64,000 nt of DNA from a virus (taxonomy: Duplodnaviria > Heunggongvirae > Uroviricota > Caudoviricetes), in IMG/VR virus record IMGVR_UViG_3300028586_000764. One strand, written 5' to 3'. Position 1 is the first letter of the stretch, and the number at the start of each line of letters is the position of its first letter. The position numbers and the translations under genes were made by a program. The notes below the pieces were generated by a model. The model worked only from the letters and a program-made list of their open reading frames with translations, did no database searches and was not told the origin of the DNA. Below are positions 1 through 64,000 of the stretch, one piece after another.

Positions 1-1164
1 TTACGGATTAGGGAACGGCGCCTGTGGCACGGTGAAGTTGCCGGTATAACGGGCGGCACCGTTGGTGATGCGTACCTCGTCAATGTAGCCAGGGAAGTCG
101 TGGTCCCATCCGCCGTAACGACGCTCTGACCCTACCGACAGGTATCCCGTGGAAACATTTTGTCCGGTGAAGGTGCTAGAGCGCAAAGGCAGGCTCATAC
201 CATTGACGTAGATGGCATTTGTCGTGCCATTTCGCACGATTGCAACGTGGGTCCACTGGTTAAGCGGCATGGAGTAAGCCGCCTGAAGTTGCCCTGAACC
301 ACTGCCGTACCCGCTTAAGCCGATGAGGCCTGTGTTGTGGCAGTAGTACATTTGCCAGCCGGTGCCGTCGCCTGCCACTACCATGCTTCCGCAGGTTTCA
401 CCGCGAGGATTTGGTGGAGGAGCCGTTCGTAGATTGACCCAGGCCTCCACGGTAAATGAACCGGTCAACGAATACGAGGCTTTCCAGGGGAAGGTTGCAT
501 ATCCGCCGGTACCCGTGGCCAAACTGCTCGAACCGAATTTGGCCACTGCGCTTGTGAGTACAGCGCCATTGACAGAGGTACCCGATACCGACGGAGAGCT
601 GCTGTCAGCAAAGGTTGCAGCACCTGACGTTCCGTCGAAGTGCAGCAGCATCCCCAGATTTGCCCGTTGCGGGTCGACCGGCGCCGTAGCAGACCCTGCA
701 AGGGTTAGGTTAGCCGGTGCACTGGTAACATTGGCGGCGGATACTCCAATACTGCCGCTTGCGAGCGCACCTTCAGCCACGGGCGCCCATTGCACATTCA
801 CCGTGCACGACGCGCCGGCCGCTAGGCTACCTGGACTTTGAGAGGTGCCACAGTTATTGGCGGTGGTAGTCAGCCCCGCGCCGGCGAGGCTTACAGTCAA
901 GCCAGTAGCCCCCTCCTTGCCGCTATTTTGAACAACAAAGCCCAGCTGCCCTGCCTGGCCAACGCTGAGCGTACCAAAGCTCAAACCCTGCGAGGGAGAT
1001 AGCTGCAGCTGCGCTCGTGTAGCAGGGGCAGTGCCCGGCGCCGCCTGCACAACTAGCGTCTGTTTTGCGACCCTCATCTGGTAAGGCCCGGCTTGCGCGA
1101 TACTTGCCATAGCCAGCACTCCCAATAGAATGCCCGTCAGGCGCGGTAGAGAGGGGTATTTCAC
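1..1164 (-). CDS. secreted protein with Ig-like (choice-of-anchor-D-like) beta-sandwich region and C-terminal LamG/concanavalin-A-like lectin domain
   Basis: ORF 1..1266(-) is complete with its stop at 1-3. The preferred start is GTG at 1164, with GGAG 7 nt upstream, giving the signal peptide MKYPSLPRLTGILLGVLAMASIAQA. The protein has a G/S/T-rich region with ASCTVNVQWAP and a LamG-like WTHVAIVRNG...YVNG segment. The alternative start is at 1266. Confidence 0.7.
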   Translation of the reverse strand: MKYPSLPRLTGILLGVLAMASIAQAGPYQMRVAKQTLVVQAAPGTAPATRAQLQLSPSQGLSFGTLSVGQAGQLGFVVQNSGKEGATGLTVSLAGAGLTTTANNCGTSQSPGSLAAGASCTVNVQWAPVAEGALASGSIGVSAANVTSAPANLTLAGSATAPVDPQRANLGMLLHFDGTSGAATFADSSSPSVSGTSVNGAVLTSAVAKFGSSSLATGTGGYATFPWKASYSLTGSFTVEAWVNLRTAPPPNPRGETCGSMVVAGDGTGWQMYYCHNTGLIGLSGYGSGSGQLQAAYSMPLNQWTHVAIVRNGTTNAIYVNGMSLPLRSSTFTGQNVSTGYLSVGSERRYGGWDHDFPGYIDEVRITNGAARYTGNFTVPQAPFPNP

Positions 1165-1277
1165 TTTCAAACTCCGTGAGAATAATCCAAGTGTAGGGAT
1201 AGCGTTTAGCAGTGCGGCACCCCTTGTACGTCGACATCCAGTAACGTGCAGCCATGTTTCGAGCATTACCGTTCTTT

Positions 1278-1320
1278 GCTACACCTCATAGGAAAGAACA
1301 ACTTTTTTAAAAGGACACAA
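1278..1320 (+). promoter_or_regulatory. variant of recurrent upstream element (GCTACAC-N5-AGGAAAGAACAAC, then AAGGACACAAC RBS) for the 1322 gene
   Basis: The sequence is ttGCTACACctcatAGGAAAGAACAACttttttaaAAGGACACAACATG. It belongs to the motif family described in the findings. Confidence 0.4.
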
Positions 1321-1321
1321 C

Positions 1322-2773
1322 ATGACTGAAACGATGGACGCGCCGGAAGCTCTTGGTTTTCGTATCGAAGGCGAGTATTTCACGTCGCTGATGCGCGACA
1401 TGGTTCGTGAAGGCCGGTGGCGAAAAGCCTATGACATCCTGATGGACGGCCTGGAGGGTATTGGTGCTGGCGCCGTGCTGGATGTCCTTCGCGGTGCAAA
1501 GAAGCTCGTTGGGGTCAACAACCTCGACCTGGCAAGCGACGACGCGGAGCCAACTATCAAGGCATGGCTGGACTATCAGTTCCGGAACTGTTTCTCGTTC
1601 CGAGGCCACCTTTACCGTCCCTACGGCTACGTAGGAGGTTCCCAACAAAAGGACTACACGCTGGCGCAGCAGATTTTCCGCGGCGAAGATGAGCAAATGA
1701 GGCGGAATCGGATGTGGCGAAAAGCTGATTCGGAACTGTCGGAGCAATCCCAAATCAAGAGCTTCAATCCGTGGAAAGAGAATTACGAGTCAGTGCTGCA
1801 GCATCGCCCTGCATACTATGCAAGCGACCGTAGCCGAGACATCTGTATTATGGTCAACCTGAGCCCGGGCGAATATCGCCCAGTGATGTGCGAAGAAGTG
1901 GAAGCTGACGTGCCGCTCTGGTATGTCATGCCGACAAAAGCTGCTGATGTCATCCGTCAGGCCCATGCGAACTATCCACTTCCGGACCTGTTCGACGGTA
2001 CGATGGACCCGCCGGCGCCGCCCCGTCCGAAACCACAGGTCTCCGAAGAGACTCGGCGAGCACGCGCTGCAGCTGAAGACGCTCGAGCACAGGAAGTACA
2101 GGAAGCCCAAGCTGCCCGTATTGCCCGAATGCGCGATGACGTCGTGGCGTTTGCGGATGCTGACAGCGAGTTTGGTTGGCTAGAGCTGTCTGCCTATGAC
2201 GACCAGGCAAAACGTAACGTCCAGCTACGTGTCCCACATCGCGCGTTCATTTGCGCTGCGCTGGACCGAGCCCAGGCACAGCACCTGATGCCCGAGTACG
2301 CGCCCCGGTGCCCCACTGGCTTGAAACTGATGAATGACGACCCATACCACTCGGACGCCTGGCTTGGCGCCGGCATGGAGGTGGAGACCGCATATAATCG
2401 CGAACTGCCGGAGCAGCGCCTGTTCATGGACAAGCTCTACGAGCTGCAGCGTAAGCGCCTGGGCTTTGCGTTTGACGTGCTGGCGCGCGGCAAGGAAGAT
2501 TACGTGACAGGCACCGTCATTCATGACCCTGAGCTGGCATCCGAGGAGTCCATTCTGGTCGTGAAAACCGCTGCGCCGGAATACGCTCCTGCAGCGGTCA
2601 AATGCAAGGCGGTCATTGTCGAAACCGGCTCCAAGCTGGCGCACCTGGTGGTGGTTAGCCGAGAAGAAGCCATCTCGGTAATTCGCACGGAAAACGCTGT
2701 CGAGAAATTCCCGCAAGGTCACCAGGTCAGCATCAACTTCTCCGCCGGCACGGTATCCTTGCTGGCGCGTTAA
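1322..2773 (+). CDS. hypothetical protein with C-terminal PEP-utilising-enzyme mobile (swivel) domain-like segment
   Basis: The ATG has an AAGGA RBS. The C-terminus AVIVETGSKLAHLVVVSREEAISVIRTENA...GHQVSINFSAGTV resembles the GGRTSHAAIIARE swivel-domain pattern. A terminator follows. Confidence 0.75.
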   Translation: MTETMDAPEALGFRIEGEYFTSLMRDMVREGRWRKAYDILMDGLEGIGAGAVLDVLRGAKKLVGVNNLDLASDDAEPTIKAWLDYQFRNCFSFRGHLYRPYGYVGGSQQKDYTLAQQIFRGEDEQMRRNRMWRKADSELSEQSQIKSFNPWKENYESVLQHRPAYYASDRSRDICIMVNLSPGEYRPVMCEEVEADVPLWYVMPTKAADVIRQAHANYPLPDLFDGTMDPPAPPRPKPQVSEETRRARAAAEDARAQEVQEAQAARIARMRDDVVAFADADSEFGWLELSAYDDQAKRNVQLRVPHRAFICAALDRAQAQHLMPEYAPRCPTGLKLMNDDPYHSDAWLGAGMEVETAYNRELPEQRLFMDKLYELQRKRLGFAFDVLARGKEDYVTGTVIHDPELASEESILVVKTAAPEYAPAAVKCKAVIVETGSKLAHLVVVSREEAISVIRTENAVEKFPQGHQVSINFSAGTVSLLAR

Positions 2774-2794
2774 GGACCAAAAGCTGTATTTTCA

Positions 2795-2818
2795 CTGCCC
2801 TCCTCGGAGGGCAGTTTT
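2795..2818 (+). terminator. rho-independent terminator
   Basis: The hairpin ctgccctcc-tcgg-ggagggcag is followed by TTTTC. Confidence 0.8.
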
Positions 2819-2845
2819 CATTCTAGCCGCCAGACTTGCGCAAAT

Positions 2846-2877
2846 GAAAAACCCGCCAGACTTGCGTCTGACGGGTT
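2846..2877 (-). terminator. rho-independent terminator of the flotillin operon
   Basis: The minus strand reads cccgtcagac-gcaa-gtctggcggg followed by TTTTT. Confidence 0.8.
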
Positions 2878-2917
2878 GGAATGGATTGGTGAGCCGTGTG
2901 GGCCTCACCTGTAGTGC

Positions 2918-4651
2918 TTAGTTTGCTTCTTGCGGTGCTTCTGGAGCCGGAGCCGAGGCTTCGGCAGCCGAGGCGTTCAGCACGCCGCTCATGCCGACAG
3001 CCGATGCCACCAGAGCGTCCATGTTGCCGCCACCTTTCAGACCGACTTCAGCGAGCAGGCCGTCGACGACGGGCTGGCTGGTGCGATACCGCAGTGCAGC
3101 GGTGACCACTTCGTTGCCCAGGCCACCACCGGCAGCACCGTTGCCAGCAGCGGTACCAGCTGCGCCGGCACCACCAGTCAGGCCACCGACTTCCGCGATG
3201 CGGATGGAGTCGATGTTTTCCAGCGGCTTGACGCTCTGCTCGATGATTGCCGGCAGGACTGCCAGCAGCTGCATCTTGACTTGCTGAGCGATGACTTCCG
3301 GCGACAGCGCGTTTTGAGCTTCGTTTTTCTCGCGCAGTGCGGTTGCAACTGCGTTACCTTCGGCGATGGTCGCTTCGGCGCGCAGCAGTGCTGCGTCCTT
3401 GTCACCTTCGGCACGGGTACGTGCGGCGTTTGCCAGGTCTTCTGCAGCGTTGCGTTCGGCTTCAGCAGCCACCAGCACGGCAGTCGATTCCTTGCGAGCT
3501 TCTTCTTCAGCGCGGACCAGGGTCACGGCCTTGCTACGATTGGCGATTTCCACCTCACGTGCAGTGGTGACCTGTTCTTCAGCAGCGACAGCCAGGGCGC
3601 GAGCCTTAGCAGCTTCCGCTTCAGCAGCAGCTTCCTGCTCGCTCTTCTTCGCCACGGTGATGGCCTGGTCTTGGGCCGCCAGGCGAATCGTCGTTTCGGC
3701 GTCGATTTGCGCAGTTTCCACCGCTTTCTTCTTGGTCGCTTCCGACTGGGCAACGGCACGCTCGGTGTCGATGCGCTTCTGGGCGATGTTCTGGTTGGCG
3801 TCCAGGTCGGCCGATTCCGCACGTTGGCGACCTTCGGCTTTCACGCGTGCGACTTCGGCTTCTTGGGTTGCCGTCATCGTTGCGATTTCCTGTTCGTTCT
3901 GCAGTTCGGCTTCCGACTGGCTACGCTTCAGGGCCAGGGTCTGCTGGGTTGCAGCCAGGTCCTTCTCGGCGATTGCCACGCGGGTATCTTGCTTGGTAGC
4001 GTTGATATCGCGACGACGGGCTTCGGTCTGACGGGTCAGCTGGGCCAGACCTTCGGCGTCGAACGCGTTGTTCGCATCGAAGTACTGGGCTTCGGTCTGG
4101 TTGAGAGCGGTCAGCGAGACCGATTCCAGTTCCAGACCGTTGGTCAGCAGGTCTTCCTTGACGCTGTTCTTCACGGCTTGCGTGAATTCAGCGCGCTTTT
4201 CGTGCAGCTCGTGCATCGACATGGTTCCTGCGACAGCACGCAATGCGGCGACGAACTTCGCTTCGACCTGCGCCTTGAGCTTGACAGGGTCATTGGTCAT
4301 GGCGCCCAGGGTCGTTGCGGCCGTAGAAATGGACGCAGCGTCGGCCTTCACTCGAACGAAGAAGTCCACCTTGACGTCGACTCGCATCTTGTCGCCAGCA
4401 ACGAGAGCATCGTGCTTGCTGCGTTCGACAGACAGCGGCAGCGTCTTCATGTTGACGTACGTTGCCGTATGCAGTCGTGGCAGAACGAAAGCGCCACCGT
4501 TGAGCACCACCTTTTCGCCGCCCACGCCGGTGCGGATGAACGCACGTTCTTTGGACGAGATGATGTAGAACTTCATCACCACCATGCCAACGACGGCCAG
4601 TGCGATGAGAATGCCGATGATAACGCCGGCGGTCGACAGAATTGCGCTCAT
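2918..4651 (-). CDS. yqiK: flotillin / SPFH (band-7) family protein, YqiK-like
   Basis: The 577-aa protein has an N-terminal TM segment and an SPFH domain. It has a long Ala/Glu/Gln-rich coiled coil and a Gly/Ala-rich C-terminus. There is an AGGAG RBS 5 nt from the ATG. Confidence 0.9.
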   Translation of the reverse strand: MSAILSTAGVIIGILIALAVVGMVVMKFYIISSKERAFIRTGVGGEKVVLNGGAFVLPRLHTATYVNMKTLPLSVERSKHDALVAGDKMRVDVKVDFFVRVKADAASISTAATTLGAMTNDPVKLKAQVEAKFVAALRAVAGTMSMHELHEKRAEFTQAVKNSVKEDLLTNGLELESVSLTALNQTEAQYFDANNAFDAEGLAQLTRQTEARRRDINATKQDTRVAIAEKDLAATQQTLALKRSQSEAELQNEQEIATMTATQEAEVARVKAEGRQRAESADLDANQNIAQKRIDTERAVAQSEATKKKAVETAQIDAETTIRLAAQDQAITVAKKSEQEAAAEAEAAKARALAVAAEEQVTTAREVEIANRSKAVTLVRAEEEARKESTAVLVAAEAERNAAEDLANAARTRAEGDKDAALLRAEATIAEGNAVATALREKNEAQNALSPEVIAQQVKMQLLAVLPAIIEQSVKPLENIDSIRIAEVGGLTGGAGAAGTAAGNGAAGGGLGNEVVTAALRYRTSQPVVDGLLAEVGLKGGGNMDALVASAVGMSGVLNASAAEASAPAPEAPQEAN

Positions 4652-4711
4652 AAAAACTCCTAGATGTGGTATTGAACTGTTGTAAAAAACTTGTGCCCGA
4701 AAGCGTATGCG

Positions 4712-5317
4712 TTAGGTGCCGAGTCGAGTGGCGATGTAGCCACCTGCAGTCGGTTCCAGTAACTTGACGGTTTCCCCTAGAGCGAAAGCTCCGTCGTCCG
4801 ACGGGCAAATCATCACGTAGTGGGTTTGACCGTGGCGGTCAGTGAATTTGGCTTCGCCAAAGAGTTGCTTGGTCGCGCAGGGGCTTAGCAGCTCCACTTC
4901 TTGACCAATGAACTCATGGGGCTCGAGTGCAGTGGTGTGAACCACTTTCCACTGCTTGAACGACTTGGCAATCATTCGCAACAGGACGACTGCGCCAGCG
5001 ATTGCGAGCAGCAGGGCCACCACCAATGGCACACTGGTACCCGATGCGAGTTGCCCCACACCTTGCACAGCGACACCGGTGGCGCCAAAGCCGAGCAGCA
5101 ATAACGTGATTGCCGACGACAAGGGCATTTCGCGGATGAATAGCCAGTTCAGCACCGGAGAGTCTGGCAACGCACTGGTGTCGACTATTGAGTCGACCAG
5201 CGGGGATACTCCCGCACCGACCAACATCGATGCCAGGAGCTCGAACACACAAAAGCCGAGCATTGCGACCAGAACGCCAGAAAACACAGCCACGTCTGGG
5301 CTTAGAAAAAATTCCAT
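4712..5317 (-). CDS. yqiJ: NfeD-like membrane protein (YqiJ-like), upstream partner of the flotillin
   Basis: The 201-aa protein has several TM helices plus a C-terminal OB-like segment. It has the classic yqiJ-yqiK operon arrangement and an AGGAA RBS. Confidence 0.8.
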   Translation of the reverse strand: MEFFLSPDVAVFSGVLVAMLGFCVFELLASMLVGAGVSPLVDSIVDTSALPDSPVLNWLFIREMPLSSAITLLLLGFGATGVAVQGVGQLASGTSVPLVVALLLAIAGAVVLLRMIAKSFKQWKVVHTTALEPHEFIGQEVELLSPCATKQLFGEAKFTDRHGQTHYVMICPSDDGAFALGETVKLLEPTAGGYIATRLGT

Positions 5318-5373
5318 GTCTTCGTTTCCTAAAAAGATTCTTACTTGAACAAGTACGCTCTGACTGAGCGTCT

Positions 5374-5396
5374 GTTGGCCTTCTCATACATGTAGC
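5374..5396 (-). promoter_or_regulatory. variant recurrent upstream element (GCTACAT-N5-AGAAGGCCAAC) for the yqiJK-like operon
   Basis: The coding strand reads ttGCTACATgtatgagAAGGCCAACagacg, about 60 nt upstream of the ATG. Confidence 0.35.
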
Positions 5397-5503
5397 AACT
5401 GACTTTATGAAATTCACACAGGAGGTTTTTAGAACCTCAGCATACGTGTCTAAAACGCATCGCTAAATTCCCGTCAATTCTTCCTTCGCGATGGTTTCAA
5501 CTT

Positions 5504-5725
5504 ATGCTGTCTATGTGTCTTGCGGTATTCGGCGTCGTCCTTCTTGGCTCTTGCGCTGTTTTTGCCTTTAAGCGAATTTACTCAAAGAAATCCAACCCCT
5601 CGCCGCGCGTGGACAGCCGATTCTGGTTGGACGTCGCCTTGTATGGCGGAGGCTTCTTGTTGATGTTTTACTTCTTCTTCGGAAAAGCTCTCGCCATCTA
5701 CCTGGGATATGGCGATTTGACCTAA
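5504..5725 (+). CDS. small hydrophobic membrane protein (73 aa)
   Basis: The ORF has two predicted TM segments and a terminator immediately downstream. The RBS is weak. Confidence 0.3.
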   Translation: MLSMCLAVFGVVLLGSCAVFAFKRIYSKKSNPSPRVDSRFWLDVALYGGGFLLMFYFFFGKALAIYLGYGDLT

Positions 5726-5743
5726 GAACGCATTCTCGATAAC

Positions 5744-5772
5744 AAAAAGCCCGGCACGAATGCCGGGCTTTC
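5744..5772. terminator. bidirectional rho-independent terminator
   Basis: The hairpin gcccggca-cgaa-tgccgggc has an A-run on one side and a T-run on the other. It serves the CDF gene on the minus strand. Confidence 0.8.
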
Positions 5773-5774
5773 AA

Positions 5775-6704
5775 TCATGCTGCTTGTCGTTCGCCTACGT
5801 CAGGCTCGAAGAACGAGAATCGCAACTGCGGCACCGTGAATCGGCTTTGCATGCGCTCTTCGACTTCATTGATGGCAAAAACTAATGCCAGGTCCGACGG
5901 CATACGTCGCATTTGCACCTTGAGCGCGACCATGATGTAGGTCACGTAATCCTGGGTAATCATGTTGATGACGTGCTCGACTTCCGGCTGGGATTCGACG
6001 AAAGCGCGAATTTCCGCTTCGAGTACCGGATTAACGGACTCGCCGGCGTTCATACTTTTCACTTCCAACACCACCAGCATCGCGACCACGCACAGCAGCA
6101 CACCTACGCCTATGGTGCCGAGGGCATCGAACACCGGGTTGCCGGTGATGGCCGTCGCCACAAGAGCGAGAAGCGCTATAGCCAGGCCAGCAAGGGCCGC
6201 CACGTCTTCGCTTACGCAAACCAGCAGTGTTGACTGGCGCGTACTACGGAACCATTGCCAGAGTGTCTGAGTGCCACGTTCTTTTGCGGCCGCACGAAGC
6301 GCACCACGAAGAGCGTAACCTTCAGCTGCGACAGCAACAGCCAGTACGACAATCGAGTAGCCCAGGTATTTCACGGGTTCAGGATGCTTGAGCGCTTCCC
6401 AGCCGTGGTGGATAGAGAAGGCGCCGCCTACGCTGAAAAGTAGGAGTGCGACCATCAGCGCCCAGAAGTGCGCGTCACGGCCAAAGCCCATGGGGTGAGC
6501 CTTGGTAGGTGCTTTGCGAGCTTGTTTGATGCCGATGAGCAGTAACACCTGATTGCCGCAGTCAGCAAAGCTATGCAGCGACTCTGCCAGCAGCGAGCTG
6601 CTGCCGGTCATGACGGCCGCGACAGTTTTTGCCACAGCGATGCCGAGGTTAGCGCCAAGCGCAGTCAGAATTGGTTTCAGGGAATTGCCTGAGCTAAGGT
6701 CCAT
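5775..6704 (-). CDS. cation diffusion facilitator (CDF) family metal efflux transporter
   Basis: The 309-aa protein has 6 TM segments, an HSFADCGNQ motif and a C-terminal cytoplasmic domain. Confidence 0.9.
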   Translation of the reverse strand: MDLSSGNSLKPILTALGANLGIAVAKTVAAVMTGSSSLLAESLHSFADCGNQVLLLIGIKQARKAPTKAHPMGFGRDAHFWALMVALLLFSVGGAFSIHHGWEALKHPEPVKYLGYSIVVLAVAVAAEGYALRGALRAAAKERGTQTLWQWFRSTRQSTLLVCVSEDVAALAGLAIALLALVATAITGNPVFDALGTIGVGVLLCVVAMLVVLEVKSMNAGESVNPVLEAEIRAFVESQPEVEHVINMITQDYVTYIMVALKVQMRRMPSDLALVFAINEVEERMQSRFTVPQLRFSFFEPDVGERQAA

Positions 6705-6710
6705 GTAGGA

Positions 6711-6732
6711 GTTGTCCTGGAGATAATAGAGC
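6711..6732 (-). promoter_or_regulatory. recurrent upstream element (CTCTATTAT-N4-AGGACAAC) next to the CDF start
   Basis: The coding strand reads gctCTATTATctccAGGACAACtcctacATG. Confidence 0.4.
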
Positions 6733-6804
6733 TACGTGTAGCGAAGTGCGATTACAAAGAAAAACGCCTCAACCGAAGTTGAGGCGTTGAAATATGGTGC
6801 GAGA

Positions 6805-7926
6805 TTATGCAGCCTTGGCCGTTTCCTCGATAGGGCGCCAGATACGCCACTTTGCGGGGAAGCCGTTAATGCCCTGGGTCAGGAGAACATCCAGCCAGTC
6901 GACGCCCTTCTCACCTTCCGGAATCGGACCGGTTGGCAGATAGATTTCGACAATCTTACCTTCTGCTTCGAGTCGTTCAGCAAGCTTTTCAGCTGCCTGC
7001 AGACCACGCTTGCTGACGTCCAAGTCGGCCCAGATGACGACACGTTTGACGCTATCCGGGATGTGCACCTGCTCGAGCAGCACTGCCGACACACACGACC
7101 AGACTGGCATGCGAGAGATTGCGTGTGCCGCCAGGGCGGTTTCGATACCTTCGGCCAGGCCCAGCGTTTCACCCGCCTGGAACAGCTTGATGGCTGCGCC
7201 GCGCAGCTCACCACAGCGGCTCATCATCTTCTTGGCATCCGGAACCGGAGCCTTGGCGCCTTCCGGCGTCAGGAAGATGCGATGGATGGAGACGATACGA
7301 CCGTCTTTGTCCTTGATGGGGGCCAGAAGACACGGGAATTTTCCGTAGTTCTTCTTCTCCTTACCATGCATGTAAGTCAGGCCTTCGTGCGAGCGCAGTG
7401 TCTTAGGCATGTTATCTTTCCAGATGCCACGCGATGCCAGGTAGGACTCCGCGGCCGAACCCTTCAGGTCTTTGGACGTGGTCCAGACCTTGCGGATGCG
7501 GTCGTAAGCTCCGGCGAAGTCCACTGGCGGTGCGACGACGGTAACAGGCTTTCGAGGCACGGGAGCAGGAACACTGCTCTCGCCATCCAGCCAGGCTGCA
7601 ACTTCACGGATGGCATCTTTGATGTCATAGCCGCGAATCCAGGCCAGCATGCCAAAACCGCTTGGCTGAGCGCCGCACGAGTTGCAAATACCGCCGCCAG
7701 ACTCCGGATAGTCCTTAAACAGCCGAAAGCCGTTGCCGGTCTTGCCGCCATGGATGGGACAGGTTACGTGGTGTGGAGCCTTGGCCATCGCTTCGGACAG
7801 CTCGGGGGCCAGGTCTTCGAAGATGTACGGCCACTTTCCCGCTGCGTCTGCACGCAGCTGCGGAAAGGGCTTGTATTGCTTGTATGTTGAGGTTGGTTGG
7901 GTCACGGTGCGTCCGTTTCTAAACAA
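6805..7926 (-). CDS. DNA primase (CHC2 zinc finger + Toprim domains), phage/plasmid type, no helicase domain
   Basis: The zinc finger is CPIHGGKTGNGFRLF...GGGICNSCG. Toprim-like LGLAEGIETALAA and VVIWADLD follow. The TTG start is tentative. Confidence 0.8.
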   Translation of the reverse strand: MFRNGRTVTQPTSTYKQYKPFPQLRADAAGKWPYIFEDLAPELSEAMAKAPHHVTCPIHGGKTGNGFRLFKDYPESGGGICNSCGAQPSGFGMLAWIRGYDIKDAIREVAAWLDGESSVPAPVPRKPVTVVAPPVDFAGAYDRIRKVWTTSKDLKGSAAESYLASRGIWKDNMPKTLRSHEGLTYMHGKEKKNYGKFPCLLAPIKDKDGRIVSIHRIFLTPEGAKAPVPDAKKMMSRCGELRGAAIKLFQAGETLGLAEGIETALAAHAISRMPVWSCVSAVLLEQVHIPDSVKRVVIWADLDVSKRGLQAAEKLAERLEAEGKIVEIYLPTGPIPEGEKGVDWLDVLLTQGINGFPAKWRIWRPIEETAKAA

Positions 7927-7950
7927 GTTGTCCTACCGTATATAGAAACC
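7927..7950 (-). promoter_or_regulatory. recurrent upstream element (GGTTTCTATATAC-N3-AGGACAAC) for primase
   Basis: The coding strand reads gcGGTTTCTATATACggtAGGACAACttg. It shares GGTTTCTATAC with the element at 58156-58190. Confidence 0.45.
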
Positions 7951-8019
7951 GCTTCATAAATTCCATGAGGGGCTTTGCAGCACATCTTTTGCTCAGCCTA
8001 GCCTACCCATACCCCTAAA

Positions 8020-8454
8020 ATGACAAGGCATGTCTTCCCTATGCATACTTTAAAATCGTACACACAGCCGGTTAAGCGCCGCTGCACCTTCAAAACTTTC
8101 TGGGTCGGCTTCACCGACTGGTATGCTGCGCGATGCGCGCCAGGAGGCGCCTCTCGTGAACACGACAAACCCAAAGCTAACCGGGGCCTGCAGACAATGC
8201 TGCTCGTTGGCCTGCTTGTAGGTGCGCCGGCCGTGGCAGCGCTCATTGGGCCCATGGCGGCCGGTACGATGAGTGCGATGGGCACTAGCGCCGTCGCGGC
8301 CGGCACACAGGTGCTCTCCGTGATTATCGGGCTAGGCTTCTTTATTGGCCTGCCGGCATGGGCCGGCTATCGAACCTACCAATTCTGCCGCTCCATGTGC
8401 GACCGCGGCCAAGATATCCTGGACGGGCGCCGCACGCGAGTGCGGTTGCTATAA
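8020..8454 (+). CDS. hypothetical small membrane protein (start uncertain)
   Basis: Two hydrophobic helices are present (LLVGLLVGAPAVAALIG and VLSVIIGLGFFIGLPAWAGY). There is no clear RBS and there is a competing minus-strand ORF. Confidence 0.25.
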   Translation: MTRHVFPMHTLKSYTQPVKRRCTFKTFWVGFTDWYAARCAPGGASREHDKPKANRGLQTMLLVGLLVGAPAVAALIGPMAAGTMSAMGTSAVAAGTQVLSVIIGLGFFIGLPAWAGYRTYQFCRSMCDRGQDILDGRRTRVRLL

Positions 8455-8488
8455 GACCCAGGTCAACTACATTTTTCCTGGTGCAACC

Positions 8489-8662
8489 ATGATGAAAATC
8501 GAAATCAAGCTTTCGCAATCCACCATCCGCCGCAACGCAATGGTCGAGAGCGGCCTCAATCCCCAACTGATGGCCGTCAAGCGTGCCTCGCAACGTCAGC
8601 GTGACCGTAAGGCCGCTCTGCGTTCCGGGCATATGAAGCACAAGGGCCGCTCGTTCGACTGA
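8489..8662 (+). CDS. small basic protein (58 aa)
   Basis: The sequence is MMKIEIKLSQSTIRRN...KRASQRQRDRKAALRSGHMKHKGRSFD. It is followed by a structured T-rich region. Confidence 0.3.
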   Translation: MMKIEIKLSQSTIRRNAMVESGLNPQLMAVKRASQRQRDRKAALRSGHMKHKGRSFD

Positions 8663-8687
8663 ACAATGCCGGCTTGCCACACCATTC

Positions 8688-8740
8688 TGACGGCGTAGAC
8701 GTGACCAGGGCTTCCCACCCTGCCACGCTACGCCGTTTTT
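8688..8740 (+). terminator. possible terminator (long imperfect hairpin + T-run)
   Basis: The hairpin ggcgtag...ctacgcc with inner cagggcttcccaccctg is followed by gtttttctttc. Confidence 0.4.
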
Positions 8741-8782
8741 CTTTCTTACTGCCTTGAACCCTTCCTCCCGCTCCTCTCTGTC

Positions 8783-9568
8783 ATGCTCGCTGTAACCCAC
8801 GTTGTACGGGCCCACCGCGCCTTCTTACCAGTTGCCAGCGAACTACACCGTGCCCAACGTCTGCACGCCGGACAGCGGCAGGCATTTTGGCGCGCCTACC
8901 GCGGTGCTCGCCTGGCAATGCGCCAACCACATCAACCGCACCTGCTAGGACAAGCCCTGGCCGACCTAGTACGTGCGGGCTGTGCCTACGAAGCGGTGGC
9001 ACACGGCTTGAGGCTAGCCCGAGCGGCTACGCTGGCGCAGTTACGGGCGCAAGGCGCTGAAGGACGCGTACAGCGCGCCCTGGTCACAGAGGCGTTTCAT
9101 CTGGCACGTCAGACGTTCCGGGCACAGTTGGGTTTGCGCGAAGACCCCGTCAATCCAAAATTGCAATTCGGTCAAGTAGAGCCGGAGGCGGACTGGGTAG
9201 CATTCAGCGATGGGAGCTACCGTCCGGGCCGGGCGGCAGTGGGCGTATCACTCACGCAAACGCAGGGAGAAGGTAGCGCAGAAGTGAGCTTGACTCTGAA
9301 GGCGTCTTGCCCGCTCGAAACCGAATTGGCGGCTGCAATTGTCGCATTACAAACACTTTGCGCACTTGGAGCTCGAAAAATCGACCTGAATGTCGATTCG
9401 CTGGGAGTATTTCGTGCATTCGAGTCACGATTACCTCTAAAATACTGCGTGCAAGAAGCCGAAATGACAAGATTAGTGGAGCGGTTTGAAGGCGTAACAG
9501 TGACACTGGTACCTCGTCTCCACAATCATGCGGCAGACCGGCTAGCAGCAAAATCAGGACTGTTGTAA
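8783..9568 (+). CDS. protein with C-terminal RNase H-like (reverse-transcriptase-like RNase HI) domain
   Basis: The RNase H-like pattern is FSDGSY...AAVGV...ETELAAAIVALQ...IDLNVDS...HNHAADRLA. The N-terminal 140 aa are Ala/Arg-rich and the start is uncertain. Confidence 0.6.
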   Translation: MLAVTHVVRAHRAFLPVASELHRAQRLHAGQRQAFWRAYRGARLAMRQPHQPHLLGQALADLVRAGCAYEAVAHGLRLARAATLAQLRAQGAEGRVQRALVTEAFHLARQTFRAQLGLREDPVNPKLQFGQVEPEADWVAFSDGSYRPGRAAVGVSLTQTQGEGSAEVSLTLKASCPLETELAAAIVALQTLCALGARKIDLNVDSLGVFRAFESRLPLKYCVQEAEMTRLVERFEGVTVTLVPRLHNHAADRLAAKSGLL

Positions 9569-9581
9569 ATTTTTTAGCATT

Positions 9582-9613
9582 TTATACTTAAATGTGTTAT
9601 ACTTTTTAAATCA
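9582..9613 (+). promoter_or_regulatory. AT-rich promoter-like element with duplicated TTATACTT and 23-nt block shared with 27978-28000
   Basis: The sequence is tTTATACTTaaatgtgTTATACTTTTTAAATCA. It lies 20-50 nt upstream of the 9633 ATG. Confidence 0.5.
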
Positions 9614-9632
9614 CTTCGCAATTTAGAACACA

Positions 9633-10688
9633 ATGCCAGTTACCACTACCTCTCAGCTGCCTATCTTCGAGCTCGCCCTGGATGAAGCCTTGGAAGCGCC
9701 CAATGCGCATCACTTTCTGAACGGTGTGCGCAGCGGATACAAGGCGCTGTACGAATCGATTGTGGCAAACTCAGGCAATCGCAAGCGTGGACTTGACGCG
9801 CTTGACGCGTTCTTTGCCGCGAACAATGCCAACGTTCGTCGCCGTCGTGTTGCCGAACTGTGCGCTTGGTCGATTTTCGACAAGCCGTCGCTGCCTACGG
9901 AGCAAGACGCACTACCAGAATTTCTGTGGCTGTTTGCCATGCCCTTCCTGGTGACGTTCACTGCCGAGCAGTTGACGCGCCCGATTCTGCTGGAAGGCCC
10001 GGTCTTCGACGCTGATGCGCTGCTGACCTGTGCCGAAGATGCGGAAGTATTCAATGACGACGGGTTCATCCGGGCATTTTCCACGATGCTGCGTCGTGAT
10101 GACCTGCATGCCTACGGCCCGCGGGGCCTGGCCAGCACGTTTGTGACAGCCGAACTCGGTGGTGACGAAGTGCCGCAGCCGCTGCCACTGCTGATGGACG
10201 AAGACATCGAATCGCATCGCACGGTGGTCTATTTCGTACCCTGCGCGGCTCGTCTGCCAGTTGGCACCCGGCACCTCATGAACAAGGATGCTGTATGGTG
10301 CGAGCAAGAAGCTGCCCGGGTCATCCGTGAAGGCCTGGAAATGCAGGGGCTGGAAATCGATAACGTGCGCAGTCTGCCGCCCTGCCCCATGTCCGAAATC
10401 ATGCTCTATTGCTCGGGCTCCGGCCTGGCTGAGCTGGAATCGAATCTCGCCCGTGCAAAACAAATCTATGGAGAACTCAAAGTGGTCATCAAATATCCGA
10501 TGGAAGGCTTTGCCGAAATCAACGCACTGAACAACGAAGGCCAAGAAATCATGTTGCTGCCGGCTTTTGCGTTCGTCGAACCGCAGGCTGAGCTACGCCA
10601 AGTCGTCAATGCCATCTGTGAACAGCACGATATCCCGTTCAAGGGCTCGTTCACGCCGGCATTCACCGGCAGCCGCCTCATTCACTGA
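9633..10688 (+). CDS. hypothetical protein (351 aa)
   Basis: The long ORF has protein-like composition and an AT-rich promoter region upstream. Confidence 0.7.
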   Translation: MPVTTTSQLPIFELALDEALEAPNAHHFLNGVRSGYKALYESIVANSGNRKRGLDALDAFFAANNANVRRRRVAELCAWSIFDKPSLPTEQDALPEFLWLFAMPFLVTFTAEQLTRPILLEGPVFDADALLTCAEDAEVFNDDGFIRAFSTMLRRDDLHAYGPRGLASTFVTAELGGDEVPQPLPLLMDEDIESHRTVVYFVPCAARLPVGTRHLMNKDAVWCEQEAARVIREGLEMQGLEIDNVRSLPPCPMSEIMLYCSGSGLAELESNLARAKQIYGELKVVIKYPMEGFAEINALNNEGQEIMLLPAFAFVEPQAELRQVVNAICEQHDIPFKGSFTPAFTGSRLIH

Positions 10689-11046
10689 GCCACACGACGG
10701 TCGGAATGTCGACCGGCACCCAGCGCGCGTAGTGGTATTGCCCTTCGCGTATTGTCAGGTGTACCTCTTGCATCCTGGCCGGGGCGCTCACTCGGCCATT
10801 GTCAAACGCCGGCAGGTAGTGGAAAAACCGCACCGGCCGGTGCTGTAACCCCTTCATGGTCAGTTCGACCGTAATCAGGTTGGCAACTTGTTCAAAGCGG
10901 GCCGTCAGCACGCCGAACTGACGTTGGCCCTGCGGCTCCCGCAATATCACGAAAGTCACGCCATCGTGGTCCTCAATGCGCATATCGCATTCCAGGCTCT
11001 CTTCCGCCCCAAGCGAAAAGCGTCTACGCACATACTCCGTCACCAC
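10678..11046 (-). CDS. hypothetical protein (122 aa)
   Basis: A GTG start sits 5 nt after GGAG. The gene is convergent with the 9633 gene. Confidence 0.5.
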   Translation of the reverse strand: MVTEYVRRRFSLGAEESLECDMRIEDHDGVTFVILREPQGQRQFGVLTARFEQVANLITVELTMKGLQHRPVRFFHYLPAFDNGRVSAPARMQEVHLTIREGQYHYARWVPVDIPTVVWLSE

Positions 11047-11206
11047 CGATTCTCCTTATCAAAGCGCCATCTTTCGAGATGATACCGCACCTGGTGTCGC
11101 TTGAGGCTCCCATTTGAAAACACTGTTGCTATAGGTCTTGTGTCTAGCGGGCTCCCAACCCCACAGGCGCTCTTAGGAACCATATTTTTCTTTTAGGAGC
11201 CATACC

Positions 11207-11467
11207 ATGAATACCCAAGTCAATACCCAAGCATCCCAAGCTTACAACGCACGTACCGGTGCAGTTTTCGTCAAAGGCGAACCTGTGCTGATTGCACGTG
11301 AAAGCGACTTCCGGGATTTCATGGAAGAGGCGCCTGCGGAAAAAGTGCACAGCCTGCGTGCATCCCTCGAACTCGCTATCAGCCAATTCGGCGAAGCACG
11401 TTCGGTGGCCTGTGACCTGCTGCGTCAGCGACTGCGTGAAGTTCGCAGTCACATCCAAAGCGCCTGA
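11207..11467 (+). CDS. hypothetical small protein (86 aa)
   Basis: There is an AGGAG RBS 7 nt from the ATG and a terminator directly downstream. Confidence 0.65.
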   Translation: MNTQVNTQASQAYNARTGAVFVKGEPVLIARESDFRDFMEEAPAEKVHSLRASLELAISQFGEARSVACDLLRQRLREVRSHIQSA

Positions 11468-11484
11468 CCGCGTTGATTCAATTA

Positions 11485-11516
11485 GCCGTCTCGATTCTTC
11501 GAGACGGCTTTTTCTT
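11485..11516 (+). terminator. rho-independent terminator
   Basis: The hairpin gccgtctcga-ttctt-cgagacggc is followed by TTTTTC. Confidence 0.85.
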
Positions 11517-11585
11517 TGGCTAAATCGAACCGCTACACCAGCCACAAAGACAGAGACAACTCGAAAACGCATATTCGCCGTGAAG

Positions 11586-12158
11586 ATGCAAACAAAACAA
11601 ATGAAAAACGGTACTGTACCGTCGCACCTGCGTAAGGCGGGCGCCTATCTGATGTCAGCCACATTGCTTGCGGCACTCTCCGCCTGCACGCCGGACCGCC
11701 CCCAGCCCACCGCCCCCACCCTCAATCTGGTTACAGGCTGCTTCGAGTCAATGAACGGATTCGGTGAGCCATACCTGTACGTAGGGTGTCTGACCAAGCC
11801 GGAGTTGGACAGCCTGAATGACCATCAGCCCGACGGCTTCGTGACAAACAACGTGGCCGTATTCAAAGCAGAATATGCAAGTGCCGTTCGCCAGGGCGCA
11901 AGCAATGTCCGCCAGCCAGCGTTGAACCTGATAACGGGTTGTTTTGAAGGTCAGAACCGCATACTGCTGGGCTTGCACAAGCAATGCCCTGTCGGGTTCG
12001 ACACCCTTCAAGAAAAGTTCTTTTCGGCTGGCGTGCTGCGAAAGATTGGCCTGGCGAGGGACACTTACTTCAATCAAGGGGTCGCCGACCTTGAAGTAAG
12101 TCGGCCACGCTATGTTCCGCCCGTCGACTACACCTACCATCCAATCATTATTCTCTGA
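11586..12158 (+). CDS. lipoprotein with internal tandem repeat
   Basis: The lipobox is LLAALSAC. The internal duplication is PTLNLVTGCFE...C and PALNLITGCFE...C. The start could be at 11586, 11601 or a later ATG. Confidence 0.6.
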   Translation: MQTKQMKNGTVPSHLRKAGAYLMSATLLAALSACTPDRPQPTAPTLNLVTGCFESMNGFGEPYLYVGCLTKPELDSLNDHQPDGFVTNNVAVFKAEYASAVRQGASNVRQPALNLITGCFEGQNRILLGLHKQCPVGFDTLQEKFFSAGVLRKIGLARDTYFNQGVADLEVSRPRYVPPVDYTYHPIIIL

Positions 12159-12250
12159 GTTAAAGACAAGCTGGCGCAGGCCGGCTTTTTCTTTTCAGGC
12201 ACTAGTAGGCCGCGTCGTGAGCGGCTCTTCGTTGTCCACTACAATGGCAC

Positions 12251-12280
12251 AAAAAAACCCGCAGACTACGCTGCGGGTTG
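12251..12280 (-). terminator. rho-independent terminator
   Basis: The minus strand reads cccgcag-cgtagt-ctgcggg followed by TTTTTTT. Confidence 0.8.
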
Positions 12281-12291
12281 GAAAAAACATT

Positions 12292-12624
12292 TTAAGCATG
12301 CTCGGGTGCCTCCGTTGGCACTCGCACCAAGGCGCTCCCTACGGAGGTGGCCAACTGTACTTCACCGTTGCTGCGCACGAATTTGAGCGATGTGCCCATA
12401 TCAATGGCCTTCGGGTCGCCAAATAACTCGGCACTGACGTCCTGCAGTCGCAATGGGAATTGCTCTACCGGGATGCCATGTCCTGACAGTTCTCGGAACA
12501 GAACGAGCACAGAACGTGTTGCGGCCAAATGCAGCGGTTGGTTGCCAACCCACAATTCATGTGAGGCTCCGCATACCGCTGCCATAGGAGGTTCAGCTAC
12601 TGGGGAAGCAGCAAGATTTACCAT
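12292..12624 (-). CDS. hypothetical protein (110 aa)
   Basis: There is an AAGGA RBS 7 nt from the ATG at 12624 and a terminator downstream. Confidence 0.6.
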   Translation of the reverse strand: MVNLAASPVAEPPMAAVCGASHELWVGNQPLHLAATRSVLVLFRELSGHGIPVEQFPLRLQDVSAELFGDPKAIDMGTSLKFVRSNGEVQLATSVGSALVRVPTEAPEHA

Positions 12625-12639
12625 CGATATTTCCTTAAA

Positions 12640-12663
12640 GTTGTCCTTTCTCATATAGATAGA
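12640..12663 (-). promoter_or_regulatory. recurrent upstream element (TCTATATG-N4-AGGACAAC)
   Basis: The coding strand reads tctaTCTATATGagaaAGGACAACtttAAGGAaatatcgATG. Confidence 0.45.
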
Positions 12664-12843
12664 CCCAATAAATCGGTATTCCCCAAAAATGACTGACGTT
12701 CCTGTCAGAACTAATTTCGTTCAAGATATTATCGACAACTCACGGTAGTGTCAGCAAATTTTTGAACAAGCAACACATATTTATGAAACATTATCAAGTT
12801 ACTACTCGCTAGACCTATTAGGTCAACTATTTGGAGCACTTCT

Positions 12844-13281
12844 ATGAAGGTCGCTGTCTCGGCTGTCAACGCCAACAATGAAATCGTGCAACTCATCCTT
12901 ACTCCCTCGGACGAACTGCTCGCTGAACAAGCGCGCGTCGTTGCGACTTGCCCCAACCAGCTGCCTTTCCAGGAACTGCACGTCACCTTAGCGACGTCGC
13001 CTTTCCTGCACGAGAACCTGCCCTTACCTGCGCATCCCCCGCACATCGAGCTGGTCGACGTAGCCTCGAAGGTTGAGCGTGACGATAAGACTTCGGTCTA
13101 TCTGCGCGTATCGGACGCTTCACAGAAAGCACTGGAACAATACGTACACGCTATCGCGGCAATGGTGAATCTGAGCCTGCACGACGTGGAACGTGTATTT
13201 CACGTAAGCCTGTCAAACCTGACCGGCGCACCCCGCGGCTCCATCGCAAAGGTCTGGAACCATATTCCGACGTCGGTGTAA
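12844..13281 (+). CDS. hypothetical protein (145 aa)
   Basis: There is a GGAG RBS 7 nt from the ATG, an AT-rich upstream region and a strong terminator downstream. Confidence 0.7.
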   Translation: MKVAVSAVNANNEIVQLILTPSDELLAEQARVVATCPNQLPFQELHVTLATSPFLHENLPLPAHPPHIELVDVASKVERDDKTSVYLRVSDASQKALEQYVHAIAAMVNLSLHDVERVFHVSLSNLTGAPRGSIAKVWNHIPTSV

Positions 13282-13303
13282 GCCGGCACTGCAATACCCT
13301 TCA

Positions 13304-13335
13304 ACCCGTGAGCCAACTTGGTCACGGGTTTTTTC
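13304..13335 (+). terminator. rho-independent terminator
   Basis: The hairpin acccgtgagcc-aactt-ggtcacgggt is followed by TTTTTT. Confidence 0.85.
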
Positions 13336-13350
13336 TTCAACCGGGTAAAG

Positions 13351-13374
13351 AAAAACGCCTCCCGAGGGAGGCGT
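13351..13374 (-). terminator. rho-independent terminator of the Nudix gene
   Basis: The minus strand reads cgcctccc-tcg-ggaggcg followed by TTTTT. Confidence 0.8.
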
Positions 13375-13380
13375 GTGTAA

Positions 13381-13833
13381 TTAGGCAGCGGCAGGGGTGG
13401 CCGGTGCGCAGCGTTGGGCTTCGCGCAGCGCTTCGATGGCGCTGGCCAGCAGGCTCATGAAGTCCGGACAGAACAGTTCAGGGAACTGCCACGCATCGAC
13501 GATAGTTGGAAGCGCCATGCGAATCTCGATGACCTCGTCCGTCATGCTACGCGCGGAGAAAATGTCAGCCGAAACAGCGCAGTATGTGTAGAGCTCTGCC
13601 GTACTGCCGAAACGACGATAGCGTGCCAGAATCCAGGCGTCCAACGAGATGGTGATGTCTGCTTCTTCCTTGCATTCGCGGCTTGCCGCTTCTTCAGGCG
13701 ACTCGCCTTCTTCGATATGGCCCCCGGGGAAGTTAAGCCTGCCGAGCAAGAACTCTGGGCCATGGCGCTTGGTCAGGACCATGACATGGCTGAAGTCTGG
13801 GGAGAATACGATGGATTGAGCGTAACGCTTCAT
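13381..13833 (-). CDS. NUDIX hydrolase
   Basis: The Nudix box is GRLNFPGGHIEEGESPEEAASRECKEEADI. The start at 13833 (MKRYAQ) has an AAAGG RBS. Confidence 0.85.
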   Translation of the reverse strand: MKRYAQSIVFSPDFSHVMVLTKRHGPEFLLGRLNFPGGHIEEGESPEEAASRECKEEADITISLDAWILARYRRFGSTAELYTYCAVSADIFSARSMTDEVIEIRMALPTIVDAWQFPELFCPDFMSLLASAIEALREAQRCAPATPAAA

Positions 13834-13852
13834 GACTACCTTTCGATGTTGA

Positions 13853-13873
13853 ATTGACCTGCAAGGTATAGCC
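13853..13873 (-). promoter_or_regulatory. recurrent upstream element (GGCTATAC-N5-AGGTCAAT)
   Basis: The coding strand reads gtGGCTATACcttgcAGGTCAATtcaacatcgAAAGGtagtcATG. Confidence 0.5.
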
Positions 13874-14112
13874 ACACCGCGCTTTAAGCGTACGGGCATC
13901 TTCCTGCCTTTAACGGATTACCTGTCTCGAGTAGCGGTGTTGTGACACGCTCCTTAGGCCCTGGCTCATCTGCGCTTACCAAGCCCCAGTGTTGCTGGCG
14001 TCGTCTAGCAGCCCATTTGAATAGCGCCAGCGCCTCAAGAGTGATGTCGGCCGCGAGTTGGTCGTCAATGGTAAGCAGGACGCGCTAGAACATCCTCGGA
14101 CATTCGAAAAGA

Positions 14113-14138
14113 AAAACCGCATGGCAGAGCATGCGGTT
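14113..14138 (-). terminator. rho-independent terminator
   Basis: The minus strand reads aaccgcatg-ctctgc-catgcggtt followed by TTTTC. Confidence 0.8.
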
Positions 14139-14159
14139 CTTGAATGAAATTGCGACTGC

Positions 14160-14390
14160 TCACATGCTGTCGACGTAATCCTTTGCCTCGCGCAGGCCGA
14201 CGCCCATCTTGTCGCGATACAGCTTGATTGCCTGCATCTCTTTGTTGGCACGCTTGAGAACGCGGCACTGTTCGATGATGGTTTGCTGGTGAGCGTCCTT
14301 CTCAGCCAGCTCTTGTTGACGCAGCTCGGCCAGCTCTTGCTCGAGTTGAACAATACGAGCACGTCGCGCTTCAGGAGTCATTTGTTCCAT
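14160..14390 (-). CDS. small coiled-coil protein with ribosomal L7/L12 C-terminal-domain-like segment
   Basis: AIKLYRDKMGVGLREAKDYVDSM resembles L7/L12 [21 protein letters not shown]. The N-terminus is a coiled coil ARRARIVQLEQELAELRQQ. Confidence 0.55.
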   Translation of the reverse strand: MEQMTPEARRARIVQLEQELAELRQQELAEKDAHQQTIIEQCRVLKRANKEMQAIKLYRDKMGVGLREAKDYVDSM

Positions 14391-14413
14391 ATTCTCATAC
14401 CTTAAAAGTAAAA

Positions 14414-14433
14414 ACTGTCCTGATTACAAATTA
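14414..14433 (-). promoter_or_regulatory. variant upstream element (TAATTTGTAATC-AGGACAGT)
   Basis: The coding strand reads cagTAATTTGTAATcAGGACAGTttttacttttAAGGtatgagaatATG. Confidence 0.35.
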
Positions 14434-14482
14434 CTGCCCGACTTCCAGGCTACTGCTGAAAGTCGGGACGCGGACGCACCGC

Positions 14483-14710
14483 TTAGGTCGGGCTGAGGGG
14501 GCTGATGAGACCCCAGTCGATGACACCGGGCTTGCTGTCCGGGGCCGCCACCACGCCAGGCACTTCGCCGACGTATTTCGGTTCTTCATCGTCACGCTCG
14601 AAGGTGTCACGCCACATCTGGGTGGCAGCTTCAGCGCTTTCGGCAAGGACCAGTGCATCTTGGTCCATCGATGGGTCATTGTCTCGGACGTAGAACAGTT
14701 TCAGATTCAT
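14483..14710 (-). CDS. hypothetical acidic small protein (75 aa)
   Basis: There is a GAGG RBS 6 nt from the ATG at 14710. Confidence 0.5.
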   Translation of the reverse strand: MNLKLFYVRDNDPSMDQDALVLAESAEAATQMWRDTFERDDEEPKYVGEVPGVVAAPDSKPGVIDWGLISPLSPT

Positions 14711-14724
14711 GCGTTTCCTCTCAT

Positions 14725-14758
14725 GTTGGCCTGTTGGCAAATAGCATGAGGTATAGCC
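14725..14758 (-). promoter_or_regulatory. recurrent upstream element (GGCTATAC-N18-AGGCCAAC)
   Basis: The coding strand reads ttGGCTATACctcatgctatttgccaacAGGCCAACatGAGAGGAAAcgcATG. Confidence 0.45.
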
Positions 14759-14774
14759 AAATGCCTTTCGGCTG

Positions 14775-15143
14775 TTAGCGTGTCACAAGTGCGATGTCCC
14801 GCGGATTCTTTTTCTGCAGGTCAGCGATGGTCTTGGCGATTTGCTCATAGCGCACTTCACGGTCCACCGACAACTCGATAGACGTATCCGGCTTAATGCG
14901 GCGTGCCAGGTCGTCCATCGACACCGGGCTCATTTCCACCATTAGCTGGCCGCTTTCTAGCAGCGAAACCGACAACGTCTTGGCGACCACGGGCGCGCCG
15001 GCTAAGTCAGTCTGCGGCAAGTCGACCGGCAGTCGCTTGACGAACATCGGCATGGCCAGGAGCACGACGACTAGCAGAATCAGCAGGACGTCGACCAGCG
15101 GGGTGATATTAACGGCGGCCAGGGGCTTGCGTTGGTTGTCCAT
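14775..15143 (-). CDS. exbD: ExbD/TolR family biopolymer transport protein
   Basis: AVNITPLVDVLLILLVVVLL is the typical ExbD/TolR N-terminal TM segment, followed by a periplasmic domain. Confidence 0.85.
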   Translation of the reverse strand: MDNQRKPLAAVNITPLVDVLLILLVVVLLAMPMFVKRLPVDLPQTDLAGAPVVAKTLSVSLLESGQLMVEMSPVSMDDLARRIKPDTSIELSVDREVRYEQIAKTIADLQKKNPRDIALVTR

Positions 15144-15516
15144 CGAAGGGCTCCGGAAGGAAGTATTGAGACAGCGCGGCGTCCAGCTCAGGGAACGTAT
15201 GCTTATCGAAAAATTCGTTTTTTAGTCGGGTGACCGCTGCGGACGCTGCCGCAGGACGGGAATGCCGGCGAAGCGCCTGGCGAAAGCGTTGCATGGCAAC
15301 GTCGTACCAAGCGTCTTCCGTATTAACGCCCTGCTCCATCAGCGCTTCGACCTGGGCTGGTGCCATGTCGGACAACTCAAGCCATGCTGTCATCGCCGCG
15401 AGCAACTCCTCGATGCCCTGCGGGCGCGTGAGGTCACAAAAGATGTTCAGGCTCTGGCCACCGATGTTCAGCGGCGGCAGCACGGCCGTATGGGCGAAGG
15501 TGGCTGGGCTCTTCAT
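15109..15516 (-). CDS. hypothetical protein (135 aa) inserted between exbB-like and exbD-like genes
   Basis: The ORF overlaps the exbB-like stop and the exbD-like start. No family is recognised. Confidence 0.5.
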   Translation of the reverse strand: MKSPATFAHTAVLPPLNIGGQSLNIFCDLTRPQGIEELLAAMTAWLELSDMAPAQVEALMEQGVNTEDAWYDVAMQRFRQALRRHSRPAAASAAVTRLKNEFFDKHTFPELDAALSQYFLPEPFDGQPTQAPGRR

Positions 15517-15953
15517 TTGAACGACCTCAGCGCACGATTGTGCATCAGCTGTAGCTTGCGCTGCATTAGGTTGTACGCTACAGCGGCGGGCACAGCAGAA
15601 GCGAGGCCGACTAGCGTAGAATTCAGGGCGGTCGCAATTGGGCCTGAGATGAGCGTGATATCGACACCGCTACCAGACATGGCGCGCAGCGCTTCGATAA
15701 TGTGCATCACAGTGCCCGCCAAGCCTACGAATGGCGCGGTCGATGCGATGACAGCCAACATGGGAATACCCGCTTCAAGTTTCTCAATGACTTCGTCCAG
15801 TTTGCTCTGGTCGACGCCCACCTGCTCTTGCAAGCTGCGACGGAAGACAAGCTTCGGCGCCCACAGCTCCAGCGCTTTGTAGAGGATGAGTCCGATGGTC
15901 AGTGCGACAAGCGCCACCAGGAGATAATCGACGTAAATTGCAAGGTCTTTCAT
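15513..15953 (-). CDS. exbB: MotA/TolQ/ExbB proton-channel family protein
   Basis: The 146-aa protein has 3 TM segments and a GLAGTV...ALNSTLVGLASAVPAAVAYN pattern. Confidence 0.8.
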   Translation of the reverse strand: MKDLAIYVDYLLVALVALTIGLILYKALELWAPKLVFRRSLQEQVGVDQSKLDEVIEKLEAGIPMLAVIASTAPFVGLAGTVMHIIEALRAMSGSGVDITLISGPIATALNSTLVGLASAVPAAVAYNLMQRKLQLMHNRALRSFK

Positions 15954-15989
15954 TGTCAGTCTCGTTGAATGTGAAGTGAAAAAGTGAAA

Positions 15990-16721
15990 TCAAGGCAAGT
16001 CGAGGGTGTCCGGCTTGCTCTTACCATCGTCATACGGCACCCGAATTTCGAGCTTGCGCTGCTCTCCAGGTACCAACGGTGGAACCAGGTTGGTCCAGCG
16101 CTGACCTTTGGAGGCCAGTGCTAGTGCCAAGTCCCCTAATGCATTACTCGAAGGGACCAGGATGCGTGTGTCGATGACAATGCCCTGGTCATTGACCGTC
16201 AGCTCCAGCACCAGCACGGACCCTCCCGGCTGCTCGGGGTACGTCTTTGCTGGTTCCTCGGGTGGTGCTGGAGGAACTTCCGAACTCGGGATGGGCGGCA
16301 GGGGCATCGCGGCTACTTGCGAGGGCATGACAATCGCCGGTTGCTCGAGCGTAGGCAGCGGGGGTTGCGGCGCTATTGGCATATTCGGAGTCACCGACGT
16401 AGCGGGAACTGCCGGAGTGTTCAAAGGCGCAGCCGCTGCTACTGGCACGTTCGGGGCCACGACAGGCCGAGGTGGCTTAGGCTTGACCGGCGCCTTGTCA
16501 ACCTTCAGCGGCAAAACCTGACGCGGTGCGACAGCTGCCGGAGTAGGCGTCGGCGCTGGCTTTGCCACAGCCCGAACTGCCACTCGCACGGGCTTAGGCT
16601 TAGCAGGAGGAGTCCACTGCAGCTGCGGTTTCAGCCCTTGTGTTAGGGCCATCGCCAGCCAGACACCCGCACCAAGGCAGACAGTGCGACTGGCCAGATT
16701 GCCCCAGGCGTTGACTGCCAT
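15990..16721 (-). CDS. TonB/TolA-like energy transducer (N-terminal TM, Pro-rich spacer, TonB C-terminal domain)
   Basis: There are long PxP repeats. The C-terminus VLVLELTVNDQGIVIDTRILVPSSNALGDLALALASKG is TonB_C-like. There is an AGGAG RBS. Confidence 0.8.
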   Translation of the reverse strand: MAVNAWGNLASRTVCLGAGVWLAMALTQGLKPQLQWTPPAKPKPVRVAVRAVAKPAPTPTPAAVAPRQVLPLKVDKAPVKPKPPRPVVAPNVPVAAAAPLNTPAVPATSVTPNMPIAPQPPLPTLEQPAIVMPSQVAAMPLPPIPSSEVPPAPPEEPAKTYPEQPGGSVLVLELTVNDQGIVIDTRILVPSSNALGDLALALASKGQRWTNLVPPLVPGEQRKLEIRVPYDDGKSKPDTLDLP

Positions 16722-16724
16722 CGA

Positions 16725-17336
16725 TTACTCCTGCGAGTTACGGCGTGCGCGGAAGCGAATCACGCCGAAGCCCAAGACCAGCATGCCTAATGCCAGCAGT
16801 CCGGTCTTCATGGCCTGGTCTCGATGAGACTGTACCCAAGAAAGCCAGCTCGCCGGATTTTTCAGGTCAAAGCCGACCGCGACGACAGGCGCAGCTGGGG
16901 CAGCTGCAGGCGTAGTGGTGGGCGCGCTTTTTTGCTCGTTGAGCGGGTCGACACCTGCCTTGGCAGCCTGTGCCATCGTGGCGTATGTCATAACGGGCTG
17001 GCCTGCAACGGGAGTGCTGGTCGAGGGGGTCCCGGCCGGGTTGGATGCGGCAGCTTTATTAGTCGGGTCCGAGGCAGGAATCATCGGCATTCCCGAAGGG
17101 GACGTTGCAGTGCCTGTCGTGGTCGTGGCCGTAGGCGTCGAAGCCGCGGCCGGGGCCGAAGTTGGCGCGGGCCGCTCTTTCACCAGAAGGGGCATTTGAA
17201 CGTCGGCGCGCTTAGCCGGCAGCGCATCTGGCGTGGGCACGTCGAACTTTTTCACATAGGGTTGAGCCTGGTCGGCGGCGCTGGCGCTTACGCACGTCGC
17301 AAGCAGCGCGGTCAACAAAAGGTTTCGCATTGGCAA
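16725..17336 (-). CDS. secreted Pro/Thr/Ala-rich protein with C-terminal TM anchor and basic tail
   Basis: The signal peptide is MRNLLLTALLATCVSASA. The protein is low complexity and ends in ...TGLLALGMLVLGFGVIRFRARRNSQE. Confidence 0.65.
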   Translation of the reverse strand: MPMRNLLLTALLATCVSASAADQAQPYVKKFDVPTPDALPAKRADVQMPLLVKERPAPTSAPAAASTPTATTTTGTATSPSGMPMIPASDPTNKAAASNPAGTPSTSTPVAGQPVMTYATMAQAAKAGVDPLNEQKSAPTTTPAAAPAAPVVAVGFDLKNPASWLSWVQSHRDQAMKTGLLALGMLVLGFGVIRFRARRNSQE

Positions 17337-17406
17337 ACTACTCCAGAAAGGGACATATCAGCCCTGTATAGGAGGTAGTCTTTAGCCGCTTTTTAGGGCA
17401 CCAATG

Positions 17407-17450
17407 AAAAAGTCGCCTTCGTATGCTGGGGAAGCATACGAAAGCGACTT
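17407..17450 (-). terminator. rho-independent terminator (15-bp stem)
   Basis: The minus strand reads gtcgctttcgtatgc-ttcccca-gcatacgaaggcgac followed by TTTTTC. Confidence 0.8.
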
Positions 17451-17470
17451 GGAATCACATCGAGCGTAGG

Positions 17471-18436
17471 TTAGCGGTAGGTACGCTCGAGACGGTCACG
17501 ACGGGACGTGAAACGCGAGAAGGCGTCGATTCGGTCCACCGGCACGGAGAACGAGCGATTGCCGAAGGCATTCGCGCGCAGCCAGGCCATTTCATCCTCG
17601 AACTGTTCCAGAGGTACTTCAATCCACCATGCCTTTTCCGAGTTGGGCTTGGTGCCATCCGACCAGCGGTACCCACGGTCCTTCAGGGCGTCCTTGACGT
17701 CATACGACGCACCGACTGCCCAGATGCGGCGGGCCTCCGTCTGGAAGTTGGACAGCACGTGCGCCAGCGGCGTACGGCCGTCACCGTCAACCAGTGGCTG
17801 GTCCAGTGCATGCAGCAGTGCCAGGCAGTCGGCATCAGCGCGGTGGGCTTCATAGTAGAAGCCCATGCGGAACGCGATGAATTCCAGCTTCGCACTGGCC
17901 ATGCCCGAGCTTTCCCAGTCAACCTGCGACAGCGAGCAAGCCCAAGGCTTACCTTTCATAAAGGGGAAGCGGCGCTCGCAGACTTCACGGTCAAAACGCG
18001 AATTGTGCGCAATGATGAAGTCCGACATTTCGACGGTCAACTGGACGGCGTCGTCGTTGATGCGCTTACCCTTGACCATGTCGTCGGTGATTCCGTTGAC
18101 ACGGGAGGCAGCTTCCGGAATCGGCATGCCGGGGTCTTCCAGTTCATTGAAGCGGTCCAGGGCGCTCAGCACACGGCCGGTAATGCGGTCGTAAGCAAAC
18201 GTCACCATGCCCAATTCGACAATGAGGTCGACCGAAGCGTCTTTGCCGGTTGTTTCGGTGTCAAGCACCGTAGCGATGCCAACGTCGGCACTGACCGGCA
18301 CGCGGTCGGGGCGGAACAGGGTTTCGGCGTCGAAACGGCGCAACACACGGAACTGCTGGCTGTCCTCAAGGGCTTTTGCCATCTGTTCCAGCGAAGTCGT
18401 AGGGGCTGCAACAGGGGCGTCCAGTAAATCTTGCAT
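17471..18436 (-). CDS. DEDDh 3'-5' exonuclease (DnaQ-like) with C-terminal extension
   Basis: The exonuclease motifs are VLDTETTG, IIAHNSRFD and HRADADCLALLHAL. The start at 18436 has an AAGGA RBS. The upstream part of the long ORF has non-protein-like composition. Confidence 0.85.
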   Translation of the reverse strand: MQDLLDAPVAAPTTSLEQMAKALEDSQQFRVLRRFDAETLFRPDRVPVSADVGIATVLDTETTGKDASVDLIVELGMVTFAYDRITGRVLSALDRFNELEDPGMPIPEAASRVNGITDDMVKGKRINDDAVQLTVEMSDFIIAHNSRFDREVCERRFPFMKGKPWACSLSQVDWESSGMASAKLEFIAFRMGFYYEAHRADADCLALLHALDQPLVDGDGRTPLAHVLSNFQTEARRIWAVGASYDVKDALKDRGYRWSDGTKPNSEKAWWIEVPLEQFEDEMAWLRANAFGNRSFSVPVDRIDAFSRFTSRRDRLERTYR

Positions 18437-18455
18437 GAAAAATTCCTTTTCTGTT

Positions 18456-18477
18456 AATGGTCTCATGCGGTATAGCC
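18456..18477 (-). promoter_or_regulatory. recurrent upstream element (GGCTATAC-N6-AGACCATT)
   Basis: The coding strand reads gtGGCTATACcgcatgAGACCATTaacagAAAAGGAAtttttcATG. Confidence 0.45.
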
Positions 18478-18607
18478 ACCCACACAAGTCGCACAGGTAG
18501 CCATTAAACCACGTTTTAGATGGGTTACTCAATTTATCGATTGGAACGTAGCATTTGTATCTGTTACACTGCGCTACGTTATAGACAATTTCCTTGTGGA
18601 CACTTTC

Positions 18608-19165
18608 ATGCAAACCGCCCTGTCGGCTCAATCGGCCGCTTACGCTCCGCCCGTCAGCCAGAATCCGATTGCCGAGCTTCCCGTGCCGAGCCACTCCCGC
18701 GCTGTCGCACACCTCTACGATGGCTGCCCTAACCCGGCGTTCGAGCTGCCTGGCATGATTCCGGAGTTCCTCCGTGGTCAAGTTTGCAAGACTCCACTTC
18801 GCGCGACGGTAGCTGTGCAGCAGGACGAGACACTGGCTGGAGCCGCTCTCGCCTATGGCGCCGTGTCGGCACATTTCATGGTCTCGCCGGACGCGCAGTA
18901 CGTGCAAGTATCGCTGGCCTGGCCCCATGTGCGCGCGTGGGGGCATGGCCAGTGCGACTTCCTGAAGGAACGCGCCCGCGCTCGCTGTATTCAGCAATAC
19001 GCTCAAGCGGCCCTGGCGCTGGCTCGGGAAATCGAGTTGGCTGTCCCAGGCGCGTGTGCGGTCCTGACGTTCGTAGGCGAGTGGGACGAGCAAAGTGTCC
19101 CTCTGCGTCGCAAATTGGCAGCAAAATTCGTAGAAATGCAGTTTGGGAGTGCAGTGCGCCACTAA
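18608..19165 (+). CDS. hypothetical protein (about 186 aa)
   Basis: The composition is protein-like and a terminator follows. It is preferred over the antisense N-terminal extension of ORF 17471..19180. An alternative GTG start is at 18596. Confidence 0.5.
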   Translation: MQTALSAQSAAYAPPVSQNPIAELPVPSHSRAVAHLYDGCPNPAFELPGMIPEFLRGQVCKTPLRATVAVQQDETLAGAALAYGAVSAHFMVSPDAQYVQVSLAWPHVRAWGHGQCDFLKERARARCIQQYAQAALALAREIELAVPGACAVLTFVGEWDEQSVPLRRKLAAKFVEMQFGSAVRH

Positions 19166-19191
19166 CTCAATCTGTTGCAATATCCTTAAAA

Positions 19192-19223
19192 GCCCGCCGG
19201 CATTTGCTGTGCGGGCTTTTTTG
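19192..19223 (+). terminator. rho-independent terminator
   Basis: The hairpin gcccgc-cggcatttgctgt-gcgggc is followed by TTTTTT. Confidence 0.75.
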
Positions 19224-19284
19224 TTAGAAGGATGTACTTTTAGTGGCGAGCCTTAAAAAGTGGCCGGGGATACAAGTCGTCAGT

Positions 19285-19330
19285 GGCTATACGAGGCAGT
19301 AGGACACAAATTCAACCCCCGTAGGACACA
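19285..19330 (+). promoter_or_regulatory. recurrent upstream element (GGCTATAC-N8-AGGACACA ... AGGACACA) for rIIA
   Basis: The sequence is gtGGCTATACgaggcagtAGGACACAaattcaacccccgtAGGACACAgacaatATG. Confidence 0.5.
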
Positions 19331-19336
19331 GACAAT

Positions 19337-21838
19337 ATGAAACTCGCAAATAGCCACGCTTCCGGAAATATCGTTGCCAGTGAGGGCATTCAGACCACGA
19401 GCGCGTTCGGCATCGCCCGCACGCCGCACATGTTCAACATCCTCTCCAGCGGCCTGTATTCCGATAAGATTGCGGCGGTACTACGCGAAATTAGCTGTAA
19501 CGCGATGGACGCCCACATCATGGGCGGTACTCCCGACAGACCTTTCCAGGTAAAGCTGCCAACGTCGCTCGACCGTTCCTTCCACGTGAAGGATTGGGGC
19601 CCAGGCCTGAACGACCAGGAGGTGCGCGAACTGTACACCACCTATGGCTGGTCGAGTAAGCAAAACAGTGACGACGTTACCGGTGCCTTCGGCCTGGGCT
19701 CGAAATCGCCGTTTGCGTACACGACGCAAAACGAAGAAGACAGCGATGGCTTCACCATCGTCTCGACAAAAGATGGCTTCAAGCGCATCTACACCTGCCA
19801 CATCGGTGAAGATGGTGCGCCGGCTATCAGCCGCCTGCACGAAGGCCCGGCCGACGCCGACTGGCCGCATGGCGTGATGGTCACCTTCCCGGTGCAGACG
19901 CGCGATATCGCTGAATTCCATCAGAAAGCCGTGGAAATCTATCAGTGGTTCCGCATCAAGCCGGAAATGCTCGGCCTGAATGGCCAGCTGTCGGCGCCCG
20001 AGTTCGACTTCCAGGGTTCGTTCTTCTCGATGAAACGCAAAGACAACGGTTCCGACCGTGGCGCTAGCGTCATCACCGGCAACGTGCGCTACCCCATCGA
20101 ACAGAGCCGCCTGGGCAGCCTGACGCCTATCGAAGAAGCGTTGCTGACGTCGAGCATCCACATGCACTTGCCAATCGGCCAAGTCATGATGACGCCGTCG
20201 CGTGAAACGCTGCAGTACACCGAGCAGACCAAGAGCAACCTGAAGCGACACCTCGCGGCCGCGGCCAACGAAGTTGCTGAACGCGTGCGTGAATACGTGA
20301 TGACGCCGGAGCCGACCCGATGGGCATGGTTCAAGAAGATTCACTCGTACCACGCATCCCTGCCTCACGGCATTCAGTATCGTATCGAGAAGTTCCTGGA
20401 AGCTGCCGGCGTGCCTGAAGAAGAAATCAAGATGGTGTCGCAAGCGGTGAAAGAGAACACCATCGAAGTACCCGGCTGGGTCGGCGATGGCATCGGCGGT
20501 CCGGCCGTGGAGTTCGAGTTCAACGAAGACGGCACGTACAAGCGTGACGCTCAGGGCATGCGTGTTGTGGTGCCGCGAGAACACAACTTCGGCGCCCGTG
20601 TCTATCTGTACGGATATGACAAGGCTCGTGATGCCGTCAGCCGCCGTGAGTTCATCAACGGCCGTGTGGCCAAAGGTGGCGACAAGCATGGCCGCGTGCA
20701 GCTGAGTTTCCTGTCGAGCATCCACGTGTACTACGCGGACGACAAACTGGCTGACCAGCGCGTGCGCGCGGCGGTGCGTGATGGCGAATGCAACTACGCA
20801 ATGTTGGTCACACCTTGTAAAGGCACGCCTCAAGCATATGCGGCAGAGTACGCCGCACGTCTCGTGGGCAAAAAAGGCCTGGACGGTGTACCCTCGTTCG
20901 GCGTCTCCACACTGGAGATTCCGAGTGCGGTCGAAGAAGCGCGTGAGCGTCGCCGTCGTTTCAAGGAACTGGGCCCACGCGCTACCTTTGCAGACCACGA
21001 AGTGCACTACCTGAGCCTGAACGGCAACATGGCCCGCACCACCCTGGGCGAACTGGAGGACAGCGACCTGTTCTACATGACGGCTACCAAGCTCAACGAA
21101 ATTCGTAAAGGCACTGTTCGCAACAAAGCCGACACGTACGACCACAGCTTCCCCGGCAGCTATCTCGGCGAAGTCGTGCGCAGTATCCGCATCATCGTAG
21201 AGGAACTGGGCTTGCCGGTCTCCGGAATGGTGTTGATGCCAACGGAAGGCGCTGCCCGCCGACTGAAACTGCCGGAACAGGGCTTCAAGCCCTTCCTGCC
21301 GTATTTCGTCGGGGAGCTGAAGGCCAACCGTACGCGCTGGGAAGCACTGACCGCGACGGTCGACCGTACACCACGTGTGGACATGTCGTCGCAGTACAGC
21401 GCCAAGCAGTATGGCTGGCTCGGTACGCTGGGTCATGAGATGCATCGCAACAGCGAGTTCTGGCAGCACTTCGAGGCCGAATTCTCGACCTCGCCGGTAA
21501 CGCATGCCGTTCGGGAATTCGTCAAGAACTCGGACAGCAGCAAGGAAAAGGAGGCAGTGCCGGCCAATCCTGTGTTGCAGGCACTGCAGCTGGTGGCCAC
21601 TCACCTGACCAATCACGGTCTGCCTGAAACGTCGGTGAAGCCGCTGTCGTACTACCAAGTGCGCAACGTGTTCGAGGAGATGGCACCTAGCTTCGAGATT
21701 ATCAACCAGGACGCCATGTGCAACTGGATGCGCGACAGTGACAACCATGAGCACGCCCTGTCGACGTTCCGCATGGTTCTGCAGCTGGACGGGCTGACGG
21801 ACGAAACGAGCGGTCGCACGCTTCGCCTCGTCGCATAA
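19337..21838 (+). CDS. rIIA: rIIA-like protein (N-terminal GHKL/Hsp90-like ATPase domain)
   Basis: FNILSSGLYSDKIAAVLREISCNAMDAH...KDWGPGLND...GAFGLGSKSPFAYTT aligns with T4 rIIA [28 protein letters not shown]...RDFGPGMSD...GGFGLGSKSPFSYTD. Confidence 0.9.
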   Translation: MKLANSHASGNIVASEGIQTTSAFGIARTPHMFNILSSGLYSDKIAAVLREISCNAMDAHIMGGTPDRPFQVKLPTSLDRSFHVKDWGPGLNDQEVRELYTTYGWSSKQNSDDVTGAFGLGSKSPFAYTTQNEEDSDGFTIVSTKDGFKRIYTCHIGEDGAPAISRLHEGPADADWPHGVMVTFPVQTRDIAEFHQKAVEIYQWFRIKPEMLGLNGQLSAPEFDFQGSFFSMKRKDNGSDRGASVITGNVRYPIEQSRLGSLTPIEEALLTSSIHMHLPIGQVMMTPSRETLQYTEQTKSNLKRHLAAAANEVAERVREYVMTPEPTRWAWFKKIHSYHASLPHGIQYRIEKFLEAAGVPEEEIKMVSQAVKENTIEVPGWVGDGIGGPAVEFEFNEDGTYKRDAQGMRVVVPREHNFGARVYLYGYDKARDAVSRREFINGRVAKGGDKHGRVQLSFLSSIHVYYADDKLADQRVRAAVRDGECNYAMLVTPCKGTPQAYAAEYAARLVGKKGLDGVPSFGVSTLEIPSAVEEARERRRRFKELGPRATFADHEVHYLSLNGNMARTTLGELEDSDLFYMTATKLNEIRKGTVRNKADTYDHSFPGSYLGEVVRSIRIIVEELGLPVSGMVLMPTEGAARRLKLPEQGFKPFLPYFVGELKANRTRWEALTATVDRTPRVDMSSQYSAKQYGWLGTLGHEMHRNSEFWQHFEAEFSTSPVTHAVREFVKNSDSSKEKEAVPANPVLQALQLVATHLTNHGLPETSVKPLSYYQVRNVFEEMAPSFEIINQDAMCNWMRDSDNHEHALSTFRMVLQLDGLTDETSGRTLRLVA

Positions 21839-21858
21839 CGAAACTACCGCAATTCTTC

Positions 21859-21887
21859 AGCCCCGGGGACTTCCTCGGGGCTTTTTT
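21859..21887 (+). terminator. rho-independent terminator
   Basis: The hairpin gccccg-gggacttcct-cggggc is followed by TTTTTT. Confidence 0.85.
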
Positions 21888-21952
21888 CGTCGCACGAGTC
21901 GTCAGCACCCTGCATTTTAGAAGGAATCCAGGCGCTGCATGTAAATCTCGTT

Positions 21953-21994
21953 GCTATAGGTTAAGCGGGACTGTACTGGCCCCGCTAGGCACAT
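21953..21994 (+). promoter_or_regulatory. variant upstream element (GCTATAG ... AGGCACAT) for rIIB
   Basis: The sequence is ttGCTATAGgttaagcgggactgtactggccccgctAGGCACATttcAAGGAGaagaatcaATG. Confidence 0.35.
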
Positions 21995-22011
21995 TTCAAG
22001 GAGAAGAATCA

Positions 22012-23151
22012 ATGAGCTATATCCGCACCCTCGGTGGTATTCACATGGTCATCGACGGCAAGCCCATCGCGGTTGCCCAAAGTGACAAGCATTTCCAATC
22101 GGTCCTCGAGGCGCTCAAGCGCAAAGCGACGGATGCGGAAATTCTCGACATTCTCGACTCCGAGAAACGTCGCATGGAAGCCGCGGTGCAGGTCGCGCCG
22201 GGTATCGAAATCAAAGGCGGACAGCTGTACTACCAGAACGAGCCGGTTGCCGGCGTGCTGGGCGAGCGCATGATGCAGATGGTCGATGAAGGCTTCGACC
22301 TGACGCCAATGGCAGCCTTCCTGCGAAACCTGATGGAAAACCCGTCCAAGCGCGTGGTCGACCACCTGTACGGTTTCCTGGAATACGGCAAGAACGCCAT
22401 CACCGAAGACGGCTGCTTCCTGGCTTACAAGGCGGTTACCGCCGAATACAAGGACATCTACACCGAAACGTTCGACAACTCGGTCGGTCAGGTCGTCAAG
22501 ATGCCACGCAACCGCGTCAACGAAGACCCTAACCAGACCTGCAGCGACGGCCTGCACGTGTGCAGCTTCGAGTACCTGGATTCGGCGTATGCCCGCAACA
22601 GCGGCCACGTGATGATTTGCAAAATCAATCCGGCCCACGTCGTTGCAGTCCCGACGGACTACAACAACACCAAGATGCGCGTGTGCGAATACGAAGTCAT
22701 GGGTGAGCACGTCGACTACTACCAAAGCAAGAACGACACGCTGTCGGCAACCTCGGTGGCCACCAGCACCAACTCGAACTTCCGCGTCGACGTCGACTAT
22801 GGCAGCGGCTATGGCCATGAAGACGACTTTGAACGCCTGTCGGAAGCTGCGGACCACATGGAATCGCTGCTGGACCGTGACGACGTCAAATCGGTGCGCG
22901 TGGTCAACATCAAGACGGACGCTGTGGTGGACGAGCAGGACAACCCTGACTACGACGATGGCGAAGGCAGCGACGACGACGAGTCGTACACCATCTTCGG
23001 CATCCAGTCGGGTGGCGGTCGCATCCAACTGGAAGATGGCTTCGACAGCGTCAACGATGCTGTCATGGAAGCACTGGAATACGAGAACGGCGTCTACGTC
23101 CGTATCGAAATCGTCGACCAGGACGACAAGGTCGTCAAGACCCTGAGCTGA
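22012..23151 (+). CDS. rIIB: rIIB-like protein
   Basis: IKGGQLYYQN...MENPSKRVVDHLYGFL...ITEDGCFLAYKAV...TFDNSVGQVVKMPRNRVNEDPNQTCSDGLHVCS...KMRVCEYEV aligns with T4 rIIB. The C-terminal half is acidic. Confidence 0.9.
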   Translation: MSYIRTLGGIHMVIDGKPIAVAQSDKHFQSVLEALKRKATDAEILDILDSEKRRMEAAVQVAPGIEIKGGQLYYQNEPVAGVLGERMMQMVDEGFDLTPMAAFLRNLMENPSKRVVDHLYGFLEYGKNAITEDGCFLAYKAVTAEYKDIYTETFDNSVGQVVKMPRNRVNEDPNQTCSDGLHVCSFEYLDSAYARNSGHVMICKINPAHVVAVPTDYNNTKMRVCEYEVMGEHVDYYQSKNDTLSATSVATSTNSNFRVDVDYGSGYGHEDDFERLSEAADHMESLLDRDDVKSVRVVNIKTDAVVDEQDNPDYDDGEGSDDDESYTIFGIQSGGGRIQLEDGFDSVNDAVMEALEYENGVYVRIEIVDQDDKVVKTLS

Positions 23152-23157
23152 TGGCTT

Positions 23158-23192
23158 GGCCGGCGACTGGAGGTATCTCCATGTCGCCGGCC
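23158..23192. repeat. perfect inverted repeat (10-bp arms) immediately after rIIB stop
   Basis: The repeat is GGCCGGCGAC-tggaggtatctccat-GTCGCCGGCC. The T-run lies 8 nt away, so it may be an operator or a weak terminator. Confidence 0.5.
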
Positions 23193-23209
23193 AGAACCTG
23201 ATTTTCCAA

Positions 23210-23240
23210 GGCTTCGTCTCCGGACGAAGCCTTTTTCTTT
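23210..23240 (+). terminator. rho-independent terminator
   Basis: The hairpin ggcttcgtc-tccg-gacgaagcc is followed by TTTTTCTTT. Confidence 0.85.
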
Positions 23241-23261
23241 GCCTGTGTTGAGTTCCCCATG

Positions 23262-23288
23262 AAAAAACGCGCCAGATGGCGCGTTTTC
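23262..23288 (-). terminator. rho-independent terminator for the minus-strand gene cluster
   Basis: The minus strand reads aacgcgcca-tct-ggcgcgtt followed by TTTTTT. Confidence 0.8.
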
Positions 23289-23314
23289 AGCTAATGGGCT
23301 AGCCGCCCTATCGT

Positions 23315-23602
23315 TCATAGACCGTAGTATCGACCTGCCGACGGCTCATGCGAATCTTTCGCACGCCACCATTGCCACCAGGCGGGAGGCGCCCACTTAG
23401 CTGCTTTAGCCGCCTCGTTGCAAAGACGGATAGCCTCCTCTTCGTTGGGTGCGAATGCGTGAATTACGTCCGGCCTGCTGAACGGGGTCCTTGTGAACAG
23501 GATGCAGGCGTCGTAACCTTTTCTATTTGGTGCTAGAGACAAGGCTAGAGGGCTCCACGAGCTTTTTCTGGGCAGGGCGTAACTTGTTGGCGATTTTGAC
23601 AA
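23315..23602 (-). CDS. hypothetical protein (95 aa)
   Basis: The ORF has a dedicated terminator. It overlaps the 3' end of the DUF4031 gene by about 80 nt and the start is uncertain. Confidence 0.4.
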   Translation of the reverse strand: MSKSPTSYALPRKSSWSPLALSLAPNRKGYDACILFTRTPFSRPDVIHAFAPNEEEAIRLCNEAAKAAKWAPPAWWQWWRAKDSHEPSAGRYYGL

Positions 23603-23822
23603 TGTCTCGGGGCCTCACCGCATGTGCCCCGGCTGCCAAAACTTTCTCTCGCTGCTCGTCCGTTACGTCGTAGTGAGGGTGTCGGGCACCGCGATGAAAC
23701 GACGACCTCGCAATGCCCTGCGCCTGGGCGAACGTGTGCAGCTCTTCAAGGCTGTCCGCGGTCATGTGGAAGCGAGGCGTACCCCTTAAGATGATTGCCG
23801 CGTCATCGACATATACCGCCAT
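23523..23822 (-). CDS. DUF4031 family protein
   Basis: The DUF4031-like pattern is MAVYVDDAAIILRGTPRFHMTADSLEELHTFAQAQGI...FHRGARHPHYDVT. There is an AAGGAG RBS 7 nt from the ATG at 23822. Confidence 0.7.
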   Translation of the reverse strand: MAVYVDDAAIILRGTPRFHMTADSLEELHTFAQAQGIARSSFHRGARHPHYDVTDEQREKVLAAGAHAVRPRDIVKIANKLRPAQKKLVEPSSLVSSTK

Positions 23823-23826
23823 ACTT

Positions 23827-24687
23827 TCACTCCTTTTCCAATAGCCTGCCACGGGGCACATCATACCGCTGCCAGAAGCCTCGGAAGATTTCTTGTTCTG
23901 CCGTGACGCGCTTCATCATCGGGCAAGCGAATCGAATAACCAGCGTATGCGACTTCGAGTCCGTCGACTGCCACAGGACTTTTGGCTGCGAACTTGGAAG
24001 GTCCACGAATTCCACACCTTCAATACGTTCGAGGTGGGCATCGGCTTTAACCTGCCAGCCGGACGTCGCGGCTTCAGCCGCATCGAGAGCAGCTTTCTCA
24101 GCTTTCTCGAAGTCTACGTCGTAAGGGACCACGATAGGCAGAAGGTCGACGATGTACTCGCCGGTGGCACTGGAATTACGCACCGGCTGATTGAGCACTG
24201 CACTATTGGGCATGGACAGAGTCTTGCCCGTCAGTTGGTGAGCAGTACCAGTCTCTGCCAGCGTAGTGGTAAAGACATCGATGTCGATGACTCGCCCCTC
24301 TTTCCCTGCGATTTCGATGAAGTCACCCACTCGGTAACTGCGCGAAGTCGTAATCATCACGTAGCCCAGGATGCACATCAAAAGCTCTTTGGACACAAGA
24401 AGGATGGCGCCACCAACTGCAGCCAGGGACAGCATCAGGCCTGCCAGCTTGGTGGCCCAAATAGCAATGACGATGAACACCATCGTGACCCAAACGATGT
24501 TCTTGGCGTGTACGAGCTTTTCACGAGTACGCGATGCGTCCTGGCCGTTACTCGTGCGCAGGAGGAATCGGCCCCAGAGGCGAGTAATCATCACGGCCAG
24601 GCCGATGGTGATAGCCGTGGCAACGATGCGGCCGAGTTCGGTCGCATAATAGTTCTGTAAGACTGCCAGGATGGATTTCAGAGTCAT
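23827..24687 (-). CDS. small-conductance mechanosensitive channel (MscS family)
   Basis: Three TM segments are followed by the MscS beta domain GDFIEIAGKEGRVIDIDVFTTTL...LSMPNSAVLNQPVRN. Confidence 0.85.
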   Translation of the reverse strand: MTLKSILAVLQNYYATELGRIVATAITIGLAVMITRLWGRFLLRTSNGQDASRTREKLVHAKNIVWVTMVFIVIAIWATKLAGLMLSLAAVGGAILLVSKELLMCILGYVMITTSRSYRVGDFIEIAGKEGRVIDIDVFTTTLAETGTAHQLTGKTLSMPNSAVLNQPVRNSSATGEYIVDLLPIVVPYDVDFEKAEKAALDAAEAATSGWQVKADAHLERIEGVEFVDLPSSQPKVLWQSTDSKSHTLVIRFACPMMKRVTAEQEIFRGFWQRYDVPRGRLLEKE

Positions 24688-24696
24688 GGATTGCGG

Positions 24697-25218
24697 TTAG
24701 AAGGTAGGAACAGTAAAGCCTTGAGCAGCAAAAAGCGCGCGGTCAGCTACGACAACGGCGGCAACGCGCGGACAAAGCTCGCGCCAGTGGCATGCGAAAT
24801 GCTCTTTGTGTCTGGGAAGGTCGGCGAAAGACCGGTGCACTTCGGCTTCGAGGAAGTGACGGTCATGCACAGCCCAATGTTCAACACAGATGTACTCGCC
24901 GACCACGGCCTCGTTATTGAGGCGCTTGAGACGTTTGTCCGGCGCCAGGCGCGTCATGCCAACCTTGAGAAAGTCCGGTGTCACCGGGTTGGCGACAACG
25001 TACAGATGGCCGTGATTTTTCTTCCAGAGGGCTGCCAGTGACGCGTGCGCAAAATCCGTCCATTCGTCGGCTAGAACGTGTTCTCGGATAGCACGGGCGA
25101 CGTCAGTTTTGCCGGCGCGGATGGCTCGAGCGAGCAATCGGCCATGGGCGAGCGTGTCCTGTGCTGTAAAGGCACTGAACAGGCGCGTAAGGGTTTGATT
25201 GGATACAGAGGGTTGCAT
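24697..25218 (-). CDS. T5orf172 (GIY-YIG-like) domain protein
   Basis: GHLYVVANPVTPDFLKVGMTRLAPDKRLKRLNNEAVVGEY...EAEVHRSFAD is T5orf172-like. The start at 25218 has a weak RBS. Confidence 0.65.
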   Translation of the reverse strand: MQPSVSNQTLTRLFSAFTAQDTLAHGRLLARAIRAGKTDVARAIREHVLADEWTDFAHASLAALWKKNHGHLYVVANPVTPDFLKVGMTRLAPDKRLKRLNNEAVVGEYICVEHWAVHDRHFLEAEVHRSFADLPRHKEHFACHWRELCPRVAAVVVADRALFAAQGFTVPTF

Positions 25219-25334
25219 CCAATTATGTAGCAAGTTGACTTTATCCCAAAGCACTGGCTAACCGATTGCTGCTGCGGACGAGTCGGCGTTGCCTAGACAA
25301 CGTTGAAGATACTTTAATGAGTATAAAGCGCCAC

Positions 25335-25362
25335 GCTATACCGGGAGGACCGCGGACTATAC
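25335..25362 (+). promoter_or_regulatory. recurrent upstream element (GCTATAC-N4-AGGACCGC, then CTATAC)
   Basis: The sequence is cacGCTATACcgggAGGACCGCggaCTATACgtcg, about 50 nt upstream of 25413. Confidence 0.4.
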
Positions 25363-25412
25363 GTCGTATGACCGTCTCGGCATATCACTATTCACACGAA
25401 TCAAGAGGCGCC

Positions 25413-26768
25413 ATGAATCAAGAACTGCAAGAGTTGCTGCGAACTCCCCGCGAGGACCTGGATATCGAGCTTAAACAGTGGATGGACCCGGAAGACAAAT
25501 CGGTTCAAGCAAAATTTGCAAAAGAGTTGTTGGCACTCAGGAATCATGGAGGGGGCTATCTGGTTGTAGGGTTCTTGGATGAGCACCCTCCTTCGGAGGA
25601 CCCTGCACGCCCTGAAAATTTGTCTGCGTTCAGTACGGACTACTTCAATAACATCATTAAAAAATATGCCGAGCCTCCATTTCACTGTAACTCCCGAGTA
25701 ATTGTCCACCCGGTAAGTGGCAAAGAGTACCCTATTGTCGTGGTCCCAGGCGGAGCAACCCATCCCGTTCGATGCAAGGCGGATTCTCCTGATATGGGAA
25801 AAAGTGCCAAAATTAACAGCTATTACATTCGTCGCCCGGGCCCGGAAAGCAATACTCCACAGTCGGGCGCTGAATGGGACGAACTGATTAAGCGGTGTAT
25901 GTTGGCACAAAAAGAATCCATGCTTTCTGCCATTGCAACGCTAATGGGGCTAAACCGTGGCAGTGTCTCGGCCTATGTCCCTGCTGAGCCAATTCATCCT
26001 CTTTCGGAACTTCGGAAGTTCCGAGACGAAGCAATTGCAGCACTGGAGACCTTACAGCAAACGAAATTGCCAGCAAACGACGCTGCCCGCTTTCCAAACG
26101 GTCGATATGTCCTGTCTGCTCGAATTGTCGGACAGCTACAGAACCTTACGCAAAAAGAAATGCTTGACCGACTCACACGGCTGCGCCGCTACACGGGTTG
26201 GTCTCCTCTGTACGTATTTTCGCGCCCCGAACTTGCCCCCTATCCTGTGGATGAAAGGCAGGTGGAGTGCTGGTTAGGTCAGGGAGAGGACAGGGACGTG
26301 GGCCACGCCGATTTTTGGCGAATGTCTACCGATGGCTTCGTGACGCTGATTAGGGGCCATCAGGAAGATGGCCATGAAGCGGCAACTACCGGCATCCACC
26401 CTGGAAAAGGACTGGAGCTCACATTGCCCGCATGGCGTATCGCAGAGTTTCTGCTTCGGGTACGAGAATACGGAGCAGCGGTCACCGAAGGAGACTTTAC
26501 CATTCAACTAATCGTACAGTGGGAAGGCCTTGAAGGTCGACAGCTGTTCAGTTATGGAAACCGGCGTTGGCTTCCTGAGGGCTTTGAGGCAAAAGTCCAA
26601 AACTACCAAAAGGAAGTGGAGTTAACGCCGGCGGAAATTGATGTGGCACTTCCGACAGTATTGAATACTCTGGTAACTCCGCTCCTACGCCACTTTTCAT
26701 TTTTTGAACCCCCAGCGGATTTCTACGAGGGGGAACTAGGAGCGCTACAGAATCGAGGCAGCTTGTAA
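25413..26768 (+). CDS. AlbA_2 (Schlafen-like putative DNA-binding) domain protein with about 300-aa C-terminal domain
   Basis: LDIELKQWMDPEDKSVQAKFAKELLALRNHGGGYLVVGF is AlbA_2-like. There is an AGAGG RBS. Confidence 0.7.
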   Translation: MNQELQELLRTPREDLDIELKQWMDPEDKSVQAKFAKELLALRNHGGGYLVVGFLDEHPPSEDPARPENLSAFSTDYFNNIIKKYAEPPFHCNSRVIVHPVSGKEYPIVVVPGGATHPVRCKADSPDMGKSAKINSYYIRRPGPESNTPQSGAEWDELIKRCMLAQKESMLSAIATLMGLNRGSVSAYVPAEPIHPLSELRKFRDEAIAALETLQQTKLPANDAARFPNGRYVLSARIVGQLQNLTQKEMLDRLTRLRRYTGWSPLYVFSRPELAPYPVDERQVECWLGQGEDRDVGHADFWRMSTDGFVTLIRGHQEDGHEAATTGIHPGKGLELTLPAWRIAEFLLRVREYGAAVTEGDFTIQLIVQWEGLEGRQLFSYGNRRWLPEGFEAKVQNYQKEVELTPAEIDVALPTVLNTLVTPLLRHFSFFEPPADFYEGELGALQNRGSL

Positions 26769-26821
26769 TTCGTTCCTGGCTGTGCAGTAGATACGCCAAG
26801 CGAGTCTGGTATGTCTTGTCG

Positions 26822-26847
26822 AAAAAGCGCAACCTTTGGGTTGCGCT
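26822..26847 (-). terminator. rho-independent terminator
   Basis: The minus strand reads agcgcaacc-caaa-ggttgcgct followed by TTTTTC. Confidence 0.75.
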
Positions 26848-26941
26848 ATCTTTCAATCTAGACAGAAAAAACGTCCCGGAATCCGGAACTCACGCGTATT
26901 ACGCACGTGAGCCCAAATTTCGGGACGTAGAAATGCTGGAG

Positions 26942-27193
26942 TCAGAGGTCCAGTGTCATGTTTCGAGCACGGGTGGCCTGGTCATGGCGGAGCATTAGCT
27001 GCCGTTCGCCGTCGCAAAGGAGACGCTTGAGCTGACGAAGCTTGAACAGGTAAAGCTCGACTGGTTGGCCGTCGACGGTGAGTTGGACGGTAAAGTCCTT
27101 CACCTTTTCGAGCGCCGTTGTGTCAGGAACGCGTTCTTCGATGTAAAGCAGTTTGCCGCTGGCTTCGAGACTGCCTAGTTTTACGATTTTCAT
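26942..27193 (-). CDS. hypothetical small protein (83 aa)
   Basis: The ORF is contiguous with the 27190 gene (4-nt overlap) and the RBS is weak. Confidence 0.5.
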   Translation of the reverse strand: MKIVKLGSLEASGKLLYIEERVPDTTALEKVKDFTVQLTVDGQPVELYLFKLRQLKRLLCDGERQLMLRHDQATRARNMTLDL

Positions 27194-27834
27194 CGGATTT
27201 CTCGCACTACGCGTGGACCGACCTGACGGTCTGTGTAGTCGACCAGTCGAACCACTTTGATGTCGGCACGCTTGAGCAACGTCAGCGCGGTCGTTTTTGC
27301 TTCTTTCATCGTTGGCAGCCAGGTGAACAGCCGCTCGCCGGCTTCCGATGGAAGCGCGTCGGTAGCGTTGTCGGTGGCATATGCATGCACCTCAAAACCG
27401 CCGCGCGGCGCCTTAGCGCGTAGCACCACGATGCCAAATTCGTCGATGACCTGCGAGCTACCATACTCGCAGTCAGGTTCGAGAACGCGTTCTGCCTGCT
27501 CTTTTGCGTCGCCGAACGGCAGCCGCGAGATTTCCTTGACGGGGTCACGTGCTTCGAGGCCTGCGAATAGCTCGACGCGATAGCGACCCGAGGCTTCGAG
27601 AGGATTCGGTGGCGCGTCCGGCGTCGACTCCATCCGCTCGAAAGCAACGTTACTTGCCTGGGCCAGTGACAGTGAGACCACCATAGCCTGGCTGGGCAGC
27701 GCCTGATGAATCAAGTCGTGTGCTGTCACCAGACCGTCTTGCTGATTCGCTGCGTCGACTTCGATTTCGATGCGAACGATTGCCGGTACCTCGAAGGTAG
27801 CCTTATATTTGTTGGTCGTGTTGTCAGTTGTCAT
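27190..27834 (-). CDS. hypothetical protein (214 aa)
   Basis: AGGACACC lies 2-6 nt before the ATG and acts as the RBS. The upstream element is at 27839-27872. Confidence 0.65.
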   Translation of the reverse strand: MTTDNTTNKYKATFEVPAIVRIEIEVDAANQQDGLVTAHDLIHQALPSQAMVVSLSLAQASNVAFERMESTPDAPPNPLEASGRYRVELFAGLEARDPVKEISRLPFGDAKEQAERVLEPDCEYGSSQVIDEFGIVVLRAKAPRGGFEVHAYATDNATDALPSEAGERLFTWLPTMKEAKTTALTLLKRADIKVVRLVDYTDRQVGPRVVREIR

Positions 27835-27838
27835 GTTG

Positions 27839-27872
27839 GTGTCCTGTGAAACAAATGCATGCGGCGTATAGG
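27839..27872 (-). promoter_or_regulatory. recurrent upstream element (GCCTATAC-N20-AGGACACC)
   Basis: The coding strand reads gtgCCTATACgccgcatgcatttgtttcacAGGACACCaaATG. Confidence 0.4.
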
Positions 27873-27955
27873 CACGCGCTTTCTTAGTCTTTCACGTTCA
27901 AAAATCTTTGGCACGCGTTCCCGTTTTAGCCACTAACTTATCCAGAATTTAGATG

Positions 27956-28000
27956 CAATACTTTCTAAAATGATGCGAATGTAATATACTTTTTACATCA
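27956..28000 (+). promoter_or_regulatory. AT-rich promoter-like element with 23-nt block shared with 9591-9613
   Basis: The sequence is gcAATACTTTctaaaatgatgcgAATGTAATATACTTTTTACATCA. Compare AATGTGTTATACTTTTTAAATCA at 9591-9613. Confidence 0.5.
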
Positions 28001-28093
28001 AATAGTCTCCTGGAAGTCCCGTGTGCTCGACAGCCACGGATTTCTTGCATATGCAGCTTGGCTTTCAAGCTTCCCTAACCTACTTGAACGAAC

Positions 28094-28507
28094 ATGCCCC
28101 AACGATACGCCCTGGTTTGCTGCGGCAAGCAGAAGTCAACACACACGGCGAGCGCGAAAGAGCTCTATCAGTCGACCCTCTTTCGGAAAACACGTTCTTA
28201 TGCGGAACGCCAGTACGACGGCTGGTTTGTGCTCTCAGCCCTGCATCATGTGCTCCACCCTGACCAGGTCGTGATGCCTTACGAGTTCAAGCTGAACCGT
28301 CGTGATGCGAGCACGTGGGCCGATATCGTCGCGGAACAACTGGCTGCGCTAGTGCCTCCTGGATGCGAGCTGGACTATTTCGGTGGGGCCACCTATGGCC
28401 TGGTCGTGTCGAAATTGGAAGCAAGGGGCTATCTGGTGGGACAGCCCTTAGCCGGCCTACAGGTTGGCCAACGACTGCACTGGTTGACGGCGCGCGAATC
28501 CAAATAA
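28094..28507 (+). CDS. hypothetical protein (137 aa)
   Basis: Motifs ALVCCGKQK and WFVLSALHHVLHPDQVVMPYEF are present. There is no clear RBS. Confidence 0.5.
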   Translation: MPQRYALVCCGKQKSTHTASAKELYQSTLFRKTRSYAERQYDGWFVLSALHHVLHPDQVVMPYEFKLNRRDASTWADIVAEQLAALVPPGCELDYFGGATYGLVVSKLEARGYLVGQPLAGLQVGQRLHWLTARESK

Positions 28508-28574
28508 ACGGGCAAAAGAAGGCGCCCCTGAACCTGTCGGTACAAGGGCGCTAAATCATGCGGGAAGCGTCGGC

Positions 28575-29318
28575 TTAGTTAAGCGTCGCGCCGGTCGGAA
28601 CCAGGTAGCGCGTTGCAAAGGCGATGCGGATTTCAGTGTAAGAGCCACGGAAGTCCTCGTCGAACGCGGCACTACGTACTTTAGCCAGGCGCTGGATGAT
28701 GCGGTCTTGCAGGGGCGTCAGCACGGCAGTGGACGCCGCGCGGGCCACCGGGTAGACGTGCGCATCGTAGTAACGGCAACGTTCTTCATTGTCGAAAGGC
28801 TTCCACGCCGGGGCACCCTTCTCCGCTTTTTCATAAGCAGCCGAGTAGGCCGCTTCCGATTTCTTGCGGAAGCGCGAGTAGTGCGAGGGCACACTTCGTT
28901 CCAGGCGACGGTCCATCTGAGCAGCCTTGAACATCTTGCTTGCCAGGTTTTCTTCGATGGCCTTCAGCAGCGCAGGCATCTCGGGAGAATCTGCCGGCAG
29001 CGTGAAGTTACCAATGAAGTTGGTCACGCGATGGAACTGCAGCGCGAAGTAGACGTCACCGGGGGCGGTATTACTGCCCTTGATGAGCGCGCCGCGGAAT
29101 GGCGTGTGGTCGTCCACGGTAGCACCTCGCTGAGGGTCCAGGGCCATGTGGCGCAGGAGCGCGATGGTCAGGCGAGCCAGCTGGTCCGAGTCACGCTCCA
29201 TGGCCTCGAGCCGCGCGCGGTAATCGAGACTACGGAAGTGCCCTTCTGCTTCACCAGCCAGATGAGGCCGGTCGGAGAAGTGCGGATGCAATGCTTTCAG
29301 GTCGTACAGTGCGTTCAT
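28575..29318 (-). CDS. hypothetical protein (about 248 aa)
   Basis: The start is at MNALYDLK with a GAGG RBS 6 nt upstream. There is a promoter-like element upstream. Confidence 0.7.
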   Translation of the reverse strand: MNALYDLKALHPHFSDRPHLAGEAEGHFRSLDYRARLEAMERDSDQLARLTIALLRHMALDPQRGATVDDHTPFRGALIKGSNTAPGDVYFALQFHRVTNFIGNFTLPADSPEMPALLKAIEENLASKMFKAAQMDRRLERSVPSHYSRFRKKSEAAYSAAYEKAEKGAPAWKPFDNEERCRYYDAHVYPVARAASTAVLTPLQDRIIQRLAKVRSAAFDEDFRGSYTEIRIAFATRYLVPTGATLN

Positions 29319-29339
29319 GAATTTCCTCGTAAATAAGTA

Positions 29340-29380
29340 GTTGTCCTGCGTGCGTATAGCCAACCTGCGAGGGTAGTCAA
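29340..29380 (-). promoter_or_regulatory. sigma70-like promoter carrying the recurrent element (TTGACT-N16-TATACG ... AGGACAAC)
   Basis: The coding strand reads TTGACTaccctcgcaggttgGCTATACgcacgcAGGACAACtacttatttacGAGGaaattcATG. Confidence 0.55.
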
Positions 29381-29394
29381 AAAACACGTTCTAA

Positions 29395-29427
29395 AAAAGA
29401 AAAGGCCCCTTCAACCGAAGGGGCCTG
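29395..29427 (-). terminator. rho-independent terminator
   Basis: The minus strand reads aggcccctt-cggttg-aaggggcct followed by TTTCTTTTTT. Confidence 0.85.
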
Positions 29428-29443
29428 TACGACGTGCGAAGAC

Positions 29444-29908
29444 TTAGCGCATCCCAGTGCCCGGCACCCACGGCAAGGTATTGGCCTCAAAGAAGCCCAT
29501 GCTGCAGGTCTTGATGCTGCCACCCTGAGTGGTGAATTCCACCATCTCATGCGGCCCTTGCGTGTGCGTCGTGCCCGATGGCTTGACGAGTTCACGCTCC
29601 AGCGACTCCGGATGCGTCAGCCAGAACCAGCGTTCTGGCTGCTTCCAGTGGGGCGTGCCGCGCCCGCCAGCTTTCTTGACCACGACAACAGTCGGTGTGC
29701 TGGCAGGCCTGCCGGCCGGCAGGCGCGGTGGGGCAGCCTCTCGTGGACGGGGCTCCCCTTGGCGAGGAGCTGCCTGCAACAAAGCGGCGCGTGGTGCAGA
29801 ATGTGCCGGTTTGGCCGGTGGCGCTGTTCGGGCCGGCAACGCCGGGCGGGTGGCGATGGGCGCGCTGGCTGGGGAGGCGGCTTGACGACGATTACGGGTG
29901 AGGCTCAT
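29444..29908 (-). CDS. hypothetical protein with Pro/Ala-rich low-complexity N-terminus (154 aa)
   Basis: The ORF is in an operon with the dUTPase-like gene and has a terminator downstream. The RBS is weak. Confidence 0.5.
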   Translation of the reverse strand: MSLTRNRRQAASPASAPIATRPALPARTAPPAKPAHSAPRAALLQAAPRQGEPRPREAAPPRLPAGRPASTPTVVVVKKAGGRGTPHWKQPERWFWLTHPESLERELVKPSGTTHTQGPHEMVEFTTQGGSIKTCSMGFFEANTLPWVPGTGMR

Positions 29909-29921
29909 CTAGAAAAGGCTT

Positions 29922-30770
29922 TCAGGATTCGAGAATCGGTAGGGTTCGCAGGGCAGACGGCTCGACGATGCGATGCACGATGCCAATGCCGTTTTGCAGC
30001 GCTGGGGCACCCTCATGCTCGGTCATTTTGCCGATAAAAGGGCCTGTGTTCGTTTCAAGACAATGCCATCCGCCCGCGGCACAGGCGTCCGTGTAGCGAG
30101 ACAGGAGCCCCTGGCTGATGGCGTCCTCCAGCTCTTGGCCCGTGACGCCCAGCTGCTGTGCCATCAGCTCTTCCAGTGCCACGTTGTCTTCGACGCCATT
30201 CCAGTCTTTCACGTAGCGGCCGGTTTTGTAGCCGTAGCGCTGACGGAATACGTTGAGAAGATTCTTACCCAGATATTGGGCGTACAGCTGCTCGAACGAC
30301 AGGTCCACTTGCGCGCACAGCACAAAGAAAGCGTCGGTGTCGAAAAGGCCCTGCGCAGCAGCACCAACGAGTGCTTCGACTCCGCGGTTGAACGCTTCGT
30401 CGGATTTTTCGACGGTACCCGCCTGCTCTCGTGCTTTTTCAACACGGCGCATGATGGCCTCGTTGAGGACCCAGTCCGCAGCGTCGGCGCTGCCAAAGCG
30501 CACCATCCACAGCGACAGCGCGAAGTGCCAGATGTCTACCAGCTCAAGCTGGCACTGGCCGAGGTCTGGCTGGGTGTTTTTCTTCCACCATTTCCAGCGG
30601 TTGTAGTGCTCCAGAAGCTCCACCCCTTCAACCAGGATGGCGCGGCTCCAGGAGTAGCCGGCCTGCGCCCAGTCCGGGTTGACCACGCGATTCATGCGGT
30701 CCTGCAGCGAGAGCATGTGCGAGAGCATACGGCGGTCAGCAGTAGCGTTGATATCGTATCGAGTTGTCAT
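29922..30770 (-). CDS. dimeric dUTPase-like (all-alpha NTP pyrophosphatase) protein with C-terminal extension
   Basis: SLQDRMNRVVNPDWAQAGYSWSRAILVEGVELLEHYNRWKWWKK matches the dimeric dUTPase/dCTPase family signature. Confidence 0.7.
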   Translation of the reverse strand: MTTRYDINATADRRMLSHMLSLQDRMNRVVNPDWAQAGYSWSRAILVEGVELLEHYNRWKWWKKNTQPDLGQCQLELVDIWHFALSLWMVRFGSADAADWVLNEAIMRRVEKAREQAGTVEKSDEAFNRGVEALVGAAAQGLFDTDAFFVLCAQVDLSFEQLYAQYLGKNLLNVFRQRYGYKTGRYVKDWNGVEDNVALEELMAQQLGVTGQELEDAISQGLLSRYTDACAAGGWHCLETNTGPFIGKMTEHEGAPALQNGIGIVHRIVEPSALRTLPILES

Positions 30771-30814
30771 GATTTGAGGTCTTTCGTCAGTTGAAAATCG
30801 GTCGGCGCCGGCGC

Positions 30815-31582
30815 TTATGCTTCGCTGTCAATAGGCCAGAGCAACTGCGCCTTGCTGCGGGGGCTACGCAGGAGCGCCAGAAACCAGCACCAGGCGTCTG
30901 GGTTGTCCCGGACAAATCGCTGCCAGGCTTGGGCTTGCACGCGCGTGAAGCGCCGACGGGTTTCGCGTGTTCGCATGCGCGCGGCATGGTGGAACGCGTG
31001 GGTAAGTTCATGCAGGACGATGACAGCCAGGTGCCGTCCAATCAGCTCCTCGTGGAGCCGAACGCAGCGACGACGAATGAGGTAGTACCCCCAGACGCCC
31101 TCTTGGTCACCCTTCTCGCCTGCCATGGCGGCCAGGTCGACCAAATGCGGCCCAACCCATACTTCCTGCGGCGCTCGCGCGCGCCAACGGCTTTGGCCAG
31201 TGGCATAGGCGGCGTAGTTGTGGGCCCCGCGACGCCGGGAAGTCAACTGGCTATTGAGCCATTTCCAGGCGGCGGGGTTGCGGCTGGCGAATTCGAGTAC
31301 GCCAGCGGCGAAGCTGTGCGTGAAATGCTCCTCGGTAGAAGCATCGTCCAGCCCGTGCGTGTAGTGGATGGCCTCAATCAGGCGTACAACAAATGCCTCA
31401 AGGAGCGCCCTCCCTGTTAAATGCTCGGCAATACGGATACAGCCGGCGTTGTAGTCGTTCACTGAATTCTCGTTCCCACGCCCTAGCACTGCCTTGGGCA
31501 GACGTTCTACTCGTAACTGGTACGGGCCCAGTTCGAGCAGAAAAAGCAAACTTGCCCCGGAGGGCACGTGAGAGTTGGGCAT
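30815..31582 (-). CDS. putative zinc metallopeptidase (HExxH motif)
   Basis: The motif is LAVIVLHELTHAFHHA. The family is unclear (SprT/ImmA/WLM-like) and the start is uncertain. Confidence 0.55.
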   Translation of the reverse strand: MPNSHVPSGASLLFLLELGPYQLRVERLPKAVLGRGNENSVNDYNAGCIRIAEHLTGRALLEAFVVRLIEAIHYTHGLDDASTEEHFTHSFAAGVLEFASRNPAAWKWLNSQLTSRRRGAHNYAAYATGQSRWRARAPQEVWVGPHLVDLAAMAGEKGDQEGVWGYYLIRRRCVRLHEELIGRHLAVIVLHELTHAFHHAARMRTRETRRRFTRVQAQAWQRFVRDNPDAWCWFLALLRSPRSKAQLLWPIDSEA

Positions 31583-31719
31583 CGCAGTGAGGAACGAGAG
31601 AACGTCGAACGGTGCCTGCGAAGAGCTGCAGGAGTCTTCTTGTTTAGCACCTGGACCTTAAATGTCGGAGTCTCCTAAAAAGATATTTTCAAATGTTCGT
31701 TTGCGTATGGAGTCCGCTA

Positions 31720-31739
31720 GCTATAGGTGAGAGGACATG
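31720..31739 (+). promoter_or_regulatory. recurrent upstream element (GCTATAG-N5-AGGACATG) for DNA polymerase
   Basis: The sequence is ctaGCTATAGgtgagAGGACATGgg, about 55 nt upstream of 31793. Confidence 0.45.
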
Positions 31740-31792
31740 GGACGTGGATATACGTCCTTTCAATTTTTAGCAACGAGAGGAGATTTACCTTT

Positions 31793-34700
31793 ATGCAACT
31801 CGGATTCGATTTGGTCTATACCGACCCGAACACGCACGAAATCGTGCCTTGGGCAATGCCTGACACGAAGCTGTTTGCCCGTATCGAAGCGGCACCATGG
31901 AAAGTGGTCGACGTGGAGACTACCGGCCTGAATCCTGCAAGCAAGGAACAGAAGTTCTCCGGCAAGGAACTGCGTCGGGGTATCAACCCGGTGCTGCGCC
32001 TACGCATTCTGTCGGTGCTGTACCCGATGATTGGTACGGCCAAAGGCTACGACGTCGTCGCTTTCGACTTCGACCAGATGACCCAGAAGGAACGTGAACA
32101 AGCGGCTACGGCTTCGATGAACAATGTCGTCATCGCACACAACGCCGGCTTCGACGCGTACTGGATTCGCCAGTTCACGAAAGTGACGCCGAAGCTGTTG
32201 CTGGACTCGATGCTGATGGCCCGCGTGCTGCGCCCTGAACACCCGCTGGTCATGGCGCGCATCTGCAACGACGAGAACGAGGACCCGGACATCAAGGCGG
32301 AAGCCGAAGCGATGTTCATGCAGGGCCGCTCGGGCTGGTCGCTTGCCGACCTGTCGGTAGGCGTTCTGCGTCGTATTCTGCCTAAGGGCCTGCAAGGTCC
32401 TAAAAACTGGGCAGAGCCGTTCCTGACGCAAGCGAACTACAACTACGCCACCGATGACGTCCGGGTGCTGCACGACCTGCTGCTGGACCTGTTCGAAATC
32501 GACAGTTGTGACCAGCTGCTGGAGCGCTACTATGAGCTGCGCGCAGAGAATCGCGTGCTGCGCATCATTGAGCCCCAGGTGCTGGACATCGTGATGATGC
32601 GGGAACACGGCATGCCGTGGGACCAAGCTGAAGCTGCGAAGTACATCGAAGTCCAGTGGGACAAGGTGCGTCAGTTTGCAAAGCGCATGGTGGAACTCGA
32701 ACCGGCCCTGGCCAAGTTCGAGCGCGACCTGGGCGATGCCGGCAAAGGCATTACGGCCAACCTCAAAACCGCTATCGGCGAAGCATTTGCCGCCCGCGGC
32801 CTCGAGCTGGAGATGACGGAGAAATCCAACACCTTCAAGATTGGCGAGAAAGACTTGCGTCGTGCTCGCGCACAGGTCAGCGACGATGCCCGGGAACTGT
32901 TTGACACCTGGGTCGGCCTGAACCGTGCAAAGAAAGCTGGCGGTATGGCCATGGAAGTGACGGGCTACGCGGTACGCTCTCCTCAACGGGATAGCCGTCT
33001 GCATCCGAACACGGGCCACGGTCCGGTGACGGGCCGTCTGTCGTCATCCGAGCCGAACTGCTTCACCGGCGACACCGAAATCCTCACGCTTCAAGGCTGG
33101 GTGCGTTTCGACGAGCTGGACGATGATGCCAAAGTCGCGCAGTACGTCGACGGCCGTATCGAGTTCGTGAGCACGCTCGACGTGATTCGCGAAGACTGGG
33201 AAGGCACCCTGGTGCACAACCAGACCTCGAGCACTGACCTGCTGACGACGCCGATGCACCGCTGCCTGCTGATTGACCCCGTGTCGAAAAAGCAACGCGT
33301 GGTGATGGCCGAGGACTATCCGGAAGGCTATCGCCAGCTGCACGGCGGTATGTACGCGGGCGGCGAAGGCTTGGGCGTGAACGAAGCAGAACTGCGCTTC
33401 CTCGTCATGGGCCACGCTGCCGGCAGCTGGGAAGAAGACGGTTCGTTCACGCTGCGCTTCTCGCGTGCGCGTAAAGCAGAACGTTTCCTGAAGCTGTTTG
33501 CCAACCTGGACCCGATGGCCAACGTGCTGTCGACCGATGCACGCAGCTTCCGTTTCGGACCGACGCACGAACTCACCGAGCTGGCTGAGCTGTACCTGGG
33601 ACACGACTACGAATTCGGTTTCGGCGAATGGGTATTCTCCCTGAGCCGTGAGCAAATCGAGGTGTTCTTCGACGAGCTGACCCGTACGGATGCGACCCAC
33701 GCGAAGCCGACCAAGGCCTATCGTGCCCAGTATGTGGCTACTCGCAAGAGCGACGCAGACATGGTTCAAGCCCTGTATGCGGTGTCGGGTGCAATGGCCC
33801 GCGTGCAGTCGAATCTGGACAAGAAGACCGGAGAACAAACCTGGACCGTCAAGGCGGTGCAACGCGACTACACGTTCACCACTAACCGCACGCAAGAGCT
33901 CAAGCCTTACAAGGGCAAGGTTTACTGCGTGACGGTGCCGAGCAGCTTTATCGTGGTTCGCCACGGTGACAGCCTGCCGATGGTGACGGGTCAGTGCCAG
34001 CAGTTCCCGCGTGACCAGGGCTTCCGTAACTGTGTGATGGCGCCGGAAGGCTACAAAATCATGGCATCGGACTATTCCGCACTGGACATGCGTGTGGGTG
34101 CTGCACTGGCAATTCGTGCGCAGCGACATATCTTCGAGGCGTACATGGGCGACCGGGCAGTACATCCGGACGCAGCACGTGTGATTGCCCGGGTGTATGA
34201 AGGCAAGATTTCGATGGAAGCCGCTCGCGCCGAGGAAGCTCGTGCCGTTAAGGCCTTCGGTGACTGGAAAGCTCGTCGTGAAGACGTCGCTGACGCAATG
34301 GACGCTCGCAAGCGTTACTGGGAAGAGTACCGCAAACGTGCTCGCACCCAGCTGCTCGCCGGCTTCCAGCGCTGCCTGAAGGAAGTTCGACTGAAGGCCG
34401 ACTCCGAGGGCACCTCGGAGTGGGGTTCGCTGCGCGATGCGTTCAACATCGAAGGCATGGACATCCACACCTGGACCGCGCTGGGCATGGTGGGTGAAGA
34501 CCCGAAAGCGCTGTTCTCGGGCCTGTCCGGAGAAGACGTCGCCAAGTCGCTCAAAGAGTGGAAGAAGAAGCTCGGCGACAAGCGTCAAACCGGTAAGGTC
34601 GGTAACTTGTCGCTGCTGTATGCGATGAAGACCCAGGGCCTGATGGATGCTGCAGCTAAAAACTACAACATCCACTGGACTTACGAGGAAGCCGACAAGG

Positions 34701-35149
34701 TGCGCAACGATTGGCTGGCCGCTTACGTCGAAATCGACCTGTGGCACAAGTGGACCGAGCTCAACCCGGCAGAACAAGTGTATGTGCCAGACTTCGACCG
34801 CGGCGGCAAGTTCGCCAAGAAAGAGGTTTACGCATCGTACACGCTGGGTGACCGCCTCATCTACGCCTTCGGCCTGAACGCTGCTCTGTCGTACGAGGAC
34901 CAATCGACCGGCGCTGACATTCTGGGCCTGGTGATGCAAACGCTGCGGGAGTTCCATCCGGACATCTTCGATAGCGTCATCAACCAGGTGCACGATGAAT
35001 TGGTGTTCATGCTGCCTGACGAGAAAGTCGAGGAATGGACCGAGATTGTTCAGCGGGTCATGACTGAGTGCGCTGAGCACTTCCTGATGCAGTTCGGCGT
35101 GCGTGGTGAATGCTCTCCGGCTACGGGTCAGGTCTGGCTCAAGGACTGA
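31793..35149 (+). CDS. family-A DNA polymerase with N-terminal 3'-5' exonuclease domain, interrupted by an intein
   Basis: The exonuclease motifs are VVDVETTG, VIAHNAGFDAYW and YATDDVRVLHDL. The polymerase motifs are RLSSSEPN|intein|CQQFPRD, DYSALDMR (A), KRQTGKVGNLSLLYAM (B) and VHDELVF (C). There is a GAGGAG RBS. Confidence 0.95.
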   Translation: MQLGFDLVYTDPNTHEIVPWAMPDTKLFARIEAAPWKVVDVETTGLNPASKEQKFSGKELRRGINPVLRLRILSVLYPMIGTAKGYDVVAFDFDQMTQKEREQAATASMNNVVIAHNAGFDAYWIRQFTKVTPKLLLDSMLMARVLRPEHPLVMARICNDENEDPDIKAEAEAMFMQGRSGWSLADLSVGVLRRILPKGLQGPKNWAEPFLTQANYNYATDDVRVLHDLLLDLFEIDSCDQLLERYYELRAENRVLRIIEPQVLDIVMMREHGMPWDQAEAAKYIEVQWDKVRQFAKRMVELEPALAKFERDLGDAGKGITANLKTAIGEAFAARGLELEMTEKSNTFKIGEKDLRRARAQVSDDARELFDTWVGLNRAKKAGGMAMEVTGYAVRSPQRDSRLHPNTGHGPVTGRLSSSEPNCFTGDTEILTLQGWVRFDELDDDAKVAQYVDGRIEFVSTLDVIREDWEGTLVHNQTSSTDLLTTPMHRCLLIDPVSKKQRVVMAEDYPEGYRQLHGGMYAGGEGLGVNEAELRFLVMGHAAGSWEEDGSFTLRFSRARKAERFLKLFANLDPMANVLSTDARSFRFGPTHELTELAELYLGHDYEFGFGEWVFSLSREQIEVFFDELTRTDATHAKPTKAYRAQYVATRKSDADMVQALYAVSGAMARVQSNLDKKTGEQTWTVKAVQRDYTFTTNRTQELKPYKGKVYCVTVPSSFIVVRHGDSLPMVTGQCQQFPRDQGFRNCVMAPEGYKIMASDYSALDMRVGAALAIRAQRHIFEAYMGDRAVHPDAARVIARVYEGKISMEAARAEEARAVKAFGDWKARREDVADAMDARKRYWEEYRKRARTQLLAGFQRCLKEVRLKADSEGTSEWGSLRDAFNIEGMDIHTWTALGMVGEDPKALFSGLSGEDVAKSLKEWKKKLGDKRQTGKVGNLSLLYAMKTQGLMDAAAKNYNIHWTYEEADKVRNDWLAAYVEIDLWHKWTELNPAEQVYVPDFDRGGKFAKKEVYASYTLGDRLIYAFGLNAALSYEDQSTGADILGLVMQTLREFHPDIFDSVINQVHDELVFMLPDEKVEEWTEIVQRVMTECAEHFLMQFGVRGECSPATGQVWLKD
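33059..33994 (+). other. intein (312 aa) inserted in polymerase motif between SSSEPN and CQQFPRD
   Basis: The intein starts CFTGDTEILT and ends ...VVRHGDSLPMVTGQ before +1 Cys. Degenerate LAGLIDADG-like segments are present (LVMGHAAGSWEEDGSF). It is in-frame with both exteins. Confidence 0.75.
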
Positions 35150-35205
35150 CACAACTGGATTGGCAGGTGGCCCTTCGGCTTCCTGCTCAACACCCTGCTT
35201 TATTG

Positions 35206-35233
35206 GCCTGCGGATTTTTCCGCAGGCTTTTTC
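35206..35233 (+). terminator. rho-independent terminator
   Basis: The hairpin gcctgcgga-ttttt-ccgcaggc is followed by TTTTTC. Confidence 0.85.
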
Positions 35234-35347
35234 TTTGGCGGAGTCAAAACACGGTCCCACTGTCCGACCGCTAAACAGCGCGGCTACACGCTGACAGTGC
35301 CCGGCATAGTGCCGGGGTTTTTCCTGACAGTTCAAGAGGCTCCGCTA

Positions 35348-35806
35348 ATGACTATGCCCGTTCACCTCCTGCTTCCCCGTTCTGATGCCAAACAAATTCA
35401 GGCCGGGCGCCCTACCCGCCTCCTCTTCCCCATCGAAGACGCTATCAGTACGCCCGACCACCCGTTTCGCTCGCTCGCCGACTCCGATGCACAGTTTCCT
35501 GCCCGCACCGAGCAAGCTGGATTGCCTGTTCGAGATGGCCGTCCCGCTTGGGTAACCTGTCCAGTCAGCGAGCACGGGTATGTGGACGTGAACAACGCCG
35601 GCCGTCTCTGGAACTTTCTCGGTGACGCCACTCACTGCACGCAGTTACTGCAGACGCCGCACGGCCTGGTCGAGGGCCAAGAACTGACCATCGAGAACCG
35701 CTACAACGTGCCAGCGACTTGGGCTCGGGTTACTCGCATCGAACTGCTGCGCGGACAGCTCAATGGTCCCTGGATGTGGCTGGTGGAACTGGTCGCCATC
35801 GGCTAA
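35348..35806 (+). CDS. hypothetical protein (153 aa)
   Basis: There is an AAGAGG RBS 8 nt from the ATG. Confidence 0.55.
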   Translation: MTMPVHLLLPRSDAKQIQAGRPTRLLFPIEDAISTPDHPFRSLADSDAQFPARTEQAGLPVRDGRPAWVTCPVSEHGYVDVNNAGRLWNFLGDATHCTQLLQTPHGLVEGQELTIENRYNVPATWARVTRIELLRGQLNGPWMWLVELVAIG

Positions 35807-35870
35807 ACGCGGGACTTATACGGTGTTTATGCCTGTGTTCCAGGCGTTTTGTTGAACCAATAGACTATCC

Positions 35871-36320
35871 ATGGACAAACTTCTTCGCATTTTCGTCGCA
35901 CTCGACTGGCTCGTCGGTGGCCTTTCCATTCTTGTTGGACTGTACCTCCAGAACTACTGGGTCGTCGCCGGCGGCGCGCTGGGCCTTCTGGCTGCGTACT
36001 TCAAGCCTGCTGTCATCATCAAAAACAAAATGGAGAAGAAGTTTCTCCGCAAGAAAGTGAAGACGGAAGACTCTGACGTCGCGCTTGCAGAAGACACCTT
36101 CTATGCTCAAGTGCTGGGGGCGGAAGCTGGTGATGAAGTAGCACCGGCGCCTGTCGTGCCCCAGGTGCCACGCGCCTACCCCGACCCACTGCCCCCTTAC
36201 GCAGGCGTGTTCCTGTCAAAGAACCGACATAACCAGGTTCTCCCGCAGCACATCCACCTGCTGGCAGCACCTACGGAATCGGAAACCGTACAGAAAAAAC
36301 TCCCGCCAAGCTTCTATTGA
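35871..36320 (+). CDS. hypothetical membrane protein (2 TM) with Pro-rich C-terminus
   Basis: The sequence includes LDWLVGGLSILVGLYLQNYWVVAGGALGLLAAYF. The RBS is weak. Confidence 0.55.
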   Translation: MDKLLRIFVALDWLVGGLSILVGLYLQNYWVVAGGALGLLAAYFKPAVIIKNKMEKKFLRKKVKTEDSDVALAEDTFYAQVLGAEAGDEVAPAPVVPQVPRAYPDPLPPYAGVFLSKNRHNQVLPQHIHLLAAPTESETVQKKLPPSFY

Positions 36321-36423
36321 TGCAGCTCTAGTGAAAAGTCGGGCGCGTTGCTCGCAAAAACGACAACGCGTTGCTACACACTGAACTACTTTTGAACCAC
36401 CCCGAACTTTTCCCCTCCCAATC

Positions 36424-36534
36424 ATGATACGTTTTCTGAGAACCCATGCGGAAATCATCACTGGCGTTTGCGTAGTCCTGTCTCTCGCACTCTTCGGCCT
36501 GTTGGTTTATCTGCTCAAAGGCAGTGTCTGGTAA
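36424..36534 (+). CDS. possible small hydrophobic peptide (36 aa), not in ORF track
   Basis: The peptide is MIRFLRTHAEIITGVCVVLSLALFGLLVYLLKGSVW. It has no strong RBS and is preceded by an inverted repeat GCGTTG...CAACGC. Confidence 0.3.
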   Translation: MIRFLRTHAEIITGVCVVLSLALFGLLVYLLKGSVW

Positions 36535-36618
36535 TCCCACCAAACTGTTTTTGTCTGAACGCCTTGCTCCCAAGGCGTTTTGCATTTGGTGCTCAACGCA
36601 GGACGCGTCAGCACCAAT

Positions 36619-36659
36619 AAAAAGCCCCTGTGAAGCATGAAGCTGCACAGGGGCTTTTT
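36619..36659. terminator. bidirectional rho-independent terminator
   Basis: The hairpin cccctgtg-13 nt-cacagggg is flanked by AAAAA and TTTTT. Confidence 0.75.
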
Positions 36660-36670
36660 CTCAGGCGCAG

Positions 36671-37108
36671 TTAAGCCGCGGCCGGACGGATACGCACTAC
36701 CAGGCCAGTCACAGGGAGCCTAGTGATGGTGACTTCTTGGCCGGGGCTCAACGGCGCTTCGGCTGGCGTGTCGAGCCAGTAGTGTTCGCCACTGGAGCAC
36801 GCAAGGCGCTCGAATCGGTGTGCAGGGACGGTGGCCACCTCGCAGCGAGACTCGACGAGCGCTTGCGGGTCTTGTGCGTCAAGCTGCCAGGTATCGACGA
36901 ATAGTCCGATGCTCCATAACGTCAGGAGCAAAGCACTCAGCGAACAAACCCGATGCACTTCTGCCCAAGGGCGCGCGCGGATGTTACGTTTGGTAAGGCG
37001 GCACCAGAGCTGCGCGGAAGCTCCGATACTTACAATGAAAAACCAGCGCCAGGCCCACGCTGATTGCAGCAGGGTCCAGGCGCTGGCTACCGCGATGGTG
37101 TCGTTCAT
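36671..37108 (-). CDS. hypothetical membrane protein (145 aa)
   Basis: Two or three TM segments are followed by a C-terminal soluble domain with distant NfeD-like character. Confidence 0.55.
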   Translation of the reverse strand: MNDTIAVASAWTLLQSAWAWRWFFIVSIGASAQLWCRLTKRNIRARPWAEVHRVCSLSALLLTLWSIGLFVDTWQLDAQDPQALVESRCEVATVPAHRFERLACSSGEHYWLDTPAEAPLSPGQEVTITRLPVTGLVVRIRPAAA

Positions 37109-37132
37109 CGCAGAAAATAGCTCATGTCGGCG

Positions 37133-37348
37133 TTACGCGCGGGCGCGGGCCGGACGTTCCCAGAAGTAGAGCACCAGGATGCCCTCGCTGGAGACGCACG
37201 AGGTCGAGCTAGCCAGCTGCCAGTCCTCGCCTTTTGGCGGCTTTGGCGAGATACGGGACAGGTCGTCAGAAATACGCTGATGATTCGGGAAGTCCGGCGG
37301 CACGACGGTAAAGGTGGTTCGGTATTCGTAAGCTGGGTTAAAGTCCAT
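37133..37348 (-). CDS. hypothetical small protein (71 aa)
   Basis: The ORF is upstream of and overlapping the 36671 gene start. The RBS is weak. Confidence 0.3.
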   Translation of the reverse strand: MDFNPAYEYRTTFTVVPPDFPNHQRISDDLSRISPKPPKGEDWQLASSTSCVSSEGILVLYFWERPARARA

Positions 37349-37732
37349 TGCAAAATCTCACATAGTGATGTTCGGGTGTCGCAGGCTGGCAGTGCGTTAC
37401 CTCGATGAAGAACTGGTGGTCAAGCAGGACAGCAGTGGTCTCAGTACGCCAAGCGCAAAAATTGAGAATTGCTATTGCCCGTGTATGGCTGACACAGCGA
37501 ACAGGCTCGATATCGGAAACGGTAAATTGTAAATTCGCAACTGGCCTGAAAAATTGTGAATGCCTGGTGGCATCTGAGATGTTTAGGTCGCCAGCTTTAT
37601 ATCCCGCCCTCTGTAGCCTCGTAAAAATCGGCACAAACAGAAAAACTTTTCTATTGGTTTTGATGTGAGAAAGTGTGACTTTTCTGCGTAACTCACAACC
37701 CCCTGAAATCGCGGGATAGTTGTTTCAAAGAA

Positions 37733-37759
37733 AGAAAAACTCCGGCAAGCTGCCGGAGT
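37733..37759 (-). terminator. rho-independent terminator
   Basis: The minus strand reads ctccggca-gct-tgccggag followed by TTTTTCTTTC. Confidence 0.8.
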
Positions 37760-37768
37760 TCGAATTGA

Positions 37769-38032
37769 TTATGTACGTAGCACTGCGAGCGTAGCAGCAC
37801 TGATAAGCGGGAAGGCCTGCGATTCGAGGACGGTGTAACGGGTGCCGTATGGCGATTCAGCCGTGGACAGCGCTTCGTAATGCTGGGCCAGCAGACTGTA
37901 GGCTTGGCTCTCGGTCTGCGCCTGCACGGGATGGATGACCGACAGGGTCGATTCAGCGTCGTCGTACAGCCCGACCTCCACCTTGCGCACCTGCGCTGTC
38001 ACCATGAAGAGCATCTCGGGGTCGTTTGACAT
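37769..38032 (-). CDS. hypothetical protein (87 aa)
   Basis: The start is at MSNDPEM with an AAGGA RBS 9 nt upstream. Confidence 0.55.
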   Translation of the reverse strand: MSNDPEMLFMVTAQVRKVEVGLYDDAESTLSVIHPVQAQTESQAYSLLAQHYEALSTAESPYGTRYTVLESQAFPLISAATLAVLRT

Positions 38033-38050
38033 AGCTTTGTGTCCTTTCAA

Positions 38051-38070
38051 GTTGTCCTGACTCGTATAGC
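38051..38070 (-). promoter_or_regulatory. recurrent upstream element (GCTATAC-N5-AGGACAAC)
   Basis: The coding strand reads gcgCTATACgagtcAGGACAACttgaAAGGAcacaaagctATG. Confidence 0.5.
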
Positions 38071-38094
38071 GCCGGCGCCGGTGGTAAGTGGGTC

Positions 38095-38128
38095 GCTATA
38101 CGTGTTTTCTAATTTGGATTTGAGGACA
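38095..38128 (+). promoter_or_regulatory. recurrent upstream element (GCTATAC-N21-AGGACA as RBS) for 38133 gene, divergent with 38051-38070
   Basis: The sequence is gtcGCTATACgtgttttctaatttggatttgAGGACAcatcATG. Confidence 0.45.
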
Positions 38129-38132
38129 CATC

Positions 38133-38420
38133 ATGCAAGCATATTGGATTGGCTACTCGGTTCTGTTCGGTCTCTGGCTCGCCCTGGCTGACGGAATTGC
38201 CGTCGATGTGAAGATGAAACACGGTCAGCGTCCCGGTCTGGCCATGTGGTTCTTCGCAGTGCTGGTGCCACTGGCCTATGTGTTCTACCTCTCCCCAAAG
38301 GTAGGATTCGGCGCAGTCGTATTCGGCACGGTCATGTCGTTGGCATTGAAATGGCTGAAACAGCAAGTCGAAAAGGAACACCGCGGCGAGCCCACCTCCC
38401 CGTTGCTGCACCTTTTCTAA
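38133..38420 (+). CDS. hypothetical membrane protein (95 aa)
   Basis: There are 3 hydrophobic helices and a terminator immediately downstream. Confidence 0.6.
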   Translation: MQAYWIGYSVLFGLWLALADGIAVDVKMKHGQRPGLAMWFFAVLVPLAYVFYLSPKVGFGAVVFGTVMSLALKWLKQQVEKEHRGEPTSPLLHLF

Positions 38421-38435
38421 GACAGCACCTACTTC

Positions 38436-38466
38436 AAGCCCATCTTCGGATGGGCTTTTTCTTTTT
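38436..38466 (+). terminator. rho-independent terminator
   Basis: The hairpin aagcccatc-ttcg-gatgggctt is followed by TTTTCTTTTT. Confidence 0.85.
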
Positions 38467-38618
38467 CGAATAAACTGCTGCTGGTGCGGTGAACAGCAGA
38501 TGTTGTTCATTTTACGAGAAGCTTCACAGTTGCAAGCTACTAATTGTTACATTTCTGCAGAAAACGTATATTGTCGACGCGGTACAATTGTGTCCGTGTA
38601 ATCAACAATGTGAAGTTT

Positions 38619-38653
38619 TCGACGGGCAAGAAAAATGCCGCTTCGTCGTAGAC
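38619..38653 (-). terminator. rho-independent terminator
   Basis: The minus strand reads aatgccgc-tatcgtctacgacgaa-gcggcatt followed by TTTTC. Confidence 0.75.
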
Positions 38654-38687
38654 GATAGCGGCATTGAATGATGTCGGCGTAGTAGCG

Positions 38688-39011
38688 TCAGGCCGCGCGT
38701 GCGTGCTTGCGCTGCAGTGCGGCGATTCCTTGCGAAAGTGCCCGTTCCGTGATGGGCTGACCTTGTTCGCGCAGAGCGTCACGTAGTGCGAGCTCACGGC
38801 GGTACTGGGTCAGACGCTCACTCATTGCGTTACGAACGCGCTCACTTTTGACGCCGTGTTCGTGTTCGCCCGGGATGGCCAGGACCGTTTCCAGCATACG
38901 AATGTGCAGCTTCATCTCGGTGGTAGGAAGTCGCATCCCGCGGTCGACCGAAGCCGAAGGCTTGGCGTTGGTGTGGTGACGGCGGAAGTTGGCGTGCATG
39001 ATGTTCGACAT
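38688..39011 (-). CDS. hypothetical Arg/His-rich protein (107 aa)
   Basis: The start is at MSNIMHANF with an AGAGG RBS 5 nt upstream. Confidence 0.55.
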   Translation of the reverse strand: MSNIMHANFRRHHTNAKPSASVDRGMRLPTTEMKLHIRMLETVLAIPGEHEHGVKSERVRNAMSERLTQYRRELALRDALREQGQPITERALSQGIAALQRKHARAA

Positions 39012-39032
39012 GGTGACCTCTTGAAAATTGTA

Positions 39033-39053
39033 ATTGACCAGCCATGTATAGCA
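39033..39053 (-). promoter_or_regulatory. recurrent upstream element (TGCTATAC-N5-TGGTCAAT)
   Basis: The coding strand reads ttGCTATACatggcTGGTCAATtacaattttcAAGAGGtcaccATG. Confidence 0.45.
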
Positions 39054-39139
39054 AGTATGAATCCGCCCGTTTAACAATCGTGCGCCAAAGAATTGTCAAA
39101 TCTACATAATGCTAAAAAGTGCATCATGAGGAGAAAGTT

Positions 39140-39451
39140 ATGAGTGGCCCAGAACTGCTTAAAAGTGCTGAATACAATCCGAACAACCTGCTGGACCAAC
39201 TGCTTGAGCAGATGCGGCTGAAGAATGATGCCGCCTTGGCTCGTGCTTTGGAGGTGGCTCCGCCGGTCATCAGCAAGATTCGACATCGTCGATTGCCAGT
39301 GGGTGCATCTCTGCTCATTCGCATGCACGAGGTGAGTGACTTGTCGATTCGAGACCTGCGATACCTGATGGGTGACCGACGCGGCAAGCATCGCATCAGT
39401 AACGCACAGGGGAACCCTAACCGAGGCATGCCGGACCAAAGTTACAATTGA
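39140..39451 (+). CDS. putative HTH DNA-binding regulator (Cro/CI- or Ner-like)
   Basis: There is an AGGAG RBS. The HTH-like segment is NDAALARALEVAPPVISKIRHRRLPVGASLLIRMHEVSDLSIRDLRYL. AATTGT repeats lie upstream. Confidence 0.6.
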   Translation: MSGPELLKSAEYNPNNLLDQLLEQMRLKNDAALARALEVAPPVISKIRHRRLPVGASLLIRMHEVSDLSIRDLRYLMGDRRGKHRISNAQGNPNRGMPDQSYN

Positions 39452-39551
39452 GGAAAAAGGCTACCGCGTGCTAAGCAACGCGGTAGCAAATGCCATCTCC
39501 TGTGAGAGGCACAGCCTATCATCGGTACGGCAACTTGGAGCGCATAATAGA

Positions 39552-39581
39552 AAACCGCCAGCAGGACGCCGGCGGTTTTGT
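39552..39581. terminator. bidirectional rho-independent terminator
   Basis: The hairpin accgccagc-aggac-gccggcggt is flanked by AAAA and TTTT. Confidence 0.7.
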
Positions 39582-39591
39582 AAATCAGCAG

Positions 39592-40605
39592 TTACCAGGC
39601 AGACAAGGCGCGCTTGCGCTGCTCTTCTGGCAGGAAGCTAGCCAAAGCCCCCTGCCGCATCATCTCAGCACATTCCTTCCCGTCGAACCCGAACAATTCG
39701 CCAACCAGGGCCAGTTCCTGTGAGTGCGTTGTCGCGCTCATCAATCGGTTGTCCGTGCACGGCACGAGCTTGAGACCAAAGTCGTGCAGGGCGCGGAACG
39801 GATGTTCCGTTGCGGACGAAATCGCGCCTGTATGTACATTTGACGAGACGCAGGCCTCGATGACGATACCTCGCTCGCGGACCATTTCGATAAGAATACG
39901 GTCGCCATTCAGGCTGTCAATCAACCGGGTGCCATGGCCCAGGCGCTTGGCACCGTGGGTGACGGCCTCCCAGATACTGTCCAGCCCTGCGGCTTCGCCG
40001 GCATGCAGCGTGATGGGGGCATGCGGCATTTCTTCATAAAGGTCCAGTAGTGCCGGATGCTTCGAGGGTGGAAATCCCGCTTCAGGCCCGGCCAGGTCGA
40101 CGCCGACAACCAAGCTGTTTGGCTGGCGGTGCCGTTGCTCGAACAGCGCGCGAACTTGTGCGAACTCGTCAATGTGACGAAGGCCGCACAGCAGCAGGCC
40201 TGCTTCGATACGGTTACCTGTCTCTTCTCGGCCTTCTCGCACACCCTGCTCCACTGCAGCGATAACCGCGTCAGGCGACAGACCACCGGCGGTGCAGAGC
40301 ATAGGGCCGAATCGCAGCTCGGCCAGCACGACGCCATCGGCCGCCAGGTCGATGACTGCTTCACGCGCGACGCGCACGAGGCTCGACTCCGTTTGCATGA
40401 CACCGACGGTCCATCCGAAGGCTTCCAGGTAGCCCGGAAGGCTGCCGGCTGCCGCGCGTGCTGCCACCAAAGCAGCCAGGCGCGCCGGGTCCCGTTCAGG
40501 CAAAGGCATACCAACCGCGTCTGCCAGTTCGATGAGCGTTTGTGGGCGAAGACCGCCGTCCAGGTGGTCGTGAAGTGCAACCTTGGGAATAGCTTGTGTG
40601 TTCAT
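39592..40605 (-). CDS. add: adenosine/adenine deaminase family protein
   Basis: The motifs are VALHDHLDGGL, TLHAGEAAG and LVPCTDNRL. The start is at MNTQAIPK (40605). Confidence 0.85.
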   Translation of the reverse strand: MNTQAIPKVALHDHLDGGLRPQTLIELADAVGMPLPERDPARLAALVAARAAAGSLPGYLEAFGWTVGVMQTESSLVRVAREAVIDLAADGVVLAELRFGPMLCTAGGLSPDAVIAAVEQGVREGREETGNRIEAGLLLCGLRHIDEFAQVRALFEQRHRQPNSLVVGVDLAGPEAGFPPSKHPALLDLYEEMPHAPITLHAGEAAGLDSIWEAVTHGAKRLGHGTRLIDSLNGDRILIEMVRERGIVIEACVSSNVHTGAISSATEHPFRALHDFGLKLVPCTDNRLMSATTHSQELALVGELFGFDGKECAEMMRQGALASFLPEEQRKRALSAW

Positions 40606-40736
40606 GGTTCTTCCAGCGTCGATGCGCCGGCTCCTAGTAAGTGGGCCGAAGCCAATGTTTAATGTCCTATGTCCTGTAGCGAAACGCAATGGTTGAACAA
40701 TCCCTATATGAGTTTTAGGTCATCTAGGAGTTGTTC

Positions 40737-41114
40737 ATGAGTCACCTTGACATTCAATGGCGCGCCCTCGGCCAGCACTTTGGTTATCCAACTTGCTGCG
40801 TCGAAGAGTTCCTCAAGGACTGTTGCCAAGTCACGAAAGACCGCTATCCCAGCGCTCCGTGGCTCGGCACGGGGTATATCCCTTGTCCGTGCTGCGCCGA
40901 GAAAGCCATCGGTGACTTCGACGACTTCGTCACGACGGTGATTGCGCCAGTACGCTGTGCCAACACGGTCTTTCCGGAAGAAGGTCCGGATGAAGACATC
41001 GACGCAGTCATCGAAGCAGCATGGTACGCAGCACCGCAAATGCAGAAACCGGCCCTGAACACGTTCAGCCCCCGCCGTCTTCCGCAGTGGATGTTCGGCC
41101 TGCTGCGCCTATAG
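40737..41114 (+). CDS. hypothetical Cys-rich protein (125 aa)
   Basis: There is an AGGAG RBS 6 nt from the ATG. Motifs GYPTCCVEEF and CPCCAEKA are present. A terminator follows. Confidence 0.55.
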   Translation: MSHLDIQWRALGQHFGYPTCCVEEFLKDCCQVTKDRYPSAPWLGTGYIPCPCCAEKAIGDFDDFVTTVIAPVRCANTVFPEEGPDEDIDAVIEAAWYAAPQMQKPALNTFSPRRLPQWMFGLLRL

Positions 41115-41123
41115 CAGTAATTC

Positions 41124-41153
41124 ACGCCTCCTTCCTGGAGGCGTTTTTCTTTT
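41124..41153 (+). terminator. rho-independent terminator
   Basis: The hairpin acgcctcc-ttcct-ggaggcgt is followed by TTTTTCTTTT. Confidence 0.85.
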
Positions 41154-41251
41154 GAGCGAGCACAGAAAGTAAAAACCCAATCGCAAAAATGCGATTGGGC
41201 TTCTTGAGAAATCATCTGGTCGAACGACAGCGAAATGTCGTCCGGGATGTA

Positions 41252-42670
41252 TTAACGCCTGACCTTACGCAGACCTGCAGCGGTGGTGACCGGGGTGATG
41301 ATACGGTTGGTTTCCGGTTCCAGAGGGTCACCGTACACCGGCAGGTGACCGGTGATGCCGTATTCCGGGTGGGTGACCCACAGAGCTTGCTGAGCACGCT
41401 CCCACTCGAAGTTCATCTTGTAGACCCATTCGTCGTAACCCTTCAGGGAGCCGTTGACGATGACGTTGGCCACGTTGCCGTACTTGTGGAAGTGACCGCA
41501 GACCATGTAGTCGAAACCACCGGCGCCGCTCTTGACCGCGCGTTGTTGCTTGCGGTGAGCCACTTTCATCATTGCCGGCCAGAAGCCGCCAAGACCACCA
41601 CCACCGCCAATCTGGTCACCGTGGGTGAGCAGGTAGCGGGTGCTGTACAGGTTGAACGGCAGGTCCAGCGCGGTCGAGATGTCGAATTCCACGTTGCACT
41701 TGTCGCCCAGGCGGCCACGCACCAGCATGGCGACCATGTTGTACAGCAGCCAGTCGTAGTTGTCCTTGACGGCAAACTTCGCGGTCGGCTTGCGGTCGAT
41801 ACGACCGTGGTTACCCACGACGCCGGCCACATAAAGCCACGGGAACTCTTTCGCCATCACCACCAGGTTCTGGGCCAGCTTTTCAGCCAGGCTCAGCAGG
41901 CAGTCATGAATCGGCGCATCGTTGGTGATACGCAGTTCTTCGTGAATATTGCCCGAGAACATGTCACCACCCAGCAGAACGGCCATGCCGTCGTAGGTCT
42001 GGCCCGATTGACGCTGATGCAGCAGCTGCAGCGTGGTCGAGAACACACGGTCAGCGCGACGGTTCGCGATTTCCAGGTTGAACTCGTTCAGGCCTTCGAT
42101 TTGGTCCGGGTCCACGACCTCGCCCCAGTGCCAGTCCGACAGCATCAGGGTGGGGATACCCGCGAGGGCTTCCTTCTTCGATGCCTTGGTGCGGTCGAAC
42201 TTCAGCGGCGCACCGGTTGGCTTGATGCGGAAAGCATCCGCCATCTGGTTGATGAGGCCTGCCATGGCCAGGTCGGCTGCGCTTTCGTCGCGGGCCGCCT
42301 TCAGCTGGCGTTCCAGGTCCTTGACCTTGCGGTTCATGATTTGAACTTGCGAAGCGTCACGTTCGGTCGAGCGAACCTTCTTCTTCATTTCGCTGATGCG
42401 AACACCGATTGCCAGTTCCGAGGAACGACCGGCTTTCAGCTTCATGGCTTCGCCGTCGTTTTCCAGCAGGCCGGCGTCGTTCAGCTCTGCGAGCTGGTCT
42501 TCGTCCAGGAAGTTTTCAACTTCTGCCTGCTTAATCCACAGAATGTTGGTACCAGCTTCGTCGGTGTCGTCGATGATGACGGCGCCCGAGGACCAACGCG
42601 TGACGTTCTCGCCTTGTGCTTCCAGTGCTTCTTGCAGCGACAGCAGAATTGGGGAGAGAGTGTTCTTCAT
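41252..42670 (-). CDS. SbcD/Mre11-like calcineurin-type metallophosphoesterase with N-terminal coiled-coil extension
   Basis: The motifs are LSDWHWGE (I), GGDMFSG (II), GNHGR (III) and GHFHK (V). The first roughly 170 aa are coiled-coil. The start at 42670 has an AAAGGAA RBS. Confidence 0.8.
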   Translation of the reverse strand: MKNTLSPILLSLQEALEAQGENVTRWSSGAVIIDDTDEAGTNILWIKQAEVENFLDEDQLAELNDAGLLENDGEAMKLKAGRSSELAIGVRISEMKKKVRSTERDASQVQIMNRKVKDLERQLKAARDESAADLAMAGLINQMADAFRIKPTGAPLKFDRTKASKKEALAGIPTLMLSDWHWGEVVDPDQIEGLNEFNLEIANRRADRVFSTTLQLLHQRQSGQTYDGMAVLLGGDMFSGNIHEELRITNDAPIHDCLLSLAEKLAQNLVVMAKEFPWLYVAGVVGNHGRIDRKPTAKFAVKDNYDWLLYNMVAMLVRGRLGDKCNVEFDISTALDLPFNLYSTRYLLTHGDQIGGGGGLGGFWPAMMKVAHRKQQRAVKSGAGGFDYMVCGHFHKYGNVANVIVNGSLKGYDEWVYKMNFEWERAQQALWVTHPEYGITGHLPVYGDPLEPETNRIITPVTTAAGLRKVRR

Positions 42671-42960
42671 TGCAATTTCCTTTTCGTAGACCCGTTGAAA
42701 CAAACGTTTCGTATTTGAATTCTCAAAATTCAACGGGCATGGTGTTAACTTTTTTGTGTCCTGGAGGGCCCTGCAGAGTCTGCGGGGGCTACCGGCCAAC
42801 GTTCCTATGGCTTGGCGCCGATAACTCTTCATATAGCAACTGCCTTTCCATTTTTGGGAACACGTTTTCGGCTGAAGGAGGACGAGCGCCGACCGCCGGC
42901 GAAGGCCCGCGGCAGGAGGTTTTTAGAAGAACTAGCGGAAATTGTGAAAGAAAGCGTCTT

Positions 42961-42980
42961 GCTATACGAAATAAGGAAAC
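42961..42980 (+). promoter_or_regulatory. recurrent upstream element (GCTATAC-N5-AAGGAAAC)
   Basis: The sequence is ttGCTATACgaaatAAGGAAACcactctacagaagaacaatATG. Confidence 0.4.
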
Positions 42981-42999
42981 CACTCTACAGAAGAACAAT

Positions 43000-43776
43000 A
43001 TGAAACCGTACTTCTTTGTGCTCGGCGCTCCCGACCACGAAATGCAGGAAATCGAGCGCGTCTGTAAGGAGCGCGGCATCAATCACGGGTATGCGACCGT
43101 CAACTGCGGGAACATCGTGCACACGCACGAAGCCTACCGCGCGACAAGTGTTCAGCGCCTCGTACCGCCGGGCTCTCACGTCGTCATGGTCGAATGCTCT
43201 GTCATGGGACTCCCTGCCCACGACGTCGTCGACCACCACCAACCAGGTGACCCAGGCTACGGCATGCCTCCGGAGCGTTTCTTCGAAGGCAGCTCCCTGG
43301 GCCAATTTCTCACGATGCTGGGTCTGGAACCCACGCAGCGCCAACGCGTTATCGCAGCGGCGGACCACTGCCTGACCGCGGCCTACAAGGGCCTGTGCCC
43401 GGGTGTGACGCCCGACGAATTGCGAGCGTTTCGTGAAGAAACCCGCAGCCGCGCGCGCAACGTCTCGCGCGAAGAACTCGCTCGTCAAATCGAAGAGGCC
43501 ATAAAGGCGCTGAAATGCGCACCCCGAATTCGCCTCGCCGACACCGACGTGGCATGGTTCGAGGAAATGGATACGGCACCAGCCGAAGTATCCGAAGCCA
43601 GTGCTCGCATGGGTATGCCGTATGTGTACTTGAGCCGTCAAGATGACGGCCGAGTCAAAGCCGGTATCCGCAGCGCGCCGGCCGACGTTGTCCGCATCTG
43701 GCTCGACCAGTGCGGCCTGTCCAGCACCTATGGCGACCCTCAACGCGGTTTCGCCGGCGGCTATTTCGCTTTCTAA
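43000..43776 (+). CDS. hypothetical protein (258 aa)
   Basis: The long ORF has protein-like composition. No family is recognised. Confidence 0.6.
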   Translation: MKPYFFVLGAPDHEMQEIERVCKERGINHGYATVNCGNIVHTHEAYRATSVQRLVPPGSHVVMVECSVMGLPAHDVVDHHQPGDPGYGMPPERFFEGSSLGQFLTMLGLEPTQRQRVIAAADHCLTAAYKGLCPGVTPDELRAFREETRSRARNVSREELARQIEEAIKALKCAPRIRLADTDVAWFEEMDTAPAEVSEASARMGMPYVYLSRQDDGRVKAGIRSAPADVVRIWLDQCGLSSTYGDPQRGFAGGYFAF

Positions 43777-43908
43777 GCTAAGCCGTACGTGTCTTTGCAC
43801 ACAAAATCATTACCAAACTCCGAAGCGCCTCCCCGGCCTTCGGAGTTTTTCATTTGGGCGGCGGTTTCACCCCAAAGAAAAACGCCCCGAGAGGGGGCGT
43901 TGAGTGAA

Positions 43909-44358
43909 TCAGGCTACCGAGATATAGCCTGGGAGTTCGTCGAGGCGATAGATGCCCGGAACGTGGGGGAACTGCGGCACCTCGAGGTCTTCCCAGCCGT
44001 TGATTTCCCGGCCTTCAACTTCGCGTGCGTCCAGGAACAGACGCATGTCACACGAAGTTTCGAGGTAGTAGAACTTGTCGTCCAGATACGAAAAGCGCGA
44101 GATGCGATTCGTGAGCTTGAGGCGAGTGATTTCGTCCTTCGGTACGCGCAGCCACGAGTGTCGCGGCGATTCGATGCGGACCAGCTCCAGCTTCGAGTCT
44201 TCCAGTTCGATTTCGGTATCGTGAATCCACCGTTCCAGCAGTTCAACGGCGAAGGTGCACTGCAGGGGCAGTGGGAGTGCCTTCAGCTTGACGATTTCGG
44301 CCTTCGCTTTCGCGTGGGCCACTCGCAGTTGCTCGAGGGTGACAGGTGCCTGGGTCAT
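43909..44358 (-). CDS. hypothetical protein (149 aa)
   Basis: The start is at MTQAPVTLEQ with a GGAG RBS 6 nt upstream. Confidence 0.55.
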   Translation of the reverse strand: MTQAPVTLEQLRVAHAKAKAEIVKLKALPLPLQCTFAVELLERWIHDTEIELEDSKLELVRIESPRHSWLRVPKDEITRLKLTNRISRFSYLDDKFYYLETSCDMRLFLDAREVEGREINGWEDLEVPQFPHVPGIYRLDELPGYISVA

Positions 44359-44377
44359 GCTGTTCTCCGTAAATGTG

Positions 44378-44397
44378 ATTGTCCTATTCAGGATAGC
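44378..44397 (-). promoter_or_regulatory. recurrent upstream element (GCTATCC-N5-AGGACAAT)
   Basis: The coding strand reads tcGCTATCCtgaatAGGACAATcacatttacGGAGaacagcATG. Confidence 0.5.
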
Positions 44398-44470
44398 GAA
44401 TTGCACGCCGGCTACCAAGGCTGGCCGGGAACCGTGCGAATGTTATGCTCTACTCCGGCAGCCGCCGGCA

Positions 44471-44498
44471 AAAAAAAGACCCCGCACGAAGCGGGGTC
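44471..44498 (-). terminator. rho-independent terminator
   Basis: The minus strand reads gaccccgc-ttcgt-gcggggtc followed by TTTTTTTT. The palindrome GCCGGCagccGCCGGC is adjacent. Confidence 0.85.
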
Positions 44499-44514
44499 TA
44501 GAAATCAAGCTAGG

Positions 44515-45135
44515 TTACTCTGCGAACAGGTCCTTGAGGGCTTGAGCGATGTCATCTGGAACCCAGATGAGGAAATGGTCCTTGCTAGCACCATCGTCAG
44601 CACGGTCGGAGACGTAGACCTTCACGCCTTCGGCTGCAACTCGGAAGTAGAAGTGCTCCAGAATCCAGGCGTTCACGGTTTTTTCATGAGCACCATCGTG
44701 CAGCCCGTACTTGCTGATGTTGCTCACTTCAGCGAAGTTTTCCAGCACAACACTGGCATTGAGAGACACGTCATCCGGAACCTTGATGGCCGAATCGTTC
44801 AGGTCGCACAACTTGCGCCAGTCGCGAGTTGCGATGTCGTCGATGCCAGTGCCTGGCGGATAGACCACGAGGTCTTCTCCGTCACTGTCCACGTCGTAGA
44901 CCCAGCTAATGACGAAGAGGTTGCCCGGCTGGTGGTACAGCGGCGCTCCAAGGATTACCCGGGAGGCGTCGAGCTTGAGCATTCCGTTCATTGCAGCCAG
45001 GTTCTTGTAACCATACGAGATGGCCAAGGACTCCTGCACATCCGACAGCTTCAAAGCGATATCGCGGTCCTTCAGGGCGGCGAACAGCTTCTTAGCCTGG
45101 GATTTGAATGACTCGAGGGTGATGTGGTTTTCCAT
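44515..45135 (-). CDS. hypothetical protein (206 aa)
   Basis: The start is at MENHITLESF with a GGAGA RBS 6 nt upstream and a terminator downstream. Confidence 0.65.
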   Translation of the reverse strand: MENHITLESFKSQAKKLFAALKDRDIALKLSDVQESLAISYGYKNLAAMNGMLKLDASRVILGAPLYHQPGNLFVISWVYDVDSDGEDLVVYPPGTGIDDIATRDWRKLCDLNDSAIKVPDDVSLNASVVLENFAEVSNISKYGLHDGAHEKTVNAWILEHFYFRVAAEGVKVYVSDRADDGASKDHFLIWVPDDIAQALKDLFAE

Positions 45136-45380
45136 GTGGATTCTCCAAATATGCGCGAGGCACATGGTTCAAGTGGAGCTGCCTTTGCCAGATTTGATGT
45201 GCCTCGCGTACATTTGCGAGGGTTCAAAAGGTGGGTACTACCCGCATTCAACATATTCGATTTCTCGAACGGCAGCGATAGGCTGCGGTGGCCTGAACAT
45301 CGTGTAGGTAACGCATCGGTGTGCCAGCTTGCGGCACTGCTGGCTATACCCGCCAAGGACCACTACTTAAAGGAGCGAGC

Positions 45381-45677
45381 ATGGCAAAGAAAATCATCTC
45401 CCTGTCGGGAAAAATCAAGCGTATCCACGCGAACGAAGGGGACATCCACACGACGGTAATGTTCACTCTGGAAGGTGACACCGTGATTCGCACAATGCTG
45501 GTCAACTACGAGGTGTACACAAATAGCCTGCGCTTGACCGCACCGGGCGACGTCGTCCAAATCGAGGCCCGGGAAGACACCGGCTTTCTCTCCATGGCAT
45601 ACCCGACCGTCTTCAGCTGGACCAACGTCACGCTCAATGCCGAGCTGGGCCGTTCGCAGCCCAACAGCAAGTCCTGA
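45381..45677 (+). CDS. small OB-fold-like protein, paralogue A (98 aa)
   Basis: There is an AGGAG RBS. GKIKRIHANEGDIHTTVMFTLEGDTVI...LTAPGDVVQIEAREDTG is paralogous to the next gene. Confidence 0.65.
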   Translation: MAKKIISLSGKIKRIHANEGDIHTTVMFTLEGDTVIRTMLVNYEVYTNSLRLTAPGDVVQIEAREDTGFLSMAYPTVFSWTNVTLNAELGRSQPNSKS

Positions 45678-45687
45678 AGGCTCGAAC

Positions 45688-45963
45688 ATGCCAAACAAAG
45701 TCACCCAAGGCACGGGCAAAGTCAAACGCATCCACGTCGAGTCAGCAGAAATTACTTGCTACGCCAGGTTCACCCTGGAAGGTCAGACGGACATCTTTCG
45801 CTTCGGGACCACCGACCCTGACTTGCGCGCGAAACTGGAGCTAACCTCGCCTGGCGATGAAATCAGCTTCGAGTACGAAGAGATGGGCTGGATTCTGAAG
45901 GCAAATGAACTCTGCAGTTTCACGAACGACACCCTGGACGATGAGTTGAAGCTGGGTACCTGA
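45688..45963 (+). CDS. small OB-fold-like protein, paralogue B (91 aa)
   Basis: The sequence is GKVKRIHVESAEITCYARFTLEGQTDI...LTSPGDEISFEYEEMG. A terminator follows. Confidence 0.65.
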   Translation: MPNKVTQGTGKVKRIHVESAEITCYARFTLEGQTDIFRFGTTDPDLRAKLELTSPGDEISFEYEEMGWILKANELCSFTNDTLDDELKLGT

Positions 45964-45987
45964 CGCGACCAACTATACCCCATGATT

Positions 45988-46016
45988 TCCCGGAGCTGAC
46001 CCTCCGGGATTTTTTT
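45988..46016 (+). terminator. rho-independent terminator
   Basis: The hairpin tcccggag-ctgaccc-tccggga is followed by TTTTTTT. Confidence 0.85.
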
Positions 46017-46120
46017 GTGACTCGTCACAAGAAATCATGCCCACGGTTGAATATCGGAAGCCGGCTGCAAATAATATGGGGCGCTACACCTGGCCAGACA
46101 AGAGAACAGGAGCGCTACTG

Positions 46121-46696
46121 ATGCAAACGATTCACGTCCAGGCAACCCTCGGAACCGGCGACTGCGAAGACTGCGGTTTTTATGACTACGGCCACTTCCA
46201 GATTACTTTCGCTGATGGCAGCGTTGTCGCCGGCGGCTACGACGGCCACCTAGGAGGCGGCCCGTGGGACGGTCAAATGAGCACGTTGTATCAGTGGTGC
46301 CTGGCGAAGCTCGGCTACGTTGTCCAGGTCGACGGGGTCACCAACATCGTGTCAGTACTCTATCAGTACAAGCCGGCGCCCGAGTATGGGACGGAGGCAG
46401 TAGCGTTGTTCGATGGGCCGCTGGAACCTCTCAACCTTCGGACTACACGGGTTCCGAGCCCGGAGTATCCCGAATATGACATCGAAGCAGCGTTGGACTT
46501 CCCTGCAGTGACATCAGGGGGCGCACTGCGCCTTGCCACCGTTCATGCGCCGGTTAATCTCCCGCCTGCGCAGGTCCTTGACTGGGACGGCGATTGGGAC
46601 CGGGTCTACCGGCTACTACTCGAGCAGCGCTGTCATTTGACGGTTGAAGAACATCGAGAAGCCGATGACGAGACAGGCGATGACGGTGATTATTGA
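46121..46696 (+). CDS. hypothetical protein (191 aa)
   Basis: There is an AGGAG RBS 8 nt from the ATG at 46121. Confidence 0.55.
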   Translation: MQTIHVQATLGTGDCEDCGFYDYGHFQITFADGSVVAGGYDGHLGGGPWDGQMSTLYQWCLAKLGYVVQVDGVTNIVSVLYQYKPAPEYGTEAVALFDGPLEPLNLRTTRVPSPEYPEYDIEAALDFPAVTSGGALRLATVHAPVNLPPAQVLDWDGDWDRVYRLLLEQRCHLTVEEHREADDETGDDGDY

Positions 46697-46747
46697 AGGA
46701 ACGAGAGCTCTCGGCCGACTACATTAAACATCTCGCAAGGAGTCTGT

Positions 46748-47185
46748 ATGCCTCGAAAAAAAGAAGATTTCGCAAACCACCCTTGGGACGTAGCGACAGC
46801 AACGCCGCTGAGGCGGCAGTCCACCCCACTGAGTAAGATGCAGGACATCGACCCTGGTGTGAACTTTTTCGTCCTCGCCCTCGAGGCACTGGGCGCCACG
46901 CCCCATTTTTCTTGCGAGGGTCATACAAGAGGTTTTTACGTGTTGTTCTCGGCACCTTATGAGCTTGCCTTGGACATTCGGAAGGCCGGCTATTTCTCAG
47001 TCCAAATTGAAGACCAGGGAACCTGGTCGATTCGGAAGACGTCCGCAGAATACGTAGAATACGCTGAAGCCCCCTACACCGAGAAAGCCAAGGTCTGGTT
47101 ATTGCGCGCTGCGGCTGACGCCTGGCTACGCCACTTCGGAAACCGTCTCGCGACCCTGAATCCCTCGTCGCAGCTATTGGCGTAA
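46748..47185 (+). CDS. hypothetical protein (145 aa)
   Basis: There is an AGGAG RBS 5 nt from the ATG. Confidence 0.65.
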   Translation: MPRKKEDFANHPWDVATATPLRRQSTPLSKMQDIDPGVNFFVLALEALGATPHFSCEGHTRGFYVLFSAPYELALDIRKAGYFSVQIEDQGTWSIRKTSAEYVEYAEAPYTEKAKVWLLRAAADAWLRHFGNRLATLNPSSQLLA

Positions 47186-47217
47186 CGCGTCACGATAATT
47201 CAAAAACCAACTTCACG

Positions 47218-47559
47218 ATGCCAAACAAAACTGCAGCTGCAGCATCCAGCCTCTTCCAAGAGAAAAAACGAACCTACGTAGATGCACTTCATGTAGAGCT
47301 GAGCCTGAGTCATCGGATTCAGGTAGGCTTTTTCGTCACCGAGTTCCTGCTCAATGCCAGTGCGCTGCAGGCCGCCTATCCGAAGTCACGGAGTCGCTCG
47401 CACATGGACCAATACTTCGAGCGCCGCCAGGCGTCACTAGTGGCGGACGTCGGAACCGGCCATTGGAAGGCCGCTTGCCATCAAGCTTTGTGCAGGGACT
47501 ATCTTGCGGGCCAACTTGACTGGGTGATATCCCACTATCGGACGGATGCTACCTGCTGA
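47218..47559 (+). CDS. hypothetical protein (113 aa)
   Basis: The ORF follows the 46748 gene in an operon. The RBS is weak. Confidence 0.45.
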   Translation: MPNKTAAAASSLFQEKKRTYVDALHVELSLSHRIQVGFFVTEFLLNASALQAAYPKSRSRSHMDQYFERRQASLVADVGTGHWKAACHQALCRDYLAGQLDWVISHYRTDATC

Positions 47560-47586
47560 ATTGTACTGGCAAGGGAAACTTCCGAC

Positions 47587-47623
47587 AAAAAAGCCCTCCT
47601 TGCATCACTGCGAGGAGGGCTTT
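47587..47623 (-). terminator. rho-independent terminator
   Basis: The minus strand reads gccctcctcgc-agtgatgca-aggagggc followed by TTTTTT. Confidence 0.75.
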
Positions 47624-47636
47624 GTCAATCAGTACA

Positions 47637-48323
47637 TCAGCCTTGGTTGAACAGCACCCAAGGGCAGTCGGCTTTCTTGGCTTGCGCGAAGAATACCTTC
47701 AGCTCGGCCGGGCAAGTCGAGTCTTCCAGCGCTCGGCTGGTGTAGACCATGAATTCCCAGACACCAGGTTCCTTGTCATTGCCGCGGTGCGCGAAGCTAC
47801 CGTTGGCTTGAATCCAGGCCCAAGCCGGCAGCTGGTCTGGGGTGTCATACTCGAAGTTATCGGTCATGTCGACTTCGAACACGTGTACGACCCGGTCTTG
47901 GTACATCGGCGTCGGAACCACCTTTGCTTCCAGTTCTCCAAGGGAGAGCGTCAGCGTCTGGGTGTCTCGGCCGAGGACCTCGAACCATTCGTCATACTCA
48001 GGTTCATAGCCGCCGCCGTCCGCGTTGATGATGGCGATTGCCTCTTCATCACTTGGCGCGTCATCACGGTAGACGTTGAACACGTCCTGGCCATGCTTGT
48101 GGTGATGCACGATACTCCACGATACGACTTGCACCGTGATGCGGCGCTCCTCGTTAGGACTCGCAGCTTGCCGTTGTGCGGCGGAAGCAGCATTCCAGGA
48201 CGCGTAGCCGTGCATCTTGGCCACGAGTTCGAGCGATTCACCAACGGCCAGGCTTGCGCCCTTTTGCGCATAAGCTTCGCGCAGCATGCGGGCCTGTTCT
48301 TTCAGTTGCGGAGTGCGATGCAT
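47637..48323 (-). CDS. hypothetical protein (228 aa)
   Basis: There is an AAAGGAA RBS 5 nt from the ATG. It lies immediately downstream of the group II intron. Confidence 0.65.
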   Translation of the reverse strand: MHRTPQLKEQARMLREAYAQKGASLAVGESLELVAKMHGYASWNAASAAQRQAASPNEERRITVQVVSWSIVHHHKHGQDVFNVYRDDAPSDEEAIAIINADGGGYEPEYDEWFEVLGRDTQTLTLSLGELEAKVVPTPMYQDRVVHVFEVDMTDNFEYDTPDQLPAWAWIQANGSFAHRGNDKEPGVWEFMVYTSRALEDSTCPAELKVFFAQAKKADCPWVLFNQG

Positions 48324-48389
48324 GAGTCTTTCCTTTCACAATCGCGAAGGTTCCGAGCTCCCAATACGTATTGGGTCCGGAATGCGGTG

Positions 48390-50724
48390 GTGGGTAGGAG
48401 CACTGTCTCGCGACAAACACTCCCCCCTATAAACCGTACGTGCGAGTTTCCCCGCATACGGCTTCAATCAACGGAAAGTCGGGCGGGCCCGACCGGCAAT
48501 AGAAACTTGAAACCTGTGGCATGGCCCCTCGTGTGACAGAGGGGGTGAAGTAGAGCGAGGTTTTCCGAGGTGTTGGGACCCTTATCGACCCGGCGAACCA
48601 GGTGATGAGTGTGCCAACGAGTAAGCCTCGTGATAGCCTCGGCACAGACGGGGCAAAGCCCTTTCTGTCGCCTCCACAAATACAGCAGCCGGCGTCGGCC
48701 TTGAAGATTGTTCTCCATTTGCACGGAGAATCGCTCCTCGAAGTAGGTTTCGAACGCTGGGTTGAACGGTTGAGCCTCCTCTCGAATCTTCACATGGCGA
48801 CGGATGACCGTCTCCAGTGCGTATCTCAAGGTTAGCAGTTTCCGTTCACCATTCTTCTGTATTTCCGTGGTGCTGAAGCGGAAGGTACGGGCGCCGACAG
48901 GTTTGAAGTACCTGGAGAGTATCCAGGGCCTCGACTTGTTCGGATGCCGTCTCTTCGCCCAGCGCCAAAGCGCTTGCCATATTTCTTTGTCGACGTTGTT
49001 GTAAGTGTCTTTCGACACCACGTGCTGATGGTAGTTAGCCCAGCCCCGAATCTTTGGATTCAAGACCTTAATCAGCAGACTTTGTGGCGACGTACGATGT
49101 TTCCGTATTGTCGTCCTGACCGCGTCGAGGAACGTTTTCACGTTCTTCTTGGCCGGCTTGATGAGCAGTTTTTCCTTAGATGTACCATGGTGGTACTTCC
49201 GGACGTTCTGCCCCAGGAAGTCAAAGCCTGTTCCAACGTGGGTCACCTTAGTCTTCTCCTCGGAGAGGGTCAGACCTCGGCTTGCCAGGAAGTCGCGCAC
49301 GAGCGGTTTGACCTTGTCTTCGAGCAGCTCTTTCGAGCTACCCGTGATGACGAAGTCGTCCGCGTACCGGACCACTTGAACTTGTGACTTGGCGGCGATA
49401 TGATGCTTGACGCGCTTCAGACCGTGGGAACGACCGAAGTGTTCAATCAGCAAATCTTCCAGCCCGTCGAGAGCCAAGTTGGCCAAGATGGGAGAGATGA
49501 GTCCCCCTTGTGGCGTACCTTCCGTTGTTGGATACAACGAACCTTTGTCGACAAACCCCGCCTTCAGCCATTTTTCCAACACGCTAGTGTCGGTGCAGAT
49601 GTTTTTCAACATCCAGCCGTGACTGATATGGTCGAAGCAACCCTTGATATCGCCTTCTAACACCCATGCCGCGGATTTCTTGTGCGAGAGGAGTGAGAAG
49701 AGTTTGGCGATAGCGTCCGCGGTCGAGCGTGCAGGTCGGAACCCGTAGCTGTTCCAGTCGGCCGTGGTCTCCGAGACGGGTTCCAGCGCCAGCGCGTGCA
49801 GAGCCTGCATTGCGCGGTCCTTCATCGTCGGGATTCCCAGGGGACGTTTCTTTCCATTGGCTTTGGGGATGTACACGCGTCGTAGCGGTTTCGGCTGGTA
49901 GCCTTTGCGCACGAGCGTCCCAATAGCTTTTGCTTTGGCCTGCGGAGAGTCCCAGGTTACCCCGTCGACTCCCGCAGTCCGTTTGCCTTGATTTTCAGTT
50001 ACTCGTCGAACTGCCAAGGCTTTGGCAGAATACGAGTGCGTCAGCAACCATTGCAGGGCTTTCACCTTGCGCCAGTGCTTCAGCTCAGTTGCCTTCGCGA
50101 TGCGTACTTGCAGCTTCCTTACCTCCAGATGACAACGTGCCCAGTCGATGCTGTGCCAGTCGATACCTGTAGTGGGAGCCGCATCCGCACCGAATGCTAC
50201 TTTCGTAGCGTCTAATGCAGTCATTTGCTTGTCCCCCTAAAGAGAAGTTCCGCGAGTTATTTCGCGATGTTGACAAGAACTAAGTCAGCCGGCTTTCACC
50301 GCGGTGCAAAGCACCTATCACACCGATTACAGGTGCGCGTTCGCTTCTTAGTTCATCCTCTACCCTCTAAGCCATGGGCGTTCCTTGCGGTCAGCTTGCT
50401 CGCCTTGCGGAGAGCGACTTATAGGGCTTACCCCGGTCTCGTTGATGCAACACTACTGGGTTAGGTCCCACCTATACACCGTGCGCTTGAATGTCCGTGC
50501 AGTCCCAATTCCTAGGGGATTTGCCAGCGCGTGCCTTTTGGCTTGAGTCTGTCAGCTTTTTTGACTCATTCGCAGTAACGGCGATTATCAGTGGTTCACG
50601 TGAGTTGACCATACCAGTAAGCCTAGTCCTATCCCAGATAAAGCTTCCAGGTTCACTTCGTGCCTCACGGCCCGACTTGTGACACTCTTTCGAGTTTCGG
50701 TACATTGTCCTCCGAGCTTCACAC
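48390..50724 (-). mobile_element. group II intron (ORF-containing, with domain V/VI); boundaries approximate
   Basis: Domain V, GAGCCGTATGCGGGGAAACTCGCACGTACGGTT, lies on the minus strand at about 48416-48450. Domain VI-like GGGGGAGUG...GCUCCUACCC with a bulged UA follows, and the 3' end is at about 48390. The candidate 5' GUGUG is at about 50724. The protein ORF sits in domain IV. Confidence 0.8.
48464..50224 (-). CDS. group II intron-encoded protein: reverse transcriptase / maturase / HNH endonuclease
   Basis: The RT motifs are RPLGIPT and YADDFVI. The maturase domain is RGWANYH. The C-terminal zinc finger/HNH is CPVCAEAI...WHTHHLV...CHTRGH. It ends just before domain V. Confidence 0.9.
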
Positions 50725-50816
50725 CCCGCAGTTACCCGCGACGCATGTCAGAGTAGGCTACTCTCGACGGAACGAGAGGTTTCCCTAACCAAAAAGATGG
50801 CCTGAAACAATTGCAA

Positions 50817-50840
50817 AAACGACCTTGCGGGTCGCACAAG
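50817..50840 (-). terminator. rho-independent terminator upstream of the intron
   Basis: The minus strand reads cgacccgc-aag-gtcg followed by TTTTTG. It lies inside the weak ORF 50748..50942. Confidence 0.6.
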
Positions 50841-50961
50841 AATGCCTGCGTTATCGACCAAAAACCCTCGCGGTGAGCGGATAGGCTTGGTTGAAGTAGA
50901 TATTTTCCTGTCTTTACCGTATGAGATGCATTCGCACCTCACTGCAGGCAGCGGGCGGTCA

Positions 50962-50984
50962 GGTGGCCTAGAACACGTATAGCG
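50962..50984 (-). promoter_or_regulatory. recurrent upstream element (CGCTATAC-N7-AGGCCACC), minus orientation
   Basis: The coding strand reads ctgCGCTATACgtgttctAGGCCACCtgacc. Confidence 0.4.
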
Positions 50985-51016
50985 CAGCAGCGTTTAATAA
51001 GCCGTAGTCCGTTTTT

Positions 51017-51036
51017 GCTATACGTGCAAGGTCATT
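51017..51036 (+). promoter_or_regulatory. recurrent upstream element (TGCTATAC-N5-AGGTCATT)
   Basis: The sequence is tttTGCTATACgtgcaAGGTCATTattAAAGGAtatttATG. Confidence 0.5.
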
Positions 51037-51050
51037 ATTAAAGGATATTT

Positions 51051-51671
51051 ATGAGCAAAACATCACAAGGCATTCCGGCATATCCGGCCACCATGACATT
51101 TACGTTACCGGACAGCTCTATCGTCGAGTTCCCTGTGGAGTGGACTCCTTGTGGAACCTTGTTCTACCAGCTTTCTGCGGCAGAGTTCCAGTCCAAGGTA
51201 GGCGCGCGGATGGAAGCGCTTGGCGAAGAACTCGTGAGCGCGCGTGTCACATTGAACGAAGACCCAAGTGTTCTCGCGGAGATAGACTTAAACCCCAAAT
51301 GGGGCCTAGTGCCCGTAGGAGACGCCTTAGCCCAGTGGGCTCGCAAAATGCATCCAGAAGACTGTGCTTACCTCGATGAGGTGCTCTATCCTGCTACGTT
51401 ACTCTGGAGGATGCCGGATGGTGGCCTTTTGCGTATGCCAGCCCAATGGGTCAACACAGGCGAAGTCCGCCCGCGTCCAAAGAATCGGCTTCTATCAGAG
51501 CTGATGAAGGCTCGGTGGGCACTCGAACCCGGTGCGACTGGTTTTGCACACATCATCCTGCGTGCTGACCCTACCATCGTCGCTGCCGTCAAAATTAGCG
51601 AAGACAATGAAGTCATGGCGCCATCACTGGCCTTCGAGACTTGGGTTTCCAAGAACCCTAAGCCTGACTGA
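51051..51671 (+). CDS. hypothetical protein (206 aa)
   Basis: There is an AAAGGA RBS and a terminator downstream. Confidence 0.7.
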   Translation: MSKTSQGIPAYPATMTFTLPDSSIVEFPVEWTPCGTLFYQLSAAEFQSKVGARMEALGEELVSARVTLNEDPSVLAEIDLNPKWGLVPVGDALAQWARKMHPEDCAYLDEVLYPATLLWRMPDGGLLRMPAQWVNTGEVRPRPKNRLLSELMKARWALEPGATGFAHIILRADPTIVAAVKISEDNEVMAPSLAFETWVSKNPKPD

Positions 51672-51681
51672 TTACATTCAG

Positions 51682-51709
51682 CCCACGGCACCCTGCCGTG
51701 GGTTTTTTT
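51682..51709 (+). terminator. rho-independent terminator
   Basis: The hairpin cccacggca-ccc-tgccgtggg is followed by TTTTTTT. Confidence 0.85.
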
Positions 51710-51863
51710 ATTACAAGCACATTAGAGGCGTTCGAGCAGGTTCAGCAAATGGGGCCGCAGCCGTTAGGTTAGTTTTAAGAAGAGTTCCCAGGCTCAAAGG
51801 GCTAAACCATAGTTCATATTTTATGAAGATACGCAGCTTTCTTGACCGATTTAAGCCTCCAAT

Positions 51864-52145
51864 ATGACCAAACAACACCTCTCCATGCTGCTGGCGCTGG
51901 CCGTACTGGCAGGCTGCTCGGCACAAGATAAACCGGCGGCGCCACCAACCGCTAAACCGCCTGCTAGCACGGCCCCGGTCGCGGTCATTGTAGACGTCCC
52001 GGCTAGCCCTGCCCCTGTAGTGCCACCAGCCCCCCGCGTGGTGGCGCCAAAGCCGAAAGTTCAAAAGCAAGGTAATGCGATGCCTGAACTCACCCCGCAG
52101 GAGTTCGCTGCGTTAAAGGCTCGTTTGTCCGCGCCAGGCCGCTAA
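51864..52145 (+). CDS. small Pro/Ala-rich lipoprotein (93 aa)
   Basis: The signal peptide is MTKQHLSMLLALAVLAGC with an LAGC lipobox. The RBS is weak. Confidence 0.6.
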   Translation: MTKQHLSMLLALAVLAGCSAQDKPAAPPTAKPPASTAPVAVIVDVPASPAPVVPPAPRVVAPKPKVQKQGNAMPELTPQEFAALKARLSAPGR

Positions 52146-52270
52146 TTGTTAGCAAAAGATGGGACCCGCTCCTGTTCAGCAGACAGTTCGCTAGACAACC
52201 TATGGAGCGTGTCTATCAAAGCTGACTGCACATCGACCGCCCTCACCAACTTCTCGGCTCCACTACACGA

Positions 52271-54106
52271 ATGAAAAAAATCTCCTCTCTTATCATGGGA
52301 GTCGCGCTCACTGCTTCAAGCCTGTCGGCTGTTGCAGCTCAATACGAAACGCGAATTCTCATCAAAACTCTGAAGGTTACGGGCAGCCCGCAACCTGGCA
52401 CCGGCACGCCGGGAACCGGAACGACGCCTGGCACCGGTGGCACGGGTGGCTCCGGTACAGGAGGCACGGGCGACACGTCTACGCCGTCCTCGAAAGCCGT
52501 GACCCTGACTCCGGGCTCTACGGACTTTGGTGCGCTTCAAGTGGGCGAGACTTCCACCGTCCGCGCTTTCCTGTTGAGCAATCCGGACACCGTCGACAAG
52601 GCGATTTCGGACATTCATGTCAATGGTGCTGACTTCAAACTGTCCGGCAACCAATGCGGCACAACGCTGGCCGCGGGTAGTACCTGCAACATCGGCGTGG
52701 TGATGACTGCCGGCGGCCTGGGAGCCTCCTCGGGCTCGTTGTCGGCAACGGTTGCTGGTCAAGTGCTAACCGCGTCCCTGACGGGCACGGGCAAGTCGGT
52801 TGACGCCGCTCTGCAGGCGTCCCCTGCTTCCGTCGACTTCGGCGCCGGTGTAACTGGCCAATCGTCGGAGGTGAAGACAGTTTCACTTCACAACTCGAAC
52901 GATGTCGCTGTCCAGTTCAGTGGTTTCTCGATGGATAGCGCCACCAAAGCGAATTTCAATGTGGACCCCGCTGGCTGCGGGACCTCGCTTGCAGCTGGTG
53001 CGTCGTGCAACCTGTACGTAATGATGACCCCCTCGCAGGCGGGCGCTCTTTCGGGTAGTATCTCGATTGTCGCGGGCGGTCGTCTAACGAACGTGGCGCT
53101 GAGCGGTAGCGCTGTAGCCGCGACCAAATCCATCGCCAACTCAGGCTGGACCACTTTGACCGCCGAGCCTGGCCGTCCGAGCACTGGCTCTGTTGCCCTC
53201 AGCAACACAGGCAACTCGACAATCCGCCTGGGCGCGATTTCCACCGGAACGCCATACTTCTCGATTACCAGCAATGAATGCGGTACCGAGTTGGCTCCTG
53301 AAGGCTATTGCACGGTCACCGTTCAGTTCTCGCCTAACAAGGCCGGCGACTTCGCGGACACGCTGACCATTGAGAGCGATGCGACAAACAACGCTTCACT
53401 CCAGCTAACGGGTACAGGTATCGCCCCGCAGCCGCACCTGGACCAGATTTCTGGCGGCTACTTCGGCACTCCGTACGTGAACACCACGGACTCGACCACT
53501 GTCGTATTCCAGAACACCGGCCAAGTTCTCACGAAAGTGGGCACCATCAGCTACCAGGGTACTGGCGGCACTACCGCGCCGGCATCCACTGTGTTTAACG
53601 TGACTTCCGACACCTGTACTGGCGCGTCGCTCGCACCAGGTGCTACCTGTAATGTGGTCGTGGCTTTGACCGGTAAGCAAGAACCAACCAGCTATTCGAT
53701 GTCCATCTACCCGAAATACGGTGAGACTGGCACGGAAGCGACGAGCTATGGCTATGTGGGTGGTAATTTCCACTACATGTACACCGCGATGACGGCTACG
53801 AACTTTGGCGGCACGTTCAACTCGACCACCCCGGACAGCACTCCAATTGCGTTCCAGACTTCTGGTGGCACTTCGCAGCGCACCTTCACGCTGACCAGCC
53901 GCGACTCTGCTCCTGGCACCGTGACCGTGGCGAGCTCTAACGCACCTGAGTTTGTCATCAGCTCGAACACCTGCCTTGGTACCCTGGCGCCGAACCGCAG
54001 CTGCACGTTTGTGGTCACCTTCAAATCAGCCGGCTCCGGACAACGCGCTGGCAACATCAACATCGGTGGCGCCACCAAGATGTCAGTCAGCCTGACGGGC
54101 AACTAA
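52271..54106 (+). CDS. large secreted protein built from about 5 Ig-like (choice-of-anchor-D-like/ASH-like) repeats
   Basis: The signal peptide is MKKISSLIMGVALTASSLSAVAAQ. A repeating pattern L.P...FG...VG..S......N.G...I.I..I...G..F......CG..LA.G.SC...V.F.P is present. There is an N-terminal G/T-rich linker. Confidence 0.8.
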   Translation: MKKISSLIMGVALTASSLSAVAAQYETRILIKTLKVTGSPQPGTGTPGTGTTPGTGGTGGSGTGGTGDTSTPSSKAVTLTPGSTDFGALQVGETSTVRAFLLSNPDTVDKAISDIHVNGADFKLSGNQCGTTLAAGSTCNIGVVMTAGGLGASSGSLSATVAGQVLTASLTGTGKSVDAALQASPASVDFGAGVTGQSSEVKTVSLHNSNDVAVQFSGFSMDSATKANFNVDPAGCGTSLAAGASCNLYVMMTPSQAGALSGSISIVAGGRLTNVALSGSAVAATKSIANSGWTTLTAEPGRPSTGSVALSNTGNSTIRLGAISTGTPYFSITSNECGTELAPEGYCTVTVQFSPNKAGDFADTLTIESDATNNASLQLTGTGIAPQPHLDQISGGYFGTPYVNTTDSTTVVFQNTGQVLTKVGTISYQGTGGTTAPASTVFNVTSDTCTGASLAPGATCNVVVALTGKQEPTSYSMSIYPKYGETGTEATSYGYVGGNFHYMYTAMTATNFGGTFNSTTPDSTPIAFQTSGGTSQRTFTLTSRDSAPGTVTVASSNAPEFVISSNTCLGTLAPNRSCTFVVTFKSAGSGQRAGNINIGGATKMSVSLTGN

Positions 54107-54128
54107 GCTAACGCGAGTTGCTTGATGA

Positions 54129-54158
54129 GCCCTGCTTCTACGGAAGCAGGGCTTTTTT
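54129..54158 (+). terminator. rho-independent terminator
   Basis: The hairpin gccctgcttc-tacg-gaagcagggc is followed by TTTTTT. Confidence 0.85.
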
Positions 54159-54308
54159 ATCGGAGTTTCTGTAAAACCTGTCTTTAGGACTACTAGGGCT
54201 TCAATGGTAAGCACAGAACAGGCCGTAGTTTAAAATAGTAGGTCCGGGCTTATAGAGCGCAGGCTCACTGTTTGGGAACTAGGTTAGCCGTATTTTTTAG
54301 AATGGATT

Positions 54309-54337
54309 TTGGCAAATGCTTATCGCTGTGCTATAAT
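54309..54337 (+). promoter_or_regulatory. canonical sigma70 promoter (TTGGCA-N17-TATAAT) for the TerD gene
   Basis: The sequence is TTGGCAaatgcttatcgctgtgcTATAAT. It contrasts with the GCTATAC-type elements elsewhere. Confidence 0.6.
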
Positions 54338-54413
54338 GTGCGCACTCGATGTTCTCAGAAGCATTGAAATAATCCACCTCCCCCGTAAGCCAATTATTCT
54401 AGGAGAAGTACGC

Positions 54414-54989
54414 ATGGCAATCAGTCTGCAAAAAGGCGGCAACGTCAACCTGAGCAAAGAGGCCCCTGGCCTGACCAAACTGACCATCGGCCTCGGCTGG
54501 GACCCGCGCCCGACCGATGGTGCCGCCTTCGACCTGGACGCTTCGGTTTTCGTGCAAAATGCTTCGGGCAAAGTTCGCAGCGACGCCGACTTCATCTTCT
54601 ACAACAACCTCAAATCGGCCGACGGCTCGATTATCCACAACGGGGACAACCGTGACGGCGGCGCCGTCGGCGACGACGAAACCGTCAGCATCGACCTGAG
54701 CAAGGTTCCGGCTGACGTCGACAAGCTGTCGTTCTGCGTTACCATCCACGAAGCAACCGCCCGTAAGCAAAACTTCGGTGGCGTTCCAAAGGCGCACGTG
54801 CGAGCTATCAACGGTGACACGAACGTCGAAGTTGCTCGTTACGACCTGTCGGAAGATAGCTCGACCGAAACTGCGATGATTTTCGGAGAACTGTACCGTA
54901 ACGGCGCAGACTGGAAATTCAAAGCCGTCGGCCAAGGCTTCAATGGCGGCCTGGGCCCGCTGGCACGTTCGTTCGGCGTCAACGTCTGA
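54414..54989 (+). CDS. terD: TerD-family stress protein (TerD/TerE/TerZ-like)
   Basis: There is an [38 protein letters not shown]...FDLDASVF...GDNRDG is typical of TerD. Confidence 0.9.
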
Positions 54990-55089
54990 GCAACTAAGCG
55001 CCCGCGCTAACCAATGCCGGCTAGCATCTGCTAAGCCGGCATTTTCCTATTTAAGGCCCTGCGTCCAACTCACACTTAACGGTTAAATC

Positions 55090-56394
55090 ATGCGACAAAT
55101 CAATCGCGGCGAACGCCTCAAATTGCAAGACCTGCTTCGTGGAGGGAACCGATTCAACATCGTAGTAAATGCCTTCGGTCCCGGCCTGACGCTTGATTTC
55201 GCATGTTTCGGAATCGACGCATCGGGAAAGCTGTCTGACGACAGATATATGACCTTCTTCAATCAACCGACGTCGCCCTGTGGTGGCGTGTCCCTGGCAA
55301 GCGGGAATCAGTTCGCCTTTGACCTGGACCGTATTCCTGCCGGTATCGACCGGCTGGTGCTCACTGCTGCGTTGGACGGCCCAGGTACAATGGGTAAGCT
55401 CAATGCCAGCAGCATTGTGCTAAAAGAAGCCGGCCAAGACGTTGGGCGATTCAATTTTTCCGGAACCGATTTTCAAGAAGAGCGCGCGCTAATGCTTATT
55501 GAAATTTACCGCAAGGACGGTAAATGGCGAATGAGCGCAACAGCACAAGGCTTCAACGGTGGCCTTGACGCGCTGGTACGTCACTTCGGTGGCGAAGTGT
55601 CAGATTCGGGCCCAGGCCCTGCAGCCCCGCCGGTGCCGGCGTCCAATAGCGTCAACCTAACAAAGCGCATTGCACTGGAAAAGCGTATGGCGACAGAAGC
55701 CCCTCAGCTCCTGAGCCTCACAAAGAGTGCAAACGTCTCGCTGGAGAAAGTTGGGCTTGGAACGCATAAAGCTCGATTCTGCGCGGTTTTCGACATCTCG
55801 TGGTCGATGGAAGACCTCTACGACACAGGTGAAGTTCAGGCATTTGCTGAGCGCGCGCTGGCGATGGGGTGTCGATTCGATGATGACGGCGAAATGGACA
55901 TCTTCCTGTTTGGTGCGAATGTTCACCAAGTGATGACCATGAACATCGGCAATTATAAGGTCCACTTGCGTACAGTGCTCAAACAAGTAGGCATGGAGGG
56001 GGACACCCAATACGGGAAGGCGGTCCAAGCGATTCGACGTTTCTACTTCCCGGAGAACGACGGGTCGGAGGAGCCGAAGAAAGCTCGAGCGGACACTCCG
56101 GTATACGTTGTGTTCCAAACCGATGGTGACACGGCACGTAAAGATTTCACCGAACGGCAGATTCGTGCGTCGAGCTATGAACCAATCTACTGGCAGTTTG
56201 TCGGCCTGGGCAGGGACCGAAATTTCAGCTTTCTCCGAAAACTCGACGACCTGAAAGGTCGTTTGCTGGACAATACGGGCTTCTTCGAGGTGAGCAATGT
56301 GTCTGGCTACTCAGACGACGTCTTCTTCGATAAGATGGTCGCAGAGTACTCGCAGTGGGTGATTCAGGCCAAGCACAAGGGCCTAATCGTTTAA
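55090..56394 (+). CDS. TerD-domain protein with C-terminal von Willebrand factor A (vWA) domain (TerF-like)
   Basis: The N-terminal TerD-like segment includes GERLKLQDLL...FNIVVNAFG...FDLD. The C-terminal vWA-like region is FCAVFDISWSM...DIFLFG...VFQTDGDT. Confidence 0.75.
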   Translation: MRQINRGERLKLQDLLRGGNRFNIVVNAFGPGLTLDFACFGIDASGKLSDDRYMTFFNQPTSPCGGVSLASGNQFAFDLDRIPAGIDRLVLTAALDGPGTMGKLNASSIVLKEAGQDVGRFNFSGTDFQEERALMLIEIYRKDGKWRMSATAQGFNGGLDALVRHFGGEVSDSGPGPAAPPVPASNSVNLTKRIALEKRMATEAPQLLSLTKSANVSLEKVGLGTHKARFCAVFDISWSMEDLYDTGEVQAFAERALAMGCRFDDDGEMDIFLFGANVHQVMTMNIGNYKVHLRTVLKQVGMEGDTQYGKAVQAIRRFYFPENDGSEEPKKARADTPVYVVFQTDGDTARKDFTERQIRASSYEPIYWQFVGLGRDRNFSFLRKLDDLKGRLLDNTGFFEVSNVSGYSDDVFFDKMVAEYSQWVIQAKHKGLIV

Positions 56395-56437
56395 GAATAC
56401 AAGAGAGCCTTCTCTACGAAGGTCTCTAAATTTTGAA

Positions 56438-56477
56438 AACCGAAGCGCGACACTTGTTGCCCTTCGGTTTTATTTTG
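56438..56477 (+). terminator. probable rho-independent terminator
   Basis: The hairpin ccgaag-16 nt-cttcgg is followed by TTTTATTTT. A second hairpin lies at 56404-56426. Confidence 0.5.
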
Positions 56478-56515
56478 GTCGTCGCAAAACCCCATGGCCC
56501 CGGGCGGGGCGGATG

Positions 56516-56995
56516 TCAAGTGACGACTAGCAGCTCTCCATTCGGATGGCGCATCAGGCCCACGCGGCAGCCAGAGTACGCACGCTGCGGGCACGTCGGA
56601 GTAACCTTGATGAGTCCACTGCCGTCATGCGCCAACCACACCGAACGATTGGCTGTGTGCGGACGCACCAGCAGAACGAACGTCGTAGGCTTGGCCTGTG
56701 CTTCTTCCTTGCGCATAACTTCATCGAGCAACATAGCGTCGGCCAGTTTGCCAAGGACAGGCGCCGGTTTCGGAGGGCGAAGCTCCTTGGCGATTGCCAG
56801 GGTGCCTGCAAAGGCCATCAAAGGAAATACTATCTTCGCACCGAGAGCGCCGCCCGTGAAGTCGAGAACGATGCCAATCAGGCTAGCCAGCGCCAAGGCA
56901 AAGGACAGTGGCCGCGGCCAATATACGCACATCACGAGGCTGAGCGCTGCAAGTGCAATCCAGGTGAAACCAATGACAAGAGAAAGTTCGGGCAT
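56516..56995 (-). CDS. hypothetical membrane protein (159 aa)
   Basis: There are three N-terminal hydrophobic helices and no clear SD. Confidence 0.45.
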   Translation of the reverse strand: MPELSLVIGFTWIALAALSLVMCVYWPRPLSFALALASLIGIVLDFTGGALGAKIVFPLMAFAGTLAIAKELRPPKPAPVLGKLADAMLLDEVMRKEEAQAKPTTFVLLVRPHTANRSVWLAHDGSGLIKVTPTCPQRAYSGCRVGLMRHPNGELLVVT

Positions 56996-57246
56996 GTGAC
57001 AGAGAGAGTGATTGATTCGAGAAAGATTTGCCCTCCTCGCCGTCGACCACAGCGTCCCTGTGCAGGGCTAATGTTAGCCCCTAAAATGTAATAACCTTGT
57101 ATGGCAGGATTGGCAACACATTATAGCCTCACCTTGTGCAAAAAATACAATACTTTAAGTGAAAAATTGATAATTATTTTTTTAGCTAGTTTCCTATGGG
57201 ACTTGACGTTCTAAAATGGAGGTCACCCCTATAGCAACCCCCTCTA

Positions 57247-57284
57247 TAAAAAACCCGGCTGCAAGAGCAACCGGGTGAAAAAAG
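57247..57284 (-). terminator. rho-independent terminator
   Basis: The minus strand reads acccgg-ttgctcttgcag-ccgggt followed by TTTTTT. Confidence 0.75.
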
Positions 57285-57296
57285 AATGCGAAAGCG

Positions 57297-58139
57297 TTAT
57301 TTGTGGCGCACGTACATCGCGCTGCTGCCCTTGCGATATGGCGCCAGGTCGACGCCGGCCAGGTGGTCCTTGGTGACACGCTCCCAGTTCGTCGAGTTGC
57401 GCTCGGCAAATTCGACCGTATAGAAGTCGCCTTCTTGTGGGAGACCAACCACCTTTTTCTTGATGGCGTCAGTGCGCGCGTTCTGCTCGCTCTCGAGAAG
57501 CTTGATGAGCTCGGCCATTTGGAGATGCTGAAGGACCAGGTCGTCCAGCGTAGCCGGCAGCGGCGCATCGATATTGAAAGGCAGCACACCGTTAAGCTGC
57601 TCGCGCAGGCCACGCACTTCGTGCATGAGCTTCGGATATACCGCGGCGAGCATCTCGCAGTCGATAAGCGCGCCGTGCAGGGTACGCTTGGAGCGGTCAA
57701 CGCTGTAGCGGTCGCACAGCGCATCCAGGGTGTGTACTTTGGCACGCACGTGTCGGCGCGATTGAGCCAGCGTATCGGTCAGCGCGCCAACAGTCTTGAC
57801 GAGCGACTTGCGTTTGGCGCTTTTGAGCTCGGCTTCCAGGAAGCCTACGTCGAACGGCGCGTTGTGGATGACCACGTGTGCACCTTCGACGAATGTCAGC
57901 AGGTCGTCGGCGATGTCGGCAAACAGCGGTGCGTCTTTCAGGTCTTCCAGCGACTTGCCGTGGACGGCAGTCGCTTCGGCCGGCACTTCACGTTCCGGAT
58001 TGAGGAGCGTGTAGTACGTGTTGCCTGTCGGAAGGCCGGACTCTGGGTCGAATTCGATTGCTGCGATTTCGATAAGACGGTGAATTCCTGGTCCGATGCC
58101 GGTGGTTTCGGTGTCCAGTGCGATATGCTTCTGGGTCAT
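57297..58139 (-). CDS. DnaQ-like DEDDh 3'-5' exonuclease (DNA pol III epsilon-like) with C-terminal extension
   Basis: The exonuclease motifs are IALDTETTG, VIHNAPFDVGFL and HGALIDCEMLAAVY. The start is at MTQKHIALD with an AAGGA RBS. Confidence 0.85.
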   Translation of the reverse strand: MTQKHIALDTETTGIGPGIHRLIEIAAIEFDPESGLPTGNTYYTLLNPEREVPAEATAVHGKSLEDLKDAPLFADIADDLLTFVEGAHVVIHNAPFDVGFLEAELKSAKRKSLVKTVGALTDTLAQSRRHVRAKVHTLDALCDRYSVDRSKRTLHGALIDCEMLAAVYPKLMHEVRGLREQLNGVLPFNIDAPLPATLDDLVLQHLQMAELIKLLESEQNARTDAIKKKVVGLPQEGDFYTVEFAERNSTNWERVTKDHLAGVDLAPYRKGSSAMYVRHK

Positions 58140-58155
58140 TGTTATGTTCCTTGAT

Positions 58156-58190
58156 GTTGTCCTAGGTGATGCAGCTTTGTATAGAAACCC
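58156..58190 (-). promoter_or_regulatory. recurrent upstream element (GGTTTCTATAC-N15-AGGACAAC)
   Basis: The coding strand reads cgGGTTTCTATACaaagctgcatcacctAGGACAACatcAAGGAacataacaATG. Confidence 0.5.
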
Positions 58191-58237
58191 GCCGCCCATA
58201 AAGTCTCGAGGGTTCCGCATCGCTTGTTCGACAACTC

Positions 58238-58257
58238 GCTATCCTTAGTAGGTCAAC
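58238..58257 (+). promoter_or_regulatory. recurrent upstream element (GCTATCC-N5-AGGTCAAC), divergent from 58156-58190
   Basis: The sequence is tcGCTATCCttagtAGGTCAACtatcAAGGAAtcccaATG. Confidence 0.5.
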
Positions 58258-58272
58258 TATCAAGGAATCCCA

Positions 58273-58620
58273 ATGTTCATGCTCACCAACGAACGCATTC
58301 TTTCGCGCATACCTCCGCACCAGGCGAACCTCCCCTTCCAACCTGGTGAACTCTATGTGATGAAGTACATGGGCTTGCCCAGCGTCGTCACTGTGCTCGC
58401 GCGTACTCCGGATGCGGTAACCCTATGGTTTGGCACCCTCGAGGTTGAGGAGCTGAATCAACGCGTGCTCTTCCGCTTAGGGCGCCGCTGCAAGTTTCTC
58501 GGAATATGGCTGCCCTGGGCTCGCTGCAAGCCCGAGCGCGTCATTGAACTGGGCTTGGACGACAGCCTCGGCACGAATAATCAGTTCTGGAACCAAAAGA
58601 ACACCGCGCTGGTAAGTTAA
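58273..58620 (+). CDS. hypothetical protein (115 aa)
   Basis: There is an AAGGAA RBS 5 nt from the ATG and a terminator downstream. Confidence 0.65.
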   Translation: MFMLTNERILSRIPPHQANLPFQPGELYVMKYMGLPSVVTVLARTPDAVTLWFGTLEVEELNQRVLFRLGRRCKFLGIWLPWARCKPERVIELGLDDSLGTNNQFWNQKNTALVS

Positions 58621-58639
58621 GCCGACATCCCGTGATTAA

Positions 58640-58675
58640 GAGCTCCCCGGTTCACCCCGGCGGAGCTTTTTCTTT
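58640..58675 (+). terminator. rho-independent terminator
   Basis: The hairpin gagctcc-ccggttcaccccggc-ggagct is followed by TTTTTCTTT. Confidence 0.8.
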
Positions 58676-58723
58676 GTCGTACAATGAGGAACGCCACCCG
58701 AGGGTGGCGTCCATGGTTAGCTG

Positions 58724-60295
58724 TTACCAGCCTTGATTGCTCAGGTCCGTCTCCAAGGGAGCAAATGGCCATTGCCCTGCGATGCCCTGTGTAACCTTCA
58801 TGTCTTCGCGCTCGTCGATATCATGCCCAATAGCGCCAACCGCGAGCGGCTCATTACTATTGCCGTTCCGTGCGTGGATAGTAATATGGTAGTTGTCGAT
58901 ATCGCGGCCCGCTTCGTATGTACCCCAATTCTGCCAATTGACGGTGTATGCCGGATTGGTATCGAGGATAGCGTCGCCGCCGACCCAGACATAGTCATAG
59001 AACACTGTCCAAGATGCGACACCCGTGTACTCGATAGTCTGGCATTTTTCGCCATTGACTTGCAGGAACCCACGGCGGGCAATCATATCTTGCTTAACTA
59101 CTGCACAGTCGATACCCATCTTGCCGTGTTTGGTAACGAACGAAGGATAGTCAGTAGTGAACGTATACTCGTACGTCGTCCCATATTTGTTGCTTTCGGA
59201 AATCGTGTACACGTGATTGCCGTCGGCGTCTTGAATGCTGAAGCCATACTCGTTCTTATTCCACCAGCTTAGCCGACCATCGGTCGCTTGGGCATCCGTA
59301 CTGCGGTATGTATCGTCAGCAGGGGCCCATTGCCACGTACGCAGCTTGCTGTGGAAAACCGGCAGGCACATATTGCCTTGCGTGTTGGCGTACGAGCAGT
59401 CCGATACAGCTGTGAATGTTGTCGTCCAAGGGAAGCCTTGGACGACCAGTGCGGTGTATCCAGAGGCGTCACATTCAGTCGCCGACGGGTTATCCAGGCA
59501 GTACTGTTCATCCGGCACTGTTTCGGTCGGGGCGCAGCCGTCGAGCCACGGCATGTCGGAGCACGTAGAGTCCGGTGGTGGGTCGTCTGTTGTGGGCAGT
59601 CCCGGAAGCTCGTCTATCGGGAGTATCGGCGTCATGCCGTCTCCAATGTCTTCGGCAGGTTCGGAGTCGTTACCTGATGGGGCTACGGTGTCGCTGGAGC
59701 ACACTCCGTCATAAATGACCGAGGTGTCAGGGCACTGCCGAGGGTAGCCTGGCATATCCGTGTCGCCCTCCTGGAGGGACTGGTCGAGTGCCGCTTCGGT
59801 TTGCTCCGGATTCCCGGGTGGTGGGTCGTAGAAGAACGTGTAAGCGCCGGACTCGCCTGAGCCAAAGCACTGAATCATCGAAGTGCCGTCCCATGCCGCG
59901 GGGATGCCTTCCATGCCCATTTCATGATTTACCGCCATGCAGACGTCCCGCGAAATTTTGTTGCGCAGGACAAAATGGCGTGACGCATCCTCGGGCATGT
60001 AGTATTCCCAATCGGATGGCTTAGGCTGCGAACCGTCCACGTAGGACGAGTTTGGCGGCGTAGGCATCGCAGTAAGGTATTTGGAGGGGAAGGCAGGTGT
60101 GCCCGTCGGCCAACCTACTCCGTCAGCGGTGGCCAAGGCACCGGCGGCCGCGATTTGGTTTGACTGCGCGATGAGCGTGACTGCTGCCGCCCGGGTAGAG
60201 CCTTTATGAAGGCTGGTACCCCCATAGTAAATTGCTGCCAGGGCCAGGGCGGCCACCAGTGCAATTGCGATAATCGTGATGATGAGGGAGAACAT
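58724..60295 (-). CDS. large Cys-rich extracytoplasmic protein with N-terminal signal-anchor (523 aa)
   Basis: The start is at MFSLIITIIAIALVAALALAAIYYGG. There are more than 20 Cys, Asp/Pro-rich linker segments and Trp/Tyr-rich beta-like repeats. Confidence 0.7.
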   Translation of the reverse strand: MFSLIITIIAIALVAALALAAIYYGGTSLHKGSTRAAAVTLIAQSNQIAAAGALATADGVGWPTGTPAFPSKYLTAMPTPPNSSYVDGSQPKPSDWEYYMPEDASRHFVLRNKISRDVCMAVNHEMGMEGIPAAWDGTSMIQCFGSGESGAYTFFYDPPPGNPEQTEAALDQSLQEGDTDMPGYPRQCPDTSVIYDGVCSSDTVAPSGNDSEPAEDIGDGMTPILPIDELPGLPTTDDPPPDSTCSDMPWLDGCAPTETVPDEQYCLDNPSATECDASGYTALVVQGFPWTTTFTAVSDCSYANTQGNMCLPVFHSKLRTWQWAPADDTYRSTDAQATDGRLSWWNKNEYGFSIQDADGNHVYTISESNKYGTTYEYTFTTDYPSFVTKHGKMGIDCAVVKQDMIARRGFLQVNGEKCQTIEYTGVASWTVFYDYVWVGGDAILDTNPAYTVNWQNWGTYEAGRDIDNYHITIHARNGNSNEPLAVGAIGHDIDEREDMKVTQGIAGQWPFAPLETDLSNQGW

Positions 60296-60344
60296 TGAGC
60301 ACCTTATGTAGAGTGTGCTGTGTAGGAACCTCCCTCTTCTCCAG

Positions 60345-61121
60345 TTACTTCCGCGCAGCTCCTTTTTCGGTGCCTGTGCACACAAGGCTCAGGTCTTCAC
60401 CATCTTGACGGACGCCGCAGCCTCGGGCCCACGGATGCTGACCCTGGTAGAACTGATGCATCTCTTGAGCGTAGCGGACGAACGCCGCTTTGCCGTTGTC
60501 CTTGTCGCAGGCAGGGGTCGAATCTGCCGGCATCAGGAGGTTCACACGCTCAAGCAGCTTATCAGCCGCGGTCTGCGCAACTTTCGGTTCACCAATATCA
60601 GCCTGGATGCCCAATACAGCGATAGCAAAGGGCAGGTCGAGTCGGCCAACCACTTGAACAGCATGGGGCTCTACGACACCGCAGGATAGGCCAAGCAGGG
60701 TGGCTCGGCGCGCTTCATCCAGGAAGCTGCCCAGCTTTCCGATGACCACTTGCTGCTTTTTGGAGAACTGTGTGCCGAACGTCGCCGCGTACATGCCCTC
60801 ACGAGCCGCTGGCGCTTTACGAAGTTCCGCGCCCATCGCAGGTTCGATTGCGTCGCGGTACGCCGGCGACAGCGCAACGCCCCAGCGCCCTTCTCCACAC
60901 TCCCAGGCATCTGTGCGGGCAACTCCAGAGACTTCGGTCATGGCGTAGGTTTCGCCCATTACACGCAACCGTTCGGGGCTAGCGTGCGAAACGATACATG
61001 CGGCGACCGTGTCTGCCTGTGCAGTGGTCGGCTTGTCAGCACACCCGGTGAGTAGCGGGCTCGCCATCCCGGCGATTAGAATCAGCGCCAACGACTTAAA
61101 GCGCGAAGAGTACGAGGTCAT
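60345..61121 (-). CDS. lipoprotein (258 aa)
   Basis: The start at 61121 has a GGAAGGAA RBS. The signal peptide is MTSYSSRFKSLALILIAGMASPLLTGC with an LTGC lipobox. Confidence 0.65.
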   Translation of the reverse strand: MTSYSSRFKSLALILIAGMASPLLTGCADKPTTAQADTVAACIVSHASPERLRVMGETYAMTEVSGVARTDAWECGEGRWGVALSPAYRDAIEPAMGAELRKAPAAREGMYAATFGTQFSKKQQVVIGKLGSFLDEARRATLLGLSCGVVEPHAVQVVGRLDLPFAIAVLGIQADIGEPKVAQTAADKLLERVNLLMPADSTPACDKDNGKAAFVRYAQEMHQFYQGQHPWARGCGVRQDGEDLSLVCTGTEKGAARK

Positions 61122-61921
61122 GAAGGCGTTCCTTCCATTGCAAATTTTGTAGAGGTCTGTTTGGCTGGTTCGCGGTTGCCCTTGTCGTCGACGAAGATTT
61201 CGCGGAACGCGACGTACATAAGGGCTGGCAAGAAGCACAGCAGTAGAGGTGTGATACCTGGCAGCCCCCATATGGCAACCAGAATCAGAAGGCGGACCGC
61301 TAATGCGAATTCCACTCCTAGCCTGGAATTCTTGTGTGTCGCCTGGCGCAGCAGCAGCTGTACTTGTGATTCGTCGAGCCCGAACTCTCGGCGCAAAGGA
61401 TGTCGCAGCCCTGCCAGGTCGAGCACGGTATATCTTTGCAACGAGGCCGCCAAAATCAACATCATGCTTGCCGGCGTGAAGGGCGACGCATCTGAAAAGA
61501 GCCATACCAGCGGATTAGACAGGTCAGGCGCTGCCAGCTTTTGTGCCGCCGACTCCGGCTGCATGGCCGACCACGCACACAGCGTTGCAGCGATTATTCC
61601 GATAATCAGAATAGCTCGCGCGGATACTCGGATTTCGTAGACCAGCTCCCGTGTGGCCGCATGGAAAATACCGGGCAAGTCAGCCATGCGAAGTACGTGA
61701 TTGTCGGAGACGCTGACAATTTCCAGCCCTACGCCCAAGCACCACGCCAGGAAAAACGGCGTCAGTAAAACGAGGTGCGCTTGCTCCAGCGCCCAAGTTA
61801 TGCCGCACATGGCGAGTGCGAGTGCAAATAAGGTGTGAAAAGACCGTCCCATCAGCTCCAAGGCCTGGCGGGCCCACCTGCGGGCATATCCCGGCGCCAC
61901 TTGGCGAGGCTCAATTACCAT
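61118..61921 (-). CDS. polytopic membrane protein, paralogue 1 (267 aa)
   Basis: The protein runs MVIEPRQVAPGYARRW... to ...LPALMYVAFREIFVDDKGNREPAKQ. It is about 40% identical to the next gene. There is a GAGG RBS. Confidence 0.7.
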   Translation of the reverse strand: MVIEPRQVAPGYARRWARQALELMGRSFHTLFALALAMCGITWALEQAHLVLLTPFFLAWCLGVGLEIVSVSDNHVLRMADLPGIFHAATRELVYEIRVSARAILIIGIIAATLCAWSAMQPESAAQKLAAPDLSNPLVWLFSDASPFTPASMMLILAASLQRYTVLDLAGLRHPLRREFGLDESQVQLLLRQATHKNSRLGVEFALAVRLLILVAIWGLPGITPLLLCFLPALMYVAFREIFVDDKGNREPAKQTSTKFAMEGTPS

Positions 61922-61936
61922 AGCTGAGACCTCGCA

Positions 61937-62734
61937 TCAGGCCGTGCCGCCCTGGGCGGCAGTGCTGGTCGCGACCTGCTTTGCAGGCTCTCGGTTACCC
62001 TTATCGTCGACGAACATCTCGCGGAACGCGACGTAGCTTAGGGCCGGCAGTAGGCACACCAAGAAGGGTGCCAGGATTGGTAAGAACATGCTCGCTGCGA
62101 TTATCAAACCCAGCGGAACAAGCTGCATAAACGCAGTCGCCGGCAGGTTTTTGAACATCGCGCGATGAAGCAGCGTCCTGACTTGGCCCTCGGGAACATC
62201 ATAGGTGCGTTGCAGTGGGTGCGCCAACGTACCCAGGGCTGCGGTATGCCCTTGGAGCATCTGACCACAAAGCAGAACCAGCATCGACTTAAAGAACGGA
62301 GAGTCAGTCGTTGCAATCCAAGTCCACAAACTGGTGAGGTCTGGCGTAGGTGCTTCACGAACGGCCGTCGGTTTCGGCATGTTCCCCAGATAGAACTGGA
62401 CCAACAGGTAGACAGCCACGATAAGAAGCACCCAGCGTTTTTGCCAGACATCTCGAACGGTGCCTACCGCTGCGGTATGCAAAATAGTAGGAAGGTCCGA
62501 CAACTTGACAACCTGATTGTCGGCCGTTGCGGCGAACTCAATGGAAACGATACAGGCATACAGCCCGAACGGAATTGCGGCCAGTTCGGACAGCCATCCG
62601 AGGCCCATCGTGAGGAGACAAAACACCATGGCAAAGCCAAACCAGATGTGAAACGCACGTCCAATGAGTTCAAACGACTGCGAGAACCACCTAAGCACGA
62701 AGCCCGGTTCGATTTTGCGAGGTTCGATGACCAT
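61937..62734 (-). CDS. polytopic membrane protein, paralogue 2 (265 aa)
   Basis: The protein runs MVIEPRKIEPGFVLRW... to ...LPALSYVAFREMFVDDKGNREPAKQ. There is an AGGAA RBS 6 nt upstream. Confidence 0.7.
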   Translation of the reverse strand: MVIEPRKIEPGFVLRWFSQSFELIGRAFHIWFGFAMVFCLLTMGLGWLSELAAIPFGLYACIVSIEFAATADNQVVKLSDLPTILHTAAVGTVRDVWQKRWVLLIVAVYLLVQFYLGNMPKPTAVREAPTPDLTSLWTWIATTDSPFFKSMLVLLCGQMLQGHTAALGTLAHPLQRTYDVPEGQVRTLLHRAMFKNLPATAFMQLVPLGLIIAASMFLPILAPFLVCLLPALSYVAFREMFVDDKGNREPAKQVATSTAAQGGTA

Positions 62735-62819
62735 AATTTTTTCCTGAAATGTGCCTGGAGGACGACGCAAACGGACCCCAGGGCATACCATGAGGTCCGT
62801 CGTATTCCGGGCGGACGTA

Positions 62820-63188
62820 TTAGTGCGTAGGAGCAGGCGCTTGCACAGCCGGCGCTTGTGTTGCTTGGAATTGCTGTGCCTGCGCGGCTTGCAGTGCGCT
62901 CGGAGCCTGGCCAGCTGCAGCTGCTTGTTGCGCGGCTTGCAGCTCAGCCTGGATTCGGGCTTGGTGGGCTTCCCACTCTGCCTTCTTTTCCGGGCTATCC
63001 CAGACGATTTCGGCAGGTTTCAGGTTCGGGTCATACGTGGCCGGACGCGGTGCTTCCTGCTCCGGCGCGGCGGTGACGGCTGCCGGGGCGGCAGCCTTTG
63101 GCGCTTCGGGGGTTGCTTGCTTCGAGCAAGCGCTCATCAAGGCAGTGGCGACCAGGATGCTGGTAATGGTGGCAATTCGTTTCATCAT
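62820..63188 (-). CDS. Ala/Gln/Pro-rich lipoprotein (122 aa)
   Basis: The signal peptide is MMKRIATITSILVATALMSAC with an LMSAC lipobox. The mature part is low complexity. Confidence 0.65.
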   Translation of the reverse strand: MMKRIATITSILVATALMSACSKQATPEAPKAAAPAAVTAAPEQEAPRPATYDPNLKPAEIVWDSPEKKAEWEAHQARIQAELQAAQQAAAAGQAPSALQAAQAQQFQATQAPAVQAPAPTH

Positions 63189-63244
63189 GGTGAGATGTCG
63201 ACAGAAATAGGAACGTGCGACATCTAGCCACCGGGTTTATGCCT

Positions 63245-63574
63245 TCACGCAGATGCCTTCTGGTGGGCAGTTCCGACTAGCACCATGAGCGTCACCGGCA
63301 CCAGCGCAAGGGGAACTATCAAGAAATCGGACCAAGCATGTGCGGCGCCAAACGCGGCAGCGCCCATCGCGCTAAGGCAGGTGCCTGTCATCAACAGCTG
63401 GCCAAGCATACGCTCGGCCATGTGCCGCTTGAAGGTCTGGTCAACGGAACAGCCCTGTTTGCTCGCGCGGACCTGCACCTGCGCCAACACCTGGCGATAG
63501 TCAGTCCGCGGGCCGAAAAGCTGAACCGAAGCCGCGCCGGCGAGAATATTGGAGACGGCCCAGCGGTTACGCAT
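63245..63574 (-). CDS. hypothetical membrane protein (about 109 aa)
   Basis: There is an AAGGGG RBS before the triple ATG. The C-terminus has hydrophobic helices. Confidence 0.5.
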   Translation of the reverse strand: MRNRWAVSNILAGAASVQLFGPRTDYRQVLAQVQVRASKQGCSVDQTFKRHMAERMLGQLLMTGTCLSAMGAAAFGAAHAWSDFLIVPLALVPVTLMVLVGTAHQKASA

Positions 63575-63584
63575 CATCATCCCC

Positions 63585-63953
63585 TTATTTTTTCGAGGTA
63601 CCACGAGAGAAAATCGAAGCCGCTGCAGCACGCAGTTTACCGGCCACGAACTGGACGGCACCGCCGATGGCCCGTACTACTGGTCGCATTGCGAGTACGA
63701 TGCCAAGCGAAACAAACAGAGACGGTCCATACTCGAGCGTCATGGCAGCTCGCTCGGCCGGCAAGGCCCAGTTTTGAATGCTGCTGAGGTCCGCGGCGAG
63801 CCAAGCAGATGCCATCGTGAAAACCATGGTGTAGGCAGTCGCCCACACATATTCGTGCAGCCCCTGGTTACGCCGCTTGATGCAGCCGAGTAGGCGCATA
63901 AGGCTGGCCATGAACAGAACGCTTGGCAGCGCAATCGACAAAAATAGAGCCAT
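63585..63953 (-). CDS. hypothetical membrane protein (122 aa)
   Basis: The protein has 3-4 hydrophobic helices and the RBS is weak. Confidence 0.5.
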   Translation of the reverse strand: MALFLSIALPSVLFMASLMRLLGCIKRRNQGLHEYVWATAYTMVFTMASAWLAADLSSIQNWALPAERAAMTLEYGPSLFVSLGIVLAMRPVVRAIGGAVQFVAGKLRAAAASIFSRGTSKK

Positions 63954-64000
63954 TTTTCACCAATACTGGATAGGTCCGCGCCGCTCTTCCAAAGGAGCTT

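Follow-up and report, generated by a model that had tools for sequence, protein, structure and literature searches.

What two proteins built around the same Ig-like repeat might do for a phage is the question raised by this locus, a window of 64,000 nucleotides (the whole stretch of DNA analyzed) in which the original prediction had described two large secreted proteins, one of them fused to a LamG domain, offered virion decoration, host adhesion and secreted effectors as possible roles, and suggested AlphaFold modeling of the repeat.

Two Complete Genes Share a Choice-of-Anchor D Module

Gene A (1..1164) encodes a 387-aa protein made up of a signal peptide, a leader motif, a short linker, one choice-of-anchor D (CoA-D) Ig-like module and a Laminin_G_3 jelly roll. 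Its strand, left unstated in the original prediction, is minus, the plus-strand frames of 1..1164 being full of stops. The gene is complete, with a stop codon at 1-3 and a GTG start at 1164 that is preceded by GGAG 9 nt upstream and agrees with the N-termini of orthologues P0122-P0124; P0173, a called 387-aa protein on an 810-kb contig, is identical to its product. Gene B (52271..54106, plus strand) is likewise a complete ORF and encodes 611 aa arranged as a signal peptide, a leader motif, a Gly/Thr/Pro linker and five CoA-D modules, with a 100%-identical protein (P0001) on the 810-kb contig. At 387 and 611 aa the two proteins are large in a relative sense only, and the description of a pair with a common module otherwise holds.

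By sequence comparison, the likeness between the modules of A and B is beyond chance, given a BLASTP match of E 3e-07 (34% identity over the module) and an hhalign comparison of the A-family module profile with the five B repeats (probability 98.3%, E 2.4e-14, 92 columns). Identity among repeats is 20-39%, and the pattern FG..VG..S...N.G.....F....CG..LA.G.SC...V.F.P, much as first read from the window, agrees with the consensus of 60 homologues; no window ORF besides A and B carries the module. In A, the single module (aa 52-162; 679..1011, minus strand; Cys105 and Cys120), placed by NF012200, hhalign and AF2, matches the NCBIfam model choice_anch_D NF012200 at E 8.4e-10 and 39.1 bits, below its 45-bit cut-off, and the AF2 model predicts beta strands over aa 53-160. 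In B, five tandem modules (52496..54103, plus strand) match NF012200 in five stretches (E 1.4e-52, 176.8 bits), which we delimited as R1 (52496-52804, aa 76-178), R2 (52805-53125, aa 179-285), R3 (53126-53431, aa 286-387), R4 (53432-53782, aa 388-504) and R5 (53783-54103, aa 505-611). HYDIN_VesB_CFA65-like_Ig, Cep192_D4 and ASH also match above cut-off, and Foldseek retrieves ASH-domain ciliary proteins or arrays with E down to 9e-28. AF2 models with pLDDT 86.5 (A) and 82.5 (B) support the domain calls, and profiles and models together support the proposed assignment to the choice-of-anchor-D/ASH-type beta-sandwiches.

The C-terminal part of A (aa ~170-387; 4..657, minus strand; Cys258 and Cys275) is supported as a LamG/concanavalin-A-like jelly roll, as had been predicted, by a Laminin_G_3 match (PF13385, E 4e-20, 72.9 bits against a cut-off of 27.6, aa 218-370), by an AF2 model mostly above pLDDT 90 in this part, and by Foldseek matches to ConA-like carbohydrate-binding structures that include 4dqa, AbnA domain 4 (5hon), BoNT Hc and trans-sialidase chains. 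In Foldseek, identity to solved structures does not exceed 21%, and a conserved C-terminal stretch reads ID(E/D)VR.T.G.ARYT..FT.P..FP; it is from the fold only that a lectin activity may be proposed.

Both domains are themselves already known. A and B share with bacterial CoA-D proteins (NF012200; PF22544, ASH PF15780) the ~100-aa PapD-like Ig beta-sandwich, the signature FG..VG...N.G...CG..LA.G.SC..V.F.P and tandem arrays behind a signal peptide, but they appear to be encoded by a huge phage and have no C-terminal sorting anchor, B ending at its last module and A at LamG. The fold and a profile match well above cut-off place A with Laminin_G_3 lectin and glucanase domains such as BACOVA_03559 (4dqa), carbohydrate-binding domain 4 of the arabinanase AbnA (5hon), the N-terminal jelly roll of BoNT Hc and phage tail LamG; unlike in these proteins, LamG in A follows a secretion leader and a single CoA-D module within a stand-alone 387-aa protein.

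Predicted Export Argues Against a Place on the Virion

Signal peptides of n-h-c organization with AxA sites, predicted from sequence reading and a heuristic scan, are conserved in all full-length A and B orthologues. That of A covers aa 1-25 (MKYPSLPRLTGILLGVLAMASIAQA, then G; 1090..1164, minus strand), with a basic n-region, a hydrophobic core and an AQA site kept in orthologues, and that of B covers aa 1-22 (MKKISSLIMGVALTASSLSAVA, then A; 52271..52336, plus strand) and is kept in P0003, P0005 and P0006. B contains exactly 10 cysteines, two per module, and A contains four; two cysteines per module (B R2-R5 and the single module of A, where they are Cys105 and Cys120) are invariant in all aligned orthologues. 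Both proteins thus look secreted, as originally proposed, and we infer that they are exported via the Sec pathway and stabilized by disulfides.

Were A and B instead Hoc-like head decorations, or lectin-tipped tail or fibre accessories binding host or environmental glycans, they would join the many Ig-like and LamG domains common on phage particles, and CoA-D modules are likewise present in phage proteins associated with the virion. LamG of A matches PHROGs whose annotation is baseplate wedge subunit or virion structural protein (E 3.5e-15 to 1.5e-7) and, by tblastn, phage tail or ConA-like proteins. In BFVD, B matches, among others, phage cellulases, 'Ig' proteins, major tail proteins and an outer capsid protein. 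However, the PHROG matches are domain-level only, to proteins of 500-6100 aa, and a close architectural relative is found on a plasmid-like contig that also encodes TrfA and an integrase. Both genes, moreover, lie amid replication, metabolic and auxiliary genes: a PEP-utiliser, flotillin/YqiJ, CDF, primase, GNAT, 5'-3' exonuclease and RecD2 around A, and a glyoxalase, a group II intron, TerD/TerF and RNase T around B. Among ~50 window ORFs scanned with Pfam or PHROGs, structural families were matched only by the LamG part of A. Since a conserved, cleavable Sec signal peptide and periplasm-type Cys pairs are unsuited to cytoplasmic assembly, we regard virion decoration as improbable and as the worst fit of the three roles offered; the conserved AxA sites, the two cysteines per Ig module and the replication and auxiliary gene neighborhood make export to the envelope or medium, as judged from these sequence features, much more likely.

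Decoration proteins of the T4 Hoc type, likewise built of tandem Ig-like domains in a large phage, have a proposed role in weak glycan or surface adhesion. They have no signal peptide and are assembled onto capsids in the cytoplasm, whereas A and B have conserved signal peptides and Cys pairs and fall within another Ig subfamily (ASH/PapD-like). In BFVD, the folds that best match B are GH5 cellulases from phages of Erwinia and Pseudomonas (E 1e-23 and 6e-22); a related cellulase, the endoglucanase Gp95 of phage S6, has a pair of CoA-D domains (PMC9544554), a precedent that would favor a virion role. Among described phage proteins, we found CoA-D modules only in Gp95-type endoglucanases of Erwinia phage S6, with homologues in phiEaP8 and Skulduggery; these combine two N-terminal CoA-D domains with a catalytic GH5 domain and have been discussed regarding cellulose as receptor, whereas A and B lack an enzyme domain.

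A and B Are Kept on Related Phage Contigs

Other metagenomic contigs, 7 kb to 617 kb long, carry syntenic orthologues of A and B at 61-80% identity. Within B, R4 is the most conserved repeat (86%), R1 is missing in the closest orthologues P0002-P0005 and present in P0006, so that repeat number varies between four and five, and the flexible Gly/Thr/Pro-rich linker (aa 41-75; 52391..52495, plus strand; pLDDT <50) differs in length. Directly upstream of B lies a gene for a small Pro-rich lipoprotein of 93 aa with the lipobox LAGC (51864..52145, plus strand), 65-69% identical at the same position in the related loci L002 and L005. No strong terminator-like site was found between the two genes on the plus strand, and they are possibly co-transcribed. 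Terminator-like hairpins with T-runs, both on the plus strand, lie upstream of the lipoprotein-B unit (51680..51704; 11 pairs, 7 GC) and 21 nt past the B stop codon (54127..54154; 12 pairs, 7 GC), leaving B a discrete unit flanked by two such hairpins.

This conservation has to be weighed against the possibility that A and B are ordinary CoA-D surface proteins recently taken from bacteria into an accessory region and of no phage-specific role. CoA-D proteins are overwhelmingly bacterial, and outside its orthologues B matches, at 25-39% identity, multi-domain proteins of bacterial or metagenomic origin that are named choice-of-anchor D or beta strand repeat-containing. The B region is also variable, with TerD/TerF following here, other genes in L002 and none of these in L005, and the differing repeat number fits as well. 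Yet no close bacterial donor emerges: among bacterial genomes of 185,579 species no relative of A exceeds ~35% identity, except for two ~70-residue matches at 44%, and most of the matches extend over LamG alone, while the nearest non-orthologous B relative is 38% identical. Several related huge-phage contigs keep the orthologues in conserved synteny, and on another huge-phage contig the family is expanded to three genes, up to at least 2517 aa, an expansion that suggests selection within the phage lineage. A recent bacterial origin of this kind seems unlikely to us, and the sequences favor A and B being maintained within the phage lineage.

A Shared Leader Recurs on Unrelated Passenger Domains

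What appears to be new here is a leader common to A and B that recurs on different, unrelated passenger domains. Behind the signal peptide, a ~12-aa strand-like motif, [YF]xxR[VI]xx[KR]xLxV, is followed by a flexible Pro/Thr/Gly tether; leader alignment and a PWM scan place the motif at aa 28-39 of A (YQMRVAKQTLVV; 1048..1083, minus strand) and aa 25-36 of B (YETRILIKTLKV; 52343..52378, plus strand). Among orthologues the leader region is 63% identical in A (aa 26-40) against 39% in the adjoining linker, and 74% in B (aa 23-40) against 41%, suggesting an independent element conserved like folded domains and unlike the adjacent linker. The leader precedes CoA-D arrays of 743, 1373 and at least 2517 aa, as well as a 266-aa Gly-rich protein, RCC1-repeat proteins and a plasmid-borne protein with two CoA-D modules and LamG, its carriers being located on related huge-phage contigs and on a single plasmid-like one. 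When 299,015 six-frame residues were scanned with the PWM, every match of at least 18 bits lay directly behind a signal peptide, one of them outside the training set. The leader is rare, its profile recovering only 9 proteins among 1.84 billion representatives, and of the other, non-orthologous homologues listed, nearly all lack motif and tether at their N-termini. In the AF2 models of A and B it is disordered (pLDDT <50) and docked nowhere.

As to its role, we can only guess at a tether or sorting signal, or at a TonB-box-like strand. On the latter, the xTLxVx[AGS] portion of the leader (PTLVVTSA, KTLKVTGSP) would pair, on its tether, with the C-terminal domain of host TonB in the periplasm, which would either block TonB-dependent receptors (superinfection exclusion or uptake shutdown) or exploit TonB for positioning. 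A few residues separate the predicted cleavage site from the motif, which is followed by a disordered linker, and the same arrangement is seen in the TonB boxes of receptors and bacteriocin translocation domains. The A-family leaders PTLVVTSA, PTLVVSSV and QTLVVQAA resemble the box of BtuB (DTLVVTAN), a short xTLxVx[AS] strand near the mature N-terminus that adjoins a flexible segment. However, the acidic residue that salt-bridges TonB R156 in BtuB is K, P or Q in every member, the conserved upstream half [YF]xxR[VI] has no counterpart in TonB boxes, and A and B lack the barrel, plug or toxin domain of TonB-box proteins. With host TonB itself an assumption and a chance match of so short a beta-strand motif possible, we find TonB mimicry quite doubtful.

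The Window Looks Like Part of a Huge Phage

The phage context of the original prediction is plausible: the window looks like part of a huge phage, given PHROG matches to rIIA (E 1e-103) and rIIB (E 6e-70), phage-type PolA, primase and exonucleases, and the identical proteins on the 810-kb contig. That it is instead a bacterial chromosome or megaplasmid, with A and B as ordinary cell-surface proteins, is very improbable, for although host-like genes are many (TerD/TerF, flotillin/YqiJ, a CDF transporter, adenosine deaminase) and related contigs very large (615-810 kb, one 1.46 Mb), these phage-type genes speak against it, as do the closest rIIA relative among deposited phages (LR756511, a 595-kb uncultured huge phage), Phage_T4_Y00F on one related contig, the missing family hits for most window ORFs, and the finding of no tRNA gene within the 64 kb and no rRNA match in the window.

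A Proposed Role at the Host Envelope

Of the roles first offered, secreted effector or host-surface adhesion is the viable part, and we lean toward A and B being exported proteins that function in the envelope or at the infected cell's surface and are not parts of the virus particle. They would be exported via Sec during infection of a host assumed to have a periplasm; the shared N-terminal strand would target or tether them, probably by strand pairing with an envelope partner, and they would then bind host surface or periplasmic glycans or proteins. The rigid CoA-D (ASH/PapD-like Ig) modules may form a stalk or a binding surface, and the LamG/ConA-like jelly roll the tip of A, such domains usually binding carbohydrate. 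Ligand and biological purpose can be suggested by inference: such proteins may, for example, mask receptors against superinfection, keep progeny off debris or alter cell adhesion.

Two proteins built on a homologous Ig-like module

An open reading frame carrying one repeat and a LamG domain had been predicted at 1..1164 of the window, and such a frame does exist; the plus strand, however, is closed there by stops in all three frames, and the gene (A) lies on the minus strand. Its frame extends from 1266 to the stop codon at positions 1-3, and we took the GTG at 1164 as the start because of a GGAG 9 nt upstream and because the resulting 387-residue product, beginning MKYPSLPRL, agrees with the N-termini of orthologues P0122-P0124 and with a public 387-residue gene call (P0173). 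Hidden Markov model searches place Laminin_G_3 (PF13385) at residues 218-370 (E 4e-20; 72.9 bits, cut-off 27.6), and the AlphaFold2 model, built on 44 aligned homologues (mean pLDDT 86.5), features a β-sandwich at residues 53-160 and a jelly roll at residues 170-387 (pLDDT mostly >90), with residues 1-45 disordered. The match above the gathering cut-off and the predicted jelly roll together assign the C-terminal part to the Laminin_G_3/ConA-like superfamily. Foldseek comparison with the PDB likewise aligned ConA-like, mostly carbohydrate-binding jelly rolls, among them 4dqa (E 2e-08), AbnA together with its domain 4 (5hon, TM 0.67 on the target), trans-sialidases, a pentraxin and the receptor-binding domain of botulinum toxin, so that the LamG/concanavalin-A-like call of the original prediction stands. 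Through fold resemblance to carbohydrate-binding modules only, this domain may be a candidate for binding carbohydrate or a Ca2+-dependent ligand.

Gene B (52271..54106, plus strand) is represented in public data by a 603-residue call starting at Met9 (P0001), and we kept the upstream MKK start (611 residues) because orthologues begin MKP(L/I)SSL. The choice-of-anchor-D (CoA-D) model NF012200 matches the protein over five stretches (176.8 bits, E 1.4e-52), and by its curated cut-off of 45 bits B classifies as a member of this family; PF22544 (HYDIN_VesB_CFA65-like_Ig), PF22073 (Cep192_D4) and PF15780 (ASH) also score above their Pfam cut-offs. We placed the boundaries of the five repeats, R1-R5, at residues 76-178, 179-285, 286-387, 388-504 and 505-611. 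The AlphaFold2 model (60 homologues, mean pLDDT 82.5) contains five β-sandwiches behind a disordered stretch (residues 1-71), with pLDDT mostly >90 in R1-R3 and about 50-91 per 10-residue block in R4-R5. No sequence relatives of B were found among PDB chains, and in Foldseek the leading matches came from the ciliary central apparatus, whose ASH-domain proteins 9ijj, 7sqc and 7som aligned at E 9e-28 to 1e-19; Ig arrays of a general kind, among them titin, an RTX adhesin and PrgB, ranked lower. The modelled modules thus resemble solved ASH-domain arrays and conform to the ASH/PapD-like fold, a β-sandwich of seven to eight strands. R4 (53432..53782) is conserved at 86% among orthologues, as compared with 63-67% for the other repeats, and holds a Tyr/Gly-rich insertion, YPKYGETGTEATSYGYVGGNFHYMY, modelled with low confidence; we regard it as a candidate functional site.

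The single module of A, which we delimit at residues 52-162, is more divergent: ASH, CARDB and HYDIN-type Ig models match weakly over residues 56-142, the score of 22.5 with Pfam ASH falls short of the cut-off of 27, and NF012200 reaches 39.1 bits (E 8.4e-10), below its 45-bit cut-off. Though under this cut-off, the module is clearly homologous in sequence to the repeats of B, with a BLASTP E value of 3e-07 and a profile-profile alignment (hhalign) at 98.3% probability and E 2.4e-14 over 92 columns; the six modules of the two proteins are 20-39% identical to each other. Searched with a model built from all six, the window translated in six frames yielded nothing beyond A and B. The proposal that both proteins are made of one repeat type, of the choice-of-anchor-D/ASH β-sandwich kind, is therefore borne out by the alignments, the domain models and the Foldseek matches, and the AlphaFold check that it called for returned Ig-like sandwiches in A and B alike.

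Predicted export and a shared N-terminal leader

Both proteins begin with a signal peptide of the n-h-c type with an AxA site, read heuristically from the sequence, with cleavage between ASIAQA and GPYQ in A and between LSAVA and AQYE in B. Every full-length orthologue keeps the AxA site together with the basic n-region and the hydrophobic h-region. Cysteines number exactly ten in B, a pair in each module, and four in A, a pair in the Ig module and another in LamG; in the modules common to all aligned orthologues (R2-R5 of B and the single module of A) the cysteines are invariant, a pattern that points to disulfide bonds made outside the cytoplasm. We strongly infer that A and B are exported via Sec.

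Directly behind the cleavage site lies an element absent from the original prediction, and the least ordinary feature here: a strand-like motif of about 12 residues with the consensus [YF]xxR[VI]xx[KR]xLxV (YQMRVAKQTLVV in A and YETRILIKTLKV in B), after which comes a Pro/Thr/Gly-rich linker of variable length. Signal peptide, motif and tether together form what we call the leader. Among orthologues the leader region around the motif retains 63-74% pairwise identity, about that of the folded domains, whereas the adjoining linker retains 39-41%; in the AlphaFold models of A and B the leader is disordered. The same arrangement precedes three CoA-D proteins (743, 1373 and at least 2517 residues) on a 615-kb contig, P0043, a 223-residue CoA-D protein at locus L011 and two RCC1-repeat proteins. 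A third type of passenger is encoded just downstream of a B orthologue (L002, 11614..12414), where a 266-residue Gly-rich protein has a signal peptide, the motif KYTMYVPAKGVIV and a Pro/Thr linker, and then a glycine-rich domain that faintly matches ALK_LTK_GRD. The leader is also found on P0127, which has two CoA-D modules and a LamG domain and is encoded on a plasmid-like contig with TrfA, integrase, restriction-modification and czc genes.

Since a first strict regular expression matched B alone, the motif was traced by alignment and a position weight matrix. Over 299,015 six-frame residues from the window and 13 loci, all hits of at least 18 bits fell directly behind signal peptides, one of them outside the training set, with just two weak off-target hits. 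A 48-column leader profile run against 1.84 billion representative sequences returned nine proteins with E <= 1e-3, of which six were clusters of sequences already used as input, and for this reason we do not call the leader widespread: as judged from these searches, it appears either rare or too short to be traced further.

Other envelope proteins are predicted nearby. Directly upstream of B, a 93-residue Pro-rich lipoprotein with the lipobox LAGC (51864..52145, plus strand) is 65-69% identical in close relatives, and has no family match. Two terminator-like hairpins enclose the unit that it forms with B; candidate roles for it are as a partner to B, as an o-spanin-like protein or as an exclusion lipoprotein. 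Genes for 93-residue products near CoA-D genes on the distant contigs L008, L009 and L011 proved not to be its homologues. The minus strand encodes a predicted exported protein of 203 residues (16725..17336), with a signal peptide, an extended stretch rich in Pro, Thr and Ala and a hydrophobic segment at its C-terminus, as well as predicted lipoproteins with LLTGC (60345..61121) and LMSAC (62820..63188) lipoboxes; the leader motif is absent from these three. By such predictions this phage seems to encode many envelope proteins.

Genomic surroundings

The window carries rIIA (19337-21838, PHROG E 1e-103), rIIB (22012-23151, PHROG E 6e-70), exonucleases, a primase, an RNase H-like gene, an NTP pyrophosphohydrolase and a family-A DNA polymerase of 1140 residues (31727..35149, plus strand). 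The polymerase matches its exonuclease family at residues 127-252 and its polymerase family only at residues 950-1138, and its middle (about residues 440-750) matches PHROGs named RNR, ThyA and PhoH; this pattern suggests an intein or other inserted element, with no intein or endonuclease Pfam match in the protein at E <= 0.001. A Schlafen AlbA_2 protein of 500 residues (25266..26768, plus strand; E 1.5e-5) also matches PHROG 38563, of no known function. tRNA genes were not found in the window.

Host-like auxiliary genes include flotillin/YqiJ, a CDF transporter, adenosine deaminase, TerD and TerD-vWA. Near gene A lie a flotillin (Band_7+Flot, 577 residues) with its YqiJ/NfeD-like partner of 201 residues (2918..5317) and a cation-efflux (CDF) transporter (5775..6704), all on the minus strand, together with a plus-strand gene for a 483-residue protein with a PEP-utilizers mobile domain (1322..2773); on the other side, 3' of A in its own genome, a GNAT acetyltransferase is followed by replication genes. 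Directly downstream of B are TerD (226 residues, E 3e-79) and a TerF-like TerD+vWA protein of 434 residues (54309..56394, plus strand), with a promoter-like site scoring 11/12 at 54309-54337. These Ter genes would form a variable cassette, as the relatives L002 and L005 lack them at the same position. Upstream, 1.5 kb from the lipoprotein-B unit, a complete group II intron (48389..50779, minus strand; Rfam Intron_gpII 48389-48466 and group-II-D1D4-7 50626-50779) holds a 586-residue reverse transcriptase/maturase frame (48464-50224) with RVT_N, RVT_1, GIIM and HNH domains, and is absent there in L002 and L005.

Relatives and distribution

Orthologues of B (P0002-P0005, 65-80% identity) and of A (P0122-P0126, 61-72%) reside in loci syntenic with the window, with Glyoxalase_8, a gene of about 205 codons, one of about 95 codons, B and, farther on, RNase_T in this order around the former. 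The closest B orthologues have four modules and lack R1, which is present in the more distant P0006, and the genes that follow B differ between relatives, which places B in a variable accessory region. On a 617-kb contig a paralogue comes next after the A orthologue. A 21-kb neighbourhood of an A orthologue occurs on both a 617,110-bp ENA contig and a 1,463,929-bp JGI contig (3300031134 Ga0308158_10000004); contig sizes up to the latter value reflect either assembly concatemers or phage-like genomes well above the usual size range. On the separate 615-kb phage-like contig (L008, 8001..18232) the three CoA-D genes are clustered, each product bearing a signal peptide and the leader motif, and they adjoin Phage_T4_Y00F and class-Ib tRNA synthetase genes.

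A megablast of positions 30000-50000 returned no DNA-level match to deposited phages, B found no match by tblastn in 50,697 of them, and the best relative of rIIA (36% identity) belongs to a 595-kb uncultured huge phage (LR756511). IMG/VR yielded no B orthologue and one unrelated secreted CoA-D protein of 1313 residues. Run against the genomes of 185,579 bacterial and archaeal species, the A-family profile matched mostly the LamG part only, and no relative of A exceeded about 35-36% identity except for two matches of about 70 residues at 44%. The best-looking of the A matches, a Sulfuriferula protein, has two LamG domains and neither a signal peptide nor CoA-D, and is probably a prophage tail protein.

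Discussion

A and B are homologous-module proteins, one with a ConA-like tip, whose signal peptides, cysteine pairs and leader are conserved across their lineage. Their genes lie outside any visible structural module and are kept, and once expanded, in a lineage of huge phages. Both domain families are already catalogued, and the domain identities as such are ordinary. The picture that we mildly favour, at somewhat better than an even chance, is one in which A and B are exported during infection, the N-terminal strand targets or tethers them by pairing with an envelope partner, and the Ig stalk and LamG tip bind glycans or proteins of the host surface or periplasm. Plausible purposes would be receptor masking, avoidance of re-adsorption by progeny, or changed cell adhesion.

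The main rival reading, put forward in the original prediction, is that A and B are virion decoration or adhesion proteins, which they do resemble at the domain level. Hoc-like decoration proteins have no signal peptide, and their genes lie inside or beside the structural module. A and B differ from such Ig-like decoration proteins in bearing signal peptides and in having replication, metabolic and auxiliary genes as neighbours, among which the scanned ones gave no structural PHROG match; together with the cysteine pairs, these features argue against a place in the virion, which we consider unlikely despite the precedent of phage S6 Gp95, with two CoA-D domains and a GH5 domain (PMC9544554).

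A second alternative, that A and B are neutral passengers taken from bacteria, we also hold to be doubtful. Outside the lineage, B is related at 25-39% identity to multi-domain CoA-D proteins of bacterial or metagenomic provenance.

The name 'choice of anchor' derives from C-terminal sorting or anchoring signals such as PEP-CTERM, LPXTG or a T9SS CTD, which the domain does not require. B ends at the close of its fifth repeat (MSVSLTGN) and A at the close of LamG (APFPNP), and inspection of these protein ends found no C-terminal hydrophobic segment or sorting motif. Compared with typical bacterial CoA-D proteins, A and B are of huge-phage origin, lack a C-terminal sorting anchor and carry an N-terminal strand-plus-tether leader.

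Mimicry of a TonB box by the leader is a further and rather improbable explanation. Both the later half of the motif (xTLxVx[AGST]) and its position near the mature N-terminus recall the TonB-box consensus (acidic-T-hydrophobic-x-V-x-A). In BtuB, the box DTLVVTAN pairs with the last TonB strand and its acidic D forms a salt bridge with TonB R156 (PMC13253070), whereas in all leader members the acidic position is K, P or Q, and TonB boxes have nothing that corresponds to the first half of the leader motif. We treat the likeness, seen in the motif sequence, as a lead only.

Finally, that the window is not phage at all seems very remote: although no capsid, terminase or tail genes were seen in the 64 kb and its flanks, the hallmark rIIA/rIIB, PolA and exonuclease genes, and the occurrence of proteins identical to A and B on one metagenomic contig of 810,191 bp, place it by gene content within a huge uncultured phage, for which we required phage hallmark genes on a contig >200 kb. 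The window's own proteins were found on contigs of 386,723 and 810,191 bp.

Returning to the picture of exported, tethered binding proteins, its most far-reaching form is a speculative one to which we assign a low probability: that the leader is a previously undescribed envelope-targeting or tethering signal, through which huge phages and at least one plasmid deliver a repertoire of binding proteins into or onto the envelope of the host, the strand perhaps pairing with a host envelope protein, for which a TonB-box-like interaction would be one candidate. Little is understood of the proteins that lytic and huge phages secrete without building them into virions, our literature search on those of huge phages returned nothing useful, and an exported repertoire with a common leader in these phages merits follow-up; the conserved motif offers a short, testable tag for finding the rest of it in metagenomes. 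If infected cells display or release A and B, the two would provide a handle on host-surface manipulation by very large phages, for example in superinfection exclusion, glycan binding or aggregation. Should the proposed role of the leader hold, the repertoire would comprise CoA-D arrays of up to at least 2517 residues, a LamG lectin, a Gly-rich protein and RCC1 propellers, and very large phages would reshape the infected cell's surface by means of a tethered set of adhesins or lectins that they encode themselves.

What the first reader, a model, noticed from the sequence alone, without database searches (positions are those of the whole stretch)
1197..58257. Recurrent bipartite upstream element GCTAYAC-N5-AGGNCAAY (core GGCTATAC...AGGACAAC) before at least 25 genes
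The same roughly 20-nt architecture recurs in coding orientation 10-50 nt upstream of start codons on both strands. A GCTATAC-like box (GGCTATAC, TGCTATAC, CGCTATCC, GCTACAC, GCTATAG, or GGTTTCTATAC in two cases) is followed, usually after exactly 5-6 nt, by AGGACAAC. Variants of the second box are AGGTCAAT/C, AGGCCAAC, AGGACACA and AGACCATT. Approximate instances are 1197, 1278, 5374, 6711, 7927, 12640, 13853, 14414, 14725, 18456, 19285, 21953, 25335, 27839, 29340, 31720, 38051, 38095, 39033, 42961, 44378, 50962, 51017, 58156 and 58238. The exact 8-mer GTTGTCCT occurs six times on the + strand (6711, 7927, 12640, 29340, 38051, 58156). In each case it sits immediately upstream of a minus-strand gene start, and I found only one intragenic AGGACAAC (about 22935). 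One copy (29340-29380) has a perfect TTGACT -35 box 16 nt upstream of TATACG, so the first box probably acts as a -10-like element. Most copies lack any -35 box. The host-like TerD gene instead carries a textbook TTGGCA-N17-TATAAT promoter. The conserved second box would then be the +1/initial transcribed region, or a 5'-leader/translation element. This looks like an element-specific promoter class, for example phage middle/late promoters read by a phage-modified or phage-encoded RNA polymerase or sigma factor.
Basis: seen in the sequence. Interest (0 to 1): 0.85.

Follow-up and report, generated by a model that had tools for sequence, protein, structure and literature searches.

The report
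Giant-plasmid-specific compact promoter motif
A short two-part DNA signal (TnGCTAYAC, five bases, AGGNCAAC) sits about 37 bases before the start of dozens of genes here; it is most likely a private promoter type of a family of giant (0.8-1.5 Mb) bacterial plasmids rather than of a phage, and what reads it is unknown.

Summary
GCTATAC occurs 13 times (2.5 expected) and the bipartite pattern 13 times (0.8 expected). Every strong copy is intergenic and points at a gene that starts 30-50 nt downstream.

The element is not a phage. The window is collinear with the ~816-kb conjugative, tRNA-array-bearing megaplasmid of Variovorax sp. WDL1 (NZ_LR594690.1), and closer relatives lie on 0.85-1.46 Mb metagenomic contigs. 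In that complete plasmid, an unbiased word count ranks the same words first upstream of genes (CTATAC 71 of 136 copies in 3.3% of the search space). The logo is TnGCTAyACG-N4-AGGnmmAC, with no -35 signal. The motif is nearly absent from 150 kb of recently acquired DNA and from a sampled 50 kb of another megaplasmid of the same host. It recurs on a 47% GC Agitococcus contig.

Terminators ending 1-28 nt upstream and back-to-back divergent copies leave no room for another promoter. Box 1 equals the first seven bases of the sigma-S -10 consensus KCTAYRC, but T at -7 is avoided.

No sigma factor or RNA polymerase gene was found. Best reading: a -35-independent, element-specific promoter class, with transcription starting in box 2. 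The specificity factor is unidentified.

The parts
1278..1297 (+). motif copy GCTACAC-ctcat-AGGAAAGA, 44 nt before the ATG of gene 1322-2773
   Evidence: (16.7 bits)
5374..5396 (-). weak copy GCTACAT-N8-AGGCCAAC, 79 nt before gene 4712-5317
6711..6742 (-). GCTACAC (6742-6736), a second box-1-like GCTCTAT, and AGGACAAC (6718-6711), before gene 5775-6704; a terminator-like hairpin plus T-run lies just upstream
7927..7946 (-). TCTATAT-acggt-AGGACAAC before the primase gene 6805-7905; the ortholog in the Variovorax plasmid has GCTATAG-aagtc-AGGTCAAC
8448..8467 (+).
12640..12659 (-). TCTATAT-gagaa-AGGACAAC before gene 12292-12624; conserved in L026 and L027
12808..12827 (+).
   Evidence: 20.3 bits
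13853..13872 (-). GCTATAC-cttgc-AGGTCAAT before the NUDIX gene 13381-13833; conserved in L026
   Evidence: (21.7 bits)
14751..14757 (-). box 1 GCTATAC, 47 nt before gene 14483-14710; the box-2-like AGGCCAAC is displaced (14732-14725)
18456..18476 (-). GCTATAC-cgcat-GAGACCAT before the ATG at 18437 of the RNase_T-like exonuclease; this gene-specific box 2 variant is kept in L026, L027 and the Variovorax plasmid
19286..19308 (+). GCTATAC-N8-AGGACACA before the rIIA-like gene 19337-21838
21953..21959 (+). box 1 GCTATAG before the rIIB-like gene 22012-23151; conserved in L026, L027 and the Variovorax plasmid
25335..25353 (+). GCTATAC-cggg-AGGACCGC, 78 nt before gene 25413-26768
27866..27872 (-). 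box 1 CCTATAC, 38 nt before gene 27190-27834; gtgCCTATACg is identical in L026, L027 and the Variovorax plasmid while the upstream sequence diverges
29340..29360 (-). GCTATAC-gcacgc-AGGACAAC before gene 28575-29318; the only copy with a TTGACT -35-like box (29375-29380)
31720..31739 (+). GCTATAG-gtgag-AGGACATG, 73 nt before the family A DNA polymerase gene 31793-35149; followed by a conserved leader hairpin
38051..38070 (-). consensus copy GCTATAC-gagtc-AGGACAAC before gene 37769-38032; back-to-back with the next copy, 24 nt apart
   Evidence: 22.4 bits
38095..38101 (+). box 1 GCTATAC, 38 nt before gene 38133-38420; divergent partner of 38070
39033..39052 (-). GCTATAC-atggc-TGGTCAAT before gene 38688-39011
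40661..40680 (-).
40703..40724 (+). CCTATAT-N7-AGGTCATC before gene 40737-41114; divergent partner of 40680, 22 nt apart
42961..42980 (+). GCTATAC-gaaat-AAGGAAAC before gene 43000-43776 (65% identical to a Variovorax plasmid protein whose gene is preceded by GCTATAC-ggccc-AGGAACAT)
44378..44397 (-). GCTATCC-tgaat-AGGACAAT before gene 43909-44358
45343..45363 (+).
46083..46103 (+). GCTACAC-ctggcc-AGACAAGA before gene 46121-46696
50962..50983 (-). GCTATAC-N7-AGGCCACC; a group II intron follows about 25-30 nt downstream, so the copy is far from any start codon
51017..51036 (+). GCTATAC-gtgca-AGGTCATT before gene 51051-51671; divergent partner of 50983, 33 nt apart
58156..58185 (-). TCTATAC (58185-58179) and AGGACAAC (58163-58156) with a 15-nt gap, before the exonuclease gene 57297-58139
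58238..58257 (+). GCTATCC-ttagt-AGGTCAAC before gene 58273-58620
54309..54337 (+). contrast case, not the motif: sigma-70-type promoter TTGGCA-N17-TATAAT before TerD (54415-54989)
9575..9604 (+). contrast case: sigma-70-type promoter TTAGCA-N18-(TGt)TATACT before gene 9633-10688; its ortholog in the Variovorax plasmid has TTGACG-N17-TAAAAT

Best explanation
The element is the core promoter of most backbone transcription units of a giant conjugative plasmid. It is compact (about 22 bp), asymmetric and needs no -35 box.

Proposed mechanism (inferred):
- Box 1 (T-n-G/C-C-T-A-Y-A-C-G/C) occupies the extended -10 position, about -16 to -7.
- The unconserved 4-5 nt form the discriminator.
- Box 2 (A-G-G-n-C/A-A/C-A-C) spans the transcription start, which probably falls on one of its purines. 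This gives unstructured, G-poor leaders of about 20-25 nt that carry the ribosome-binding site.
- The class is private to one family of elements: the Variovorax 'tRNA-carrying megaplasmids' and metagenomic relatives of up to 1.46 Mb. It is separate from the sigma-70-type promoters that drive a minority of genes on the same DNA.
- It is probably read by the host's multisubunit RNA polymerase through a specificity factor other than the housekeeping sigma. That factor could be a host sigma-S-like sigma or an unrecognised plasmid protein.

Shown here: enrichment, orientation, fixed position, conservation, element specificity, separation from the sigma-70 class, and lack of room for another promoter.

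Inferred: that transcription starts there, the exact start site, and who reads it.
For: 1. Enrichment and geometry in the window.

2. Genome-wide test in the complete relative NZ_LR594690.1 (816 kb).
- The top sense-upstream words are CTATAC (71 of 136, p = 6e-67), GCTACAC (48 of 97), CTATACG (43 of 75) and AGGACAA (38 of 110).
- The distance from box 1 to the start codon peaks sharply at 30-50 nt, with a tail to 200 nt.
- The logo from 186 sites gives T(-2) in 123 of 186, G7, G10 and A12-G13-G14..A18. No position from -50 to -3 exceeds 0.14 bits.

3. Element specificity.
- There are 1-4 sites per 50 kb in the IS1071-flanked acquired region, against 5-40 in the backbone at equal gene density.
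- The sampled 50 kb of another megaplasmid of the same host has 3 weak hits.
- The motif is present in relatives with 47-65% GC.

4. Two promoter classes with co-varying features.

5. No room for another promoter.
- A terminator-like hairpin plus T-run lies within 90 nt upstream of 36 of 186 sites (control 2), and 18 of these end 28 nt or less from box 1.
- Divergent box-1 pairs lie 12-33 nt apart (window pairs).

6. Ortholog footprint: 35% identity upstream of box 1, 80% across box 1 to box 2, and 62% in the leader.

7. Copies work at variable distance from the start codon: DNA polymerase 73 nt, gene 39592-40605 75 nt, and one copy in front of a group II intron.

8. Leaders are unstructured.
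Against: - No transcription start data exist for any member, so promoter function is inferred.
- No sigma or RNA polymerase gene was found in the complete relative or in the 75 kb. An element-encoded reader is therefore unsupported, and a host factor would have to tolerate G/C at -7.
- The 40-tRNA array of the relative has no strong copy upstream. The one test that could have separated transcription from translation was uninformative.
- My gene calls for the relative are home-made (7 of 7 spot checks matched the public annotation).
- The host chromosome could not be scanned.
- The other megaplasmid of the same host was sampled over only 50 of its 566 kb.
Confidence: 0.75

Rival explanations
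1. The copies are ordinary host sigma-S (RpoS) promoters. The plasmid backbone is wired to the host's stationary-phase sigma factor, and no element-encoded factor exists.
For: - Box 1 GCTAYAC equals the first seven positions of the sigma-S -10 consensus KCTAYRCTTAA, including the diagnostic C at -13.
- Sigma-S promoters typically lack a -35 consensus (PMC5650638; CTATACT in Pseudomonas, PMC11784136).
- No sigma gene is found on the plasmid.
- Sigma-S is conserved across Proteobacteria. That would explain conservation of the motif across hosts of different GC content.
Against: - The position equivalent to -7 is T in only 10 of 186 sites of the relative, and in the window only in the GCTATCC variants. 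G or C is preferred.
- TAA at -6 to -4 is absent.
- A conserved T lies at -16 rather than -15.
- Box 2 has no counterpart in sigma-S promoters.
- The sampled 50 kb of another megaplasmid of the same host and the 150 kb of acquired DNA almost lack the motif.
Confidence: 0.25
2. Phage promoters: middle or late promoters of a large phage, read by a phage-encoded or phage-modified RNA polymerase or sigma factor.
For: - The window carries phage-like genes: rIIA and rIIB homologs, a family A DNA polymerase with an intein-like insert, a T5orf172-domain protein and exonucleases.
- The best rIIA match among phage records is a 595-kb uncultured phage, at 36% identity over 41% of the protein.
Against: - There is collinear synteny with a conjugative megaplasmid of a cultured Variovorax strain. 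That plasmid has partition, replication-initiator, conjugation and pilus genes and no virion genes (PMC7313664).
- No phage structural gene is present in the 75 kb.
- There is no DNA match to 50,697 phage records.
- No RNA polymerase or sigma gene was found.
Confidence: 0.03
3. The motif is an RNA-level element of the 5' leader, such as a processing site or a translation or ribosome-standby signal. Its fixed distance to the start codon would reflect translation, not transcription.
For: - The distance to the start codon is sharply peaked.
- Box 2 contains AGGA, a partial Shine-Dalgarno sequence, and in a few genes AGGACAC is the ribosome-binding site itself.
Against: - Terminators end 1-28 nt upstream of box 1, and divergent copies lie 12-33 nt apart. 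This leaves no upstream promoter to make such an RNA.
- Conservation stops abruptly at the 5' edge of box 1.
- Most copies have a separate ribosome-binding site closer to the ATG.
- Box 2 often reads AGGTCAA, which is not Shine-Dalgarno-like.
- Some copies lie 65-80 nt from the start codon, and one lies before a group II intron.
- The leaders have no structure.
Confidence: 0.07
4. The motif is the operator of a plasmid-encoded global regulator, in the way KorA and KorB act in IncP-1 plasmids. It overlaps weak host promoters rather than being the polymerase recognition sequence itself.
For: - There are hundreds of copies confined to the plasmid backbone.
- The relative carries many helix-turn-helix and WYL-domain regulators.
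Against: - The motif is asymmetric and strictly oriented with the gene.
- Its position matches -10 and +1.
- No other promoter-like signal accompanies it.
- A -35 box is found only with the TATAAT-type variant, which lacks box 2.
Confidence: 0.08

Closest known systems
Sigma-S (RpoS) dependent promoters, -10 consensus KCTAYRCTTAA / CTATACT
   Same: - Seven consecutive positions are identical (G/T-C-T-A-Y-A-C).
- Both have the C at -13.
- Neither has a -35 consensus.
- In both, a single extended -10 carries the specificity.
   Different: - T at -7 is avoided (5%) and replaced by G or C.
- There is no TAA at -6 to -4.
- The upstream T is at -16.
- There is an added conserved start-site box AGGnCAAC.
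- The motif is confined to one plasmid family rather than to a stress regulon.
Phage T4 late promoters (TATAAATA, read through gp55, gp33 and the sliding clamp)
   Same: Works alike on paper: a single -10-region element without a -35 box defines a private promoter class on a large mobile genome that also carries rIIA and rIIB homologs.
   Different: - The sequence is different.
- T4 late promoters have no second box.
- No gp55-like protein was found among the proteins searched.
- The element is a plasmid, so no temporal infection programme applies.
Extended -10 (TGnTATAAT) sigma-70 promoters, including the mapped RpoD promoters of the related bacterium Cupriavidus metallidurans
   Same: G at -14, T at -12, A at -11 and A at -9 line up. 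The same plasmids also contain true TGCTAAAAT and TGCTATAAT promoters (PMC9045368).
   Different: - The T is at -16, not -15.
- C-G or C-C replaces A-T at -8 and -7.
- The TATAAT-type copies have a -35 box in 42% of cases and never have box 2. The motif class has a -35 box in 4% and box 2 in 28%.
Single-subunit (T7-type) RNA polymerase promoters
   Same: The conserved span is about 22-23 bp and reaches into the initially transcribed bases. Variants such as GCTATAGG recall cACTATAGG.
   Different: - The motif is bipartite with an unconserved spacer.
- Nothing is conserved upstream of -16.
- No T7-like polymerase motif occurs in any of the 935 predicted proteins.
tRNA-carrying megaplasmids of linuron-degrading Variovorax (pWDL1-1, pPBL-H6-1, pSRS16-1, pPBL-E5-1; Ozturk et al. 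2020, PMC7313664)
   Same: This is the genetic element family to which the window belongs. It shares a collinear replication block (RecD2-like helicase, YbaB, flap exonuclease, primase, ExbBD, exonuclease, rIIA and rIIB homologs, MscS, family A DNA polymerase) and the same motif upstream of orthologs.
   Different: - Protein identity is only 33-68%.
- The window has 57% GC against 62%.
- The window adds TerD/TerF-like proteins, flotillin, a group II intron and an intein-like insert in the polymerase.
- The paper does not mention promoters (0 occurrences of the word).

Membership tests
Housekeeping sigma-70 promoter | -35 hexamer close to TTGACA, 16-18 bp upstream of the -10 | tested here: not met
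   No position from -50 to -3 exceeds 0.14 bits in 186 sites. A -35 match is present in 4% of motif-class sites, against 8% background and 42% for TATAAT-type sites.
Housekeeping sigma-70 promoter | -10 hexamer with conserved A at -11 and T at -7 | tested here: not met
   A at -11 fits. The -7 position is G in 103, C in 48, A in 25 and T in 10 of 186 sites. Mapped RpoD promoters of a related bacterium keep the last T (PMC9045368).
Sigma-S (RpoS) promoter | C at -13 with a CTAYRC core and no -35 requirement | tested here: met
   Box 1 is [G/C]CTAYAC and there is no -35 signal. Note that C, T, A and A of the core were fixed by the search pattern; Y at -10, C at -8 and G at -14 were free.
Sigma-S (RpoS) promoter | T at -7 followed by TAA (KCTAYRCTTAA) | tested here: not met
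   T at -7 in 5% of sites. Positions -6 to -4 are unconserved except for a G.
Sigma-S (RpoS) promoter | Transcription depends on RpoS | not testable with these tools
   Needs an rpoS mutant or in vitro transcription.
Phage middle/late promoter class | Located on a phage genome with a temporal programme and virion genes | tested here: not met
   The window is collinear with a conjugative megaplasmid that has no virion genes. No phage structural genes occur in the 75 kb.
Phage middle/late promoter class | Cognate element-encoded sigma factor or RNA polymerase | tested here: inconclusive
A divergent factor cannot be excluded, and the rest of the source contig was not available.
T7-type single-subunit polymerase promoter | Contiguous conservation from about -17 to +6, and a single-subunit polymerase gene | tested here: not met
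   The spacer is unconserved, nothing is conserved upstream of -16, and no T7-like motifs were found.
T4-type late promoter | TATAAATA at -10 and a gp55-like factor | tested here: not met
   The sequence differs. PHROGs searches of 20 window proteins gave no late-sigma family. Only part of the proteome was searched.
Variovorax-type tRNA-carrying megaplasmid (the element, not the motif) | Shared backbone genes in conserved order | tested here: met
   39 of 89 proteins match, collinear with 704-736 kb of NZ_LR594690.1.
Variovorax-type tRNA-carrying megaplasmid (the element, not the motif) | repB-parAB module, tra genes and tRNA array on the same replicon | not tested
   Only 75 kb of the source replicon could be read. 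The 0.2-1 Mb contig that carries the window's proteins was not displayed.

The most novel reading that the evidence does not exclude
This family of giant plasmids (0.8-1.5 Mb, in hosts from 47 to 65% GC) runs a semi-orthogonal transcription system. A plasmid-encoded specificity factor with no detectable similarity to known sigma factors would redirect host RNA polymerase to a -35-less promoter, TnGCTAYAC-N5-AGGNCAAC. That promoter is kept unreadable by the housekeeping sigma through avoidance of T at -7. The plasmid would thereby control more than 200 of its own transcription units independently of the host, much as large phages do.
Probability: 0.3. Interest if true: 0.85.

Novelty: new variant of a known kind. 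Interest (0 to 1): 0.62.

Why it matters
- Megaplasmids are assumed to rely on host promoters. A private, highly regular promoter class covering a quarter or more of the genes of 0.8-1.5 Mb replicons would mean they insulate their gene expression from the host. It would also explain how one backbone can function in hosts of very different base composition.
- The motif is a cheap sequence marker for recognising fragments of this poorly catalogued plasmid family in metagenomes, where phage-like genes invite misclassification as huge phages.
- A cultured carrier exists (Variovorax sp. WDL1), so the question of who reads the motif is directly testable.
- A compact 22-bp promoter with an unknown reader could also be useful as an orthogonal expression part.

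Tried and rejected
- Exact-pattern scan of viral contigs for GCTATACNNNNNAGGACAAC gave 20 single chance hits, none related to the window.
- Near-identity DNA search against phage records found nothing.
- An rIIA-based scan of viral contigs gave one distant locus without the motif.
- A scan of species-representative genomes found only Variovorax WDL1 itself, an Agitococcus contig (motif present) and distant rIIA-like loci (motif absent).
No sigma or polymerase appears in the plasmid annotation, by phmmer or by catalytic motifs. Pfam and PHROGs searches of conserved unknown proteins were empty.
- The conserved 258-aa protein (43000-43776) has only a weak match to the hypothetical protein Atu1052 (E = 0.018).
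- The 351-aa family-specific protein, which is driven by a sigma-70-type promoter in both elements, folds confidently (pLDDT 91.5). It is alpha/beta with no match among solved structures, so it is not sigma-like.
- Test for the motif in front of non-coding genes. The tRNA array has no strong copy, and the tmRNA region has only a weak CCTATAT copy, so the result is inconclusive.
- The sigma-54 -24/-12 pattern, the T7, T3 and SP6 promoters, and an RNA structure between the two boxes were considered and rejected on sequence grounds.

Full report

Yes.
- AGGACAAC occurs 9 times in the window against 1.6 expected.
- GCTATAC occurs 13 times against 2.45 expected.
- The bipartite pattern GCTAYAC-N5-AGGNCAAY, with up to two mismatches, occurs 13 times against 0.79 expected.

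I took gene calls from the public assemblies that contain exactly these proteins. I extended the sequence to 75 kb with their flanks.

A two-box scan with variable spacing then gave 17 distinct sites against 0.7 expected. All 17 are intergenic. All are co-oriented with a gene that starts 7-56 nt, mostly 13-22 nt, after box 2.

I also ran a word count that assumes nothing about the motif. It puts 12 of the 13 GCTATAC copies, 17 of 23 CTATAC and 20 of 46 AGGACA in the sense-oriented upstream 90 nt of genes. That region is 4% of the search space.

- GCTACAC, GCTAAAC, GCTAGAC, GCTATAG and CCTATAC behave in the same way.
- GCTANAC has 39 copies. Of these, 32 are intergenic and 26 lie within 80 nt of a co-oriented start.
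- Box-1-like words precede 39 genes of the window, and about 22 of these also have a recognisable box 2.

- GTTGTCCT occurs 8 times on the + strand, not 6.
- There are 3 intragenic AGGACAAC, not 1.
- The instance at 14414 has no box 1.
- Six good copies were missed.
- The TerD promoter and the single TTGACT box are as described. One such -35 match appears in 6 of 100 shuffles, so it carries no weight.

**2. What the DNA is**

The window has no close DNA match among 50,697 phage records. Its proteins include:
- a family A DNA polymerase with an intein-like insert;
- rIIA and rIIB homologs;
- exonucleases and a primase;
- TerD/TerF-like proteins, flotillin and a group II intron.

The rIIA homolog has a graded series of relatives, from 90% down to 30% identity. 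Several lie on contigs of 0.85, 1.23 and 1.46 Mb with the same gene order.

The decisive hit came from the plasmid collection. Four Variovorax plasmids of about 800 kb carry the rIIA homolog at 40% identity. They have the same neighbourhood: RecD2-like helicase, YbaB, flap exonuclease, primase, ExbBD, exonuclease, rIIA and rIIB homologs, MscS and DNA polymerase.

I read the whole 816,468-bp record NZ_LR594690.1.
- It has two ParAB pairs, a RepB-family initiator, an F-type conjugation system, type IV pilus genes, RecA, topoisomerase IV, SecA, SmpB and a tmRNA.
- It also has CRISPR-Cas I-E and a 40-tRNA array.
- It has no capsid, terminase, portal or tail gene.

This is the 'tRNA-carrying megaplasmid' group of Ozturk et al. 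2020, a paper that never mentions promoters (PMC7313664).

39 of the 89 proteins of the window and its flanks match this plasmid, collinear with its 704-736 kb region. The window is therefore part of a related giant plasmid, not of a phage.

**3.

I called 846 genes; 7 of 7 spot checks equalled the public annotation. I then counted all 6-mers and 7-mers in 680 sense-oriented upstream regions, which make up 3.3% of the search space.

| Word | Copies upstream of genes | Total copies |
|---|---|---|
| CTATAC | 71 | 136 (p = 6e-67) |
| GCTACAC | 48 | 97 |
| CTATACG | 43 | 75 |
| GCTATAC | 36 | 63 |
| CCTATAC | 30 | 58 |
| AGGACAA | 38 | 110 |

These are the top-ranked words.

The distance from the first base of box 1 to the start codon is sharply peaked. 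The 5-nt bins from 30 to 50 nt hold 42, 74, 30 and 25 sites, with a tail to 200 nt.

The logo of 186 sites is T(-2) n [G/C] C T A y A C G n n G n A G G n m m A c.
- T(-2) occurs in 123 of 186 sites and A12 in 117 of 186.
- G is strongly depleted after box 2.
- No position between -50 and -3 carries more than 0.14 bits.
- There is therefore no -35 element and no upstream element.

A matrix built only from these sites, applied back to the window, recovers 14 sites of at least 15 bits against 0.5 expected. All 14 are intergenic.

**4. The motif belongs to the element, not to the host**

- Inside the plasmid, the IS1071-flanked catabolic, IncP-1 and metal-resistance DNA (about 495-648 kb) has 4, 3 and 1 sites per 50 kb. 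The backbone has 5-40, at the same gene density.
- The sampled 50 kb of a different 566-kb megaplasmid of the same strain has three weak hits, none with box 2.
- The motif is present upstream of orthologous genes in relatives of 65% and 56% GC and 62% GC.
- It is also present on a 47% GC contig binned as Agitococcus, with ten hits of at least 13 bits in 21 kb.
- It is absent from more distant loci that merely contain an rIIA-like gene.
- Across five ortholog sets, identity to two relatives is 35% upstream of box 1, 80% from box 1 to box 2, and 62% in the leader.
- Gene-specific variants of box 2, such as GAGACCAT before the exonuclease, are retained among orthologs.

**5. Promoter or something else?**

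Several observations argue that box 1 is the promoter itself, rather than a leader element downstream of another promoter.
- A terminator-like hairpin with a T-run lies within 90 nt upstream of 36 of 186 sites, against 2 in a shifted control. 18 of these end 1-28 nt from box 1.
- Divergent copies stand back to back, 12 and 27 nt apart in the relative. In the window the gaps are 22, 24 and 33 nt (40680/40703, 38070/38095, 50983/51017).
- Conservation stops at the 5' edge of box 1.
- The motif tolerates long leaders: 73 nt with a conserved hairpin before the polymerase gene, and 75 nt before gene 39592-40605.
- One copy is followed directly by a group II intron.
- Ordinary leaders are unstructured.

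The 30-50 nt spacing to the start codon is what a start site in box 2 plus a leader of 20-25 nt would give. The test with non-coding genes was uninformative: the tRNA array has no strong copy upstream.

**6. Which polymerase?**

Sites that share the CTAnA core in the relative fall into two classes with co-varying features.

| Feature | SCTAnAAT (n = 24) | SCTAnAC[G/C] (n = 172) |
|---|---|---|
| Good -35 match (background 8%) | 42% | 4% |
| Box 2 at 6 of 7 positions or better (background 1%) | 0% | 28% |
| T at -2 | 4% | 65% |
| Median distance to start codon | 56 nt | 39 nt |

True sigma-70-type promoters precede recA, radA, the RecD-like helicase and other genes. In the window they precede TerD and gene 9633-10688.

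If the T-A of box 1 is placed at -12 and -11, box 1 reads T(-16) n G(-14) C(-13) T A Y A C(-8) G/C(-7).
- The first seven bases of GCTAYAC equal the sigma-S consensus KCTAYRCTTAA.
- Sigma-S promoters also lack a -35 consensus (PMC5650638; PMC11784136).
- However, T at -7 is conserved in both sigma-70 and sigma-S promoters, including mapped RpoD promoters of a related Burkholderiales species (PMC9045368). Here it is present in only 5% of sites, below its 20% background.
- The TAA that follows in the sigma-S consensus is missing, and box 2 has no sigma-S counterpart.

I found no sigma-70-family protein and no polymerase catalytic motif among the 935 predicted proteins of the relative and the window. 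The public annotation names none either.

One attractive candidate led nowhere. It is a 351-aa protein restricted to this plasmid family and driven by a sigma-70-type promoter in both elements. It gives a confident alpha/beta model with no match among solved structures, so it is not sigma-like.

The reader of the motif is therefore unidentified. My split is:
- about 0.40 for an unrecognised plasmid-encoded factor acting on host polymerase;
- 0.25-0.30 for a host sigma-S-like sigma;
- about 0.10 for the housekeeping sigma;
- at most 0.05 for a plasmid-encoded polymerase.

**7. Comparison with known systems, and novelty**

- In function, the closest parallels are private -35-less promoter classes such as T4 late promoters.
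- In sequence, the closest is the sigma-S extended -10.
- It meets neither definition in full (see the membership rows).
- It is not a T7-type promoter.
- The element family is published, but I found no description of the motif in that paper or in three further full-text searches.

I rate it a new variant of a known kind: an element-specific promoter class found on giant plasmids rather than phages. The 'promoter class distinct from sigma-70' reading is supported indirectly. The phage frame is not supported.

**8. Limits**

- There are no transcription start data.
- The host chromosome was not available as a control.
- Only 50 kb of the second megaplasmid of the same host was sampled.
- Only 75 kb of the source replicon could be read.
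- Gene calls for the relative are my own.
- Box 1 core positions in the logo were fixed by the search pattern. Only the flanks, position 4, positions 6-7 and box 2 are free observations.

Noticed in passing
whole window; L026 (JGI 3300046810 Ga0495660_0000002, 1,229,481 nt), L027 (ENA ERZ27247436 k141_270024, 846,538 nt), P0008 (a 1,463,929-nt contig): The window belongs to a family of very large replicons. Closer relatives (62-68% rIIA identity, same gene order) sit on metagenomic contigs of 0.85-1.46 Mb, larger than the ~816-kb Variovorax megaplasmid examined here. Their phage-like genes could get them misfiled as huge phages.
   Followed up: partly
window 48389-~50930 (-): A group II intron is present, with Rfam domain matches at 48389-48466 and 50626-50779 and a reverse transcriptase/maturase/HNH ORF at 48464-50224. 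It begins about 25-30 nt downstream of the motif copy at 50983-50962, so it appears to lie in the leader of the glyoxalase-like gene 47637-48323. Short-read assemblies of this DNA break at the intron.
   Followed up: partly
window 31793-35149 (+): The family A DNA polymerase is 1118 aa, against 810 aa in the Variovorax plasmid. Residues of about 380-810 match intein or homing-endonuclease-bearing inserts of phage ribonucleotide reductases and NAMPT genes, so an intein is likely.
   Followed up: partly
window 31745-31765 (+); same place in L026 and L027: The polymerase leader contains an 8-bp hairpin, GGACGUGG-AUAU-ACGUCC (z = -2.2), conserved in two relatives. It may be a translational operator, as known for the T4 DNA polymerase mRNA. 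The rIIB leader also has a conserved GC-rich hairpin at about 21965-21985.
   Followed up: partly
window 9633-10688 (+): This 351-aa protein is found only in this plasmid family (23 homologs). Its AlphaFold model is confident (pLDDT 91.5) and no solved structure resembles it (best Foldseek E = 0.11). It is driven by a sigma-70-type promoter in both the window and the Variovorax plasmid, unlike its neighbours.
   Followed up: yes
window 17471-19093 (-): The public gene call of 540 aa is probably too long. A motif copy at 18476-18456 precedes an internal ATG at 18437, and relatives encode 311-322 aa exonucleases starting at the equivalent point.
   Followed up: partly
window 19337-23151 (+): Full-length homologs of the phage T4 rIIA and rIIB genes are conserved as a pair on conjugative megaplasmids. 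The Variovorax record annotates the rIIA homolog only as an 'ATP-binding protein'. Their role on a plasmid is unknown.
   Followed up: no
window 54415-56394 (+): TerD (54415-54989) and a TerD-vWA 'TerF-like' protein (55090-56394) lie together. TerD has a textbook sigma-70 promoter and a leader of about 70 nt. Neither gene has a homolog in the Variovorax plasmid, so they look like cargo.
   Followed up: partly
NZ_LR594690.1 368457-369363 (L039 18457-19363): The Variovorax megaplasmid encodes its own SmpB and a permuted tmRNA (tag ANESNFRLAA). It also has 40 tRNAs, two aminoacyl-tRNA synthetases, a peptidyl-tRNA hydrolase and a release-factor-like protein, which is an unusually complete translation-support set for a plasmid.
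   Followed up: partly
window 36321-36670 (+ strand copy at 36373): A GCTACAC copy lies in a 350-nt gene-free gap with no co-oriented gene for 1.7 kb. It could drive an uncalled small gene or a non-coding RNA.
   Followed up: no
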